Shown here: positions 1 to 64,000 of the stretch, in pieces
Layout of the letters: the number at the start of each line of letters is the position of its first letter
Position numbering within the stretch: the stretch's first letter is position 1
From: Oculina patagonica
Lineage: Eukaryota
NCBI RefSeq assembly: GCF_052425735.1
Contig: NC_135759.1
Coordinates: 15,624,001-15,688,000, forward strand
Length of the DNA: 64,000 nucleotides
Reading direction: 5' to 3'
Notes under the pieces: model-generated
What the model was told of the DNA's origin: nothing
Seen by the model: the letters and a program-made list of their open reading frames with translations, nothing else
Database searches by the model: none
Program-made: the position numbers and the translations under genes

Positions 1-708
1 TCACACTGCAAGAAATTTAAACAAATGGACAGAGATCGAGCCATTTATTTTCGTGAATAATGTCTATTTCTAACTTCCCCTAATTAGTATGGTGTTATCC
101 CCATCTCTTTTCTTTATCTTATCTTTTTCAAAGTATAATGAAAGTGTTCACGGTTTTCGTGTTTTCGCTGCAAATTGTTCAAAGAGGGTTCTCATTGACT
201 CAAAGCGACAGTGCACAGAATACCATGAACACAGATCAGAGATCATTAATTTTAGAGACGAGTTACTACCTCTCCATGACATACTGTCAAATCATCGTTG
301 TTTCACTTCCTTTTGACAAGTAGAAGCACTGCAACGCAAGCTAGAACGCGAAATAAACATCCAAACCACAGTTAGCAGAACTCGCCATTCAAGCATCACG
401 TCTTTTTTTCAAAAACAAACAGGCGTTCCGTCTGCGCGATCGCTTTGCCCCAGATCACCTGCAACAGTTTCAACGTGACGCTATTTTTAGTCACGCTATT
501 CGGTCACGCATTTTTTGAATTTCGAAATGTATGCTATGTGTATTTATACCGGCAACCCCACCTGATGTCTAAAACAGCGTGAATTAATTTTTCCCGTTTG
601 TTCTGATAAACGTTTTCGAGAAAAATTACAAAGTCCAAACAGGATGTTGTATCATTGACTAGCACCAGGCCTCTTCCCATTCGGAAGAGCAGGTGTTGGA
701 TCGACAAG

Positions 709-3700
709 ATGGCGGAAGGCGCGCTTACAAAGGCCGTTAACAAAAAGTACCCTGGTTTTACTTACGAAACAGAAGGCAAGTGGAATGGGCCTTTCTGTTT
801 CATCCATGCTGCAGACACACAATTTGGTTTGATCGATTCGTGGAACGAAGTCCCGCTAGCTGAGCAAAATTGGGAAAAGGAGATCGTCCTGACCCGAAAG
901 GCCATTTCGGCCGCAAATAAGCTGTCACCGAAACCCCGATTCTTTGTGGTTTGTGGCGACCTGGTGAACGCTTTTCCTTGGGAAGCGTATAACGATCCAC
1001 AAGTTGAGGATTTTAAGAAGATCTTCAAAGAACTCGACCCTAGCATACCGCTCATTTGCGTCTGTGGAAACCACGATGTTGGAGATTCGCCAACGCAAGA
1101 GTCACTGCAAAAGTACCGGAATAATTTCGGTGACGACTTCTATTCTTTTTGGGTAGGAGGTAAGGTTTTGATCTTCTTTTAGCGAAGCTCTAACAAGATA
1201 TTGTTAATTGCATATATATTCCTTCCGCAAAGATAAGGTGCAATGTTTCTTGTCCATTAAAGGTTTCATTATCATCGATTGTTTTCCATTGCATATTTTA
1301 AAAAATTCGCTCTCGAGTCCTTGAAAGGTGCATTTGACAATGAACTGCGTTTTTTAGCATCATCTAGGTCGTTTCAAGAAGCTGTCTAAACACTGTTTCC
1401 ATGTTAGCTTCATTGTTTTAAAATTGTAAAACACATGGCTCAATTTTGAGTAAACGTATAAAAATTTACTACGTAAAACCCGGGTGTGGGAGGGGAGACA
1501 GCAAAAATCTTTGGCCTTCATTTCAAATCATGGCTTCTGGAACGCATGCTGTGAGGTCCGTGGAAAGTGACCGAGGTTTGTTTTTGCTGTAAAGCTCTAA
1601 TAAAACAGTTTGTATGTTGATTCTTTAGAAATTTTGACTTTGATCTGGTTGGAAATTAAAAAGAAAATGTTTTCGGCTGGTTAAATGCACAAATCATGTT
1701 CATTTGAAGGCTCACGCGATCGAAAATTTAAGCTTATTGCTGTTTACAAACATTGCCGTCGAATTCGTTTTGTTATTCAAATTTGACAACCTTTGCCTTA
1801 ATAGCCAATGGATCGTATTGGCACAACAATGATACATGTAGGTGAAAAGTGTAAAAAAATTATTACCAAAACTACACTTCAATGCAATTTGAACAAGATC
1901 GAACAATTTTTTCCTCAGGCCAGTCCTGTAAAATGACTTTCAGCCCGCCATGAATGATTTTGCACAAGGCCATACAAGCCTTATGACAAAGTATTGATTT
2001 TAATTTTTTCGGTTAGCCTTCAGATGTTTTTTTTTTTGTCTCTGTAAAATAAATGAAATATAAATGACCCTCCAGGTGCTTTAGTGCAAGGTGCACTAAC
2101 TTAAGGGGATTTCCCAGGGAAGAGAAAATATCAGGCACTGGCTAGTTGCTAATTATTAAAACAAGGAAGTTTTAAGATTTTATTTCCTGTTTATCTTTCG
2201 GCAATTAAAAAGGGAAGAAAATTTAAAAAAAACTTTTAAACATATCTTTCAACACAAGATGCAAAAATCGTTATAACCACATTATAACCAAAACATGTAC
2301 AAGTATTAATTTTAAGCATAGGAACCCAAGTGTTGATAAGGGTGCATATATGTGTCTGAGAGTTATTAGGAAATATAAAAAATATATGTAAAATTCATTA
2401 AATATAACATACACCTGATATTGTTTTCTAGCCTTTGTAAGCTGTTTGAAAAGATCTGTAAAGGTGTAGTTCTACTGTCATGTACTTAAGTACATTGGTG
2501 AACAGGATTCTGAATTTATTTTTATTTTTATTAACTGTTGAGTTTCAGAGCCTGGGGGCGGCACATGGCCAACATGCTTTCCTTATTTTACCATAACACT
2601 TATTGAGCGACAGGAACACTTACTTGTGACACCCTTGACAGGTGTTATGGGATACAGGTTCGACAAAGAGTGCAGCTGCTTAATAATAATGACTTGTCAA
2701 GCTGCAAAAAGAGTTGAGCCACATTCAAGTTTTTCACAGACATGAGCTGGCCATACATTTTCTCTATTTTGTTTACAGCGTGAATTTATGTTATACAGTA
2801 GAACCCCGGTAACTCGAACTCGGATAACTCAAACAACCCCGCTAACTCGAACAAACTTCCATTTCCCTTGGATTTGAACCCACCTTTCGGTCTTATTCAA
2901 TCGATCCTGATAACTCGAAACCCCGCTAACTCGAACTGTTTTTCGTTTCCCTTCAGAGTTTGAGTTACCGGGGGTTCTACTGTATTTAATAAGTAAAATT
3001 ATGCATCAGTGGAAATCCACCTTAAAAGAGCAAAGTCACAATATTTTAAGTCATTTTTCTGATTACTTGCAAATTGAAGGAAACCTCAAAATAACAGTTT
3101 TCTAACATAGAAAAATAACAAAGGAGTACCAAAATGCGAAAATAACCAAGGATGGTTTCAACTGATGAAAGATTAAGTCGTGAATCTTACATAGCTCCTT
3201 TAAGACTGACTTAGATGTAGCACTCCAAAGAAGAATCCTTACAATGTAAATTCAGAGTTGATAAAATAAATATGTGCAGAGATATGAATTTTTCTTTGAA
3301 GTTAAATTTGTTATAGATCATGAATATTAATGGGAGAAATATCAAGTTGAACTTCTATATTTTAAAGCGAGCTTATAAATTTCTGTTAGTTATGTTGCAT
3401 GTATTTGTGTTAGCATTAATTTTTGTACTTAAACTAAGGATGTTAAAGCTGGAAAGCCAATTGTTTCTGTAAAGTTCCGTGAATAAGCATCACCCCCCAA
3501 TTTGGAAGCTCAAATTTTGAAAGAAAAAATACAAGACAAAGTTTGAAATTTGAGAAGTTTTTTTATGAATATTTAATAGGCCTAGGAACTTTAACCAGAG
3601 ATGTTTTCGTAGATAAGCCGCACTCCCGATTTTTACACTGTATCTTTAATTTTGAGGAAAACGGTGCAGCTTATACATGGATTAAACTCATCAACAATAG

Positions 3701-4568
3701 ATGAGCTTGGGGAATGGTGCCTACAAGGAGGGGGAGCACGAATGCCTGAGCGAAAGGGGACGAACCGGCGGCAACACCCACCCGCCCCGCAAAAAAAAAA
3801 AGAAAAATCCCGAAAAGGGGGGGGGGGGGGGGGGGAAAAAGAGAGAATAAAAAAAAAAAGGCCCAAACCCCCCCCACCCCCCCCCCCCCCCCAATAAATG
3901 CTTTAATATGACATTTGCATGCATAGTACTTAACTTTTTCCTAACCTTCTTTCTGGTGTATGATAATGAATTAGAATATAAAACAAAGAGAAATACCATT
4001 GAATTATACCAATAGCAAAACTGAACCACAACACAAACATACAAATAATATGTTCTTTAGTTACTTTTTGTCACTGGTGTCTCAGATATAAAATTGTAAC
4101 CTGTCAACATTTTCTTTTGTAGGTGTTTTCTTTATAGTTGTCAATAGTCAGTTTTATAAAGATGCCAGTCAGGTACTTGAGCACAAAAAGGAACATGATA
4201 ACTGGCTCGACGAGCAGCTTGTACTTGCAAAGAGTTGCGGTGCACAACATGTGGTCATGTTTCAACACATTCCTTGGTTTTTCGGCACCCCTGATGAGAG
4301 TGACAACTACTTCAATATTGAGACAAATGTACGCAAACAAATGCTAACAAAGATAAAGAATGCAGGAATTAAATATGTGTTTGCGGGTCATTACCACAGA
4401 AATGCTGGTGGTTTTGACGAAGATTTGGAAATGGTTGTCACAAGTGCCATTGGTCAGCAAATTAACAACGATAAAGATTCAGGAATGAGGATTGTATGCG
4501 TTGGGTCTGAAAAAATTACTCATGAATATTATGAACTGGACAGTGTTCCAACCAGCGTTACTCTTTAA
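709..4568 (+). CDS. CPPED1: Calcineurin-like metallophosphoesterase CPPED1, 2 exons, 298 aa
   Basis: Exon 1 is 709-1159 (ATG 709, donor G|GTAAGG) and exon 2 is 4123-4568 (acceptor TTTTGTAG|), joined by a phase-1 intron giving ...FYSFWVG-GVFFIVVNSQFY... Metallophosphoesterase motifs occur in order: ADTQFG, CGDLVN, GNHD, FQHIP, AGHYHRN. 'GPFCFI..ADTQFG' and 'MVVTSAIG' are typical of CPPED1. Confidence 0.93.
2796..2982. mobile_element. Tc1/mariner-type MITE in the CPPED1 intron
   Basis: TIR CAGTAGAACCCC(C)GGTAACTC at both ends, TA flanking both sides, internal TAACTCGAA repeats. Confidence 0.8.
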
Positions 4569-6075
4569 TAAACTGTCCTGTCTCAACAGAAGAGTTTTGA
4601 GAATCCCGTGCAACTGTTTTGCTCTGACTGGAACAAGTGATCTGTCAACAGTTCTGTCATGTATCCTTGCCAACTTGTGTGAACCATACTAAAACTGCTT
4701 TTCTGCAGTGTCAATTATCTTTCTTATCTTTTGAAAGATTGTCAAAAGGGATGACCACAAGAAATACATTTTAACCACAACATAACTTATTGCCCACAGT
4801 TGTGTTGAAAACTGTAGTAAGCTATTACAAATTGGCTGGTTCCAAAATATTTGTTTGAAAATGATTGAATATGATTGTATTGATCAAAATTATTTTTCTG
4901 TAGTGGGTTTTGTGATTAGCAGAAGGCTTTTGTTTACCCATGTTCAAGGGCATATCATGGGCCCCAGTTTTGTTATTAATTAATAGAATTTATGATTATG
5001 ATATTGAGGTCACTTTCAACTGTTTGTTTAAAAAAATCAGTCATTGTGTAATTGTATATCTAATTTTAATTATTTAACTGAAGTCAGGATTTAACGGGCT
5101 ACCGTGCACTGTACATGTAGGTCACAGAGGTGCAAAGACAATTCATATGCCTTTATTGCCAATATTGTTATTCACAAATTAAAAATTTCAAATTATTGAC
5201 CTTTTCATGTAATTCAATTTGTACACTTGAGTTCTGTTGGCTTGACAAAAAATTCAAATGTTATTAATAATGCTTCTTATCTGCTTTAATCTTGTTAAGC
5301 TTTTATTGGCCAATCATAAAAATTATGTTTTAAAGTGATTTTTCTTGCTTCAAACCATCGTATATAGCATTATTGTGGCTATATTTTAATTTGTATGCAA
5401 CAACAATTTTTTTGTCTAAACTGGCTAATTGTAGCCAAATATTACTCTATGTAAACAAAGTTACGTTACAAAATAATATTATTAATGTACATGATATACA
5501 TCTAGAGTAATTGAAGTAAGAAAAATATTAAATTTAAAAGCTATAACCTAGAGACTCATTCCACATATAAATTATTAATTTTGCTGAAATCCAATATTGT
5601 TAAAGCTTAATACATTTGATTTCGTTAATAAGACTTGGGGTTAACATATTTTATAGAATTAGCACAATGAATGTATAGCCTCATATTTATTCTTAACAGT
5701 CAACGTTGCCTTAAGCTTTAATATCTATAAGTAGGTGATTACATCATATTTACTAAAAGCATCACTAAAAGTGATATACAAATTTATGTATAAAAGATAA
5801 CAATAACAATGTATATCGGAATTGCTTAACGTCATTTTAGTCACACTGGGTAGTACAATGATATTTCATGTATATTTTGGGGACTTAGAACAATTTAGTA
5901 CAGCTGTAGTTATGTACATGTTAATTATTTAACCCATTGACACTTGGAAATGGAACAACTGCAGTGTTGCATTTCTTGTACATGTAATGTATTGTAAATT
6001 GCACTAATGGCCTGATTCTCAGACGGTCTGAGGTTTCCTGTCTCACCCTCTCCTGTAGAGAAGAGTGAGAGTGAG

Positions 6076-6135
6076 TGACGGATCATCTGAGATTCAGGCT
6101 TCATCGATGAAGCCTGAATCTCAGATGACCCGTCA
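6076..6135. repeat. 60-bp near-perfect palindrome
   Basis: TGACGGATCATCTGAGATTCAGGCTTCATC|GATGAAGCCTGAATCTCAGATGACCCGTCA with one mismatch. A related arm (GCCTGATTCTCAGACGGTC) is at about 6010. Confidence 0.85.
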
Positions 6136-7528
6136 GTAATTTATTATTATTCATCAACAGTCCATACAAGTGTAGTTCTAAACATATAATGGTAGACATT
6201 TATTACAAGCCCCAGAGCAGTCAAGTTTCCAAATTTTAAATATTATTTAAAATTATAATACTTTTAAAGAGAGGGTCTGGTATAGGGGGTCGCACAACCC
6301 GCAAATCGCCATAGTTTGTTCTTTCTAGACCACAAACAGTCTTAGTTCGTTTTTTCCTCAAGACCAAGACCACTCTTTTTATAGACCATAAACTGCTGTA
6401 TAAATAGGAATGAACCAGCAGGCCAACACTCAATAGAACTGTTAAATTTCACTGTACCACCTTGTGTAATAATATGCTAGTTCTGTGGTATAAAAGGAAT
6501 TGGTGGCATAACAGACAAAACATAATTTTTCAAGAGGATAAGATCTAGTGTTTTCTAAAGCAGTGTAACTGTTAGAACATTACAAAATGTGCATCATGTA
6601 TTGAACTTTAATACACCCGCTTTCAGTGTTACCATAGTTAGTAGAGGGTGTTACATGCATTGTGGCTTTTTTCAACATCCATCTTTCAACATGCTTAACA
6701 AACAAGACAGATCAAAATCCGCCAATCACACGATGATCTGAACTAATGGACTCATTTGCATGAAACGAACACTGGTATGCATAAGTTTTGATTGGCTTGT
6801 TTCAAACAGCATGTGGTAAGATGATGTAGAAAGATAGCTATGCATGTAAAACTGATAGCTGGTGTATTACACTGCTTTTATTATGCATTGTGTTAGCATT
6901 GTATAGTAGGTATTGATGAAATACTACTTTTTGAATTGGTTTAAATTTCAGCAGCTGGAGAAGCCATGTTGTATATTGCCAAATTGTTGATGTAAGGGAG
7001 AAGACAAACTGTATTATATAATTATAATGTATCATTTTTGCCATAAGTTACATGGCTTTGAAAGAATTTGTATTATGTCACCAGTTCATTACCCCACTAT
7101 TGTTTATAGAAAATAAAGGGTACAAAATATATATACTCAATAAAAGTCTTCAATCACAACTTGAGGATCCACACAGGTTCTGGTGGCGTGTTTATTAGCA
7201 TCAAAACCAGGATTTCCTGTGCTCTTCAAAGAGTGAAATATTGTGAATTATGAAAAATAATTAAGTATAATCACTATGAGGTATATTACATTTATACATG
7301 TAAGTCACATCAAGCTAGTTGCAGATTTAGGATTTTATCTGAGGAGGTTTACGTGATCTCTGCAAGAACTCAGTAATTTCCTTTTGTATTGAAAGTGCTT
7401 TGTTTTTGTGCAGCAATCAGCAATGATATTTTCTTGCATTATCTAATCACAGTTGATTGAAATAAATAAAATGCCTCAAGCTTGACTGTAACTTGGTCTA
7501 CATTATTTTGTTACACTGATTGTTACTC

Positions 7529-7742
7529 AGGGATGGACCCTTATTTTTTTAGGGGTGGGGGGTGGACAATTTTTCTGGGCAAGATCTTTTTTTCACCTTC
7601 AGGTTGTGCAAGATCTTTTTAAAGATTTTTTCTTAATTCTTTCCCATGGCTCCCCTTGCACTTTTATTTTCAGCCATTTTTTCTTTGCAGGGATTTTTTT
7701 GGAAATTGCTTAACCCCCTCAAAAAAATAATGGTCCGTCCCT
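7529..7742. mobile_element. Small MITE
   Basis: Imperfect TIRs AGGGATGGACCCTTATTTTTT / AAAAAAATAATGGTCCGTCCCT. Confidence 0.55.
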
Positions 7743-9957
7743 AAGAAGCTGTTTTAAAAGCCAGGGGGTCTACCTTACCTTGAGTTTGTAACTGGATGGT
7801 GTCTCATTTTGACCTTCCAGGTCTGTGACTGGGTTTCCATTTTGGCCTATTTGTCTGAGATGTGGTTGCAGAATGGGGAAAAATATCTCAAATTTACATC
7901 TTTCTGCTTACCCAGGTCAGGCCGTTTTGAAATTTGTGAAAATTAACTGATGTGTAGTTAAGTGAAGAAAATTTAGAAAGAAAGAAAACCTTCCTTGTCA
8001 CCTCCAGTATGGAATGGGGTAACGTTAACTTTAAAGTCTAAGATAGGGTGGCAAACTTGAACTTTTTTGGTTTTTTGAGATGGGGTAGGGGTTCCTAGAC
8101 CCCCACCCAAAGATTTCCAAGTCCCCCCCCCCCCACCCCGGTTTTAAAGAAGGATCACCATGTGCAGCATTCAATGGCTTTTGGGTTATCACAGATCTAA
8201 GCCCACAACAAAGCCTGCAAACACAGCCACCCCTCATTGCTCTTGCAAACGCCAAACCGACCAGGAGCTAGAGAGGCAGTTGTGTTCGCAGGCTAGAACC
8301 CATGTTCTGCGCCCTCCGTCAGCACTATTGTACTCCACTCAGTGACATAACCCATTTTTTGAAACCAAAGTTAGTTATCACACAGAAAAATGGAGCAAAA
8401 ATATGAGCTTTAATTTTTAATAAAATTCTCAACAATAACTGAATTTACTTTGTAAACTCTGTGACAACTTCACAATAAATTACCAACAACCACAAATCTG
8501 GTTTTAATCCTTTAACACAAATAATCTGGTTAAACCTTGGATTAATATTAATAACATTTTTTTATCACTGAACAAGCTGGAACATACATGTTGGGATTCA
8601 ATTTTACTCTTTACATTACAAATTGGTATTTTCCCTTGTTTTATATTTATTATTATTTATTACCATTTCACCAGAACAAAGAAAAAAAACAAGTTGTATC
8701 AAGCCAGGGTAAAATTGAACCACAACATAAAGCAGCCAACAAGTCAACGTTGATGTTCTTGTTGCACAAATTAATTAAATTAATTATTCTGTGGAAATTA
8801 TTTTATAAATGCTGTAAATAGATAATACCTCCTGGTACATTGAATTGAAAATTGACAATAGTACCGAAGAAGCAACTGGCCATTAATACTGCAGTAACAG
8901 ACTCGTACGCAGTCGTTACTCATTTTTTTGTTTTCGCTACGGTCGAAGAGGATGATGCCTTGCGCGCCGCTAAAAAGCAAGAGAAGCGACTGGGTACGAG
9001 TCTGCTGCAGTAACTGTAGTAGAGAAACTCAAAGTTTGAAAATGATCAAACAACAACAGCCACCTACAATGTACTTTCATTACATATTCGGAAAGTCCAC
9101 TTTTTTGAAGCTTAATGACATCTCCAGTTAAGGCTGTATTTGTTTTACAGTGTAGTAGCACTAACTTTCTCGTAAAAAGGCGTTTGTTTTGCAAAAAAAT
9201 AATACATAATAATTTGAAACTTGCTGTGCACACATCTAGCATTATTTCTAACGTGCTTTGTACTCTCATTTCTTGGATACAATATCTCGGGCAGACCAGT
9301 CAGAAGGAAACAATAATGTAAAAAGATAACACAATTTAAAACAAAATTTGCAACTGGTGTACTGCAGCTATTAGTACTTTAATGCCTGTTTAATATATAT
9401 AATCTCTGTTATCTGACAAAAGACTGAAATTCAGTGCTACTTCTTAAATGAACTCGAGACGAGAGTGCATTCTTTAACATTTTAGAGGAGCATCCCATCA
9501 CTTTATGTAAGAGACCCACCCCCCGTGCGCTGCTGGAGGAAGGGGTTAGGTATTTCTTGCTTCTGCCCCACCCTCTAAGGCCATCCCAATAAAATGTTCT
9601 GTTTCCCAATGCCTGACTAAACCAGTTTAAAACAAAAATTAAAAATAGTAATTCCTTGATCCATTGCCTATTTATTTGAAATGACAAAGTATTGTAATAC
9701 ATTTAGAATTTGAGTGCTGGGGATAGTATGATTTAGGCACCAAGAAATTGTTACTTTTGTTTTTTTGGATTTTTTTGCCTGGCCTACCAACCCACTTAAT
9801 CATGAAAGAGGACAATGGGAAATAGAACATTTTTTTTGTTGGGATGGCCTAACCCAAAAAATATTTATTTCTGGCTATATCATGCAAAGAAAATTGCCAA
9901 TTTACAATAAATCCTTTGTTAATTATAAGCAAGTACTTTACAAATAAATACACTTTA

Positions 9958-10704
9958 AGGCCTGTTTACATGGAGGGAGGGTGCCCCGGCTAACCGAGTT
10001 ACCCGGCTAGAAGGGATAAAACCTAGCCCGCCTTTACATGCAGAATTCACAACCCTTCTACCCGAGATGAGACAGCGTCAATGAAGCGTGTCACGGCGTG
10101 GGAAAACAATGTAGCTCCAAATGATTGAAGAAAAATATGACTTTTTACTGAATAATCAAGGCTTTTCATTTCAACCCTTTTTTAATTTGATGTGCAAGTT
10201 CTCAGAAACTTACTGCGTTCATTTTTGGCGAAATTCAATCGAAATTCAACAGTATTTGGCCGCCAAATTGAAATTAAATTTGTTGTGTCGTGAATTAGGA
10301 TAATCATTCCCACAAAAATTTCGAATTAATTAGCTGTTGCTCAAAGAAATATTTCCAGCCCACCGATAAAACTTATTTTGATCAAATAGCACTGTTTGGG
10401 TCCAGAATTTATACATTTTATGCCATTAACTTCAAAATTAGTTTAAAAACACGCGCAAAAACTTATCCCGGCAAGCCGGGATAGCTCGGGCATAACCGTT
10501 TACATGGAAAAAAGCTATCCCGCCTAGAAGGGTGCCCCGGGCAAGTAGACCGAGTGCCCCGGCAAGGCGGGTTACCCTTCTAGCATGTAAAGGCTTCAAT
10601 ACGTTTTCTTAAGAAACGTATGAAAAGTTGGCTCGCCCAGGGCAGCTTGGTTAGCCGGGTAACTCGGTTAGCCGGGGGAACCCGCCTTCCATGTAAACAG
10701 GCCC
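9958..10704. mobile_element. PIF/Harbinger-type MITE
   Basis: Long TIR (GGCCTGTTTACATGGA...CCCCGGCTAACCGAGTTACCCGGCTA) at both ends, TTA target-site duplication at 9955-9957 and 10705-10707, subterminal CCCGG repeats. Confidence 0.85.
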
Positions 10705-10958
10705 TTAGATAAATATTGCCAGGCCAAAAAATTGGGAACAGCAAAATTATATGCAAATTAATCAATTTATCATAATTCCTTACAACGTACTAGCTGTATG
10801 TTTCATTGGCGTTTTGTCTTGCTTCAAAAAATTCCATTGTCACTGAAAAAGAAATTTAAAGCTCTGCCGACAGTTTGTCACTTGTAAACAGCTAGCCACG
10901 TGTAAACATGAGTTGTAGCACTAATGTACAAATGTAGCAATTTCAATGTACAAAGATT

Positions 10959-12173
10959 TTAAACGTAAGTCATCATGCTCTCGCTGGTGTTAGGACTTTC
11001 TTCGACTGCTGAAGCAGAATGCTTAGCACTTCTCTGCCTCCGAGGCATCTTTCTTTTGATGGAATCGGTGAATTTCTTGAATGATCCGCGGCTACGAATC
11101 TTGCCAGTCGTTGTAGCGTATTTCTTGTCGTTCCGCTTAAACTGCCGCACGGCCAAGTGAGAATCCACTTCACCGAAAGACCTGCTTCGTCGAAATAACT
11201 TCTTCTCGGGCTGGTAAAAAAGCGCTTGGTGCTGTAAAGCGTCGTTGAGAACTCTCTCTGCGGCTTTGTGGCCGAAATGCCCGTGAAATCTGTACGAATA
11301 GCTCCCTCCGTCTTTTCTTTCCTGCGAGTAAACAACCACATAAAATTTCCTGTTTTGAAAAATCATGGTGACGATTTCATGCCAAGGAAAGTTTTCGATC
11401 ACATTCCCGGGTACACCAAAGTTGTCAACACCAAAAACAAGAACTCCACTGCTGCAAATTGCTAAGAGGACTGCATTGCCGTTTTTGTCAGTCGCTCCGT
11501 GGTGTAATGACATGCCGTAGAACGGAAGGCTGTGGGCGATCTCCAGAAAAGCGATTCTCGCTTCGCTCTCGGTCATTCCTTTATGCGAACGATGTAAAGT
11601 GTACACCATTCCTTCGTATTTATCTTCGCTCAGTTCAACATCGGAGTTTATTCCGTTCGGTGGAGCAAAGAACGATCCCAATAGATCCTCCAGGTAGCCT
11701 CGTGTGTGAAACTTAGGCTTGAAATCCCCAAGAACAGCTTGAGCGAAGAAGCCATCTAGGATAGCATGTTCATTGACTGAGGTGACAAATTTGCCCCGAA
11801 TCAGAGAATCTTTGATTTGTAAAACCAACAGTTCCTGAACTTCTTTCGACTCGACGCTAGCATCTGATGGATAGAATCTGACTGCAAACTGAAAGGTATA
11901 AGGCTTTCTTCGCTGAGGTCGAATTTCTCTTTCCAGATCGAGCCACGACAGTTCGCCGTCGACTCCATCAACAAACTGCAACCCGAAGTAGGTTCTTGCA
12001 TTTGGCGGCAAGCCCAGCTTCTGGCTTACACTGTCGAAAAGCGCTTGTCCTTTAGTAGACTTCTTGTCAAATGTAGCCACAAAGAGGGAATTGTCTAGAA
12101 GCACAACCTGGCATTCTAATTTTCCCATTGATTTTCTTCTCTCAAATTTAACCGATTTTTTAACGGTCGCCAT
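10959..12173 (-). CDS. Intronless FERM-domain protein (band 4.1/PTPN-like FERM), 404 aa
   Basis: First ATG at 12173 (the ORF track starts at an upstream TTG). FERM signatures: F1 'CQVVLLDNS...GQALFDSV...YFGLQF...WLDL...FQFAVRFYP', F2 'AQAVLGDF...LHRSHKGMTESEARIAFLEIAHSLPFYG', F3 'LAICSSGVLV...FPWHEI'. Basic tail ending in -TYV. Confidence 0.9.
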   Translation of the reverse strand: MATVKKSVKFERRKSMGKLECQVVLLDNSLFVATFDKKSTKGQALFDSVSQKLGLPPNARTYFGLQFVDGVDGELSWLDLEREIRPQRRKPYTFQFAVRFYPSDASVESKEVQELLVLQIKDSLIRGKFVTSVNEHAILDGFFAQAVLGDFKPKFHTRGYLEDLLGSFFAPPNGINSDVELSEDKYEGMVYTLHRSHKGMTESEARIAFLEIAHSLPFYGMSLHHGATDKNGNAVLLAICSSGVLVFGVDNFGVPGNVIENFPWHEIVTMIFQNRKFYVVVYSQERKDGGSYSYRFHGHFGHKAAERVLNDALQHQALFYQPEKKLFRRSRSFGEVDSHLAVRQFKRNDKKYATTTGKIRSRGSFKKFTDSIKRKMPRRQRSAKHSASAVEESPNTSESMMTYV

Positions 12174-14285
12174 CTCGAAAGGTCTCGAAACTGAAAGTTC
12201 TACTGAACTTGAGATGAAACAGCTTCGCAAAGCGTTTCTTAGCAGTATTTCAAAGTTTTTCTTCGCAGAAGGTTTTGTTCTTTGAAACGTGGTTTTCGAA
12301 AAATGTATACAGCACGTTGCTCACTCAAAAATTATTGACGAAAAATTACAATCAGCAGGTCGATTAGAACGTACCACCATGACCTTTCGTGAAAAGATTT
12401 TACTCCCTCGAGTATTTTGTTTGTTTTCAATCTGCCTTCTGATTGGTTCTCGTGTCAAACCCTTTCCCGCGCGAATGTGCGCGTGTCAGCCGTCACACTC
12501 GTGTCCAGTTTTTCCTTGGCGAGCTTTGTATGGTGAAGATCAAAAGGGGTTTTATAGGTGAACATGTTGTTTTGTGGTAACGGATTTTAACATATATTTG
12601 CCGTAATCTATAAACTAGTTTAAAGGATTACGAAGGTCAACAAGAGATATACATGCAAGTGACTTTGATCATGGGTTTCTGCTTTGATACATTTTCCGCC
12701 CATCCCGCGAGGAAGGTTTGTATTGCAAACCGAAATATAGGGCAACGTTTTTTCAAGACATTTTAGTTGTTTTATCCATTTTGTTTATTTTTGACCGCTT
12801 ACGCCGTCAGGATCAGTTTGCCGTCTATATTTTCCGTTGATACAAAGCGTTTTGTATAAAAGCTCAGTAAAATACTCAGACAAGAACTTGTCATAACTGC
12901 CGGAAACTCTAGACACAAAAAACTTGGCCTTTTTATTTTTAAGACTGTACACTTTCGTTATGCGTCCTTTTTCTCTTTTTTTAGGGAAGATATAACGGCT
13001 GACTTGACTGATCACACGTAAACAGTACGGAACGTGACGAAATTTAAATCCTCTACAAATTAGCCCAAGGCAGTAATGGGCTCCTGCTCAAAGCAAAGTT
13101 CATGTCATCTGCAGTGCAGGTGTAGTGACTTGCACAGTTGCACGCGATAGTACGAGTACTTACCCAGCATTATTAACGACCAGTTTTTAAAACTGTTTTA
13201 TAATGTAATCAGCTGTGCACATGTACAGTGGAGACCAGTTGACTCATGATCATAAGTGGCAACAAGTGATCTTCCGAACGTTTTATCATTTCGGTTTGAT
13301 GTTCTGCTATTTGTAACATGGCAAGAAATTCTGAAGTTGATTTTTAGAGAGACATTCGTCACTTCGTATTAAAAATAAAGAACTTTGAGGACGGCAGAGA
13401 TCACAGTATCAAACTGCCTTTATTAGAGTCTAAATACAGTTATCGAGTAAAATCAAATTCACGTATCTTAGTGTTGACATCGACTTCCAATCCTTTATCT
13501 CGCCATAATTCTAAAGAAAAGATCTGCAGAATTTATCCAAAAATATCCCGAGCGTCAGTTTGGTCAACTGACTCACCCGGATCGGAATACTTAATTTCCA
13601 GGAATGGCATCATAATTTATTCCGATAAAGATAAATTTCTTTTCACGGATAGCTTCTTTGTTACCATATATAGCGAGATATGTAGATTTACATACGTACG
13701 TTCGTTTTCAAACGATGTTTCCTGCTTCCGGACCAGCTGGCCTCCTCGGCAGACCTTTAGCTGGTCACGCAATCTTGCGTTATTGGTATTTCCGGAGTTA
13801 CAAGATGACGTCACGGAAGACACGAAGCAGAGTGGGTGTTTCTAATATGTCTGTGATCCATTAATGTAAATCAATTTAATAATTTATACATTCCATTGTT
13901 GCCATTAGTTAGTTAACAATTGGGCAATCCTAGTTTTATTATTACAAACAGGAACTTTAGCTTAAAGTTTAGTTTAATTTTCCATAGTTTAATCCAGAAC
14001 ATACAAGAGTACGTCACAATCTGACATACGATCCGTGTTTATCCGTCGTTTCCAAAACCCTGCATTGACCCTGCCTCGATACTGGTCACGTAAATAGTGA
14101 GTTAAAAATAACACCCAATTAAAACAATAGTAGGTATTATTGGTGGGACTAATATTTGACCGCAGAGGTGTGAACAGAACGAAACTAGTTTCCTGCGAAT
14201 GTTTGCATTGGAAATTTCTCAGAGGAGAGAAAGAGAAACCACACAGCCAACCAGCATCGCAACGAAAGATCATATTTGAGTCAAG

Positions 14286-15365
14286 ATGTCTTTAAAATTT
14301 CTACGATCAACTTCGAGTGTCATTGAATGTCAAGTCGTGCTTCTCGACAACTCGCAATTCATCGCAACATTTGATCAAAAGACAGTCCTGGGAAGCGATT
14401 TGTTTGATAAAGTCTGCGAGAAGGCACAAGTCCCTCCTTATTACAGACAGTACTTTGGTCTACAGTACATCGATCGTGAAGATGGTGATGTAGACTGGTT
14501 ACATATGGATAAAGAAATCCACCCTCGTCGAAAATCCAAACCGCTGTTGTACCAATTCGCTGTGAAAGTATTTCCGCGGGACCCCATTAAACTGGAGAAG
14601 GACATGCAAAAACTCATCTTGCTTCAGGTGAAAACGCTCATAAACAGAGGCAAGTTTTCCCTCCCCGTTAATGAGCACGCTTTGATCGATGGATTCTATG
14701 CGCAAGCCATGCTCGGTGATTTCAATTCCAAGCGCCACAAGCCAGGATATTTAGAAGATCTTTTAGGGTTATTCTACTGCCCACCCACAGGCATTAACTC
14801 TGACGGGAACATTAGCGAAGAGGATTACGAGGTGATGGTCAAAGATTTGCATAAATCTCATCGCGGGATGACCCGCGAGGAAGCAGTCTCGGCGGCCCTT
14901 GACATTTGCAAAGAATTAGAGAACTACGGGGCGTGGATGCACTATGGAGGAATTGATAGCAACGGCAATGAAGTAGTTTTCTGTGTTTCAATTGACGGAA
15001 TCCGCGTCTGTCAGTTGAAGAGCCGATTTCCTGAAGCCGGCGCAGTGTGTCACAACTTTCACTGGCGTGACATCATCTCGATGTTCTGTGATAACGCAAA
15101 GTTTTACATGTACGTCGCAGAGGCCAGAGATGAAGAGAGCATGACATCTCGTGTTTACCGCTTCAACAAAGGCTTATATGGCTACAAGGCTGCACGGCGC
15201 TTGCTGGTAGATGCGGAGAATCATCAAAAGTTCTTCTTTGAAGACAACCCTGAAAGAGCAACAATCATGAGAAGCCTCTCTGTGGAAGCGAAATCCATGA
15301 ACAGGGTTCGCACGGGATTGGCGGCTAAAATAAATCTCTCTGTTAGGAGAGCAACAATTAAGTAA
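14286..15365 (+). CDS. Intronless FERM-domain protein, paralog of the minus-strand gene, 359 aa
   Basis: Same FERM motifs (CQVVLLDNS, YFGLQY, FAVKVFP, AQAMLGDF, LHKSHRGMT, NYG, FHWRDI). Shares the VNEHA.[IL]DGF and GYLEDLLG.F..PP.GINSD blocks with the neighbour. Confidence 0.9.
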   Translation: MSLKFLRSTSSVIECQVVLLDNSQFIATFDQKTVLGSDLFDKVCEKAQVPPYYRQYFGLQYIDREDGDVDWLHMDKEIHPRRKSKPLLYQFAVKVFPRDPIKLEKDMQKLILLQVKTLINRGKFSLPVNEHALIDGFYAQAMLGDFNSKRHKPGYLEDLLGLFYCPPTGINSDGNISEEDYEVMVKDLHKSHRGMTREEAVSAALDICKELENYGAWMHYGGIDSNGNEVVFCVSIDGIRVCQLKSRFPEAGAVCHNFHWRDIISMFCDNAKFYMYVAEARDEESMTSRVYRFNKGLYGYKAARRLLVDAENHQKFFFEDNPERATIMRSLSVEAKSMNRVRTGLAAKINLSVRRATIK

Positions 15366-18300
15366 AGTATGTACTACTAATCAGTTACTTTTATTGAGGC
15401 CGTAGAGCAGAAGTTATAGCAAATTATCTTGAGTTTGTTCCCAAATCCCGTTAACTTCAGTAAAATATCGAGTGAGGTATTAACAACGTATATATGACTG
15501 AGTTTACAGCAGAGTTTATCAAGTTATACAATTATACTTTCATAGCTGAGATCACTTAACCAATATTTATAATAGCCTTCATACCCGATTGTGTAACCAT
15601 ACCGTTGATTGTATGTTTGTCAAAAGAAAGTTCAAGGCACGGTGCCCGTTTTTGTTATCATTTTTTCGAGTATTTTAGTGAGGCAAAAATGGTAATACTT
15701 GTATTTAGTGACGTTATTACCTGATACAAAAGTTTAAGCTCTTTCAGAGAACGCTTAAGTGATACAAAAGTTGAATAGCGGAAGTTTTTTTTTAAAAAAA
15801 GAACCCTGAGGTTCAGTTCTCTGAGAAAGCAAAACTTAAGTTTCTAATGAAAAAATTAAAAGCATTTTAGTATGGACTGTAGGAGAACTTACGAAACGTA
15901 TATTGATATTTTCTTTTCGAAAGTTTGGAGCTTTACTTGGTTTATGTGAAATATTGATCTTTCAGACTTAAGTTGGACCCTTTTTTTTTCTCACCCGCTT
16001 AATCGAAGGAAACGCAAAGCTTTTGTGAAATATAAATATGTTATATGATTTCAAAATTCAGAAAGTTATAAATAATAAAATAATTTCAAAACTGAGTTCG
16101 AATCGACCGAAGCTAAGTACGAACTGATTGAGTTCGAAACCCAAGTAGGAAAAGACCGTTTACCAAACAGAGGATGTTAAATATATTTTTAAGGTATTAT
16201 AAAGGAATTATCTATATGTTATTTGTACAACTGGTAAATAATTACTAATTATGAAAGCTTTCAAAGTGATTAAAGTATTGAATTCTCAGAAATCGGTTTG
16301 TTCAGTGCTATCTGTTATGATAAAAATAGGTCAAATTTAACAACACCGGGAAATGTTTTGCTGTCATAATTATTATGGAACGATATGTATGCCTTTTGTG
16401 TGATCCTAAATCTTAGTATATCCCGATGATAACTACATTCGCCTGCAAAACAGACTCAGCATTTTCCTCTCGTTTATTCTCTCTAAATGTCCATTCGTGC
16501 CGTGACGCGAGGCGCGAAGCGAGCGCGAAAAATATGTACTCACGCGCGAGCCTCGCGACTCGGGGACTGAAGAGGAATAATGGATATAAGAATAACGAAA
16601 ACTTTTGCGGCGTAGTAATGGAATAATGGTCCTAGTTTCGGGAATAACGGAGTAACGAAAGAAGAGTTTCCTTTGGAATAATCAGCGACATTATTCTGAG
16701 CAAATGTATTTTTTATTTGACTGATCAGAAGGGAATAATAATGGAAATTTGAGAGCAGGAAAAATAGAATGATAACAGTCAACACATCCCTCTTCAGTTC
16801 CCGACTCGCGACTGCCCATTGCATCGTAACATCCTGGTTCTTTTGTCCCCGATCCTTTTCGGAAGCCTCTCGCGCTAAAACATGTAATTTCTGACGTTTG
16901 AATGACATGAATATGAGTCAGAAATTCAATTATTGAATATTCGGCGGACGGCACGATTGAGAGGTTCGCGGGTTGACATGGGATGTTCGTGGAATATATT
17001 TGTTTTTTGGCGGGAGATTTTGATCATTCTAGGCCGGTCAGTCCTCCACCCTAGCTATTTCAGACCTCTAAAGTTAGTCCGGGGTACATGACCTCAGCTA
17101 ACCATGAATGGCTTCCATTTCGGTAAGCATTTGGGAAGGGCTTAAAATTTGCCAATTTTGATGCGGAAATTAGTTCCTTGTAAACAGCATACCCAATCAA
17201 TCATAGACCATAGTGAAAAGCATACCCTATTTTTGAACATTATTCTTAAACCAAATGGTCAAAATCTATACCCTATAGCTAATTCAGAAAATGACTCAAA
17301 ATTGCAAAAAGCACACGCTTTCGAGCAGCACATACCATATAGCTTATATAACGGACTTCTATCTCAGATAAGGGCTTTGGATCATATCCACGGGGCAAAG
17401 CCGCGTCCATCCACAGATTGCCCATTACTCTGACAATTGTATGGTGAAATTTGTGGGCAATTAGTTGTTACACGTATTAAAAACTTACGTCAATTTAGTT
17501 TGGTGTTTGTGTTTTTTAACAATAAAAATGCAAAAACGATCACGCATACATTTCAGACGAGAGAAAACGCTAGAGGTAAAAGAGCTAGAAAATATGAAGT
17601 TTAATTCTTTTGGCCAAAACAAGCTGAAAGACTTCCAACTACGTACAGTAACTACAAAAAAAATGTGCTAAGTGTTCTAACCGAGCCGAGGAGGACCTAA
17701 CCTGCGATCAGGTGTTCTAAATAAAAATAAAAAAATAAATGGTGTTTATAGTGGCCATGCACTTAGCTTCATATCTCTACGAGATAGCTAGTTTACAGGC
17801 ATGCCACTGAAACAGAGGAAACAAGATTGATAAGTAGGGAGGGAGGGCATGATCTCAGGTTAGGGAGGATCGTAATCAAAACCAGGCTTGGCAGTTGGCA
17901 CCGGTTGCATTTGCTTTGCCTGGCGTTCTGATTGGTTTAGTGCATCAGTATTCATGAAAGTTGTTGTGATTGCTCAAGATGAAACTGAAGGATATTGCTA
18001 AAGCGGAGAATGGGGAAAGGGAAAACTGAAATGGAAAATTAAAAATGGGAAAATATAAACTGTTGTCAACTGTAGATCAGAAATGAAATTCTTTCGTTAA
18101 TTTGGAATAAAATTTACACATACTTGAGCGGGGTGAGTAAAATTTATTGTGTTAAGCTGAATTTATTGTGTTAAGCATGGCAAGAGAAGGCATCTGTTAT
18201 AAGCGCCACAAATTAAAAACAGCATTGACGTCAAACCCTACAAAAAACATCGATAGAAAGTTTTTAAGAGAACTTGTAGATGTAAATAAGTTGAGCAATG

Positions 18301-19379
18301 TACCAGTTTTTAGCCTTTTAAAATTTTTATTTTATTTGATTTACAACAGGACGATTTCAAGGAAAACTCATCAATAATGTAACACCGTAATCGTATTTTC
18401 TATTCCTTCGTTCACTTCGCTTACACAAAACGGATGTAAAGTAAAAATAGTGGAAAGTCGTCTAAACATAAATCAGCTAAATCCTGAGGAAGACCTCAAG
18501 CTTACTTTCCTATCTCGATCATTTCCTAAATGACTTTACTTAGCTTTGTTATTTTTATAAAAAAAGATTTACCATTACTAATCGAATTGAAAATAAAACT
18601 TTCGTGTAATACTGACCAGATTATTGTGTTAGCTAATTTCAGTCTGGTGAGCTTTATATGGGGTTTCAGTAATTACGGCAATTCCCTTTCATGCACCTTG
18701 TGATGAAGATAAAACCTACAATTTTCATAATAAATATTTACGAAATAAAATTTCTACCTTAATTAAGTTTCATAGCTGGTTATTCTTTCAAACTTGGTTA
18801 TAAGCTGGAATCCTCGCAACCTATGCTTTGTTTCTTAATAAAATTTATAGTTTTTTTCTCCTTTTTAGTAAAATTGGCACAACTTACTGACGAAAGGGTA
18901 TAACTATTTCCCTAAAGGCTTCGAAGGATTAAAATTTTGGTTATTGCACGTTTGTGTCTGAAACGAGATAAATTATTCATTGCATGAAACGGAACAGAAA
19001 TGTGGTCAGTTTTTTGGGAAATATTTACGTTTCCCATCTTTGAATTTCGAGAATAAAAGGAATGCCAATTTTCCTTCGGTTATGAGGCATCGTAAAAATA
19101 AACCTATTACATTCTAAAATTGCGGGTAAATTGGAATATTACAGTAAGCAGCTGATTCCCTTTTGCTAAATGATCATTTTATGGTAAATGATCATTTTAT
19201 ATCACCAACCGATTTTTTTGCTAAGCAAAGTAAACTGTTCATGTTCCTTTTGCGAAACAACAAAAATGTCTAATAAAGCAAAAGATTGCTTTAACTTCTT
19301 TATGGGGAAGAATTTGTAACCACATGTACAGGAACATGAGTAATGATGCCGTACAGGTAAAATGACTTAAAGCAGACGA

Positions 19380-19386
19380 TATAAAA
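19380..19386 (+). promoter_or_regulatory. TATA box of gene A
   Basis: TATAAAA 104 nt before the ATG. The same spacing of about 95-106 nt occurs in paralogs C, D, F and G. Confidence 0.6.
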
Positions 19387-19483
19387 GTGGCACTGTAAAT
19401 TCAAAAGCAAAGATTTCGCGAACGGTATAAACAAAACTGAGCCAGGCAACTCTCAAGGGTGAAAGGACACTTAAACTATCAAA

Positions 19484-22400
19484 ATGCCAAGTAAGTTTTG
19501 TCGAATTTTATTTATGTCAGATAGAATTAACTAATACTTTAGGGCTCTTTGATGCCATGAATTTTGATATATTTTAAACTATGTTAAATAGCATTGATAA
19601 GCAACTATTCGGTATTTAAGGAATAGTATACTGGCTCTGAAAATTTATTGTGCAGACTAGAGAAGATGTCATTCACACTACATATTTTGCCAGAAAATTA
19701 TCTCCTGAAATAAGGGAGACACGGTGGCCTAATCGTTAGCGCACTGGACTCCGGATCGAATGGTCTGGGTTCGAGCCCTGGCCGGGGTCACGGGTGTTGT
19801 ACATGTGTTCTTGGGCAAGACACTTTACTCTCACAGTGCCTCTCTCCACCCAGGCGTATAAACGGGTAGAGGCAAAATATTGCTGTTGGTAACCCTGCGA
19901 TGGACTAACATTCCATCCAGGGGTATATATAAACACTCATGGTCGCTCCTAGTCGCTTGTTGCTATGTCATGGGGAAACCGGGATAAGCTCCGGCGGTCA
20001 GCCACTGAGCTCGACGCAGACTCTACCTTATCGCCTGAAATAAATACGTCTTTTTTCTCTGTTAGGATTTTTGAAAGCAGCACCAGCTCTATTGGTTCTC
20101 TTGTCTCTTGCGAACTGTTTACCTGTCGACAATCATCGATCGCCTCACTGCAAAGTCAGTAAAACAGCACAGAGCTTGATATGGCATTTATTACCAATGT
20201 CAATGACACTAGGAGGAAAGGTGTACAAGTCCTACACAAAAATAGTAAGTTTTTTTTACTTAATCACCCCAGACAGTGCTTTATTTCAAACATCCATTTA
20301 TCCTCCGGTCCGTCCTTTTCAGTCGTCAATCAGTCTGTCTCTCGGTCCGTCAGTCCGTCCAGCTCNNNNNNNNNNNNNNNNNNNNNNNNNNNNNNNNNNN
20401 NNNNNNNNNNNNNNNNNNNNNNNNNNNNNNNNNNNNNNNNNNNNNNNNNNNNNNNNNNNNNNNNNNNNNNNNNNNNNNNNNNNNNNNNNNNNNTGGTTGG
20501 TCATTCGCTTTTCTTACTTTCATTATNNNNNNNNNNNNNNNNNNNNNNNNNNNNNNNNNNNNNNNNNNNNNNNNNNNNNNNNNNNNNNNNNNNNNNNNNN
20601 NNNNNNNNNNNNNNNNNNNNNNNNNNNNNNNNNNNNNNNNNNNNNNNNNNNNNNNNNNNNNNNNNCGGATTGTCCGATATTTGGTACATCTCATATAAAA
20701 TTGATATCGTTCATCACGGTGTCCTGCAAACTTAATATTACTGTCTATTTTTTACCATATTCTTTAGTCTAACAAGTGGCTTGGAACAGCTGATCAATGG
20801 ACAGCAACCGACTTCTCGCTCTCTTTAGGTCCCCGACCACAAAATAGAACTGGATTGCAGGTAATGTTGATAATTTGTTTTATCCAATTTAATTTCACAA
20901 AAAAATGAAAAGCAAAAGGCAACATGCACATGATAACATTGAATGATCATACACAATAGCTGTTTTTTTTTTTTCATACAGAAACTTTAATTTTCAAAGA
21001 ATCGAAATTATCTGACAGAGGGGTTTGTCTCTCAGGAAATGAAATGATGAAAACCTATTTCTAGGGAATGCTATTTTTTCGTTCTATTGTCTCTTTGGGG
21101 GGCATCCAATATTAAAAATGTTGTCCTCAGTTTAAGTTTATAATCGGCTATCTCGTGAATGGGTTGTCTATATTTAATAGAATGTAAAATACCTCTCCTT
21201 CATTTTGTTCTCCATCTTATTCCATTTCATAAAAGTTGGCCCGTGACACACCTTAATAACTAATTCCCGTACCGTTTGTTTTCATGCAGTCTCGAGGTCT
21301 CCTTCTTGCTGATCACAACATTCTGAGTAGCTTCCTGTCCCTGATAAGAAATTCCACAGCCGAGTTTCAAAGATTTCCCAACGGCACAGCTGTCGTACAG
21401 CGTTTGACCAAATTGGAGGGCGAGCTGCGAGCCATGATAAGTATTTTGCGGAGGCTGGAGACAATTTTCAGTTTTGTAAGTACTGAATGTGTTCATTATT
21501 ACCTGTGTAACTCCTCAGCTATATATTCCCTGGTATACAGTAAAAACCCGCGAGTAAGAACCTAACATTTAAGAACCTGTTAGACCTCATTTTTGTATAT
21601 AAGAACTTGTTTAGCCTGAAATTTGAAAACAGGTTCTTATTTTCTATTTACTTTTGGGAAAATAAGTTTGGACAAGGCTTATACTGTACATGTATGCAAT
21701 GTCATGTTCTGAATGATTAGTGCTTCGTTTTTACATAAACACTTGTGTGCAAATTTTATACAAATAATAGACCAAATATCACTAAAAGTTCTATTAGCAA
21801 AAATATAAATTTTTCCTCATAAAATAAGAACCTATGATTCCCTAGTATTGCATTGCGCATCCTTACTGCGCAGAATTTTACGCGTAATGGGCGCGCGCAC
21901 ACAAACAAAATGGCCGCTTTCTATGCGGCTTGGTTCGCGAGAGAGATAAATCATCGTTTTCTCGTAAACGACGTAAACGAGTACGGTTACCTATCATTTT
22001 TTTCTCTTAGTTCGAGAGTAGTGATCAAATAAAAATAAATGAAGATCAATTTCTATGGCAGAATAATACATTATCAGCGAAAACGTGTACTTTGACAGTA
22101 CTCGCAAAGGAATTATTAAGCAATTATGTGGTATATACAAGGTCTTCCTTCTCCTAAACGAATTCGGTGACCCCCCTTTTTTATTTCAAAAATTTTTAAA
22201 GTTCCCTTAAGGTAATCAACAAACCGGCAAAGTTTGGTTGGAAATCTATGAGCAGTTCTATTTCACGTAAATTACCTTAAGTACCTAAATAGCCTTACTT
22301 TGTGTAAACTGCCATTTATGTAAGAACCTGTTTAGGTTAACCTGGAAAAACTAGGTTCTTACTCGCGGGTTTTTACTTTACTTAAAACGTAAGTACTTTA

Positions 22401-22882
22401 TTTCATAATATCGATATAAGATCTAGTGGTGCATGCTTCTCTATAGATTGTTATAAATTCGAACGGTTTTTCAAATCTCCTTGGTAACTGACGTAGAAGT
22501 AAGTCACATCGAAACATGTCTTACAAATTTAAAACGTCCTGATATTTCTAACATTTGCGAAATTTGCGTTTGATGAAGCTGAAAGGCCTTGCCAATTTGT
22601 AACGAGTTCAGGAAAATAATATCATCTCCACTTTTTTAGGGAACACAGACAAATGGGACTGCATTAATGGGATCTGTGACCAGCGGAAGTCACGTCACAG
22701 CAGTCATGCCCATGAGCACTTCTCACATCACTTCCCAGAACTCAACTCGACCCTCAAATTCTACTGTACCAACAATTCACAGCGTGGCGCTCCGTGTATC
22801 GCTGATTCTGGATGACCTGTATTCAAGCCTTCTTCAAATGGATGTCGATTTTAACAAGATGCGAAAGGCAAAATGCTTTTAA
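19484..22882 (+). CDS. Gene A: secreted four-helix cytokine-like protein, 5 exons, 235 aa
   Basis: Exons 19484-19490, 20066-20244, 20768-20860, 21290-21475, 22640-22882; all GT-AG, phases 1/0/0/0, frame open throughout. MPRFLKAAPALLVLLSLANC-LPVDNHRSPHCKVSKTAQSLIWHLLPMSMTLGGKVYKSYTKI|SNKWLGTADQWTATDFSLSLGPRPQNRTGLQ|SRGLLLADHNILSSFLSLIRNSTAEFQRF...LETIFSF|GTQTNG...IHSVALRVSLILDDLYSSLLQMDVDFNKMRKAKCF. The gene model is seen in the sequence; the cytokine call is inferred. Confidence 0.85.
19714..20027 (+). mobile_element. tRNA-derived SINE in intron 1 of gene A
   Basis: A box (TGGCCTAATCGTTAG) and B box (GGGTTCGAGCCC), body GTGTTCTTGGGCAAGACACTTTACTCTCACAGTGCC, and a 16-bp TSD TTATC[T/G]CCTGAAATAA at 19698-19713 and 20028-20043. 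Confidence 0.85.
20366..20665. other. Assembly gaps or masked runs of N in intron 2 of gene A
   Basis: Two runs of N, preceded by TCCG/TCAG microsatellite-like sequence. Confidence 0.9.
21538..22378. mobile_element. Tc1/mariner-type MITE with a nested dispersed repeat (intron 4 of gene A)
   Basis: TIR CAGTAAAAACCCGCGAGTAAGAACCTA with TA flanks. The internal segment at about 21840-22290 is homologous, inverted, to about 42655-43055. Confidence 0.75.
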
Positions 22883-23066
22883 TTAAGAGTGCATGAGATA
22901 AGAGTGTTTGATGAACACTTGAGAGCCGGGAAGATTCTTTAAGGTTTTATTTTTCGTTATTGCTTTCCTTCCATTTTCTTTGGGTGGAGAAATGCCAAAG
23001 ATGTATTTGCTTTTAATAGTTGCACGTAACTGTGAATTCAGGGTAAATTTGCAGATACAATATAGA

Positions 23067-23215
23067 AGTCGCGGTGGCACTGATGACTAGCGCGCTGGAC
23101 TCTGGATCGAGCGGTCTGGGTTCGAGCCCTAACTGGTGTCATTGTGTTGTGTTCTTGGGCAAGACATTTTACTCTCACAGTGCCTTTTTCCACCCAGGTG
23201 TAGAAATGGGTAAGT
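23067..23215 (+). mobile_element. Truncated copy of the tRNA-derived SINE
   Basis: GGGTTCGAGCCC B box and GTGTTCTTGGGCAAGACATTTTACTCTCACAGTGCC body matching 19714-19870. Confidence 0.8.
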
Positions 23216-24124
23216 TGTTTATGAAAAACTGCAATTTAAAATTATTTATGTTCCATTAAGTGGATAAAGAACTTTTTTCCAGATTTATTTTTGTATTCTA
23301 ATTTCTCAACGACTCTTAGATTTCTTACTTTGTAAATCTCGGCATTTTCAATTATGTTACCTTACTACACAACTGTTATCAAAGGACAAGTATATGGGCA
23401 AATTATCTTAGTGTAAGTAAGCAAGTATACAGTGTATACTTAATAGTTTCTCTGAATCAGAGAATATGCATAGTTCTGTAAAGTCGCATATCGAAGAGCT
23501 TTGCTGTGGTAAATAAAGCAAAACTACAAGTAAAATTTTTGTTGCATTAATGAAATATAGTTATATTTATATTTTAAAATAATATTACGTTTTATTCTAA
23601 TCATTGCATAGACTGCTTAAACTAATCTATTGTATAGGTATAGCCAACTAATTGTTGACGATATTGAATCGGCAAGCTTAGAATGCTGTATTACTTTTTA
23701 TGTTTATTAAAGAGCAAGAACGGGACAGAACTGTCTTTTTAATTAATTTGATTTCATAAATCATATTGATACGATACACGAGTGCGTTTGAAACTTCAAT
23801 TTGCTTTCTGTTGCCTTAAAATGCTATCTAAATGTTTCTAGGGAAAATATCTTCGTAAAAATTTGTGATATCTTGTTTGTGAATTGGAAAAAACTTTCTA
23901 GGCGCGTCACGACTGTGTTTGTTTACCTTTTGCAATTTTGTTCAAAAGAAACATTTTTTGTCACCATATTTTACCAAATCTTTTTAAAATGGCCAAGTAA
24001 AACCACAATTTGCCGTTTTGACTACAACTGGATCACTTCTAAGTAAAATGCGAACAAAATTTCCTCGTCACAACCAAGAAACCTTTGTTAGACCTACACT
24101 CAAGGTAATTTTCCAAAAACATAC

Positions 24125-24465
24125 TGAATTTCATCGTGTTCATGGCGCCTTTTTCACTCCCCTAAAATTCTTTTCCCTTTGCAAATTGTTACTTCTTTCA
24201 GCGTAAGTTTCACTTTCATAACTCAACGAAAAATTTGAATCTGATTTAGAGCTCGAACCGGATTCTCCCCGGCAAGGAACAGCATTTACTCCTAAATTTA
24301 ATCGTCTTGATGACGCCATATTAATTCACAATGAAATTCTTTTCCCTTTGCAAATCGTCACTTTTTTCAGTGCAAATTTCACTTTCCTAACTGAACTGTT
24401 AGCAAACTGAAGCTGATTTAAAACTCTAACCGGAATCTCCCCGGCAAGGAAGTCAATCTACTCCG
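24125..24465. repeat. Tandem duplication of about 169 bp containing ISRE-like and kB-like motifs
   Basis: Two diverged copies of AAATTCTTTTCCCTTTGCAAAT...TTTCACTTTC...AACCGGA[TT/AT]CTCCCCGGCAAGGAA, starting at about 24165 and 24334. Confidence 0.75.
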
Positions 24466-26055
24466 TTAAAAAAAATGTGAACGACAAATGGAACAGCCGT
24501 TTTCAAATAATGACTGTTTTTAACTTCAGAGAATGTCTTTGTAGGCATTAGACCAACTTCTACACCTATTATACTCGGTTTTTACTATCGAAAACAACGT
24601 CTATTTTTGCCCTTACCGTAAAGTTCCTTCCAGCAAGTACCCTTCGTCGTCTTCCTTGTTAAAGGTTGAAAATCCCCACACAGCAATCCCCTACACAATG
24701 CTTCCTTGTTTGTTATGGCAAGACATTTTTAGAAATACCAATTTCAATTGTATGGTCATCCGGAAGTCCCCATACGTAGCAACTATTCGCCCCTCCTGAT
24801 GAATCGGCCAAGAAACCATTGACACAGTTTAAGGTCTGAATCCATGGATTTCTTTCTTGAATGAATCCGTTCAATTGATCACGACTCCCAGAAACAAACT
24901 TTTGTCACTAAACGCGTAGCTAAACGAAACTTAAGTCAAACCGTTCGCAAGCAATTTCTTGTTGCAATGTTGAACTTGGGGAAATCCCATGACGGTATCT
25001 TTCTGAAACAAAATGCTGCTTCTTATGCCTTCAACAAAATAAAATATTTCCAATAATATGGAAATGTTTCTTTCATACTTCAACTTTGTGACATAAGCAG
25101 GTGCTTCAAGTTTCTGCGAAAAATCTTTCCGAGAAAAATTTTGTATTCAAATTATTCCCATTGTATATTGTACGTTCAATCTCCCATGGTAACGGAAAAC
25201 TAACACGCTCAAAGTGCTGATAAAAATCGCTCGTTTCTCTTTCTACTAGCGAGAAAATTTCGTTTTTGACTTATAAATAAATAAGAAAGATAACTACAGT
25301 TCAAGAAATAATTTTGTTGCAATATTTAAGCCAAGCGGTTATCATTATCGATTTAGAATAAATTTTAATTACGCCGTTATTGCAGAAGTATATGGTGTTG
25401 CAGTAAGAATTAGCTCTTCGACCTTCGATGTTTTTTATAACGGTGTTCATTGGCCTCGGCAGGCCGAAAAAAAAAATGTTGCTCTTGTTTGTAGCTTCCC
25501 CCTTTTCCACTAATATGCACTCTCGAAATTCTCCTCAGCAGCTCAGTTTAATGAATTTCACAAATACCTGACAAGAACGACGGTTTGTTATACTGATGAA
25601 ATACAGGAGTTGTTTCGGGGAATTGAAGGAGAATTATGAATATGGAACGCTCAGTTAAAATCGTAATAGAATATTGTTGTTGTTTTTTTATTTTATAAAC
25701 CAGGAATAATGGTTACCGACTGGTAACACAAAAAAATAATGATTATTATCGTTCTGAAAGTAGAGATTGAGCTATCGTGAATTTTGTTATGGTTAGAATT
25801 CCGCTTTTATTCCCCATGAAAAGTTATAACCAAAACTGAATTTCTGTTGATTTTAGTATTTGGTTTCCTTTTTCTTTCTATTTTTCTTTTTGCTTTGCTT
25901 TATAAGTGACTCTCCCTTACATGCCGCAGTTTAATTTACGTCTTCATCTATTTATTGTATGGAGCGTTTTATTGTTTACGACTGTATCACCGAGTCAGTG
26001 GAAAAATTTACAATGACACAGAAGAAAGCATTTCCTAAGTAAAGCGAAAAATATC

Positions 26056-26288
26056 TTACTTCATGCCAAGATGACACTTGTGCTATCAAAACGGACGTAC
26101 CTTTGCGCATGCCGGAGCAGCTGGACCGGAAATGGAGAGTAAAAGGGACTCTCCAAGATTTTTTCCCAAGTCATAACGCCAAAAATAAGTTACTTCATGC
26201 TAACATGACACTTGTGCTATCAAAATGGACGTACCTTTGCGCAGCTCGGGAGCAGCTGTACCGGAAATAGAGAGTAAAAGGGACTGTC
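26056..26288 (+). promoter_or_regulatory. Duplicated block of about 100 bp (period 134) directly upstream of the gene B TATA box
   Basis: TTACTTCATGC...GACACTTGTGCTATCAAAA.GGACGTACCTTTGCGCA...CAGCTG.ACCGGAAAT.GAGAGTAAAAGGGACT occurs at 26056 and 26190, followed by TATATATATAAAA at about 26296. Confidence 0.65.
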
Positions 26289-26485
26289 TGAGATTTATAT
26301 ATATAAAAAAACATATTGCTATATCGGAAAAAATGAGTCATATTCTTCGCTTTAAAAAAAGGAAAAGCCCGTCAGTTGGTTCATTTTTTACAACTTTGCA
26401 AAAGGCATAGAGGTTTGGAAAAACGACTGTGAAGCATTGTTTGAAATTTTCCTGAAGAAAACCGCAAACACTGAGTTGTATCAAC

Positions 26486-28880
26486 ATGAAAGGTATGAAA
26501 TTTTCATAAAATTATTCTTAATTTGTCCTTAAAACTGTTGTTCCTTCTTCAATAAGCGATCACCATGACAAAATTTGATCTACGCTAGCTAAATTGTTGT
26601 TTAAGATTCTAAATATGAATTCTAGATGTTAAATTATTTTTCTCACCTTTCTTTTATTTTAAACAACTTTCTTTTTAATTTTTTATTCACCTTCTCGCTT
26701 CTTTAAAATCGTGCTTAATTTCTAGACACTTTTAAAAAGAATGATCTGCTCTTTACTAATGATAGCGGATACAAAATAAACGACACGTAACCGAGTGCTC
26801 TCGTAATACTGTTAAATATAATTTTTCTTTCACCTTCACAGTCATTTTAAAGATCAGTTTTGTTGCCTGTTGCATTCTTACGGTGACAACTTGTCTGCCT
26901 ACGAAACGTTCTTCACGATCACAGTCTTGGCCATGCCAAAGGGATAAAGATGTTCGTACATTACTCTCAGAGGCCTCAATTATGTCTCTAACTCTTGCAA
27001 GGCAAATCTCTGTCCTCAGCAACATCATGGTAAGTTAAGCCATCGTTTTTTATTAAGACGTTAATTTGTCAATTAGTTAAGAATTGTTAGTGCGTGCCTC
27101 AGTGGAGTTTACTCTTCGACCTATATTTTGAAATAACCCTCAGGACAAGTTAATTCCGTGCTGTCTGATTTCACTGTAGAATGTTTGCCGACCATATGCT
27201 ATTAGCTAGCTTAACACGAGCAGAAATTACACTATTTTTTTTAAAAGTAAATTTCATTTAAGTTTGAAGAACCTTAAATCTGGCGAACGGTTCTAAGAGG
27301 GTGTAGATATGTAGTTGTAATTTAAAAATTTGGTCATTTCATTATTCATTTGTATGGCCACGAGATATTGGGCATTAAAACTTTTTTAAAGCAAGATGAG
27401 GTCACAGAAAGTTTATTCCTTGGTTTTACAGAATAAAAAGTGGCCAACAGACCCCAACAAAGACAGCAACGTAAATTTTTTTGTGCCTGCTCGAAAGTCC
27501 AATAGAACCACAAATAAGGTAAGCAGGTATCGTTAATGGAGCGATGTTCTTCGACTTGCCCACTTAGTATAACAATTAAACAATCACTTCTGAGCAAATT
27601 CCCATCTCTGAGAGAAAAAGGCATGGTCAACATTTAGGCTGTTATGGACATTGCAGCAAGTCCCACAGAATTTTAGAATATTTCTTTGGGGGAGGGGGGG
27701 GGGGAGGGGGCTCAATTACGAAAATAATTTTTAAAAGTTAGGATGATTTCTGTAAAGATATACTATATTAGTGTATAACTCTGCTAAAATTAACAACCCT
27801 TTATTCTGTTCCTTTGTAATCGAATCAACGAAAAACCTAATTTATTCACATGTGATTTTAGAAACCTTCTCTTTATTTCAGCCTGAACAGATTCTCAGAG
27901 CGAACTGTCGTACTTTGAGAGCTTTCATCTCACTGGTGAATAATTCCACGAAACAGCTGAAACGTTTCCAAGCTGCCGAGGAACTGGTAACTAGCAAACT
28001 GGTGGATTTAAAGTTACAGGCAAAGTCACTTATAACATATTTGAGAAGGATTATGAAAGTCATAAAGTCTGTAAGTATTTCAAGTTCTTGAGCCTTTCCT
28101 GTAGGCTGCATGGTAAAAAGAAATGGATAAAAAAACTGAACAAACTGAACTATAAGTGACGATATTTTTTCGGTTAATTGCAAAAAACATTTATTGACGA
28201 ACAATCACAACTTAAGTTTAAAAAACACAGCTGAATTACCTTAAGTTACTAGTTACAGTAAAAACTAAAGAATAAGGAAAATTAAAATGCAAGTTCAAGT
28301 TAGGGCTTCTATCCTGGAAGGGTTTTTTAACATGTTTAGCCAGATAAATTACAATGCTTATAGATGATTACATAAAAATTACACACTACCTAGTTATAGG
28401 AAATGGTGATAAGTGTTGTTTACATGTATTTAGAAGAAAATTTTACAGATAGTCTAGCCATCCAGTGCAGACCATTTTTGGCACAAACGTTTTTAAAAGA
28501 ACTTTTAAAATTCGGGACGAAAAGATCTCAAAAAAGGACCTTTTAGAAGAGACCAACCTTTTCCATGACACCCAGCTAAATATGACGGTAATTTAAAAAG
28601 CACCGGTTCAAACGACGGTGTAAGTCTCTCTGACTAGTATGGTTAAAAATTTTTCCTTTTGTCTGATTTAATTCAACAGCAAAGACGAGGAAAAAGAAGC
28701 ACTGCATCACAAAGCGGCAAGCAGAGAGAAAACAACAACAAACCAGCGAGTCGGCCTGCCCAAACAGCAACAATCGAAGATATAACTTCACAAACTAAAC
28801 TCATACTGGATGACTTTAATGCAAATGTCCTGACTCTTGCCCAAGATTTATTTAAAATCAAGCGTCTTACTTGTAATTAA
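26486..28880 (+). CDS. Gene B: secreted four-helix cytokine-like protein, 5 exons, 223 aa
   Basis: Exons 26486-26492, 26842-27029, 27432-27518, 27882-28070, 28680-28880; GT-AG, phases 1/0/0/0. MKVILKISFVACCILTVTTC-LPTKRSSRSQSWPCQRDKDVRTLLSEASIMSLTLARQISVLSNIM|NKKWPTDPNKDSNVNFFVPARKSNRTTNK|PEQILRANCRTLRAFISLVNNSTKQLKRF...IMKVIKS|QRRGKRS...TIEDITSQTKLILDDFNANVLTLAQDLFKIKRLTCN. Confidence 0.87.
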
Positions 28881-31800
28881 ATGAGACCGTGATTGTTAAA
28901 TCGCAGTTAAAAAACCAGCACAATGATTTTAAAAAGCAATGATTTGTAAGCGAAGAAAAGCGAGACGTAAATCGTACCGTAAGCTCAGTACTTCCAATGG
29001 GAGATAATATATCGTTATATTACATTAATATGGCATAATGATTAATTTATGTAAACAACAAGCTTTATTAAACGCAGCACAGAAAGAAAATAATCCTTAA
29101 AGGTATTTATTAAATATGCTTTAGTCAGTCGAAGAACCCTAATTGCTTAAATTCAACATAATAAAAAGATAAATTGCATAAAATTTATGTGATGTTATGG
29201 AGATTAGAAAAATAAATAAAAAAGGATCACTTGTGAACATCTTGCTAGTCGTTGTTATTTTAACAAGTCTCTTTCCATCCTCTCTCCTGAACAAAAAAAT
29301 AAAACTACCTAACCACTCGATATATAGTCACCTCATTGGCGGTTCAAAACTCCACCTTCTTTGTGCGTGGAAGAAGTTTACCCGGAATAATGAAGAGTAC
29401 GTAAATACTGGTAGTATAATTTTAGCTGGCCACCGTGACAAACTCACAAACAGATTGTATCTTGCAAACAGAAAAGAAAGTTTACTTAGTTGACAGGGTG
29501 CCAAAGGGGTTTAGGACTTCAGGGCTTCAGGCCGCTATAGAAAAGGGCTCCGGGCTCTGTAGGAAACATTCTTGGGGCTCCCTGCTCTACAGCAATTAAG
29601 GGCTCCAAGTAGCAAAAAGATGGGGCTTCAGGCTCTACGACGAAAACATCAGGGCTCCCAGGCTTCGCACTACACTCACTCGCCCCACCTTTTTGTCCTT
29701 TGCACATGCCAGTGTAAAAACAGAAAGGTGAATTGATTTATACTAGTCCAAAAGGTTAATTTCCCTGGGGAAGTTTTGCATAATTTATTTATGCTACAGC
29801 GTAATAAACAAACATCAGCTTATTTTAGAGACTAAATTAAAAGAAAATCATTTAAGGGTAGATTTGATGTATGGAACTTACTTTTGTTAGAGGTTATATG
29901 TGTTTTGACAATATTTACAAGTGTGTGAAGCTTTTTTATGCCCTGATATGAATAAAATTCCATGGAAATTCGGAGAAATGAGCTAACAAGGCTATAGTTA
30001 GTAACGTCACCAACAGTTAAACAAAAAAATAATTGAAAATGATTTTGCTCAGTTTTATACAGAAAAAATACCACGAAAAAAACAACTAAAAGAGTCAATC
30101 CTCGCTGATGATTTCAGTCTTAAATTCAAAATATCCGTTTAAGATAGCTTGGGGATGAAAGATTCATTCCGAAGTTTATTTTTACTGGGCCGGGGTGTTA
30201 GTGTAGCTTGTATGATTTCCGTAGAGCTGCTTACTACATTCTTAAAGGCACGAGACAAGAACTAATCGTAATCGGTGAGCACGTTCTTCTCTTTACCTTC
30301 AGGAGAAAGAAACAGAGGAAGATCAAGAAATCGCAACTTTAAAATAAAGATTAATTCTGATTTCATCGAAAAAGTTGTTGAGAACTAGTTTTGTAGAAGA
30401 AGAATAATAATACTCTATGCTCTACCAAAGGGGAAGGGATAACCAAGTAACTAGGTGAAATAGGAAAGTGTGGGCGTTTTTAAGGTGAAGACGAGAATTC
30501 ATGCAGTCTGAATGAGTTGATTTGAACAGTTACTTACATAATGACCGATGTTATTCTGATAATACGTTGTTTTATTACCTGATGATTAAGGCAACTGAGA
30601 GGGCCAATAATTAAAATCAACCAATCAGGGTGCTGTATTGCTGGTCTTATATTTTCCAAGTATAGGACAGGGTAAAGATTTTAAACAAATCTTTTTCATT
30701 ATATAAAGCAAATCGCTTGTCAACCAAGCTTGCTTGGGATCGTACTAGGAGAATATTGGCCCTCGGTGTTTTCTGTACGGAACTCGCTGCCCTACACTTG
30801 TACTGTAAAAGGCCGACTGAGAGGGCTCATTTTCTTCCGTACGGCCCTCACACCTAATTAGCAAGAGATATTTATTCGTCTAGCTTCTTAACAGATCATT
30901 TCTGTAGTAGTAGTAGCCCTTCCTCCTTCTGGAGAGCCACACGCCTCCCTATCCTCCCCCCTTAAAATCACGTTCTTAGGAAGCTTTATTCTTACGGCGC
31001 TAAACCTTGAACTTCTCATTTAGGTTTTTGTCCTACACCCACTGAATTTGCAAAAAGGCTCGATCAGTGTCGCTTGTACGTACTATGAAACTGATATTCG
31101 TTTGGTCTGTGCATCTTATGATTGGTTTACAACAAAGGACAAGCTGGTACATCCTGACTCTTGCGAACACTTTCTATCTTTAGTATATCTTGTTCGTGCG
31201 AATTCCTGGAGCGTAAATCGTTCAGGCGCGTTACAGGATTACCCAAATTGTATAGTTCTTTAGAATGGTACTTAACAGCTGAATCCTGCTGGGCCCTTTC
31301 ATGTGAAATACCTTAAAATAACCTTGAAAAGCGTCACTAAATTACAATAAATCCATCTTGGACATTCGATATTCTCAGAAAAGCTCTAAAAGGCGGTAAA
31401 ACGCGAGGATGCAAAACGCAGGAGTGTTAGCATCCATATTTGAATTTTTTGCAAATCTGTGTTTTTGATGAAACTTTTGTAAAGTTAAAACAAGTTGCCG
31501 AGCTGCCAAAGTTAAAATCAATTTTCATATTTCAAGTTGCGCGCATAAAGAGATTTAAAGGCAGTCTTTAAAAGCGCAAACGAGGAAAGTTTGATTTATA
31601 TTTAGTTTGTATAAGAGAGATATAAAGCGCTACAACACACACAAGTAAAAAATTAAATGACACAAGGGAAGCTGTTCTTTAGAAACATATTTTTCACGAA
31701 ATTTATCCTAAGCTTTAATCCGCACATAATTTACTTTGTTTCGGTCCAAAAAGTATTAGTAAACTGTAAAAGCACATTTCTTGTACTTCTAAATTGCATC

Positions 31801-32733
31801 TGTGTTGAAAGATATGAAAAAGTTTAATATATCTTATTGGATTTAAAAAAAAGCACCGTTTTCTTATTTAGGGAATAAGGGTAAGAAATTAAATATTTTT
31901 ATGAATCGATTGAAACAAAAAATAAGATGTTACCTGTTAACGTAGTAGTAACTCAATTATTAATGATGTACGTAAACAGCTTTTCACAAACAGATCATCT
32001 TAAAGAATGCAGGTTTCCCTAAAAATATATTTATTCAGCTTTCAGCTTCCTTTATGTGCCTTACAAAGCATTATTTTATCATTATAATTATTTCAACTTT
32101 GCAATAAAAAATGTTGTATCGTGCATACATTTTCTAACTTTTGAAAATGAGCGTCAAGGTCAAAATAATTAAAGTATTCGATCACCAAACACACTACCTA
32201 TTCAATACTGATCGTTTCCAAAGTATGTTATGGTAAATCATGAACGACAACATTGCCAAGTTGAAGATTTTATTGTAACCTGCGTTGTCAATAGCAAAAT
32301 GTTAGCAAAAGAAGAAATTGGAAGATGATTACTCACTCTTGAATTATTGAATTCAAGGGTCAAATCAAAGATAATCTCCAAATGGAACGTTACGGAACAC
32401 AAGCGCGAAAGGAGACGGGAAGGGATAATTTTTGATTGCGCCTGCAGGTTAACAAATCTATATCAAAGAGCATACTTGAAGAAAAATGAACAAAAATAAC
32501 TTCTGTCCTTTTTTAAAACTTATTTTTTACTTGAAGAAAGAAAGAAATGGCTGTGTAGTAAAAGTTGTGATAAGGGAAGACTTAACACTCGAACAGCTGC
32601 TGCATAACCCACTCGTCCGGTGAAATCAGCTTGCTATCCAGGATATGGACTACTTTTAAACCTTGACAAAGTATTTTAAACTTCCTTACCATGTTAAAAA
32701 ATTAAACAGGGATAAATGACTAAACTTTGCAAG

Positions 32734-32740
32734 TATAAAA
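32734..32740 (+). promoter_or_regulatory. TATA box of gene C
   Basis: TATAAAA 95 nt before ATG 32829. Confidence 0.55.
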
Positions 32741-32828
32741 GGAGAACAGCTCCGTTAGTAGAGATTAATCGGTTTTTTTAAACCTCAAAGTGGCTTTGCT
32801 AAAACAATTTACTTTCAAGTTACTAAAG

Positions 32829-35800
32829 ATGAAAGGCAAGAGTAAGCGATTTCTGTTACCATACCTAAAGAAAATATGCTCAGTGCTGCAGAATCACCGG
32901 GAGTACAATCTTCGGTCTTTTTTCATCTGTATTTCAAAGTTAAATGTCCAAACACTACAGTAGTTTACTGATAAACAACAAAAGAGGTGTAGTACCTCTC
33001 ATAAGAAAACCAAAAACTAAAAAAGATAGCTAAGTTCATGGAAGATTAAGAAGGTTTATTTACGTCACGTTTAGCAATTTAGGCAAAGCTGATCCAGAAA
33101 ATGTCACCTTTAAATTTCAAAACTAATTATTCCATTTCAGTATTCAGAGCAACTCTTTATTAGCATCCCCAATTTCTCAGAGCAATACCATCGAAAAATA
33201 TATGCCACTAAGTAAGAGGGAGTAACAGAGGAAGGGAGACGCAACCAATGTGCACTGAAAAGTCTCCATTAGAAATATCTAACAACGCTCTTAGCATGGA
33301 TTAAATGTATGTATGCATTCTTTCTATGCCAATCCTTTTTTAGGGAGTTTAACATTCAGTTTCCTTATCTGCGCCATTTTCACCGTGACTGTGTCTTCAC
33401 AATCGTGGCCATGCCAAAGTGATAAACTTGTTCGTAGAAGACTCTCAGACGCCTTAAGTCTGTCTCGAATTCTGGCAGGACAAATCTCTGCTCTCCGCAT
33501 CAATATGGTAAGTTAAAAGATCATTTTCCTTAGTGATATCTACTCTCTCGTGATAAACGTTTTTTACTGTGTACCAATTTTTCGTTTGAGCTTGTTTTCA
33601 AAAAGGCTATAACAAATGTTGATTGTTTCAGTCTAGAAGATGGCCACTAAGCCCCTTCAATGCGACCAACATTGGCTTTTTTGGGCCTCGTCGGAGATCC
33701 AACAAAACCGCAATTAAGGTAAGCACAGCTTTTAAATTAGAACCCCAAACGCAATGGACTTATTTATTATTGTTTTTCTTTTGCTCTGGAAAATTAACAG
33801 TAACTATATATGTAAATTCGAGATCAAGCCTGAGAAAATTTTCTTCTTCGGTAGTCGCTTTGTGATTGCATGCAAAATATAGAAACTCTTGTCAAAGGGG
33901 TACCTCATTTTGCGCAGGATCACGTGACGTATCTTGCACTGATGCTCGAATTATTTTTTGTTTTGGCAATAAGAAACGGAAATTCTTAGATAGCTCTGCA
34001 AGAATTGCTAAAACAACAGTTTTAATTCACTCCATCGAAAATAAAGAAAAACTGGGTACAACATACGCGAGTTGGTGTAGTGCGTTTTTTAACCTTTTTC
34101 CAAAACAGTCTTGACCTACTTTTATCTAGATATGTTTGTCTAAACATAAGCTTTATTTACGAGTTTACTGTGCTTTATTTTAAGAGTTGTCTTTGATACT
34201 AGTTCTAAATGTACAGCGAAGCTAGGTCAACGTTGTAATTAACGCATTATAAGCTAAAGGTGTAGCACTAGTAACTAATTGGAATTGAATAAAACAAGTA
34301 ATAAAGCACAACTATTTTTATAAAAAAAGTCTATTTTGTAGCATATCGTTCTCTGATCGAGTTCTAAAGCTCAAGTTAACTGGCCTCTATTTTTAAGCCT
34401 CAACAGATTCTTAAAGCCAACATCCGTACATTGAGGACCTTCATCTTGTTGATTGACAATTCTACAAGTCAGCTGAGAAGTTTTCAAGTTGTTGAAGAGC
34501 TGGTAACTAACAAACTGGTGGATCTAAAGAGACAGACAAAAACACTCAACAGCTATTTAAGATATATTGTTGCCATCATAACGTTTGTAAGTAGTTTTTG
34601 AATCTTTGGCTAAATTTGAAATAGCTGGGGAAAGTATATTTTACGTACATGATCCATTTATTATCTAATTATGGGTAGAACAAATGTCTTGATTGGTTCA
34701 TCAAACGATTAGAACAAATACTGGCTATCTCGAAACAACATTTTGCACGCAGTTAGGTCGCACTCTGAGCACAAACTTAGGGCCGAATCGCACTAGCGGA
34801 CAAATTTTGTAACAATTGGTAGATTTCATCATTAATGTGTCACTTGTTACAGTAAACAAGTGCGATTGCGTTTTTTGAGACCTAGAACTTGTCCAACATT
34901 TCAGGAAAACAAAGAAGCAGTTGTCTTATGATTGGTCCGCGTTGCACGCGCGATACATTTTGTCAAACATTCGCAAAAAAAAGTGCGAACGACTTGCTGG
35001 ACAAGGGCAAATTTTGTCAAAACGGACAAATCATCAAAGGGCCGGGGCCGATGTCATGCCTCAAGGCAGGACAATTCATGACAAGTCGCATTCCCATGCC
35101 CCTCGTAATGCTAGATAACAATTGGCTATTGTGTTTGGCCCAAATTGCACCGAAAAACAGCACGCACTAAAACATTGTTGGGATAGTATGCACAGTGATG
35201 TGGCTCTCACTATCATAATTCAGCCGCAAAATCTTTCCGCGATAAGCAAAGCATATTTATAAGTGAAGTGTTTCGGGTTAATGTAAGAATGAGAAAAGAA
35301 AAAGTTATCCTGAGACGACTCATAATTATACTGCATGAGAACACGCGTACTTTAAATGCGAATTGTTTTAGAATTTTTTACCGCGTGGTAATGCATATTT
35401 GATGTTTGCCCAAGACGGCCGTGCTGAGAAATGTACAGGGATGCCAGAAGCACGTGCAAAGCTATTGTACTAATAATTTCACCTTTTGTTCTCTTCAAGA
35501 TGTCTCTGACTCGTCGCGACAATTTTGTTTTTGTCGGAAATGTCATGAAATTTTAAACTTGTCCGCTAGTGCGATTCGGCCCTTAGTCATAGTTAAGAAA
35601 AACTTTATACATTTGGTGAAAAAGTGAAGTCACTTAGGCTTATTGCAAAAGTAGAAACCACCCTTTTATTAACTCCAGAAAAGCCGAATTAAACTTACAG
35701 TGCGGACACTCGAACCGTGAACACCAAGGCCTTTTTTCCCGCTTTTTTGCCATCATCCAATCACGAAGTGACTTCATAACGAGGCTGGTACATTTATTGA

Positions 35801-38289
35801 GAGTGAAACATACCGATTCATGGCTGACAAGAGTGAAATTTATATGTGGCTCAAATCATTATCTCCAAGCATGAAATTAGAAAGACTTTCGCTCCAGTTG
35901 GAAAACAGAGGGTTCCGCTCACGAAGGTCACTGGCTTTAATACATGAAATCTGAGGATTTGGACTCGTTCTTTCCGTCTCCTGATAAGCTGTTACTTGCG
36001 GAAAGACGCGTATTAATTAGAGGCCGAACTCAACAACATCCAAAAGAAAAGTCCTTGTAATGATGTCAACTCTTGTAAGCTAAAGGAAAAACACCCAGAA
36101 TTGATTATCGATATTCGCACCGTACAGCGTGAACTAAAGGAAGTTGAATAGTAGTATACGAAAGCAAAGAGCGCTTCCTGCCAACGAACTAAATCAAGGT
36201 TCTTTGCTATTTATGCGACCACGTCGATCTAAAGAAACAGAATCCAGCGAAATATTTAGATCGTTCTGCCTTGGATAGAGACTTGATGATTCTTCAGCGA
36301 CGGGTTCAGCGAGCGCTGCGAAATAAACTTCTATTAGAGGAAAATTATGACTGGAGATTGCCAAGTGTTATCGAAGAGTATAAACATGGAATTGTTGACC
36401 CTCTCCGAGTGCAGTGAGCGGAAAAAAGGAATGCATGCAAATGGTAAAGTTGTACTTTACTCATGTTATGCTGCACTAAACTGCGTTTGATATGTTCCCT
36501 GTTGTGTTTTTATTTTTGCGTGTTTTCATTTCGGCTTCAAATAATGTGCCGGTACACTGTAATTGGTTCAGACATTAGTTCATGCATTTCCCGTTGTGAT
36601 TGTGCTGTACAAAAATAAAGTTTGACTTTTAGACTACTAGAACGTGACAATAACTGTGTCTTATTGCGCTTGAAGGAAACTTACATTTGTATAGCAACAA
36701 GAGCGAGTTTATTTGTTCCCACGGATAAGATAAAAATAGCAACAGAATCAGACATATCCGTGTTTTCTGAAGTATGCTATTTGCTGGACTTATTTTGAAT
36801 CAGAACAATTTCTATTCTATTCAATGAAGTTTGTTCTATCTTGTCTAATCTGCGCCTGCATTTGAAGAAAATCTACGTTGTTTGGCCATGTTAGCGGTAA
36901 GAGTGAGTTTATTTGTTTTTATGTGTAAGATAAAAATCTGAGTTGTCAGTCACGTAGCCGCATTTTCTGAAGTAGGATGCGATTGAATTTGCTAGACTTA
37001 CTTTGGACACAGCTTCGCTAATCTAACAACAGCCGCTGTTGAATCTCACTTGTATACACGCTAGGTTTACATAATTTCTCTGATACCACATATTCGACAA
37101 CATCTATTGACATTTTATTTCGAACCGGTGTTTTTCGCAGCCCAGCCAGAGATGAGTTGCTGTCTTCGTAAGATTGAACAACTTTATTTACACATCCGAC
37201 GCTAACTCGCATATTTTTTGAAATTTGTCTTCGCGAAAACCCTTGATGATGTAGATCTGCCAAGCATTCTTTCCCGATAAACTTGAGGCAGAGCTTTACC
37301 ATTGTCGTAGCGGTAGATCCCTTCCTGTCGATGAACACCGAGTTTGCATTCACCTTTGCCAAACAGGAATAAAAAAGACTCCGACGGTGGCGATAAAATC
37401 TTGAAAGATAACTTGATTTTAGCGAAAAATATGTACTTTCCAGCGTAGCTAGTTTAGCAGGCGCGTAGGCCATTTCACATTCAAAATATTGCCGAGTCGC
37501 TGACATAAAAAAACTCACATTATATTTCCCCGCAACCGCTGTGATTGGACGGCGCTTAAAAAATGTTAATCCTTTTGTTTATAAGAAGAGCTCTCATTGG
37601 CTAACCGTCAAAAAAGGCCCAAAAAAATGTCCAAGTGTTCATGGTTCGAGTGTCCGCACTGTAAGTTGCAAGGATGATGGGATATAATTGAAGGGTATAT
37701 TGATCAGGGTGGTCGATAGGTCTTCTTTCTTTTGCAGAGGGGAAGGAATATAGCAAACTGTACACTTTCAACATTACTTTTTAGTCGTGTTAAGCCATAT
37801 GTAATCTTGTCGGGCTAAATCCCGTCCTCCATAATTGACTGAGCTCCACGTTTTCGTCACTGATGTTGCTAAGCAACAAGGTGGATGTTTTGCACCATGC
37901 TGGTGTGACAATTTTTGGAGTCCTCGCTGGAGCTCACTTCATTTTTATTTTTGCATTGGTTATAAGAATCAGAAACTCTCCAAGTGCTTCTGGAAGATTT
38001 GGTAAAAAGTGCATTTGTTCCCCCACAGAAATGTTTTTTGTCTCATTCTCTTTAACAGAACCGACTAGGAAAAACGAGCACTGTACCACAAGGCGGCCAA
38101 CAGACAAACACCAACAACAAACCGGCGATTCGGCCTATCAAAACCAAACCTTTGAATATGAAAAGTACGAGCACTCCAACCATTCAAGATGTGGCTCGTC
38201 GAACTCAACTGATACTTGTTGACTTCAGGTCAAATGTCCTGACTCTGGCCAGCGATTTACAGAAAATTGCCGCACAAACGTGCAATTAA
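32829..38289 (+). CDS. Gene C: secreted four-helix cytokine-like protein, 5 exons, about 227 aa
   Basis: Exons 32829-32841, 33344-33507, 33632-33718, 34398-34586, 38059-38289; phases 1/0/0/0. MKGKRSLTFSFLICAIFTVTVSS-QSWPCQSDKLVRRRLSDALSLSRILAGQISALRINM|SRRWPLSPFNATNIGFFGPRRRSNKTAIK|PQQILKANIRTLRTFILLIDNSTSQLRSF...IVAIITF|NRLGKTS...TIQDVARRTQLILVDFRSNVLTLASDLQKIAAQTCN. Intron 4 is expanded by two transposons. Confidence 0.85.
34780..35582. mobile_element. PIF/Harbinger-type MITE in intron 4 of gene C
   Basis: 24-bp TIR GGGCCGAATCGCACTAGCGGACAA with TTA TSD on both sides. Confidence 0.85.
35698..37661. mobile_element. Non-autonomous Tc1/IS630-like DNA transposon in intron 4 of gene C
   Basis: 27-bp TIR CAGTGCGGACACTCGAACC[G/A]TGAACAC with TA TSD. 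The minus-strand ORF 37018-37518 holds a paired-like HTH (LHHQGFSRRQISKNMRVSVGCVNKVV...SEIQQRLL) typical of Tc1-type transposase N-termini. No intact DDE domain was seen. Confidence 0.8.
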
Positions 38290-41200
38290 GAGAGATATTT
38301 TATTGTTAAAGCACAGTTAAGGAAATGCAAAATGATTGCTAAGTTAGCAACGATACGCAAGATGTAACTCGTATCGTCCACTGTACTTCCTATGGAAGAT
38401 GATATATCGTTATATTACACTAATATGGCACTGAATGATAAAGGTTAAAAAAATGTACACTTGCATGTAGCAATGTTAAACTTAATAAAGTTATCGATAA
38501 TCTCAACAAAAACGCGTGACAGTAATAATTGAGAAATTAATGTGTTTCTGACTGCGATATTTAGCAGGGGACGGATTCAGTGAAAAATGAACTTGGGAGT
38601 GACCACATCATTTAAGCGTGTACACGCTGAGTCAAATAACTTTCACTCTTCCCTAACTCCCCCTCCTCTCTAACTAACCCCCCCCCCCCCTCCTCTAGTT
38701 CATATCCCTTTGTGTTCATTTCATCGCATTATTGTAGGCTGATAATTTGCATACGAAAAATTGCCCACGGCACCTTGGAATAAATGTGAACAATTAGTGC
38801 ACAACTCATAAAGAAAACTGCTAAAATACAGATTAATTGAACCACACTTAGTAGAAACTCAGTCGTGTTCTATTGGAAATCCGCGAATCTGATTGGTTCT
38901 CCCACTGTTTTCTATTCACTGATATAACAAAATTGCGCGCTCGTTGCTCATTTAAGGACTAATTTTGCTTTATTTTTGGCTTAAAAGTACGTAACAAGGT
39001 AGGTTTTGGACTGCAGTCCTTTAAGAGTTTCTACTACTCGCCTTCGTTTTCAGTGCATTATCTTATTGTTTCCGACGGAAATTGTACGAAACGGTAAACT
39101 GTTTTAACATACTTTGAATTTGAAAATGAAAATAGGTGGTCTGAAAATCTAGTTATTTGTACTGATGACGCAAACTGAAAGGAACAAGTCGCTTAAAATT
39201 TCTCAAGTTCGTCGTTTAAAACCCCTGAGCTCAATCTTCGGCGCAAATCCTGTACTTATCCTTGTTTCTGTTTGATTTCCTATTACCCTGTCAATGTTTT
39301 TCTATCTAAGCAACGATAACTATTTAAAGGAGTCAAACTTCAGACCAAAGAAGTCCTTTGGTTTGAAGGTATAATGTTTCATTAAACTGCCCTTTTATAG
39401 TTCAGTTCGATGTTGCTGATTGATTGCTCATAAGTGGGGGCTGGAAGTGAAACCCCACAGATGGCTCTCGGACATCACTAGGGGCCGAGAACAGCGAGGC
39501 CACTGCATATTCAGCACCTGAATGCATGCAAATTTACGCTATACACACAGAAGTCAAACCTTGTTATATACGGACATGCGGTTTAAAGAACGTTGAGCAA
39601 TTTTCATTATCCTTCTTAAAAATGTATCCTGTCAGCATTTCATTTCCCCGGACTAAACGTGTTTAATATAATGGTTCACTAATACAACGAAAATACAGCC
39701 AGAAAAACATCATTGTATTCAATCGGACGAATTTAAATTTTATTCAGTGGCAAGTTTTAAAATTCACAACTCAAGACTCTATGAATGGTTTGATACTGGC
39801 TTTTTAAAATCCGTTGAAAAACAAGCAATTTTACATCAAACCTTATTAAAAAAGACGCTTCCATCGAAAAACTTCAAGTTTACTCCATCGATCTAGCCGA
39901 TGAGAATTCAAAGCCTTCAAGCGTCTCTTCTGGTGTTTTCCTTCGTTTTAAACTTTATAAAAAGCTTATGTCTAAACCATTCGTTATTTTTAACGTGGAT
40001 GTTCCTGGCTGCAATTTTAGTCATTCTCGTATCATCCTGGATACTTGGTTATTGCACAAGATTTAAAGGGGATGCACTAACATTTGAAAGGAAATCTCCC
40101 ACGCATATAAATACGATACTGTTTATGCATTATAAATATCAAAATTTTAAAGTGATGTAATATTGGATTTATAAGATAAGATTACAATTAATACTGTTTA
40201 ATGATACCGTATTTAAAATTGCGACAACGCCTGGCTCATGTAGGTGAATCAAGAGAAGTTTGGCCTGAATCAAACTTAGGCTTCATGGTTAGAAGACCTT
40301 TTCTTGGAATAACAGTAACTTATAATTTATTCAAATGATCAACTTGTTTACGTGTATTCATTGTTCAACAAATGAAGAACGAAACGAGAATAAATTAGCA
40401 CTCCACCGCTGTATTTATAATATTGCCCAATAAATATATATTGAAATTACAGTCCGATTAAAAACATGCTGCATATACAACCCCTTTAAATCTTAGCGCA
40501 TCCCCTCTAAATTTTACTTATTTATAAATTAACGTAACCGTTTTTTGGCAAAAGAACATTTAACCCGCGGATATATTACAAGCGTGTCATGAACTAAATT
40601 CAATATTGTACTGAAGACAAATTAAATCGAATTTATTGGTAAAATACGAGGATATTTATAGTATGCTGAAAACGTTTACGGGGTACAATAACAATCGATT
40701 AAACAGGTGCATCGATTATCATAACACGATCAGTAAGGAAATACGTCTTTTATCAGCCTGATAAGAAGTCGTATACAAGAAGATGTTATAACCCACACGC
40801 ATCAATCTCTCACATAAGTTTTCTGATAAAACTAAACTTTATTGTATTTTAGGTTTTAGAATTAAGAACTGTGCGAAATAGCTAGGACCAGGTGTTAAAA
40901 AGAACGACAGAAATCAATGTAGAATGCTACTTATCGAATGAAACACCTGCGTTTGTGAATCAGTTTAAGTGATATCCCGAATCAGAAAAGTGAGATAAGA
41001 TAATAATAATAAGATAAGATAAGAACCTTTCATGTTAAGGTGTCAACGTATTTAGTGTGTATTGTTAAATACAAGTTCTTATACGATTTGTTTCAAATGC
41101 TATATGCAATACCTAAAGCTATGATTCAAAGACTTGATGGAACAAACCAACTGCACTGGGCTTTAACTTCACAAGATATATTTATTCAATTGATTATGAA

Positions 41201-41513
41201 TGTAACAGATGAGACTTACACCACAATAGAAAGTCTTTCGTAGATGCATTCGTCAAAACTCTGCAAATCTACAAGGAAACGTAAATGAAATCCACAATGC
41301 CGTACGTGGTCGCACTCAAGGAAAATCCCCTTCTTTACAGTTTCTTCTTCCTTGGCAATAAGCCGCGGAGCACGGCCGGTAGCCGAATTAGAGTCCAGAG
41401 GAACACAATGCACCTGTTAAACCGGATGAGATTCCTCGTGAAGGGACTGATCTGGCCTCTAATAACTATTTAGTAAAGTATCTAATTTTGGAAGATTTCA
41501 ACTGTGCAATTAG

Positions 41514-41520
41514 TATATAA
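41514..41520 (+). promoter_or_regulatory. TATA box of gene D
   Basis: TATATAA 100 nt before ATG 41614. Confidence 0.6.
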
Positions 41521-41613
41521 CTATGCTGAGGTCGACTGGTCATAGCAGAATTTCAACGTTACGAATTAAGAAGAACAGAATATCAAAAGAAGATCAAAGA
41601 ACGTCCTCAAACC

Positions 41614-41892
41614 ATGAAAGGTGAGCGTTTTTCGACACCTAACAAGCCTTTTGATTTAATCGATAGACTGCGTTTGGTTCACTTTTGTCTGAGTACAAGG
41701 TAAAATAATTATCGTCGTTAAGCCACGTCCTAAACGAACAAGCTTCACAGTTTTTAGATTTGTAATTGTAATTTTATGTAGTAATTTTTTATGCTTTTAA
41801 ATTTTATGCTTTGTAAATTTTATGCTTTTTACTGGTCACCGATTGATACCAGTCAATCTCCTGAGACTGACCGGTCTACCAGGATAAATAAA

Positions 41893-41938
<46 letters not shown>

Positions 41939-44081
41939 GTGAGCAACTAACCATTTGCGAGAAGAAGTTCTTTACTGCGTTAATTACAAGTTTACAGAAG
42001 TTGCTCGGCTCGACATCTCTAAATCATCTACATCTACATCTACATTTATTAAGTTGATAAAATCTTATAAGACATCACATCAACTATTGTCCATATGCAT
42101 AAATTAGATAAAAATCATTCAGAACTATAGAATTTTTTTATGTTTTCTCTTTTAAATTTGAGCTAGTGCTAGCATAACAAGCTTTACAATTGGCTAAAAA
42201 ACTCATATGATATATTCCAGCCAATGACAGCAAAGATTTTTGAGCCAATCAGCTTCAAAATTGACTGTTTGATTTTACGAACATTTTCCCGCACACGTGA
42301 TCAGGAGTTGACTGCATAACTAACTGTTATTTTTCATTATTTTCTTTGTAGTTTTATTTTCTGTCTTTTGCACTTCGATGGCTATTTCCATGATACAAAC
42401 TCAGAAAGTATGTCAACTGGATAAGAACACTAGAGAACAATTGAGTAGATTGTTTCCGATGTTGCTAAAATTGGGAGTGGACCTGCTTAAGACAAAGGAA
42501 ACAATAATTGTAAGTATCTTCAATAAAAGTTGCATGTCTTAGCATTTTAATTTTTAAGAAAGGTCGATAACTTATTTATTATTGTAATATTAATTCAACT
42601 GTGTTTAATCCTGAGTTATATTAAGGTCATTCCACCGAAATAGAACTGAACATAGATTTTCAGCCAACTTTGCCTACTGGTTGATTACCTTTAGGGAACT
42701 TAAATTTTGAAATTAAAAAAGGGGGGTCATCATATTCGTTTAGAAGCAGGAAGACCTTGTATATACCGTATAATTCCTTAACAATTCCTTTGCGAGTCTG
42801 GCAAAGTACACGTTTCCGGTGATAATTTATTTTTCAAACATAGAAATTGATATTTATCATTCTATAGAAAGAATTTGATCACTGCACTCCAAATACGAGA
42901 AACAACTGATAGATCACCACACCCGCTTACGAGAAAACAACGATTTATCTCTCTCGCGAGCTAAAGAGTCAGATAGAAAAAAGCCGCCATTTTGTTTTCG
43001 TGCGCTCGCTAATTACGCGCAAAATTCTGCGCAGTAAGGATGCACAATACAGCATAGCCGCCTGTCTTTTACGTCCCCCACTCCCGTAGCAATTGCAAGT
43101 CGAAAATTTAATAATGTTTTATTACTTTCACTCCAGGGGAAAAGCTGGTTCAACTACAGCTACGAGACAGCAGACGTACAGTTGTCAGCGTTCCCAAATC
43201 AACAAAGTATAAATAAAACTACGGTAAGAACCTTCTTTGGTTTTCGTACTGACTCTAGACATTTCTGGAATTGACGAACAATTTGAGATTTTGTTTTGCA
43301 CGGAATTAACTCTAATATTCCAGACAATTAACATTTAATAGTAAGTGAGGAATCAGCTTTAAATTAACAGATACATGAAAGAAATAGGACTGTCAATTAT
43401 TGACCTTAAAGCGAATCAAATTTCGATATTTAACACAACACCATGCTTTTTTGAAGCAATACTGACTCAACGTTTCTTTTTTTTTTCAGGCTCAAAGCAC
43501 GTTGGACATGAACTGTCGAATTTTGAAAGCATTTCTCCCGATTATAAGCAAATTCAAAAGGCAATTTGGTGCCTTCACAGCTGCTAGGGATGTGACACAT
43601 CAGCTTCAAGAAATCAAATGGAAAGCTGGCACAACCATTAATTTAATTCAAACTATTCAAAATGCAGTACAAAAGGTAAATGAAATACATATAACTTTCA
43701 ATATTCCCCTGTTCCCCACTATCAATAGTGCAAAGTTCAAAAATTGTTTCCTCACTAGTATTGCTATTCTATTTCTTATACTATTTTTTAAACATAATTA
43801 CATAATGTAATGTAGGTTTTATTTCTTTATTACAGCCCGGCCAACCTCGTACAGCGGTCATCCGTCCCATCAAAAGCGCTGCCATTAACGCAACACGCAG
43901 CTTCCTTGGTGTGCGTACTAGTGCCCAGAGCTCCGCGACAACAAGACCCTCGGCGACAACTTTATCACTACATGACATTGCTCTGCAAGCGGCTACCATG
44001 TTGGACGATTTCTACTCCAACATTGTCAAAATGCAAGTGGATTTCTTAAAAGTTACCAAGACATTGTGCCCAACGAAATAA
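41614..44081 (+). CDS. Gene D: secreted four-helix cytokine-like protein, 5 exons, 227 aa
   Basis: Exons 41614-41620, 42352-42509, 43137-43223, 43490-43675, 43836-44081; GT-AG, phases 1/0/0/0. MKVLFSVFCTSMAISMIQTQKVCQLDKNTREQLSRLFPMLLKLGVDLLKTKETII|GKSWFNYSYETADVQLSAFPNQQSINKTT|AQSTLDMNCRILKAFLPIISKFKRQFGAF...QNAVQK|PGQPR...LHDIALQAATMLDDFYSNIVKMQVDFLKVTKTLCPTK. Confidence 0.85.
41895..41935. repeat. (TTA)n microsatellite
   Basis: About 13 perfect TTA units in intron 1 of gene D. Confidence 0.9.
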
Positions 44082-46080
44082 TGTCTCGAACTTTATCACT
44101 CCCACGATGTTATGAAGCTCAGGAGGGGAAAAATGTTTTTTTCTGTTGGTGAATTAAATAGTTTCGGGGAGTATAAAAATAACAACCGAGGAATTGTGAA
44201 AGTTCTTTGAACTACCAGTAAGGCAATATTTGCTTTAAAATGTTGTTTATCATTGTATGATTGCAGCGTAGCTTTTTATCTCCGTGAGATTTTTAAGATT
44301 GGCAAAACGAAACGAAATATTAAAAAAACAAGGTAAAATTGTATTCCTAAATGTAAGCCTCTGAAAGTGGTTGAAAATAAAAGTAGTGAAAATCAAAGTT
44401 ATAGATTCTTGTTTTGAGTTGTATTTAAACGTTTAAAACTTGCCGGGTATTGATTTTCTACTACCGTATTTATTCGATTAGCGCCCTGGGGAAAAAAAAA
44501 AAAAAAAAAGGGGGTTGGGGGGGCTATTTCTTTCTGTGTCTTTTTCCGGTTTAATCTGTGCAGCTATAAGAAAATAATGTATCCTCAGATTCTATGCCAC
44601 ATATTTGACCACTATCGTGACATTCTAATGCTATTTCTGTCGGAAGTACAGAAGACGATACGAATTACAATTAAAAATTAAAATACAATTTAAAATTAAA
44701 AATGTTTCCGGCATTGTGCTTACTACAGTTTAACAAGAGCAGTTTCTTTTGGTTTAATTTTTCAGAGGTATAAACACGCCACAGAATCGTACATTTTGGT
44801 TGAGCGATAAGTTCTGACTAAGTTGCCATATTCATCTGCTGCTTAGTGATGATAAGAGTTAACGGCATGGTTGCTAAGACACGACACAGTTGTTATACCT
44901 TTAGGTACTCTAGGTAAAGATGACTTCAAAGTTTACCATACAAATTTTATCATACCGAAATACTTAAATGACTAAGAAGACTTTTGTACAGAATATGTTC
45001 TCAAGAAATAGTTTGTGGGTATTTAATAATGCTGCGCGGAACTCACCATCCATGGGAATAGAGTGGCAGATCCGATGACGGAAATTACTTTACTTCTACC
45101 TTAACAGCAATGATCAACCAAAAGAATCTGCAAAAAAATGTACTATATACTTCTTTTGTGCATTTTTTAATGCACAATTCCTGGAATTGTCTGTTGCGAC
45201 TCTGTGCCAATCGATGTAGCTAATTAGTGGCAAGTATCTGCGTTGTTTTCATTGTCATTTTTGGTAAACCTGGTTTAACTAAACATGTTTTAATTAATTT
45301 GTTGATGCAAATGGAGTATCAAACAGTTATTCATCTCGCATTTAGTGAATATCGATAAATGTTTGCCTCAACCTCTTTTCGGTCAACGAAGCGAATAAGT
45401 TGTTACTTCATTTCCTATAAATCGAGATTCAGAACATTTGAATAAAAGTCAACTAATATGAGTTGATTTCTTAAATGTACAAAAAAACTGTGAACAGAGG
45501 GAGAAGACGGAAAGGGAGTGAAAATTATTTGAGCAACTATGCGCTTTAATTGGGGAAGGGGGGGGGGGGGGCCCTCTCAAATTAATTTTTCCATTGAATC
45601 CCTCCCCTGCTAAATGGTGCACAGTCGCAAGTCACATTTATCGTCATACACATTCGTTGAAATTATCGTCAACTTTAATTAGTTCAAGAGTGCTAGCTAC
45701 ATGCTCGTTTACATTCATTTTTCTTCTTTTTGTGCATATTGGTGCAATATATACTAGTTATGCAACGCATTCGGGTGGTATTCTATGGAATATCTCTCTT
45801 GTTTTTTTTTTTTTTCTCTTTACACCGCGCCTTTTGGGGGTGTGTATGAAAAAAAAAAAAAGGGAAAAGGGGATATCCATATAGAGAAATTTTTTATTTT
45901 TTATAAAAAAAAAAATTTTTTTATACCCAGCGCAGGGGTGGGTGACTTAATTTTTTTTTTTTTTTTTTATAAAGCAATATATCATCTCCCATGGGAAGTA
46001 CACTGGATGATACAAAATTATATATATAGCGTATCGTTGCTAACCTATCAATAATTTTGCATTTCTAAAAAAAATCGCCT

Positions 46081-48590
46081 TTAATTGCAAGTTTGAGCTG
46101 CAATTTTCCGTAAATCGCTGGCCAGATGGAAAACATTTGTGTAAAAGTCAACCAATATGATTTGAGTTCGAAAAGCCACATCTTCAATGGTTGGAGAGGA
46201 CCCCATACTCGTTGAATTTAAAGGCTTGGTTTGGACAGACCGACTGGCAGGTTTGCTGTCAGTGTCGTTTTTCTTTTGACCGTCTTGTTGTTCAATGCTC
46301 CGTTTTCCTCGCCGACTCTGTGAATTGAATGACAAAAATATTTTATCAGATGAGTACTGACATTTTGAAAAACCGAGAAACAAAATAGGTTTCAGGTCCA
46401 ATTTGTTTAGCACATGCAATAGGCCTAAGTGAAGCTATCTACAATTTTGGAAGTCGGTTATCTTGTTTGCAATTTATAAGGAATTCTCTCCCAGCACATC
46501 GACTTTGGATGATTGCGCGACTTTATTGCATGCAAAAATAAGTAACTTCTGTGATCTTTATAAAAAACAGGTATGTGTTTTATTCTACCAATGTTACTGC
46601 AGGATTGCCTTAAATCATTCTCTTCACGTTAGAGCAGCTTTTAGTTGAGTGTCGTAAATCCAAAACCGAAGTAATTACTCTGACCAATCACAAGGGACAC
46701 TTACTATTCAGTAAACCAATCAAAACTCAAAGTAATTACATGTAGTCGTCACCAAGCGCGCGAAAACGTGCGCGAGTAAACTCACAATTGGTTTTGGTTT
46801 TACTTCTAATTGGGTGAGAAAGTGGCGTGATGTTTTAAAGCCAATCAATGAGCGTAGTAATGCAAAACCAAAGTAAAATCAAATTACTTTCGATACTCAA
46901 GGGGAAACTGCTCTTACACGAAGGCGCAATATCTACTAACCGATTTGATGATTGTCACAGTTCTTTTCAAATGGCTTATTACTGTCCTTGTCCGTCCTTT
47001 CTAGACCCACCAGTTGGGTAGTTACCAGTCCTTTAGCGACAGGAAAACGGCTCAGCTGATTGGTGGAATTATCCAGCAGTATGACGAAGGTTCTCAATAT
47101 ATGAATGTTTGCTTTGAGGATCTGTTCAGGCTGAGGTAAAGAAAGCGCATTTGATTACTTGAATGTCTAGACATCAGAATAAAGGCCTATCGGTCAGCCG
47201 ATTGAAAAATCATTCAACAATCTATCAGGATAAGAAAATCTAAGGGAACTTTTAGAAAGCCTAAACTCATTGCACTAGCTTCGCTTCGGCATGCAACTGA
47301 ATTAGGAACTGAGAATATCTTAAATCTTTTCAGTTTTATTGTTTTTTTTTTTAAACAATAGTTACAACTTTGAATAAACAGTTATTTATTTGTCAATATA
47401 ACAATAGTGATTTTAAACGAGCAAAGGAAAAGATATTTTATTACGTATTAATATTACAGGTAATTTATTTCAAGTACATAGCTCAACAATGACGTGCTAT
47501 CAGGTAAAATAAAAATGCATATGTGTAATCTTAAATCAGGTGGCAACTGATTTGTTGGCCATACTCAAAGAAATAAAAAGTATTTTTCTTTTGTACATCC
47601 AAACAAAATAATTCAAGTGATGGACAAGAGATATCACGTGATCGCATCGATATTAAGGGTTCGTGTGTTGCTATGCAACAGTATTTACCAAACTGAATCA
47701 AATCGCAGCAGCCAGTTTATTGCGAGGATGGACAGACCCAGAAAGAACAGGCCAGAGCAAAAAAAATTATGAAAATAGCCTTGGCCTTGGCCTCCTATGG
47801 GGCAATAGTTAAACAGCTCTTCCTACCTTGACGGTTTTGTTGAGTTTGGGACGAGGCCCAAAAAATCCAATATTGGTTGCATTGAAAGGACTTGGTGGCC
47901 ATCTTCTAGACTGGAACAATTAAAGAAAGCAATTCAAATAATGATTTTGGTGAATTGGAGTTAATGCCACTTTGCATTGTTCCTCGACTCGCCTTTTTGT
48001 GGTCTTAGCTGGTTTTTTTTCTGACGTTTATCTTTCTTTATTCTGTACAGAATAGAGGGAAAATGACATTTGTGTATGCAAACAACACAGGAATTGACAA
48101 CAGTTTAGAGTAAGTATCACTGAATTAGTACTTTCGCTAGAGAAACTAACCAAGCATTTTTTGGGAATGAAGTTTATTTTCAGACAAGAAACGAAGAAAA
48201 AATCAACCGGGAAACTCAGCCCACATTGGGTGGGAGGGAACGGAAGAAAATACTCGTGGAATCAACGACAGGCAATGAACGCCTCACAATACCAACGAGC
48301 ACGCCCCTCGTAACACGCTACACATTAATGTCCGAAGTAACTGAACATACGCTAGCTCTATTTTTTTAAGCTGGGCTAAAAATATAACGATGTAAGGGTT
48401 GGGGTTAAATTTACCATGTTGCCGCGGACAACGGAGATTTGTTCTGCCAGGACGCGAGAATTGATCAAAGAATCCGAGAGTAAGGCTTTAATATCTTTAT
48501 CCCTTTGACATGGCCAAGCAGCACTTTTGGCAGCAAAACAGTTCGTCATGGCGACGTTACACCAGGGAAGGAAACTAGTTGTCAAACTCC
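46081..48590 (-). pseudogene. Gene E: paralog closest to C and B, with a +1 frameshift in exon 4 (pseudogene or assembly error)
   Basis: Exons on the minus strand: 48590-48415 (..WPCQRDKDIKALLSDSLINSRVLAEQISVVRGNM), 47910-47827 (SRRWPPSPFNATNIGFFGPRPKLNKTVK), 47130-46941 (190 nt versus 189 in B and C; extra base near 47001), 46317-46081 (SRRGKRS...ILVDFYTNVFHLASDLRKIAAQTCN). Exon 1 is not securely located. Confidence 0.75.
46632..46913. mobile_element. MITE in intron 4 of gene E
   Basis: Imperfect TIRs GAGCAG...TTGAGTGTCGTAA / TTCGATACTCAA...CTGCTC with TTA on both flanks and internal CCAATCA repeats. Confidence 0.65.
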
Positions 48591-49381
48591 CTGTTAAGGA
48601 AATAAGTTGACATAACACAAAACACAAGCACTAATTCTTTATTGTTCTGACGTCTTTTCTGAAATAAAATTATTCAAGAATAGTTTCTCAGGTAACATAT
48701 GTTGTAAGGTTACTGCCCTAATTAAAAATAAGAGCAGTAACAGTAGCTCTTTCATCACTCTCTCTAAGGTTGAAAGCTTAATTTTCCTTGCTGGGTGTTT
48801 TATAGGATTTCTTCATTTTCTTTATTCTGGTGCGCACGGTAAGCACGAAAACATGCAAGATAAGCTCTAATGGATCATACGTATACTGTCTGTTGTGTAG
48901 TGAAGCTGAAATTAACTAATTTCAAACTATCCATGAAGTTGATTACTTTACTAACTGTTGACTTATGGAGTACTCTTTTACAAGGTATCAGAAATACATG
49001 AAAATCACCACATGAAAAAATAGGTTTCTTCTGATTTTGCAAGCTGAGATATTAAAAAGTCCAAGGTCTTGAACAAGACATAATCATTAATTTCAACTCG
49101 ACGAGTTGGCTGCGAGGCAACTGCTAAGTAACTAAATTCTTGAGTTTTAGCGACTTTCAGTATACGTGCATCCATCTTTCTGCGATCACACGAGAAATAA
49201 CTCTGAAAAAAGGATTCATTTTTCCCAGGTTGTCATCAATAGTTTGCTTCTTTAAAAGGTTTGAGCTAAATACCAAATCCAGTCAACAGCCGATGGGCGC
49301 CCACATGCACGGAAGAGGGAAGGAAGGACTGTCCTCTTAATAAACTTGATTCAAGACTTGAGTTAAATTACTTAAGAGAAT

Positions 49382-52300
49382 TTACAAACCACTTCTGATT
49401 TTGAAGAAATCGACCATCATTTGATAAGATACTTCGAGCAAGTCATTTAAGACACACTGTGAGATATGGAATGCCACTGTGTTTACGGACGAAGTATCGC
49501 GCATGGCTGTAAAGGAGTGTTGTTGCTGACCAGCTGTAGTGTCGAGGGCTGGAAGGCCTTTGAATTTTCGATCCTAAAATGAAAGGTTTGAAAAATAATT
49601 ATTTTAAAAGAATATTATTTACTGCAAAGAAAAGGAGCAGAAAAGGGATGGGGATCTTTTTATTAATTGGGAGATGAATAGCTCACTACAGAATGGTAAC
49701 GGCCATTAGGTTGACTAGGTTTCAGCTTTCGAGACCGATAACTTTACTTGCTAGCCCAACATTTCCTGGGTAGCTTTACACTAGTCATTCATGAACATTT
49801 ATGATCATGAAAGGCAAATGCTCGTGAAGAAACGAGTCTGTAATTTATACCATATTTTCAAACTTTCCAGCCAGTTTTAAGTGCATAGCCTAACTTGACC
49901 TCTGCACCTTCGCACTAACATGATTTTCGATTGCAATTGGTCCACAAAGTATTTCAAAGGAATGTCAAAATATGATGATAACGTTTAGTGGATGGTATCT
50001 ATTTGTAAAGCAGGTCATTTAATTTTATGTAATTAATGAATATTTTTAAGTTTATTTATAATAGTAACTTACAATTTTGACTGCCTTCGTGATCAAGTCT
50101 TTCAATGTACCCCGCATAAAAACTTGCAAAGACTTCAGATATGCAGGAAGTGTCGTGACATTCTGTGCGCGCGCCAACATTGCTAGTGATCCTGAAAGAT
50201 GTTGACTGTAGCCAAGAGAAACTCTTTTGTGAAACTCAAGGATTTTGCTTGTCTGAAAAGATAAAAATTGTGACAGAAAAACAAATTTACTTTGCTCCCA
50301 CTACAGTGTATGTTTAAAAGGAGGAGTTGTCAAGGCCATAACCAGACCTTTAGCGTAGACGAGGCAAGATTTTGCTAGGATGTTCTGGGGGCATGCCCTT
50401 CAAAACGTTTTGAGAACTACAAACTCTGAAACTCTTTCTTTAACATTTTTTATAAGGTATTTCTTGAAAAAATCAATCTTGTTCAACTGGGGATTATTTC
50501 CCAACCAAACGTATTTTGTTTTTAATTTTAGGTCAAAATCCTCTTGCGAGTTACGGCCCTGGTTGTCCATCAAAAGAGGTTCGTTAGGATTATGGTGTTG
50601 AAATTTTAAAAAATAATACGACTTTTTTTTAATTTTCACAAACATGTTTCGACGGTACATCCGTCATCGTCAGTGTGACGGTTATGAAAGTTTACAGTGA
50701 TTTAAAACGTGCCTGTTACAAATCATACGTTACATTGCGTTGAAAAGCAATACGCTAGATAAATTTCGAAGTTAACGGAATTAAACAGAAGCGCGCGCGC
50801 GTGCAGCTATAGGGAAAGCGTCAAATTGATGTGTTTGACCTGTTGATTAAGGTCCGGCTTTTCCCACTTGATGTACATAGACTCCTTAAGCTTAACCTGG
50901 TACTTAGTAGGCGCAGAGTCTAAGATCTTGAAGCAGTCAAAGTGACAAGAGGTATGGCATGACTCTGAAGCCTGCAAATGCTTATAAACGTGAGAGGTTA
51001 TGTCCGATGACAAGTGCTTGTGCTCGCGCGTGGAGAAATGTCGGCTTGTTTCGCCAACGTAACAAGCATTACAGCTTGCTCAAGAAAATTTGTACACGAT
51101 GCTAACTTCGAAATTTATCTAGCGTATTGCTTTTCAACGCAATGTAACGTATGATTTGTAACAGGCACGTTTTAAATCACTGTAAACTTTCATAACCGTC
51201 ACACTGACGATGACGGATGTACCGTCGAAACATGTTTGTGAAAATTAAAAAAGTCAAATTATTTTTGAAAATTTCTACATTTTTGCTGCTGTCTCGACCA
51301 TTTGGATTATGGTATTCTAAAACGTTTAGCCAAATTTATCGAGTTTGTGTGGACGGTTTTGTCATCCATATTTATCTTTCTTCAAACGTAACTATTATTA
51401 TTCCTTTATGGCTTATTATTACACTAGTTTTGGTGTTTTACTACTCAGTAAAAATTATTTGGAAATTTGCTTCAATTGTCAGTAAGTCATTAATTATTTT
51501 ATCATAACGCTTGAAGCCTTACTTTGAGAGTGTAAATATTTAGAGCTATTTGGTATATTTTTTTCAACGTAGAATACGTTAGGATAGTGGTGTCCGTCAT
51601 ATTAGACTCCTCAAATAAGGGAGATGAGATAAAGAGTAGTAAACAATTGCAAAGCAGGATAACTGCATCAGCAGTAGTCTTACCGATGCATTGGTGCAAC
51701 TGGATGAAGGTAAATTCATGTCCGCCATCACCGCAAGAGCCAAGTTGTTACAGGTAGGGTTACATGAATCCGTGGTGTTAAACTTGGAATTCTGAAACAG
51801 AAAAGGCGAAAAAAGACAATTTTGAGCTTTGAAAGAACATGGGACTTTTAGGGTAGACTCAACAATAAGAAAAATCTGAGCACGCAGACATCAATATATC
51901 TCTGTTTTATCGAACGGCCAAAAGCCACCAGTTTTGGGCTATAACTAACCTAAGCTTGAATGAGTTAGCATTATTATGGAAATTTAAATCTCTAGAGTCT
52001 ATTAACATGTTTTATCATCAACCTTTCTACCACGTTTTCCGGAAACGTTTACTTTTTCTCTGATGTTTCTTCTCGAATTTGTTTTTTAAAATTTGTGGTC
52101 AAATCTAAGTAGCAAATATCATGACAAATAAATAAGATGCCCATTTATTATTTTGCAACAAAATTGCTCACAAATATCTCAGGGTTGTGTTATTTGATAA
52201 GGAGATTAAATTGTATTAGGGAAGGGGACTTCTTACTTTCCAAACATGGATTGATGTTATCTCATTCAAAGCCGACTTCTAATTGGCGCTTAATATTAAG

Positions 52301-53363
52301 TTATTTTAATGGATGTGCACGTAGTACTTTCCACATAAAGTCTCGGTTTGGGAAAAGCTTCGAGCTCAATCTATTGACACTAGCTCTTTATAAATAACCA
52401 ACAAGTCCTATCCAACTTACCATGTACTTTAACGCCCTATATGTCAAGCCAGTCAGGAGACGGGACGAAGGAACTAGAAAATCGATAGTTCTTCGCCAAT
52501 CCCGACGGAGCCGGTGTCTATCTGAGCATCGAGCCCCGCGAGGACAGCCGGCGTTTACATGAGTATTGTGAAACACAACCAAGAGAAATAACACAGAATA
52601 AAAAGTGAAGAATTTTGTTGGGAAACCTGCGAAAAGATTATTACAAAAATTAAACTCGAGTACAAAACTGTGCGTGAGTTTCTATTGCTAACCATCTTTG
52701 GACCAATCAAAAGAGTTTAGATTTAGACTCATCATAACATTCATTATAGCCTTGATGTATTTACAACAAGTATTTCTGCAGCGGGTAGGAAATGTAAATA
52801 TGACTTCTGAAACAATCTTCGTCTTTTTTGTAGAATTCTTTTGTCAACGAAAAACCGAATAATATTTAAACTATACTAAGCTTTGAATTTCATCATATTG
52901 AAATTAAATCAGATTCTTAAAAGTCACATTTGGTCATTGAAAAAATGTGATAAGAAATAGAAATTGTTTGCGGGGGTTTTTTTTTTTGGGGGGGTGTGGT
53001 TTTTGGGGGGTTACCAAAGAATTCAGTTGAATTTATCGTTCATAGTAAAAATTATTTCGTACAAATTCCTTTAAGGCATTCGAGTAAGTTGATGAAATAT
53101 ACTTCAAACACGCTGAACAAAATGCAAGCAATCACATTGAAAGAATTAACCAGGTAAATGGGAGAAATTTAGCTTGCTCAAACACCAAATAACTGAAGTT
53201 GGCGTTTAATAAAATTTGTCTGTTGATTTAAGAAAAGCTGCAACTTCACTTACCATTGTTATTAACTTTAGTGAGGTTTCTAGTAACAGGTTAGCCAGGT
53301 AGTCAGGTTAAATCAAATGAGTGTACAGTATAAGTCATCATACTCGAAGCACTTACCAGCCAT
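49382..53363 (-). CDS. Gene F: secreted prolactin/GH-like four-helix protein, 5 exons, 230 aa
   Basis: Exons on the minus strand: 53363-53357, 52626-52421, 51791-51684, 50252-50073, 49573-49382 (7/206/108/180/192 nt); GT-AG, phases 1/0/0/0. MAGFPTKFFTFYSVLFLLVVFHNTHVNA-GCPRGARCSDRHRLRRDWRRTIDFLVPSSRLLTGLTYRALKYM|NSKFNTTDSCNPTCNNLALAVMADMNLPSSSCTNAS|TSKILEFHKRVSLGYSQHLSGSLAMLARAQ...KAVKI|DRKFKGLPAL...VAFHISQCVLNDLLEVSYQMMVDFFKIRSGL. Confidence 0.87.
50636..50678 (-). ncRNA. Minimal type-I hammerhead ribozyme (Penelope pLTR)
   Basis: UCACA-CUGACGA-U-GACGG-AUGUA-CCGUC-GAAA-CAUGUU-UGUGA: CUGANGA and GAAA core, 5-bp stems I and II, and a very short palindromic stem III. Confidence 0.75.
51199..51241 (+). 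ncRNA. Minimal type-I hammerhead ribozyme (second, inverted copy)
   Basis: Identical motif TCACACTGACGATGACGGATGTACCGTCGAAACATGTTTGTGA on the plus strand. Confidence 0.75.
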
Positions 53364-53462
53364 AGTGTGGAACTGTTATACTTCTTTCCTCAAGTTTTAA
53401 ATTCCGGTGTTGCCTACTTTGAGGCTGTAGGTTTGAGTGGTGAATCACCGAAGTATCCATCC

Positions 53463-53469
53463 TTATATA
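53463..53469 (-). promoter_or_regulatory. TATA box of gene F
   Basis: TATATAA on the minus strand 106 nt before ATG 53363. The context GCAGGAACCTTTAGATA.GTATATAA is shared with gene G. Confidence 0.65.
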
Positions 53470-54957
53470 CCTATCTAAAGGTTCCTGCTTTGTCAGCTGA
53501 GGGCCAAATTTAGGATTTTCTTCCACAACTCTGCAAGACGCGAAATACTAAGTCGGTCGTACTAAGAAATTTGACCGTCCGGTCGAATTCAATTATCTTC
53601 TTTAATCCCAAAAGCAGGTGGAGAACTGTAGCCATGTCCCTAAACATAACTTTCCAATTTAAATATTTTTTGTCAAATACCAAGAGAGTTTAGTCTCTTT
53701 CTGCAACCAAACAGGCAACAGAAGGCAATTTTGAGATACCGCCTAATGGCCAAATGGACAACAAATTTTCATTTTTTTTTTTAATAATACCCATGTCATT
53801 TTTTCACTTCAATCGATTTGTCTTGACGCAACACATTGTTATAGATTTGTATGCAGCTAAGCCTGGATTTAAGAAAATATCTCCCACTGTTATATCGAAG
53901 CTACGTCCGCTGTTGCAATTTCACCCGGGTTCCTCTGATTACCAACATTTCAGAAGTAGATCTGATGATTCTTGCTGGCATGCCCTGTGAATTGCATGAA
54001 ATAACTACAAACAGTGTAACATGCCAGTACCATAATTTTGTTTACGCAAAAATATGACAGAAAAATGTGATTTGCGTTCGAAACATTGAGGAGGAAAATA
54101 AGGCATGCGCAGACCCGATAACTTCGCTTCAGAAGAACTCTTCCGGTCAAATTATTTCGTTGTCATAGCTAAACTTACATCCATGATAACTTTGAAGGTA
54201 GGTAGTAAAGTGCGATTTTTACTAATTTTAAATGTTCATTTTTAACATCCCGTACTTTTAACCTTCCTCTAAATATTGCATATTAAAAAAAGAACCGAAT
54301 TCCTCCCTTTTAAACCAATTTTGTGCTAGCTAGATGAAGAACATGGTCACACATCTATCACGTAATTACATGTACATCACATGTTTTGTTTCCTCGATGT
54401 CAATCAAAACAAAAAATATTTGGCAAGCCGTTAGTGCAACACTTAAATATCCCTCGTTCGATTATCACAACTTGTATTTTTTTGTTTGTAGAAAATTTCC
54501 GTCTCTTTAACAGGCCATGTTACGCAGTATCTCACGCATGTTCTAGGTTGTTATCACCGACCATGACCTCAACTTGTTTTCACCAAGGAGCATGCACTTG
54601 AAGTGATTTTCAAAGGTATAAATTGTAAGGCTTGGTTGTTAAAAGAGGTTAACGCAAATGCAAGAATAAGCTATCCACTGAAGATAGAAATGAAACTTGA
54701 TCCTTTGAACCTGATGGTTGATGAAAGTTACATCATGTCGATACGCTGATGCACTTGAATAGGTCGAGTTCAGTAAGTTTCAAGTTTTGGCTACTCGGCG
54801 ACAGTACCTAAATCCTTAAACGAAAATATAAAACTGAATTTATTCAATAATTTTAAGTAGAGTACTTCGTCTTCATCCGATTTAACTTTGGTAGACTGAA
54901 GAGTTAAAAGAATCATGTGGTATGGGCGACCAAAGAAGCACCTTGATTACTCCCTTA

Positions 54958-55094
54958 AGCCTGGTTCTCATATGATCGTCCCGATCGTCTCTGTCGCTTC
55001 TGTCGCTTCAAAAAGTTGCTGCTCCAATCACCTCAGACTTTGCAAACGACAGAAGCGACAGAGACGATCGGGGCGATCATATGAGAACCGGCCT
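54958..55094. mobile_element. Hairpin-like PIF/Harbinger-type MITE
   Basis: TIR of about 48 bp (GGTTCTCATATGATCG.CCCGATCGTCTCTGTCGCTTCTGTCG) with TTA TSD. Confidence 0.8.
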
Positions 55095-56329
55095 TTAGAT
55101 AAACAGAAGACTGCGAGGAAACTGTTGTATAAGTTGAAATAAAACCAACCATCGTCATTGTTAAAAGCTATAAGTTAGACTTATTAAAGATCAGTAAAGA
55201 CCGGCAGTAACACAGTTACAGAATGAACTCTTTTGAACCGTCAGCGAAAATTGAAACAAAATACTTTGATCAGTTATAGGGTGATAACTTTGTCATATTT
55301 TCCCAATATGTTGATAAATTTTCATATCTGGAGGTCTTATCTGACCCATAACGTCATAACATAAGGCAAGTTAAAGTAAAAGATGTTGAGACCATGTTAT
55401 GTCGTAATTCAATGGCAATAAACAAACTTAAAATTGCTTATTATCAGGACAAAAATGAAGTCGACAAGGTGTAGCACTAAACTCGTTCCCAGGTTCTCTC
55501 TTGTTCCCGTCCCTGGAACTGGAGACCCTTTAATACTCAACTGTAGTTGCATTCTTAGTTCTCTATGTACTACAATTTAACTATTATTCAAAGTTTTTAT
55601 ACATGTGGTGCATTATTGAGCTGTAATATATTGGTGTCGGATCTACACGATTGAGTTGTCTACAAAATGAATTGTGCTAGCTGGTCTGTTCTGAAATTCT
55701 GGTTACATTGCATGCACAGGCTAATTATTTGATCAACTGCACTCATAACAAAACTCTTATTAAGTCCTGTGAGCAACTGCTGGGTGAACTACAAAAGCAA
55801 ATGGCTTGAATGGCGGTAATTTCATTTTACTACAAAGCAGCTTAGAATACGCGCCAATGAGAGGAGAGCAAATGTGTAAGCGCATGACACGGGTTTTACG
55901 CGCGACAAAAGCACAATTCCAAAGCTATTGTCAACTTAATTAAACTTTTTCACCTAACAGCGCAAAACTTGTGAAATACGTCCGTGTGTCACGGTTATTT
56001 GTTGAAGAAATGATGTATTATTCAATCACGTTTGCCTTTAGTACACTGGCAAAGTAATTTTTAGCAAAACTGGACCACTATTCGTAGTTTCCATTATTGC
56101 ATGTCTTAAGACTTTCGAGTTTTTGAAGTGAAGCTGGTGATAGTGTCCCTTTAATATAATCACGAATGAAATTTTCCAAATTGCTCATTGACTTGGACAC
56201 TTAACTGGACAAATGCGTTAGGCATGCTTGTATAGGGGGCTGGCAATATAATATAAGATAATAATTAAAGTAAAATGCATAAAAAGTCAGAGTTAATCCA
56301 AGATACTAGCTAGATTTTTACAGGCCGGG

Positions 56330-57515
56330 CTAGCGCTAGCAGCGTTATATTCAGTGTTTTCCATAAAATAAACAATTTCATGCAGATTTTTCACTGCCAC
56401 AAAAATTACGACAAAACATGGCCGTTGTATTTTTTATCAGATCAGACCACCACGGGGATAAAGACTCCAATCGACACACTGTTGCACACGTTAAAACTGA
56501 TAAAAGTACTTTGATTTAATTGTTCCTGATGATTCAGGAGTAAACTTCAACATTTTTTTCTGCACATTATAGTACCAGGACTGAGTTTTTACTGCGATTT
56601 TCCGACACGAACGCCTCAATCTGGTTTTATCTTTATCGACTCCAATCGGAACCCTGCTTATCCTAAATGGCGTAGTTGTCACTAAGGTGGTCCATTTCAT
56701 GGTTCGATTTGGAGACAAACGAAGTATTAAACTTCTTATCACTTCAATTTGAACGTTTCACTGTACCAGCGAACGTGTTCAGACATTTACTAGTTCGATC
56801 TCCCTGATAAACCAAAGCATGAAAATTCAGCCGATCGCGACCTCATTCAAAGTTTTTGTTTAGCTCATATGCGATCAAATTTTGTTTCCATCTCCAGGGT
56901 AGACAGTTTCTTCTTATATTTACCCTCCCTATGTTCCTAGCATGACAAATTTGATCTCTGAAAATTAAATTCAAGTACATGCAGTGTATATAAACAACAA
57001 GAAGAAGAAGGGGCTGTGCGGCCATAACATCCTTAGACCTTTTGGCTTATAACTGAATAATGAATGGGCGTTGGATGAGATATCGATAACACGGCCCGTG
57101 AAAGTGACCGAGACTTTCCATAAATGAGAAATACAAGCGTAAAAAATTGATTAGAGTATGCTGGAAGACTTCAATGTCGTACTAACGGTTTGTCTAACAT
57201 TAGTTGTTTTGCTTCGACTCTCTCAGACTCTCGTCGAGTGAGGAAGCAAGCAAAACATGCGATTATATTAACATTGCACATGTAGCTACATGTATGATAC
57301 TGATTTGTGTTTATGTCCTTCACCTAGCTAAATTGAAGTTAGATTGAATTTAAATATAAAAAGTCTTGCAAATAGAAGAAATGTTAACGAGTACAGGATG
57401 TTGGAATTGTTTTAAAACTAGTAGAGTCCTCGCACTTTACTACCTACCTTCAAAGCTATCATGGATGAAAATTTAGCTATGACAAGGAACAAAAATTTGA
57501 CCGGAAGATTTCTCC
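56330..57515 (+). repeat. Upstream region of gene G, duplicated at 62805-64000
   Basis: Colinear high-identity match over about 1.2 kb, for example CCATAAAATAAACAATT.CATGCAG, AACCCTGCTTATCCTAAA, AAATGAGAAATACAAGCGTAAAAA and CGCACTTTACTACCTACCTTCAAAG. Confidence 0.9.
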
Positions 57516-58169
57516 ATATGAACGAGTAAAAGCCATTGTGCTGCGTCGTTTTGCCTTCAATGTCCCAACGAAAATATCACATTTTGTCTCATGTTTGTGC
57601 TCACAAATTAACGCTAATGGCGCGTAACGCTGCTACTCATTTCATTCAACACAGGCAGAGCAGCAAGAGTTATCAGATCTATTGTTGAGCTGATGGTAAT
57701 TGGAAGAACCCCGCCTGAAATTCCAGCAGCAGATGTATGATAAAACAGTGGGAGATATGTTATTAAATTCATGTTTAGCTACATCAAAAATTAATAACAA
57801 TTTTTAAACCCGGATAAGTTAACATTGACAGGATTAATGTTTCAAAATATAAAAGAATGCCAAAACGTAAACTAACAAGTCATTGTCAATAAGGTTTCTA
57901 AAATTTGCTTGTATATTGACTGGGATCTATTAAAATCAATTAAATTTCAGGTATATTTGTCAAAAATTATCAAAATTAGGATGAAATGGTTAAGGGATTC
58001 CATATTTTTTTGCCACCTGTTGAAATGACTGAAGAAAACTTAAATTAGACTGTACAGCGGATGAAAAAATTCCGCAACCTTGCATTGCATCTTGTAGAGT
58101 CGGGAAAGTAACCGAACTAAAAATCTTAAATTAGACCCTGAGCTGACGAAGCAGGAACCTTTAGATACG

Positions 58170-58177
58170 TATATAAA
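58170..58177 (+). promoter_or_regulatory. TATA box of gene G
   Basis: TATATAAA 104 nt before ATG 58274. Confidence 0.65.
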
Positions 58178-58273
58178 GATGGAAACTTCTAAGATTCACC
58201 ATTCAAATCTACAACCTCAAAGTGAACAACACGAGAATTTACAAGTTGAGAAAAGAAGTGGAACAATCACAAT

Positions 58274-61200
58274 ATGTCAAGTAAGTGAGATTCAAGTGGT
58301 GTTATCAATGACTGTATTATCTTTTGTTTTCATTGTTTGATTAGATACCGGCTGACATGTTAATCTATAGGCAGTGTTTGTAATAATAACTATGTATTTA
58401 CTTTTCTTTAACCAATAGTCAAATATTGTTCAACTCCAACTTTAGTTATTTTGTCTAACACCAAGTTTTTTCTCAGTAAACTGATAACTTGTTTGCTGCT
58501 GAACGGTTTTCACATTTTTCTGCATGTTTTGTTCGGTCGTTCAAGTGCGATTTTATACCGACCTTCAGTGCGCCTTTTTATGAAATTTGTATGGAATTAT
58601 TATAACTCTAGACGATAAACTCAATAAAAAAGTTTAAAACTTTGGCAGAGTTTTAAAATTCCGCGCGTTAAATGACCAAGGGACCTAAAGGCTCTGGATA
58701 AAATGTTAATAAGTATAGTGTACTCAGAGATTCAGTTTATTTTGTTTATTTAAATACATTGTTTTAATTTTCACTGAAGAAACATTCTTAATTTATGGCC
58801 AGTTCTAATTGGTGACAAAACAGTTCCGAAAATTTAACAATACTCCCAGCTTCGTTTCACTTTGTTAATTTGGCACGGTGGAAGTCATAGCAAGATGCTC
58901 ATACGTCTTATTAAAAAATTCAAAGTAACACACAAAAAAATCAGAATAGTGCATTTGTGTCAAGTGACGTCATAATTAAGACTACATTGAGGTTAGAATA
59001 CATATGATTACTGCAAGGGTGGATCAAGGATTGCACCAAAGGGAGAGGGGCGAAGTGAAATGGGCCTGACGTTTGCTGAAAAGAAATGGCAGGCGGGCGA
59101 GAGAGAGTGAACGTAGGCCTTTACTAGCCAAACAATGTGTGGCAAAAATGTCTGGATCATTTCGGCCTTATTATTTTAGTAAAAAGAGAATGGGGAGGGG
59201 GAATAGGCTCGCCCCCCCTGTTCCCTTGATCCGCCACTGCAATGAACTAAAGACCGCAAAGACTTGATGTACTGATCCCCTCCCTTCCTGTCTTAGGGTA
59301 GAAAAGATAGGAGAACCATGCACGCACAGTTTAAAAATTTAGCTGTCAACAAGATCTAAACCTTATTTTAACAGTCCTGCATACTTAATTTTTAATGCTA
59401 TTTTAATTTCGCAGGTCCTCGAACAAAATGTTTCCCAATCTTTTATGTTATATTTCTTCTCTTGGCTATGTTTCACGACACTCCTGTGCAAGCCGGCTGT
59501 CCTCGTGGAGCTCGATGCTCGGGAAGGGCCGGGCTCCGTCGGGATTTGCGAAAAACTATCGTCGCACTGTTTGATTCGTCACGTCTTCTGGCTGGCTTGA
59601 CATCTAGAGCTTTAAACTACACGGCGAGTAACGTACATGAACAAACAGCATTACTTTCAAATATTAAAGTTAACCTGAAAATAATAGTTTTTCTAACATA
59701 GGAAAACACCAAACAATTAACAAAATACCGAAAATAAACAAGGATGGTTTGAACTGAGAAAGTTTAAAACGCATTTCGAACGAAAAACTTCGAAAAAACT
59801 TGATCATTTTTTTCCAAAATGAGCATTCCTTCATCAAGCCTGGTTGTAAAAGTTAGACAAATTAAAGCTACTCGAATTTTTTTTATCCCAGCTTTTACAT
59901 TTTTTGGATTCAACTTTCTTATTTGGCAAACAAAACTATGATGATTTCCATCAGGCATCTGACGTTGTTAAAAATCGAAACAAAAAAGATTCTGAGTAGT
60001 TGTGTTAGTAATTGATTGTAAAATAATATTTATTCATAAAATTTGTTATCGATAACTTTGATTTCTATCAAACACTGATAGATCTTTTTGCCGGTACGGC
60101 GGCCATTTTGATTTATATTGTTTGGAAGACATTATGGGATGCTAAGGGAGCAAGTTTTCTATTATTTGCCCCTTGGTCATCCCATAATAGCTATTTAACT
60201 CCTGCAATATATAGACGAACTCAAATTTTTTGACCCATAGCAATGAGTGTTCAGTCAAAGAATAAAGACGGCAACAAGATTCAACAGAATCGAAGTTACA
60301 CAATCATATTGTATACTGTAATCAATAATTGATTATGTCGGCACGAAAACTGAAGCAAATGATTGATACTGTTATGTTTTTGTATTTCAGAATTTTCAGT
60401 TCAACGTCACTGATTCATGTAACCCAACCTGTAACTCGTTGATTTCTGCGGTGATGGCGGACATGAACTTAACTTCATCCAGTTGGACCAATACATCGGT
60501 AAGACTTGGACTCTACATTCAGATTTCAGATTTTTATTATTTGCTTTTTTTACTCATCCTCTTACACAGCTTTACATTTTTTTAAAGTGCTCCGGTTCTT
60601 TTTGTTCGTTTTTTTTTTTCTGTTTTTTCATTTCAACTTTCTTTATATTTGACAAAGCTAACTATACTCACGTTCTAGAATACACCAACCTCCTGCATTT
60701 AAACATTTACACAAAAAATAACTATGGTTTCGTTTCTAATATTTTTCAGAGAAGCAACCTACTGGAATTTTACAGAAGAGCTACTCTCGGCTACAGCCAA
60801 GAGCTTACACAATCAATGGCCGAACTGTCGCGTGTACAGAAGGTGGCAACATCTCCTGCATATTTGAAGTCTTTGGAAGACTTTATGAAGAACACATTAA
60901 AAGGCTTGGTCTTAAAGGCAGTAAATAGGGTATGTCAATTTTTTTTTAAATCAATTTGCAATTTGCGTGTGAGACAGACAGATGCCACTTGCCTTTTTAT
61001 TTATAATTAAACGGTGCTGTTATATTAATTTCCGGGGGAAGGGGGAAAGTTAAAGATGGGTGAGGTTGCTCGTCGTCTTGGGGTGTAAATAACGGATTTT
61101 GATCTCACTTATATTAGGTAGCCTGCGTTGCAGACGAACAAAACCCCGGTATAGTCCGTCTATACCGGGGTTTCGTTCGTCTGCAACGCAGGCTAATATT

Positions 61201-61522
61201 AGGTTGTTCAGGCCAGACTAGCACTTAGTCGGATATAGTTTAGTTCTAAAATACACAAATGGAGGTTACCTTACTTAGCTATTTACAAATTTATATTATT
61301 TTCCTCCTTCTTCTTCCATTTCAGGATCGAAAACTCAATGGACTCCCGGCGCTCATCACTACTGCTGGTCAGCAGCATTCCTTTACACCGGTTCGGCCCC
61401 AGTCCCTCGATGCAGTGGCATGCCATATTTCACAGTGTGTTTTAAGCGACTTGTACGCAGTAGCCAATCAAATGCTCATAGATTTCTTCAAAATTAAAAG
61501 AAGTCTGCAAATGCAGAAATGA
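58274..61522 (+). CDS. Gene G: secreted prolactin/GH-like four-helix protein, 5 exons, 233 aa
   Basis: Exons 58274-58280, 59415-59623 (GC donor ACG|GCGAGT), 60391-60498, 60750-60929, 61325-61522 (7/209/108/180/198 nt). MSSPRTKCFPIFYVIFLLLAMFHDTPVQA-GCPRGARCSGRAGLRRDLRKTIVALFDSSRLLAGLTSRALNYT|NFQFNVTDSCNPTCNSLISAVMADMNLTSSSWTNTS|RSNLLEFYRRATLGYSQELTQSMAELSRVQ...KAVNR|DRKLNGLPAL...VACHISQCVLSDLYAVANQMLIDFFKIKRSLQMQK. Confidence 0.87.
61119..61195. mobile_element. 77-bp fold-back hAT-type micro-MITE in intron 4 of gene G
   Basis: TAGCCTGCGTTGCAGACGAAC...GTTCGTCTGCAACGCAGGCTA, almost wholly palindromic, with an exact 8-bp TSD ATATTAGG at 61111-61118 and 61196-61203. Confidence 0.85.
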
Positions 61523-62063
61523 AAAACAGTGATCACGATAACATCAATGGATATTAACTTCGAATAACTCATATAATTATTGTTATAGCTTTTTGAAGTA
61601 TTTAGGTTTTTTTTTTGGTTTGCTTTTTTCAAAGAGCTGATATACAGTTTCATAGTAGCTATGTGATCTTGCTAATACTATTTCAGAAGGAAATATTTTA
61701 TAAATTGATCCAAATATTGTATAACATTATATGTAATATAAACAATTCAGTGTTATTTGTAAACAAAATAGGCACAAAAAGAAATTTCTGTATTACAATG
61801 TTATTTATATATGCATGTTATTCCCAAGTATTTATTGCAAATAAAATTTAAATCTATGCAAAGTACATCAACTTTGTGTAAGTCATTTGTCATCTCATCA
61901 TGCAGCGATCAGTTTATCTCAAGCTAAATCTTTCTTTTAGTCCCAGGGAAACCGGAATAGCCCATTTTTCAGTTCTGTGCTTTAATAGTGATCCGGCTTT
62001 TTTGAGCAGAAGCGAGGCTAGAGGTGAATTTGTTGCCATACAAACCTTGCTTTTTTCAATTGT

Positions 62064-62317
62064 AGGAGTCATGAATGGTCGTTCAAAATTTTGCAGTGCT
62101 TGCAAAATTAGGCTTGTGCTCGGAATGCTCGCAAAATATTAGTGAGTGCTCGTTTGCTCGTGGTCGCATATTTTTACAAGTACTCGCAAGCTCGGTTTTT
62201 CGAGGAGGTAGCTTTTTCAAAAGTGCTCGTTGCTCACAAGAGTGGCTTTTGTCAATGCTCGTGCTCGCTAAGAAAAACGCTCTGCTCAAATGCTCGCAAA
62301 GACCATTCAATACCCCT
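62064..62317. mobile_element. Probable MITE with internal TGCTCG repeats
   Basis: Imperfect TIR AGGAGTCATGAATGGTC / GACCATTCAATACCCCT, AATTGT on both flanks, and about 8 TGCTCG units. Confidence 0.55.
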
Positions 62318-62804
62318 AATTGTAAATTATCCTGTTATCATGCTTACTAGTTGCTAATCTCTATTATCACAAGGTCAAACAAAACCTCGCTTTCACATAC
62401 AGAGGCTTTGTTACATTTCACAGTCTGAACTGTAAAATCTGTACCTCTATAATACGGACACTTACATATTACGAAATCAGCTCAAACCCTAGAGAGGTGT
62501 ACACTTTACCATTGAACCTCTGAAATTGACTTAGGGCCTAGTGGTTTGAGTTCAGTGTGTTGGGCTGCGGCAAAGTAAGGTTTTAAATTCAATCTCACCA
62601 CTGCTATACGGATGTCACATCCAATCCTCCCCGGTTTTTTATCGAGTGTTACATGACGTAGTCATGGGAAAACAAGAGATATTGTTAGGGAAAGCTAAGT
62701 CACTCATTCTCCTGCCTATTTGGTAGCTGATTTAAAGATAAGGCTGTTATATTTGGCATTTCTGGTATAAAAGTATGCGGAAGTGAGAGGAGAGGGGTAG
62801 CGTA

Positions 62805-64000
62805 GGCTAGCCCGCGTTATATTCGGTGTTCTCCATAAAATAAACAATTCCATGCAGGTTCTTCACTTTCACTGAAAGTACGACAAAACATGGTCGTTGC
62901 ATCTTTTACCAGATCAGACCTCCACGGAGATGAAGACTCCAATCGACAAACTGCAGTGTTGGCAGTGTTCACACGTTATAACTGATCAAAGTACTTTGAT
63001 TTAATTGTCCCTGATGATTCAGAAGTTAATCTTCACTATTCATTACTGTGCATCATAGTACCAGTACTTAGTTTATACTGAGATTTTCCGACACAAAGGC
63101 TCAGTCTTGTTTAATCGCAACTGTAATTGGACTACAGTCAAAACCCTGCTTATCCTAAACGGCGTAGTCGTCACTTAGGTAGTTCATTTTATGGTTCGAT
63201 TTGGAAACGAACAAACTTCTTATCACTTCAATTTTTTTTATTGTACCCTAGCGAACGCGTTCAGACATTTACTTTAATAATCTTGCCGAAAAGCCAAAGC
63301 TAATAAATTCAGCCGACCTCAACCCCGTCTCTGATGTCCTGTATTAAAATTCAAAGTTTTTGTTTGTCTCATGTACGGTCGAATTTTGATTCCATCTTCA
63401 GGGTAGACAGCTTCTTCTTATATTTTCTCTCTCTGTTCCTAGCATGAAAAACTTGATCTCTGAGAATTAAATTCGAGTACATGCAATGTATATAAACAAC
63501 AAGAAGAGAAGGTCATGTTCGCCCATAGCATCCTTGGCCCTTTTGGCTTTAAATTGAATGGGTGTGCATGAAATATCGATAACGTACACGGCTCGTAAAA
63601 ACGACTGAGACTTTTTCTAAATGAGAAATACAAGCGTAAAAATTGATTAAAGTATGCTGGAATGTTGTACTAACGGTTTGTCAAAAACTGTTTTGCTTCG
63701 ACTCTCGATCGTCGAGTAAGGAAGCAAGCAAAACATGCGATTATATGAACACTGCATACGTATGATACTGATTTGTGGTCATGTTCTTCACCTAGCTAAA
63801 TTGAAACGTAACACTTTAAGGGCTACCTTGAATTAAAATATAAAAACCTTGAAAATAGAAGAAATATCAAAGAGTACAGGATGTTGGAATTGTTACAAAC
63901 TAGTTGAGTTGCTCGCACTTTACTACCTACCTTCAAAGTTATCATGGATGTAAATTTAGCTATGACAAGAAACAAAAATTTGACCGGAAGATTTCTCCTC
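62805..64000 (+). repeat. Second copy of the gene G upstream region, running off the window end
   Basis: Colinear with 56330-57515. Confidence 0.9.

Follow-up and report, generated by a model that had tools for sequence, protein, structure and literature searches.

The locus analysed here raises the question of whether stony corals encode secreted ligands of the class-I helical cytokine type, which have been reported only from bilaterians in the literature searchable here. The window, the whole 64-kb stretch of DNA that was analysed and to whose positions all coordinates refer, derives from Oculina patagonica chromosome CM126636.1, and a preliminary description had proposed from its letters that it holds a hidden cluster of seven cytokine- or hormone-like paralogs. 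The hidden cluster is confirmed as real. Because the genome is that of O. patagonica, the suspected stony coral source is also established and a chordate origin, which had been named as the circumstance that would undo the proposal, is ruled out. At a probability of roughly 0.6, we read the locus as a tandem cluster of small secreted, N-glycosylated proteins that have a class-I cytokine-like fold and would act as ligands.

Gene content and architecture of the cluster

Six of the genes in the window are intact, with five exons each (A, B, C, D, F and G, encoding 223–235 aa), and one (E) is a frameshifted pseudogene; the exon models bear out all seven paralogs on the strands originally assigned to them. 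Splice sites of the models were checked for GT-AG, the exon 2 donor of gene G being the one exception. Intron phases are 1/0/0/0 in 6/6 intact genes, the phase 1 first intron lying in the signal-peptide region and being followed by three phase 0 introns. Protein length, phases and the exon 2 location of the signal peptide had been anticipated correctly in the intact genes; the tiny first coding exon was also found, but in a range of 7–10 nt rather than the 7–13 nt first given. Helix A is encoded by exon 2, the AB loop by exon 3, helices B and C by exon 4, and the CD loop and helix D by exon 5. Signal peptides, judged by direct reading of the translations, follow one pattern in all six intact proteins: a short basic stretch, 12–20 hydrophobic residues, small residues and then the mature part.

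Gene A (19484–22882, + strand) has exons of 7, 179, 93, 186 and 243 nt (19484–19490, 20066–20244, 20768–20860, 21290–21475 and 22640–22882) with GT-AG at all sites, and its spliced 235 aa product is letter-for-letter GenBank protein ACROYT_G005621 (P0057). Assembly gaps, seen as N runs at 20366–20493 and 20527–20665, lie inside intron 2 (20245–20767); they touch no exon, the donor and acceptor of this intron are both outside the gaps, the spliced coding sequence is in frame, and no additional exon occurs at the matching position in the gapless paralogs. Gene B (26486–28880, + strand; 223 aa) consists of exons of 7, 188, 87, 189 and 201 nt (26486–26492, 26842–27029, 27432–27518, 27882–28070 and 28680–28880), the fifth of which opens with a furin-like RGKR site, and its Desmophyllum orthologue P0009 (215 aa) has an identical layout. 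Gene C (33202–38289, + strand; 226 aa) is assembled from exons of 10, 164, 87, 189 and 231 nt (33202–33211, 33344–33507, 33632–33718, 34398–34586 and 38059–38289), with a transposase relic inside its 3.5 kb intron 4; RefSeq XP_078358552.1 isoform X2 (P0005) spans exons 2, 4 and 5 of this gene and starts at a different ATG. Gene D (41614–44081, + strand; 227 aa), with exons of 7, 158, 87, 186 and 246 nt (41614–41620, 42352–42509, 43137–43223, 43490–43675 and 43836–44081), is colinear with Desmophyllum OS493_011865 (P0059, 227 aa), the MKV start included.

The remaining genes occupy the second part of the window. A tblastn search of the window with family proteins detected an isolated exon 5 (helix D) relic of the B/C/E type at 45424–45504 on the − strand. 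Gene E (46081–48590, − strand) retains exons 2–5 and is classed as a pseudogene because exon 4 carries a 1-nt insertion (190 nt versus 189), the signal peptide is weak and degraded, and searches for an exon 1 gave none. RefSeq LOC144641423 (P0064), on another contig, continues from F into E, which it reads in the wrong frame. Gene F (49382–53363, − strand; 230 aa) belongs to the F/G subfamily and has exons of 7, 206, 108, 180 and 192 nt (53363–53357, 52626–52421, 51791–51684, 50252–50073 and 49573–49382). Gene G (58274–61522, + strand; 233 aa), with exons of 7, 209, 108, 180 and 198 nt (58274–58280, 59415–59623, 60391–60498, 60750–60929 and 61325–61522), uses a GC rather than a GT donor at exon 2, as does copy G3. 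Gene G opens a tandem run of G-type copies, at least five in number, of which at least four lie just past the window, so that the cluster extends beyond it.

These genes constitute a previously unnamed stony-coral protein family with two subfamilies, A–E and F/G, which share 16–26% identity. The conserved N-glycosylation sequons were located exactly as proposed, N[RK]T closing exon 3 in A–E and NST lying within exon 4 of A, B, C and E. The common helix-D motif, as first written, is matched exactly by A, B, C and E only, with one mismatched position in each of D, F and G. Cysteine patterns distinguish the subfamilies: A–E have one cysteine just N-terminal of helix A and one C-terminal after helix D, and F/G proteins have extra cysteines as an N-terminal C-x5-C, an AB-loop C-x3-C and a single residue in helix D.

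First exons, transcripts and existing annotation

Candidates for exon 1 were found by pattern searches only, and the degree to which they are backed differs between genes. For gene A, the GenBank model of the gene itself (P0057) supports the mini first exon; support for B, D and G comes solely from the N-termini of Desmophyllum orthologue models, and for C and F solely from the pattern. RNA reads supporting the 7–10 nt first exons were found for none of the genes. Comparison of the DNA upstream of B, C and E revealed no mutual similarity, and exon 1 is therefore not locatable by paralog comparison in these genes. Splicing further downstream is seen in RNA contigs, one of which begins at the gene B exon 5 acceptor (28680, a B-type junction), while another, from run X22, contains the exon 4/exon 5 junction of gene C (34586|38059). 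Gene B is covered by only a few RNA contigs, and expression evidence is thin, as no O. patagonica RNA run is listed as containing the D–E stretch.

Existing annotations miss or mis-model most of the cluster genes. Gene B has no call in the GenBank gene set. P0001, the GenBank model of the G-type copy adjoining G, omits exon 2 and begins at an upstream ATG, and consequently lacks the signal-peptide exon; the GenBank gene at G itself, of 195 aa and starting from window position 58179, probably reflects the same exon 2 skip and upstream ATG. The upstream open frame used by P0001, beginning METSK, has matches upstream of G and F as well. It was rejected as the true start because in F its phase at the shared donor differs, because the exon 2 that P0001 skips is under purifying selection, and because the Desmophyllum G orthologue, P0063, uses the mini exon and exon 2.

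Distribution and selection

The same cluster is present in Desmophyllum in identical gene order (OS493_011864 to 011870), and further members are found in Acropora (for example LOC114961842), Montipora, Pocillopora and Stylophora (for example SpisGene4907); all of them are unnamed and without a Pfam hit. Orthologues are known from six coral genera spanning both major coral clades. Sequence searches gave no sea anemone, octocoral or hydrozoan match, the named hits being all from Scleractinia. Five G-type copies are intact, and dN/dS among them is 0.13–0.18, exon 2 included, showing that these copies are under purifying selection.

Sequence searches and predicted fold

Structure and feature analyses were performed on database copies, namely P0057 for gene A and the orthologues P0009, P0059 and P0063. 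A search of six family members with hmmscan against Pfam, at E values up to 10, returned no cytokine family (IL6, GCSF, IL11, CNTF, LIF_OSM, Hormone_1 or EPO_TPO), and a family profile compared with all PDB sequences yielded no cytokine and nothing relevant. In the absence of a significant profile match the proteins are not filed under the Pfam cytokine families. Family alignments were shallow, at 13–21 rows; a mixed exon-fragment alignment on P0001 was dropped as a profile because it was too badly aligned. Language-model features of P0057, P0009 and P0063 placed them nearest to the IL6, Hormone_1, LIF, IL11, GCSF, CNTF and IL12A clusters, with scores of 0.92–0.94 and 201–218 of 256 features in common, the 'recognition' value for P0057 being below the usual threshold of the tool.

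A long-chain class-I cytokine fold is confidently predicted for the F/G type. The AlphaFold model of P0063 (pLDDT 80.4, pTM 0.78) has helices at residues 7–46, 80–112, 117–146 and 175–207, which form an up-up-down-down four-helix bundle; the AB and CD crossover loops are long and the BC loop is short. Long-chain cytokines make up about 40 of its top 50 Foldseek matches in the PDB (CNTF: TM 0.66/0.77), and the top 30 among Swiss-Prot models are all IL-11, PRL, GH, somatolactin or cardiotrophin-2. In the ESM Atlas, the resource's own ESMFold model of P0063 matched an IL-6 cluster at TM 0.60/0.61, and a shape search with the AlphaFold model reached a CLCF1 cluster at TM 0.70. The closest shapes to the predicted structure are IL-11, CLCF1, CNTF, IL-6 and prolactin/placental lactogen.

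The prediction differs for A–E: gene A gave only a low-confidence model (pTM 0.58) that resembles generic up-down bundles, and the B-type orthologue P0009, modelled with ESMFold, likewise matches generic up-down bundles and has no cytokine among its structural matches. Helix and loop lengths in A–E do fit the long-chain pattern. Alignment of the A–E and F/G profiles with hhalign (E 5e-5, probability 67%) extends over 183 colinear columns with coinciding intron positions, showing by sequence comparison that the two subfamilies are homologous. Since the gene A model is poor, A–E are tied to the cytokine fold solely via this homology to F/G, through which they probably adopt the same fold. The preliminary description had named an up-up-down-down bundle matching GH-, PRL-, EPO- or IL-6-type structures as support for its view and had read the proteins as cytokine or hormone ligands. 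The fold is borne out for F/G, as modelled on P0063, but not by the low-confidence gene A model; the reading as a whole is partly supported.

Alternative explanations

The disagreement between models suggests that only F/G might be cytokine-like, with A–E forming ordinary up-down-up-down bundles whose resemblance to F/G, at 67% hhalign probability and the low identity noted above, is too weak for the fold to be transferred. We regard this as improbable. Both models without a cytokine match are of low confidence and were built on shallow or single-sequence input, a situation favouring the simplest topology, whereas exon count, phases and profile-aligned intron positions, the long AB, short BC and long CD loops and the helix-D motif are common to both subfamilies. 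Moreover, the two lie in one tandem cluster that has been kept in Desmophyllum, and the language-model features of the A and B types point to the same cytokine families. That the genes are chance open frames or dead copies without function is very unlikely: E is broken, G and G3 have the GC donor and RNA evidence is scarce, but six five-exon frames are intact with canonical sites, orthologues persist in both major coral clades, the G-type copies have the dN/dS values given above, and there are both spliced RNA contigs and RefSeq models.

A broader objection is that the proteins are convergent secreted four-helix bundles that engage no class-I receptor and serve another role, such as lipid or small-molecule carriage, skeletal or mucus matrix formation, or toxin or antimicrobial activity. 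Sequence methods link the family to no cytokine, it is seen in Scleractinia only, helical bundles readily yield middling structural scores, and the P0057 'recognition' value is low; we nevertheless consider convergence unlikely, if less so than a fold confined to F/G. The reading of a ligand cluster with a class-I cytokine-like fold is preferred over these alternatives. A stronger version, in which the proteins are true vertical homologues of the bilaterian IL-6/GH/EPO superfamily and at least one is the type of ligand that acts on CRLF3 or a gp130-like chain to drive JAK/STAT, is tentative, with the odds somewhat against it.

Proposed function and comparison with known cytokine systems

As ligands, the coral proteins would be released from the cell after signal-peptide cleavage and would join receptor chains carrying cytokine-receptor homology modules, the candidates being the orphan CRLF3 or a gp130/Domeless-like chain. 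Receptor assembly would in turn activate JAK and STAT, both of which are reported to co-occur in Cnidaria (PMC13203501). The orphan class-I receptor CRLF3 occurs from Cnidaria onward (PMC6797617), and no natural ligand has yet been identified for it (PMC6797617, PMC8063046). In a 2026 survey, IL-6 was confined to vertebrates (PMC13203501). Tandem expansion together with fast divergence between subfamilies would be typical of cytokine/hormone ligand loci.

Because one coral subfamily is predicted to have an IL-6/IL-11/prolactin-type shape, class-I cytokine-type signalling molecules may be older than bilaterian animals. If the proteins are true homologues, class-I helical cytokines predate the cnidarian-bilaterian split. 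As sequence searches find the family in Scleractinia only, such an earlier origin rests on fold and gene structure and not on a wide cnidarian spread. The cluster supplies concrete candidate ligands with which the origin of the cytokine-receptor-JAK/STAT system becomes testable at the bench, and it is of possible relevance to coral immunity, stress and growth biology.

Drosophila Unpaired proteins (Upd1-3) are the known invertebrate JAK/STAT ligands; they are secreted, glycosylated and helical, act through a gp130-like receptor in a non-vertebrate, and are larger than the coral proteins. We know of no solved Upd structure, and Upd proteins were absent from the results of all searches with the coral family. 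The exon and helix partition had been called a hallmark of long-chain cytokine genes; that partition is present in the coral. The coral layout is that described for IL-6 genes (PMC13081863). Compared with the IL-6/gp130 family (IL-11, CLCF1, CNTF, IL-6, LIF and IL-27 p28), the coral proteins nevertheless show no sequence similarity that can be detected, return no hit to Pfam IL6, IL11, CNTF or LIF_OSM, differ in cysteine pattern and are found in stony corals only. Relative to GH, prolactin, placental lactogen and somatolactin (Hormone_1), they likewise have no sequence or profile match and lack the C-terminal small disulfide loop. The A–E cysteine pair, before helix A and at the C-terminus, corresponds in position to the cysteines of the Cys7-Cys161 bridge in EPO. 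EPO coding exons are 13, 146, 87, 180 and 156 nt with phases 1/0/0/0, sizes which are strikingly close to those of the coral exons. EPO has also been reported to activate insect CRLF3 (PMC6797617).

Results

Gene structure of the cluster

Searching the window with gene A (tblastn), followed by three-frame reading, recovered all seven paralogs, A to G, on the strands claimed in the preliminary description. Six are complete and intact after checking of splice sites, with five exons each and products of 235 (A), 223 (B), 226 (C), 227 (D), 230 (F) and 233 aa (G), as had been proposed from a range of 223–235 aa. Splice sites are GT-AG throughout these genes, the sole exception being the exon 2 donor of G, which is GC, and the expected intron phases of 1/0/0/0 are present in all six. 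The tiny first coding exon, previously put at 7–13 nt, is 10 nt long in C and 7 nt in the other five intact genes, and a typical signal peptide opens exon 2 after it. N-glycosylation sequons also match the earlier account. The helix-D motif was described as common to the family; it fits exactly in A, B, C and E but with one mismatch each in D, F and G.

E is a pseudogene, as exon 4 contains a 1-nt insertion (190 nt vs 189 in B and C), the signal peptide is decayed and no first exon could be found when looked for. An exon 5 relic at 45424–45504 (−) is additional to the seven paralogs. In the RefSeq model of LOC144641423 (P0064, 7973-bp contig), F-type exons 3–5 run directly into E-type exons 2–3, out of frame in exon 3. 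This arrangement suggests that transcripts of F on an alternative haplotig read through into the E pseudogene. Exon 5, encoding the CD loop and helix D, begins R-R-G-K-R-S in B (28680–28700) and E (46317–46300), a furin-type cleavage motif, with R-R-G-Q-R-S at this position in the Desmophyllum B orthologue; cleavage here would part helix D from helices A–C. An open frame at 37021–37518 (−), within the 3.5-kb intron 4 of gene C, gives a paired-box/HTH match typical of the N-terminus of Tc1/mariner-type transposases and explains the length of that intron.

Both N gaps in gene A (20366–20493 and 20527–20665) lie inside intron 2, with the donor (20245) and acceptor (20767) outside, and no exon occupies the equivalent position in the gapless paralogs. 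Splicing the exons of A gives an in-frame product identical to GenBank ACROYT_G005621 (P0057). Intron 1 of A contains a stretch at 19715–20030 that reads as SINE-like or otherwise repeat-like; 31-mers in parts of the window are common to runs of several other coral species and may reflect repeats such as this one. Directly upstream of the cluster, two apparently intronless FERM-only genes (FERM_N, FERM_M, FERM_C; 359–423 aa), also called in the GenBank annotation, are arranged head to head at 10962–12230 (−) and 14286–15362 (+). The CPPED1-like gene mentioned earlier probably corresponds to an exon-sized open frame at 655–1179 (+), which matches calcineurin-like phosphoesterases (Metallophos).

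G-type copies

The cluster exceeds the window, four more G-type genes being found downstream at 6.4–8 kb spacing. The mini exon ATGTCAA and an intact exon 2 are present in 5/5 copies, the exon 2 donor being GT in three and GC in G and G3, and dN/dS among the five is 0.13–0.18 with exon 2 constrained as well. P0001, the GenBank model of the copy adjoining G, leaves out exon 2 and takes an ATG further upstream as its start, and the gene called at G itself, which begins at window 58179 and encodes 195 aa, is probably structured in the same way. A conserved open frame of ∼34 codons ('METSK.../MDTSV...') at 58179–58280 (G) and 53371–53460 (−) (F) overlaps the mini first exon in a different frame. 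This frame, used by P0001, was rejected as the start of the G/F type: it is not phase-compatible in F, and the Desmophyllum F/G-type protein P0063 uses the mini exon and exon 2. It could represent an upstream ORF if transcription starts further 5'. G and G3 have identical coding exons, and three synonymous changes are all that separate G2 from G4 (L002/L001, record 15688676–15712832, just past the window end). This pattern points to a two-gene unit of 12.9 kb that was duplicated very recently, or else to a duplication in the assembly.

Expression

None of the RNA runs listed for the D–E stretch is from Oculina patagonica, and comparison of four RNA runs with gene B gave a low yield. The junction 34586|38059, joining the end of exon 4 of C to the start of its exon 5, is exact in one contig (run X22), a second RNA contig shows splicing to the exon 5 acceptor of a B-type gene, and isoforms of C are present in RefSeq. 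Support for the mini first exons comes from annotation models (that of A itself; for B, D and G, those of the Desmophyllum orthologues) or, in C and F, from the pattern alone, and not from reads.

Relationship of the subfamilies and distribution

Identity between A–E and F/G is 16–25%. Alignment of the two profiles (hhalign) gave E 5e-5 and 67% probability over 183 colinear columns across the whole mature proteins, and the three domain introns coincide in alignment position and phase. Homology of A–E and F/G is well supported by this profile alignment together with the coinciding introns and phases, the common cluster and the common helix-D motif.

The source is a stony coral, O. patagonica, and the chordate origin named in the preliminary description as grounds for refutation does not apply. 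An ORF of the window that contains exon 4 of G matched NCBI proteins of this species, and genomic locus L002 and window 54676–64000 are 100% identical, which places the window at GCA_052425735.1, CM126636.1:15624001–15688000. An exon 4 (A–E) profile gave 46 matches among 1.84 billion representative proteins, and further searches led to full-length relatives. All named matches are scleractinian (Desmophyllum pertusum, Acropora millepora, Montipora capricornis, Pocillopora, Stylophora, Oculina) and are labelled 'uncharacterized'; neither the profile search nor the follow-up searches detected sea anemone, octocoral or hydrozoan relatives. Gene order in the Desmophyllum cluster is the same as in the window: OS493_011864 (F/G type), 011865 and 011867 (D type), 011868 (C/E type), 011869 (B type) and 011870 (A type).

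Predicted fold

The family proteins have no match in Pfam and no relevant match among PDB sequences. The class-I cytokine reading put forward previously was supported by structure prediction for the F/G type but not by the models of gene A and the B-type orthologue. With a 21-row family alignment, the P0063 model is confident (pLDDT 80.4, pTM 0.78; helices 7–46, 80–112, 117–146, 175–207). Foldseek against PDB returned long-chain cytokines nearly exclusively at probability 1.0 (CNTF, TM 0.66/0.77, 3.6 Å), and against Swiss-Prot models the best 30 were all IL-11, prolactins, somatotropins, somatolactin or cardiotrophin-2 (TM 0.45–0.68). A shape search with the same model gave a CLCF1 cluster (TM 0.70), and the top structural neighbour of the ESM Atlas single-sequence model of P0063 (pTM 0.72) was an IL-6 cluster, TM 0.60/0.61 over 178 residues. 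The mature gene A AlphaFold model (13-row alignment) is weak (pLDDT 62.7, pTM 0.58), with four long helices (15–46, 71–99, 106–138, 181–211), long AB and CD loops and a short BC loop. Foldseek ranked prolactin and somatolactin first at a TM of only 0.26–0.30. Since each of the four helices can be aligned with up-down designs, the predicted topology is almost certainly a simple one and is not counted as support for a cytokine fold. For the B-type orthologue, ESMFold did not predict the cytokine fold. In language-model feature space, P0057 (A), P0009 (B type) and P0063 all fall nearest the IL6, Hormone_1, LIF_OSM, IL11, GCSF, CNTF and IL12 clusters at 0.92–0.94, scores that serve as leads only.

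Discussion

The cytokine reading is strongly supported for F/G; through homology with F/G the fold probably extends to A–E, for which this reading is probable. The cluster proteins would be putative secreted, glycosylated ligands that cross-link receptors bearing cytokine-receptor homology modules and signal via JAK/STAT. CRLF3, an orphan receptor of class I that is reported from Cnidaria to mammals, ligand unknown (PMC6797617, PMC8063046), is the candidate receptor. Cnidaria are reported to have both JAK and STAT, while IL-6 itself is reported in vertebrates only (PMC13203501). The literature searched yielded no account of cnidarian class-I helical cytokines.

A similar fold is not by itself proof of common descent with cytokines. 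A gene layout matching that of vertebrate cytokines makes convergence less likely, although the coral family, restricted as it is to stony corals, may still have reached a cytokine-like fold in that way. Coral coding exons range from 7/179/93/186/243 nt (A) to 7/206/108/180/192 nt (F). Those of human IL-6 are 19/191/114/147/168 nt, of GH 10/161/120/165/198 nt and of EPO 13/146/87/180/156 nt, all with phases 1/0/0/0 and with sizes that add up to the known CDS lengths. The layout of the coral family is the conserved IL-6 architecture as described in a recent paper (PMC13081863).

Follow-up and report, generated by a model that had tools for sequence, protein, structure and literature searches.

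A tandem gene family with helical-cytokine-like architecture in the stony coral Oculina patagonica and its resemblance to prolactin

Introduction

The genes of growth hormone (GH), prolactin (PRL), EPO, IL-6 and G-CSF have five exons with intron phases 1-0-0-0 and a common mapping of exons onto helices. The coding exons of human PRL measure 28/176/108/180/192 nt, which sum correctly to the precursor of 227 amino acids. The cysteines of the hormone lie at positions 4, 11, 58 and 174, and its N-terminal loop has the form C-x6-C. EPO is stapled by Cys7-Cys161, and exon 4 of both EPO and TPO is 180 nt long. The orphan group-1 receptor CRLF3 is grouped with the receptors of EPO, TPO, PRL and GH.

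CRLF3 is present in cnidarians without an identified ligand (PMC6797617), and the ligand of this cnidarian cytokine-type receptor is not known (PMC6797617, PMC8063046, PMC12026705). In the papers searched, class-I helical cytokines are regarded as a bilaterian or vertebrate invention. Further systems for comparison are the amphioxus GH-like protein and lamprey GH and PRL-L (PMC9546618, PMC9010856). The amphioxus protein lacks the two GH/PRL disulfides, which probably arose in ancestral vertebrates (PMC9546618). Our literature search turned up neither a paper on a four-helix cytokine of cnidarians nor one that names the coral genes described here.

The stretch of DNA analysed here, referred to as the window, comprises 64,000 nt of the genome of the stony coral Oculina patagonica (NC_135759.1, positions 15,624,001 to 15,688,000). 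An earlier note, made from the sequence alone, had described two of its genes, F and G, as specifically prolactin/growth-hormone-like. Our analysis indicates that F and G are best read as a branch of a coral and sea-anemone cytokine-like family, not as true relatives of prolactin and growth hormone.

Results

Genes G and F are a neighbouring head-to-head pair, each of them intact with five exons. Gene F (49382-53363, minus strand) was assembled by motif search, tblastn with the G exons, inspection of splice contexts and the resulting ORF. It encodes a product of 230 amino acids in coding exons of 7 nt (53363-53357), 206 nt (52626-52421), 108 nt (51791-51684), 180 nt (50252-50073) and 192 nt including the stop codon (49573-49382). 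Gene G (58274-61522, plus strand) encodes 233 amino acids in coding exons of 7 nt (58274-58280), 209 nt (59415-59623), 108 nt (60391-60498), 180 nt (60750-60929) and 198 nt including the stop codon (61325-61522). The exon sizes given in the earlier note are thus reproduced for both genes. The intron phases are 1-0-0-0 in each, and both spliced models yield ORFs without interruption. The splice sites are AG/GT throughout with the sole exception of G intron 2, where the donor homologous to that of F is GC (gcgagt); an alternative GT donor lies in frame 9 nt downstream (after 59632). The placement of the 7-nt first exons relies on homology to P0006, the annotated orthologue from Desmophyllum pertusum (coding exons 7/206/108/177/201), in which the exon 1 context reads ATGACAG/gtaagt and the upstream sequence is similar to that of F and G. 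The exon-1 donor of G is also the one used in the database model P0016. Sequencing runs X1-X4, presumed to be RNA, gave low coverage that extends over introns and intergenic DNA and behave like DNA; the only joints in them were two odd ones of the "goes back" kind, leading to about 57446.

The signal peptide of G (59415-59494, plus strand, beginning in exon 1) is predicted from the hydrophobic N-terminus and the -3/-1 rule to be cut after VQA and before GCPRGARC. Cleavage at this site would give the F/G type a mature length of 202-204 amino acids. A six-frame search located GCPRGARC at 59495-59518 (plus) and 52526-52549 (minus) and HISQCVL at 61424-61444 (plus) and 49448-49468 (minus). GLPAL, DLRKTIVALFDSS and GYSQELTQSMAELS, which the earlier note had likewise quoted, were found in the same way. 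Exon 3 of G (60391-60498, plus strand) encodes the A-B loop, which is long and contains the CNPTC cysteine pair, sequons for N-glycosylation and a tryptophan conserved across the family. Exon 4 (60750-60929, plus strand), which aligns with the equivalent exon of other subfamilies, encodes helices B and C and the short loop between them, as predicted by the AF2 model of P0006. Exon 5 (61325-61522, plus strand) encodes a long C-D loop and helix D, with the family motif L-x-D-[LF]-[YL]-x5-M-x-V-D-F-x-K and Cys172/Cys177.

Six cysteines are present in each mature protein, at positions 2, 8, 53, 57, 172 and 177 in G and at 2, 8, 53, 57, 75 and 179 in F. The exon-3 cysteines on which the PRL-like reading had drawn are therefore present in both (53/57). 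The absence of the C-terminal GH/PRL disulfide loop was also correctly observed, as no cysteine follows residue 177 in G, 179 in F or 181 in the Desmophyllum protein. The helix-D cysteine, said to be residue 38 of exon 5 in G as in PRL, holds that place in G; in F it is residue 40 and in Desmophyllum residue 44. Alignment of the three sequences shows the cysteines and the helix-D motif to be conserved. At a dS of about 0.54, dN/dS among them is 0.42-0.47 (0.46-0.47 for F against G and Desmophyllum). Purifying selection acts on the F/G genes.

The window contains at least seven paralogues, of which F and G are the richest in cysteine. Paralogue A (19484-22882, plus strand) has exons of 7/179/93/186/243 nt with phases 1-0-0-0 and an N-run in intron 2; its product is identical at 235/235 positions to P0054 (ACROYT_G005621). 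Paralogue D, of the P0051/P0050 type (41614-44081, plus strand), has a 7-nt exon 1 at 41614, an exon 4 of 186 nt and a last exon at 43836-44081, the positions of its middle exons being approximate. Paralogue B was recognized by an exon-4-like piece (27882-28052, plus strand; tblastn with P0050 and P0052, E about 1e-8) and paralogue C by its last exon (38071-38290, plus strand). Paralogue E (46084-47133, minus strand) comprises an exon-4-like piece (47133-47023) and a last exon (46347-46084), the latter a close match to the last exon of C, which lies on the opposite strand. In every member checked, namely A, D, F and G together with two Desmophyllum genes, the first coding exon is 7 nt long and is followed by a phase-1 intron.

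All family members found so far come from hexacorals: three stony corals (Oculina, Desmophyllum and Pocillopora) and one sea anemone (Actinostola). When 1.84 billion proteins were searched exhaustively with HMMER, only 15 relatives of exon 5 emerged, all from coral, anemone or unlabelled environmental contigs. A search with a profile yielded, in addition, the annotated paralogues OS493_011865, OS493_011867, OS493_011870, ACROYT_G005621 and ACROYT_G005622. The F/G subfamily itself was detected only in Oculina, Desmophyllum and unlabelled contigs. F and G belong to the wider family and share its gene structure. In hhalign, the F/G type aligned with the other subfamilies at E 6.5e-5 and a probability of 64%, over 114 co-linear columns spanning helices B-D. 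A different pair of cysteines, one N-terminal and one C-terminal, is found in the remaining subfamilies and in the anemone member, so the PRL-like cysteines look derived within corals. The Pocillopora paralogue P0010 has neither the N-terminal nor the A-B-loop nor the helix-D cysteines of F and G. A word-index search with one anemone repeat gave no match, and nothing was found on similarity of the anemone unit to known four-helix cytokines.

Sequence searches did not connect the family to the somatotropins. The Pfam profile Hormone_1 (PF00103), which a GH/PRL relative might be expected to match, was not hit in hmmscan at E ≤ 10 by the F/G exons, P0006, P0016, P0001 or the paralogues. When sequences of solved structures were searched with F/G and with HMMER family profiles, no cytokine was matched. 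Neither Pfam nor the PDB sequences returned a significant hit of any kind. Matches of the family profiles to coronavirus spike and GCN4 coiled coils (E 0.006-1) were set aside as helical noise. The PROSITE somatotropin signatures 1 and 2 matched none of F, G and Desmophyllum as regular expressions; of signature 2 just the first six positions, the core C-[LIVMFY]-x2-D-[LIVMFYSTA], are present. The ungapped alignments to PRL anchored at exon boundaries, which the earlier note had offered as evidence, do beat shuffled sequences, but weakly. For the helix A piece the p values are 0.02 (G), 0.01 (F) and 0.05 (Desmophyllum), and in G three other registers outscore the anchored one. For the exon 4 piece they are 0.002, 0.03 and 0.02 in the same order, and the anchored register is the top-scoring one in G.

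The structure of the orthologue P0006 was modelled with AF2 on a 28-row family alignment (pLDDT 61), from which exon-2 fragments were excluded, their second half being repeatedly misplaced by MAFFT; a model built on an 11-row F/G-only alignment was too poor to use (pLDDT 38.7). DSSP assigns helices to residues 30-47, 77-112, 120-146 and 172-207. Helices B, C and D are predicted with confidence (pLDDT 75-81), and helix A is of low confidence and unpacked. The long A-B and C-D loops and the short B-C loop are of the long-chain cytokine type; the A-B loop has pLDDT <50 and contains a short helix at low confidence. With this pLDDT 61 model, no significant match was returned by Foldseek (against PDB, Swiss-Prot models and AFDB clusters), by VIA-align or by Atlas shape searches, and its fold-search neighbours are generic bundles only. 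GH/PRL entries appear in the non-significant Foldseek lists at E 0.35-3.7 and TM 0.13-0.33, values obtained with helix A unplaced. They rank 14, 16 and 27 in Swiss-Prot, 3 and 12 in AFDB clusters and 43 in PDB. None of the other recognisable cytokine families recurs in these lists, and PRL is missing from the VIA-align top 50.

The ESM-Atlas feature neighbours of P0006 are LIF/OSM, cardiotrophin/CNTF, IL-12 alpha, IL-6/G-CSF, somatotropin-like and IL-11 proteins, with cosine values of 0.89-0.93 and 194-211 of 256 features shared. Somatotropin-like proteins form the largest named set (21/100 hits). P0010, which is about 20-21% identical to P0006, returns the same neighbour list, including somatotropin, IL-6 and LIF. 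Since P0010 does not possess the F/G cysteines, the somatotropin signal extends beyond F and G.

Discussion

We propose, with a probability of roughly 55%, that F and G are one subfamily of a tandem cluster in Oculina, within a hexacoral family whose products serve as ligands outside the cell and are of the long-chain class-I helical-cytokine/hormone type, and that their PRL-like details are convergent. Each gene of the family encodes a predicted signal peptide and, after it, some 170-205 residues. For this chain the prediction is a set of four long amphipathic helices joined by a long A-B, a short B-C and a long C-D loop, probably with up-up-down-down topology. It carries several N-glycosylation sequons and would be stapled by disulfides. 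Such ligands, which would be homologous to vertebrate cytokines, may bind and assemble surface receptors that possess fibronectin-III cytokine-binding modules. In F and G, the small cysteine loop at the N-terminus and the loop-to-helix-D cysteines are most simply taken as derived in the coral subfamily and convergent with PRL. The broader cytokine reading draws its support from the language-model neighbours and the exon-to-helix layout. The five-exon 1-0-0-0 layout is not specific to GH/PRL, because EPO, IL-6 and G-CSF have it too. The earlier note stands in part: the genes are real and under selection, and their products, predicted to be secreted, show the helix, loop and exon layout of long-chain class-I cytokines and hormones; a specific affinity to GH/PRL is not supported.

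That F and G are specific GH/PRL relatives, keeping the N-terminal loop, the loop-to-helix-D disulfide and the exon sizes from a pre-bilaterian ancestor, appears improbable to us. The 108/180/192 exons of F equal those of PRL, the mature cysteines 2, 8, 53/57 and 172/177 lie near PRL 4, 11, 58 and 174, and the signature 2 core is present. The exact coincidences are split, however: the 192-nt exon 5 belongs only to F and the cysteine at residue 38 only to G, while Desmophyllum has 108/177/201. The anchored exon-4 alignment is the best register of G, yet Hormone_1 is unmatched, neither signature is matched in full and the C-terminal loop is missing. Somatotropin-like clusters top the named language-model set, but paralogues with another cysteine pattern share the same neighbours. 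GH/PRL alone among recognisable cytokines recurs in the Foldseek lists, though always at E ≥ 0.35 and TM ≤ 0.33. Because the remaining subfamilies and the anemone have an N-terminal and C-terminal cysteine pair, the F/G pattern is derived, and the range of the F/G subfamily is narrow. The GH/PRL disulfides are moreover lacking in amphioxus GH-like (PMC9546618).

A possible, if doubtful, alternative is that the family consists of lineage-specific secreted helical proteins unrelated to cytokines, for example of matrix, mucus, venom or recognition function, and that the likeness arose by chance or convergence. No cytokine is significantly matched in sequence or structure; the neighbours found by structure are bundles of a generic kind, and the family has a narrow taxonomic range and evolves fast. 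In secreted proteins, besides, it is common for a phase-1 intron to follow the signal-peptide start. Against this, two divergent members independently give nearly all-four-helix-cytokine neighbours with high shared-feature counts, the five-exon 1-0-0-0 mapping of exons to helices agrees with long-chain cytokines at every boundary, and a simple up-down bundle does not need long A-B and C-D loops. It is very unlikely that F and G are pseudogenes, exons of other transcripts or otherwise mis-modelled. The reads examined show no exon-exon joints, an RNA-Seq-filtered run search listed no run with F, the GC donor of G intron 2 is weak, and the database models P0016 and P0001 omit exon 2 or continue into downstream exons. 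Five exons are nonetheless in frame in three genes with canonical sites, dN/dS is 0.42-0.47, and the cysteines and the helix-D motif are conserved.

A bolder form of the cytokine reading, in which the hexacoral family, F and G included, represents true pre-bilaterian class-I helical cytokines acting as endogenous ligands of a cnidarian receptor such as CRLF3, seems unlikely. If it were true, hormone signalling of the GH/PRL/EPO type would have originated before the cnidarian-bilaterian split. A clustered, selected and predicted-secreted family with cytokine-type architecture provides candidates for tests of expression, structure and receptor de-orphanisation in corals and anemones. The case also calls for caution, as the exact agreement with human prolactin in exon sizes and cysteine positions disappears on comparison with the orthologue and the paralogues.

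Comparison with known systems

With GH/PRL (PF00103) the coral genes share a secreted product (secretion being predicted in the coral), a mature chain of about 200 amino acids, five exons with phases 1-0-0-0, and exons that map to helix A, the A-B loop, helices B and C, and the C-D loop with helix D. In F and G, the cysteines of the small N-terminal loop, of the A-B loop and of the beginning of helix D lie near the PRL positions. The coral genes differ in that the N-terminal loop is C-x5-C instead of C-x6-C, the A-B loop has two cysteines in G and three in F instead of one, and neither an HMM or signature match nor a C-terminal disulfide loop is present. Exon sizes and cysteine offsets also vary inside the coral subfamily, and its sister subfamilies are without these cysteines. 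With EPO/TPO the genes share five exons, phases 1-0-0-0 and, in F and G, the 180-nt exon 4. The A and D types and the anemone member resemble EPO in having cysteines near the mature N-terminus and the C-terminus, comparable to the Cys7-Cys161 staple, whereas F and G have no C-terminal cysteine and no sequence match to EPO/TPO was obtained. Amphioxus GH-like differs by the absence of the conserved GH/PRL cysteines (PMC9546618). The IL-6/LIF/CNTF/IL-11 (gp130-type) cytokines, which differ in disulfide pattern and gave no HMM or Foldseek match, show the highest language-model similarity to the coral family (cosine 0.93-0.87) and are similar to it in size and loop pattern.

Gene models and predicted products of F and G

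The neighbouring five-exon genes F and G of the stony coral Oculina patagonica, the species under whose name near-identical database proteins are filed, are oriented head to head. The spliced model of G, on the plus strand, comprises coding exons of 7/209/108/180/198 nt (58274-58280, 59415-59623, 60391-60498, 60750-60929 and 61325-61522), and its uninterrupted frame encodes 233 aa. F, on the minus strand, comprises exons of 7/206/108/180/192 nt (53363-53357, 52626-52421, 51791-51684, 50252-50073 and 49573-49382), and its frame, also uninterrupted, encodes 230 aa. Both genes have intron phases 1-0-0-0 and canonical splice sites throughout, with the exception of intron 2 of G, which has the donor GCGAGT where F has the homologous GTAAGT; 9 nt further downstream there is a GT donor that keeps the frame. 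The exon structures and motifs described in the earlier note were confirmed: a six-frame search located every quoted motif, and the spliced frames are open. A tblastn search with the G exons identified the two genes as paralogues with ~60-75% identity per exon.

The 7-nt first exons are backed by the annotated Desmophyllum pertusum orthologue P0006 (OS493_011864; exons 7/206/108/177/201), which starts with ATGACAG/gtaagt and has upstream sequence similar to that of F and G. Both database models, P0016 and P0001, are incorrect in part; exon 2 is skipped in one, and the other reads through past the stop. Beyond its F-like part, the RefSeq model P0001 carries a C-terminal tail matching 48415-48588 and 47826-47888 on the minus strand and 26784-27029 and 33346-33507 on the plus strand, probably a repeated coding-like element wrongly joined to the F-like gene.

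Intron 4 of G contains a perfect-looking inverted repeat, gcctgcgttgcagacgaac...gttcgtctgcaacgcaggc (61110-61200), which has a word depth of 240-430x against ~5x around it in four runs and is probably a mobile element or MITE present in many copies. At 57446-57515, contigs of three runs join 59614 and 61504 "back" to ~57446-57448, which points to a repeat or to structural variation among individuals or between paralogous copies.

The predicted products of F and G have a hydrophobic signal peptide followed by the mature N-terminus GCPRGARC, 3-5 N-glycosylation sequons and six cysteines each (mature positions 2, 8, 53, 57, 172 and 177 in G; 2, 8, 53, 57, 75 and 179 in F).

The gene family and its cluster

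Searched exhaustively with the exon-5 profile in HMMER, 1.84 billion proteins yielded only 15 relatives, to which a word-indexed profile search added annotated paralogues. Members with a named source come from Oculina, Desmophyllum, Pocillopora meandrina, P. damicornis and the sea anemone Actinostola. The window holds at least seven members: in addition to F and G, the paralogues A (19484-22882), B (~27.9 kb), C (~38.1 kb) and D (41614-44081) on the plus strand and E (47.1-46.1 kb) on the minus strand. The assembly of gene A equals the protein P0054 exactly (exons 7/179/93/186/243, phases 1-0-0-0); its intron 2 contains two N-runs, 20366-20493 and 20527-20665. Within 19484-47133, the last exons of C and E, which lie on opposite strands, closely resemble each other; F and G likewise form an inverted pair.

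In A, D, F, G and the two Desmophyllum genes that were checked, the first coding exon is 7 nt long. In hhalign, the F/G type matched the other subfamilies with an E-value of 6.5e-5 and a probability of 64% over 114 co-linear columns across exons 4-5. On Desmophyllum pertusum MU827782.1 (L001 2099-4570, 10001-14045), the D-type paralogue P0050 (OS493_011865; first coding exon also 7 nt, ATGAAAG/gtaagc) lies directly upstream of P0006, and an EF-hand gene follows downstream. The genes have the same order in Oculina, where D precedes F and G. From these relatives, the shared 7-nt exon, the hhalign match and the gene order, F and G are a single subfamily within a more ancient gene family of hexacorals.

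An inverted pair of intronless FERM-only genes (FERM_N, FERM_M, FERM_C) lies immediately upstream of the cluster, at 10962-12230 (minus strand) and 14286-15362 (plus strand). The annotation of the Actinostola protein P0011 shows a FERM domain fused with three helical-family units in tandem, so the neighbourhood of FERM gene and family seems to be conserved between coral and anemone.

Comparison with prolactin and growth hormone

The coding exons of human prolactin (28/176/108/180/192 nt) sum to a 227-aa precursor. The earlier note had regarded F and G as specifically prolactin/growth-hormone-like, partly from ungapped alignments anchored at exon boundaries. These do score above composition shuffles (p 0.002-0.05 depending on the gene), but the gain is modest, and three alternative registers of helix A in G outscore the anchored one. 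The placement of the helix-D cysteine at exon-5 residue 38 holds for G but not for F (residue 40) or Desmophyllum (44). Similarly, exon 5 measures 192 nt in F only, exon 4 measures 177 nt in the Desmophyllum orthologue, and the corresponding exons 3-5 of paralogue A measure 93, 186 and 243 nt. The exact values matching prolactin are thus scattered over different genes.

The Pfam profile Hormone_1 matched no family member tested at E≤10, a family-profile search found no cytokines among PDB sequences, and both PROSITE somatotropin signatures were unmatched, with only C-[LIVMFY]-x2-D-x retained. AF2 reached a pLDDT of 38.7 in the first run and of 61 (pTM 0.45) in the second, built from 28 aligned rows among which were distant paralogues; in this second model, helices B, C and D scored 75-81, helix A and the A-B loop below 50. 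Foldseek gave no match better than E 0.2 in the PDB, Swiss-Prot models or AFDB clusters, and an Atlas shape search gave none. Growth hormone and prolactin turn up repeatedly among the non-significant matches (Swiss-Prot ranks 14, 16 and 27; PDB rank 43; among AFDB clusters, growth hormone at rank 3 and prolactin 2 at rank 12), as the only recognisable cytokine family. We take this recurrence to reflect like helix and loop lengths, not kinship.

The F/G cysteines are missing from the anemone units and the remaining subfamilies, which instead share a pair of cysteines, one close to the start of the mature chain and the other close to the C-terminus; it is with the first of this pair that the second cysteine of the N-terminal loop of F/G aligns. 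Amphioxus GH-like protein lacks the two GH/PRL disulfides, whose origin was probably in ancestral vertebrates (PMC9546618). Given this, the differing subfamilies and the coincidences split between genes, the prolactin-like cysteine pattern would most simply be a coral-specific derivation. A specific relationship of F and G to growth hormone and prolactin is therefore unlikely.

The helical-cytokine reading and its alternatives

The language-model feature neighbours of mature P0006 are almost all four-helix cytokines: LIF/OSM, cardiotrophin-1/CNTF, IL-12α, IL-6/G-CSF, IL-11 and somatotropin-like proteins (21/100 hits). Cosines were 0.89-0.93 with 194-211 of 256 features shared; in calibration, such counts are typical of same-family hits, and a value of 0.9 is reached by 4-10% of shuffled proteins. 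The Pocillopora paralogue P0010, ~21% identical to P0006 and devoid of the F/G N-terminal and A-B-loop cysteines, returned the same families, which strengthens the superfamily-level reading and shows that F and G are not alone in giving the somatotropin signal. Gene and AF2 models together assign exons 2-5 to helix A, the A-B loop, helices B and C, and the C-D loop with helix D. The phase-1 intron interrupts the signal-peptide sequence after seven bases, and the phase-0 introns lie downstream of helix A, upstream of helix B and downstream of helix C. The long A-B (~34 residues) and C-D (~27) loops and the short B-C loop suit crossover connections.

With a probability of about 55%, we propose that F and G would act as ligands of the long-chain helical-cytokine/hormone type, secreted, glycosylated and stapled by disulfides, that they would be members of a tandem gene family specific to hexacorals, and that their prolactin-like details would be convergent. 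The neighbour lists, the P0010 result, the gene architecture and the loop lengths can also mirror architecture without descent. Further points against the cytokine reading are the anemone unit, which has no cytokine among its neighbours, and the ESM-Atlas model of P0006, whose structural neighbours are generic bundles only. A lineage-specific helical secreted family without cytokine ancestry is a possible, less probable explanation. That F and G are non-functional or mis-modelled is very improbable. No splice joints were seen at the locus in the four runs holding it, where coverage extends over the introns, and an RNA-Seq-filtered run search for F listed no run; F, G and their Desmophyllum orthologue all keep the five exons in frame, and pairwise dN/dS of 0.42-0.47 at dS ~0.54 indicates a protein under purifying selection, yet evolving fast.

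No description or mention of cnidarian four-helix cytokines or of F/G-family genes was found in the literature searched. The group-1 class-I receptor CRLF3 is reported in cnidarians and is still without an endogenous ligand (PMC6797617, PMC8063046). This makes the coral family worth testing. In exon-to-helix layout and intron placement, F and G resemble the genes of GH, PRL, EPO, IL-6 and G-CSF, which have the same layout, and the pair of N-terminal and C-terminal cysteines in the non-F/G types and anemone units has the arrangement of the EPO/TPO staple.
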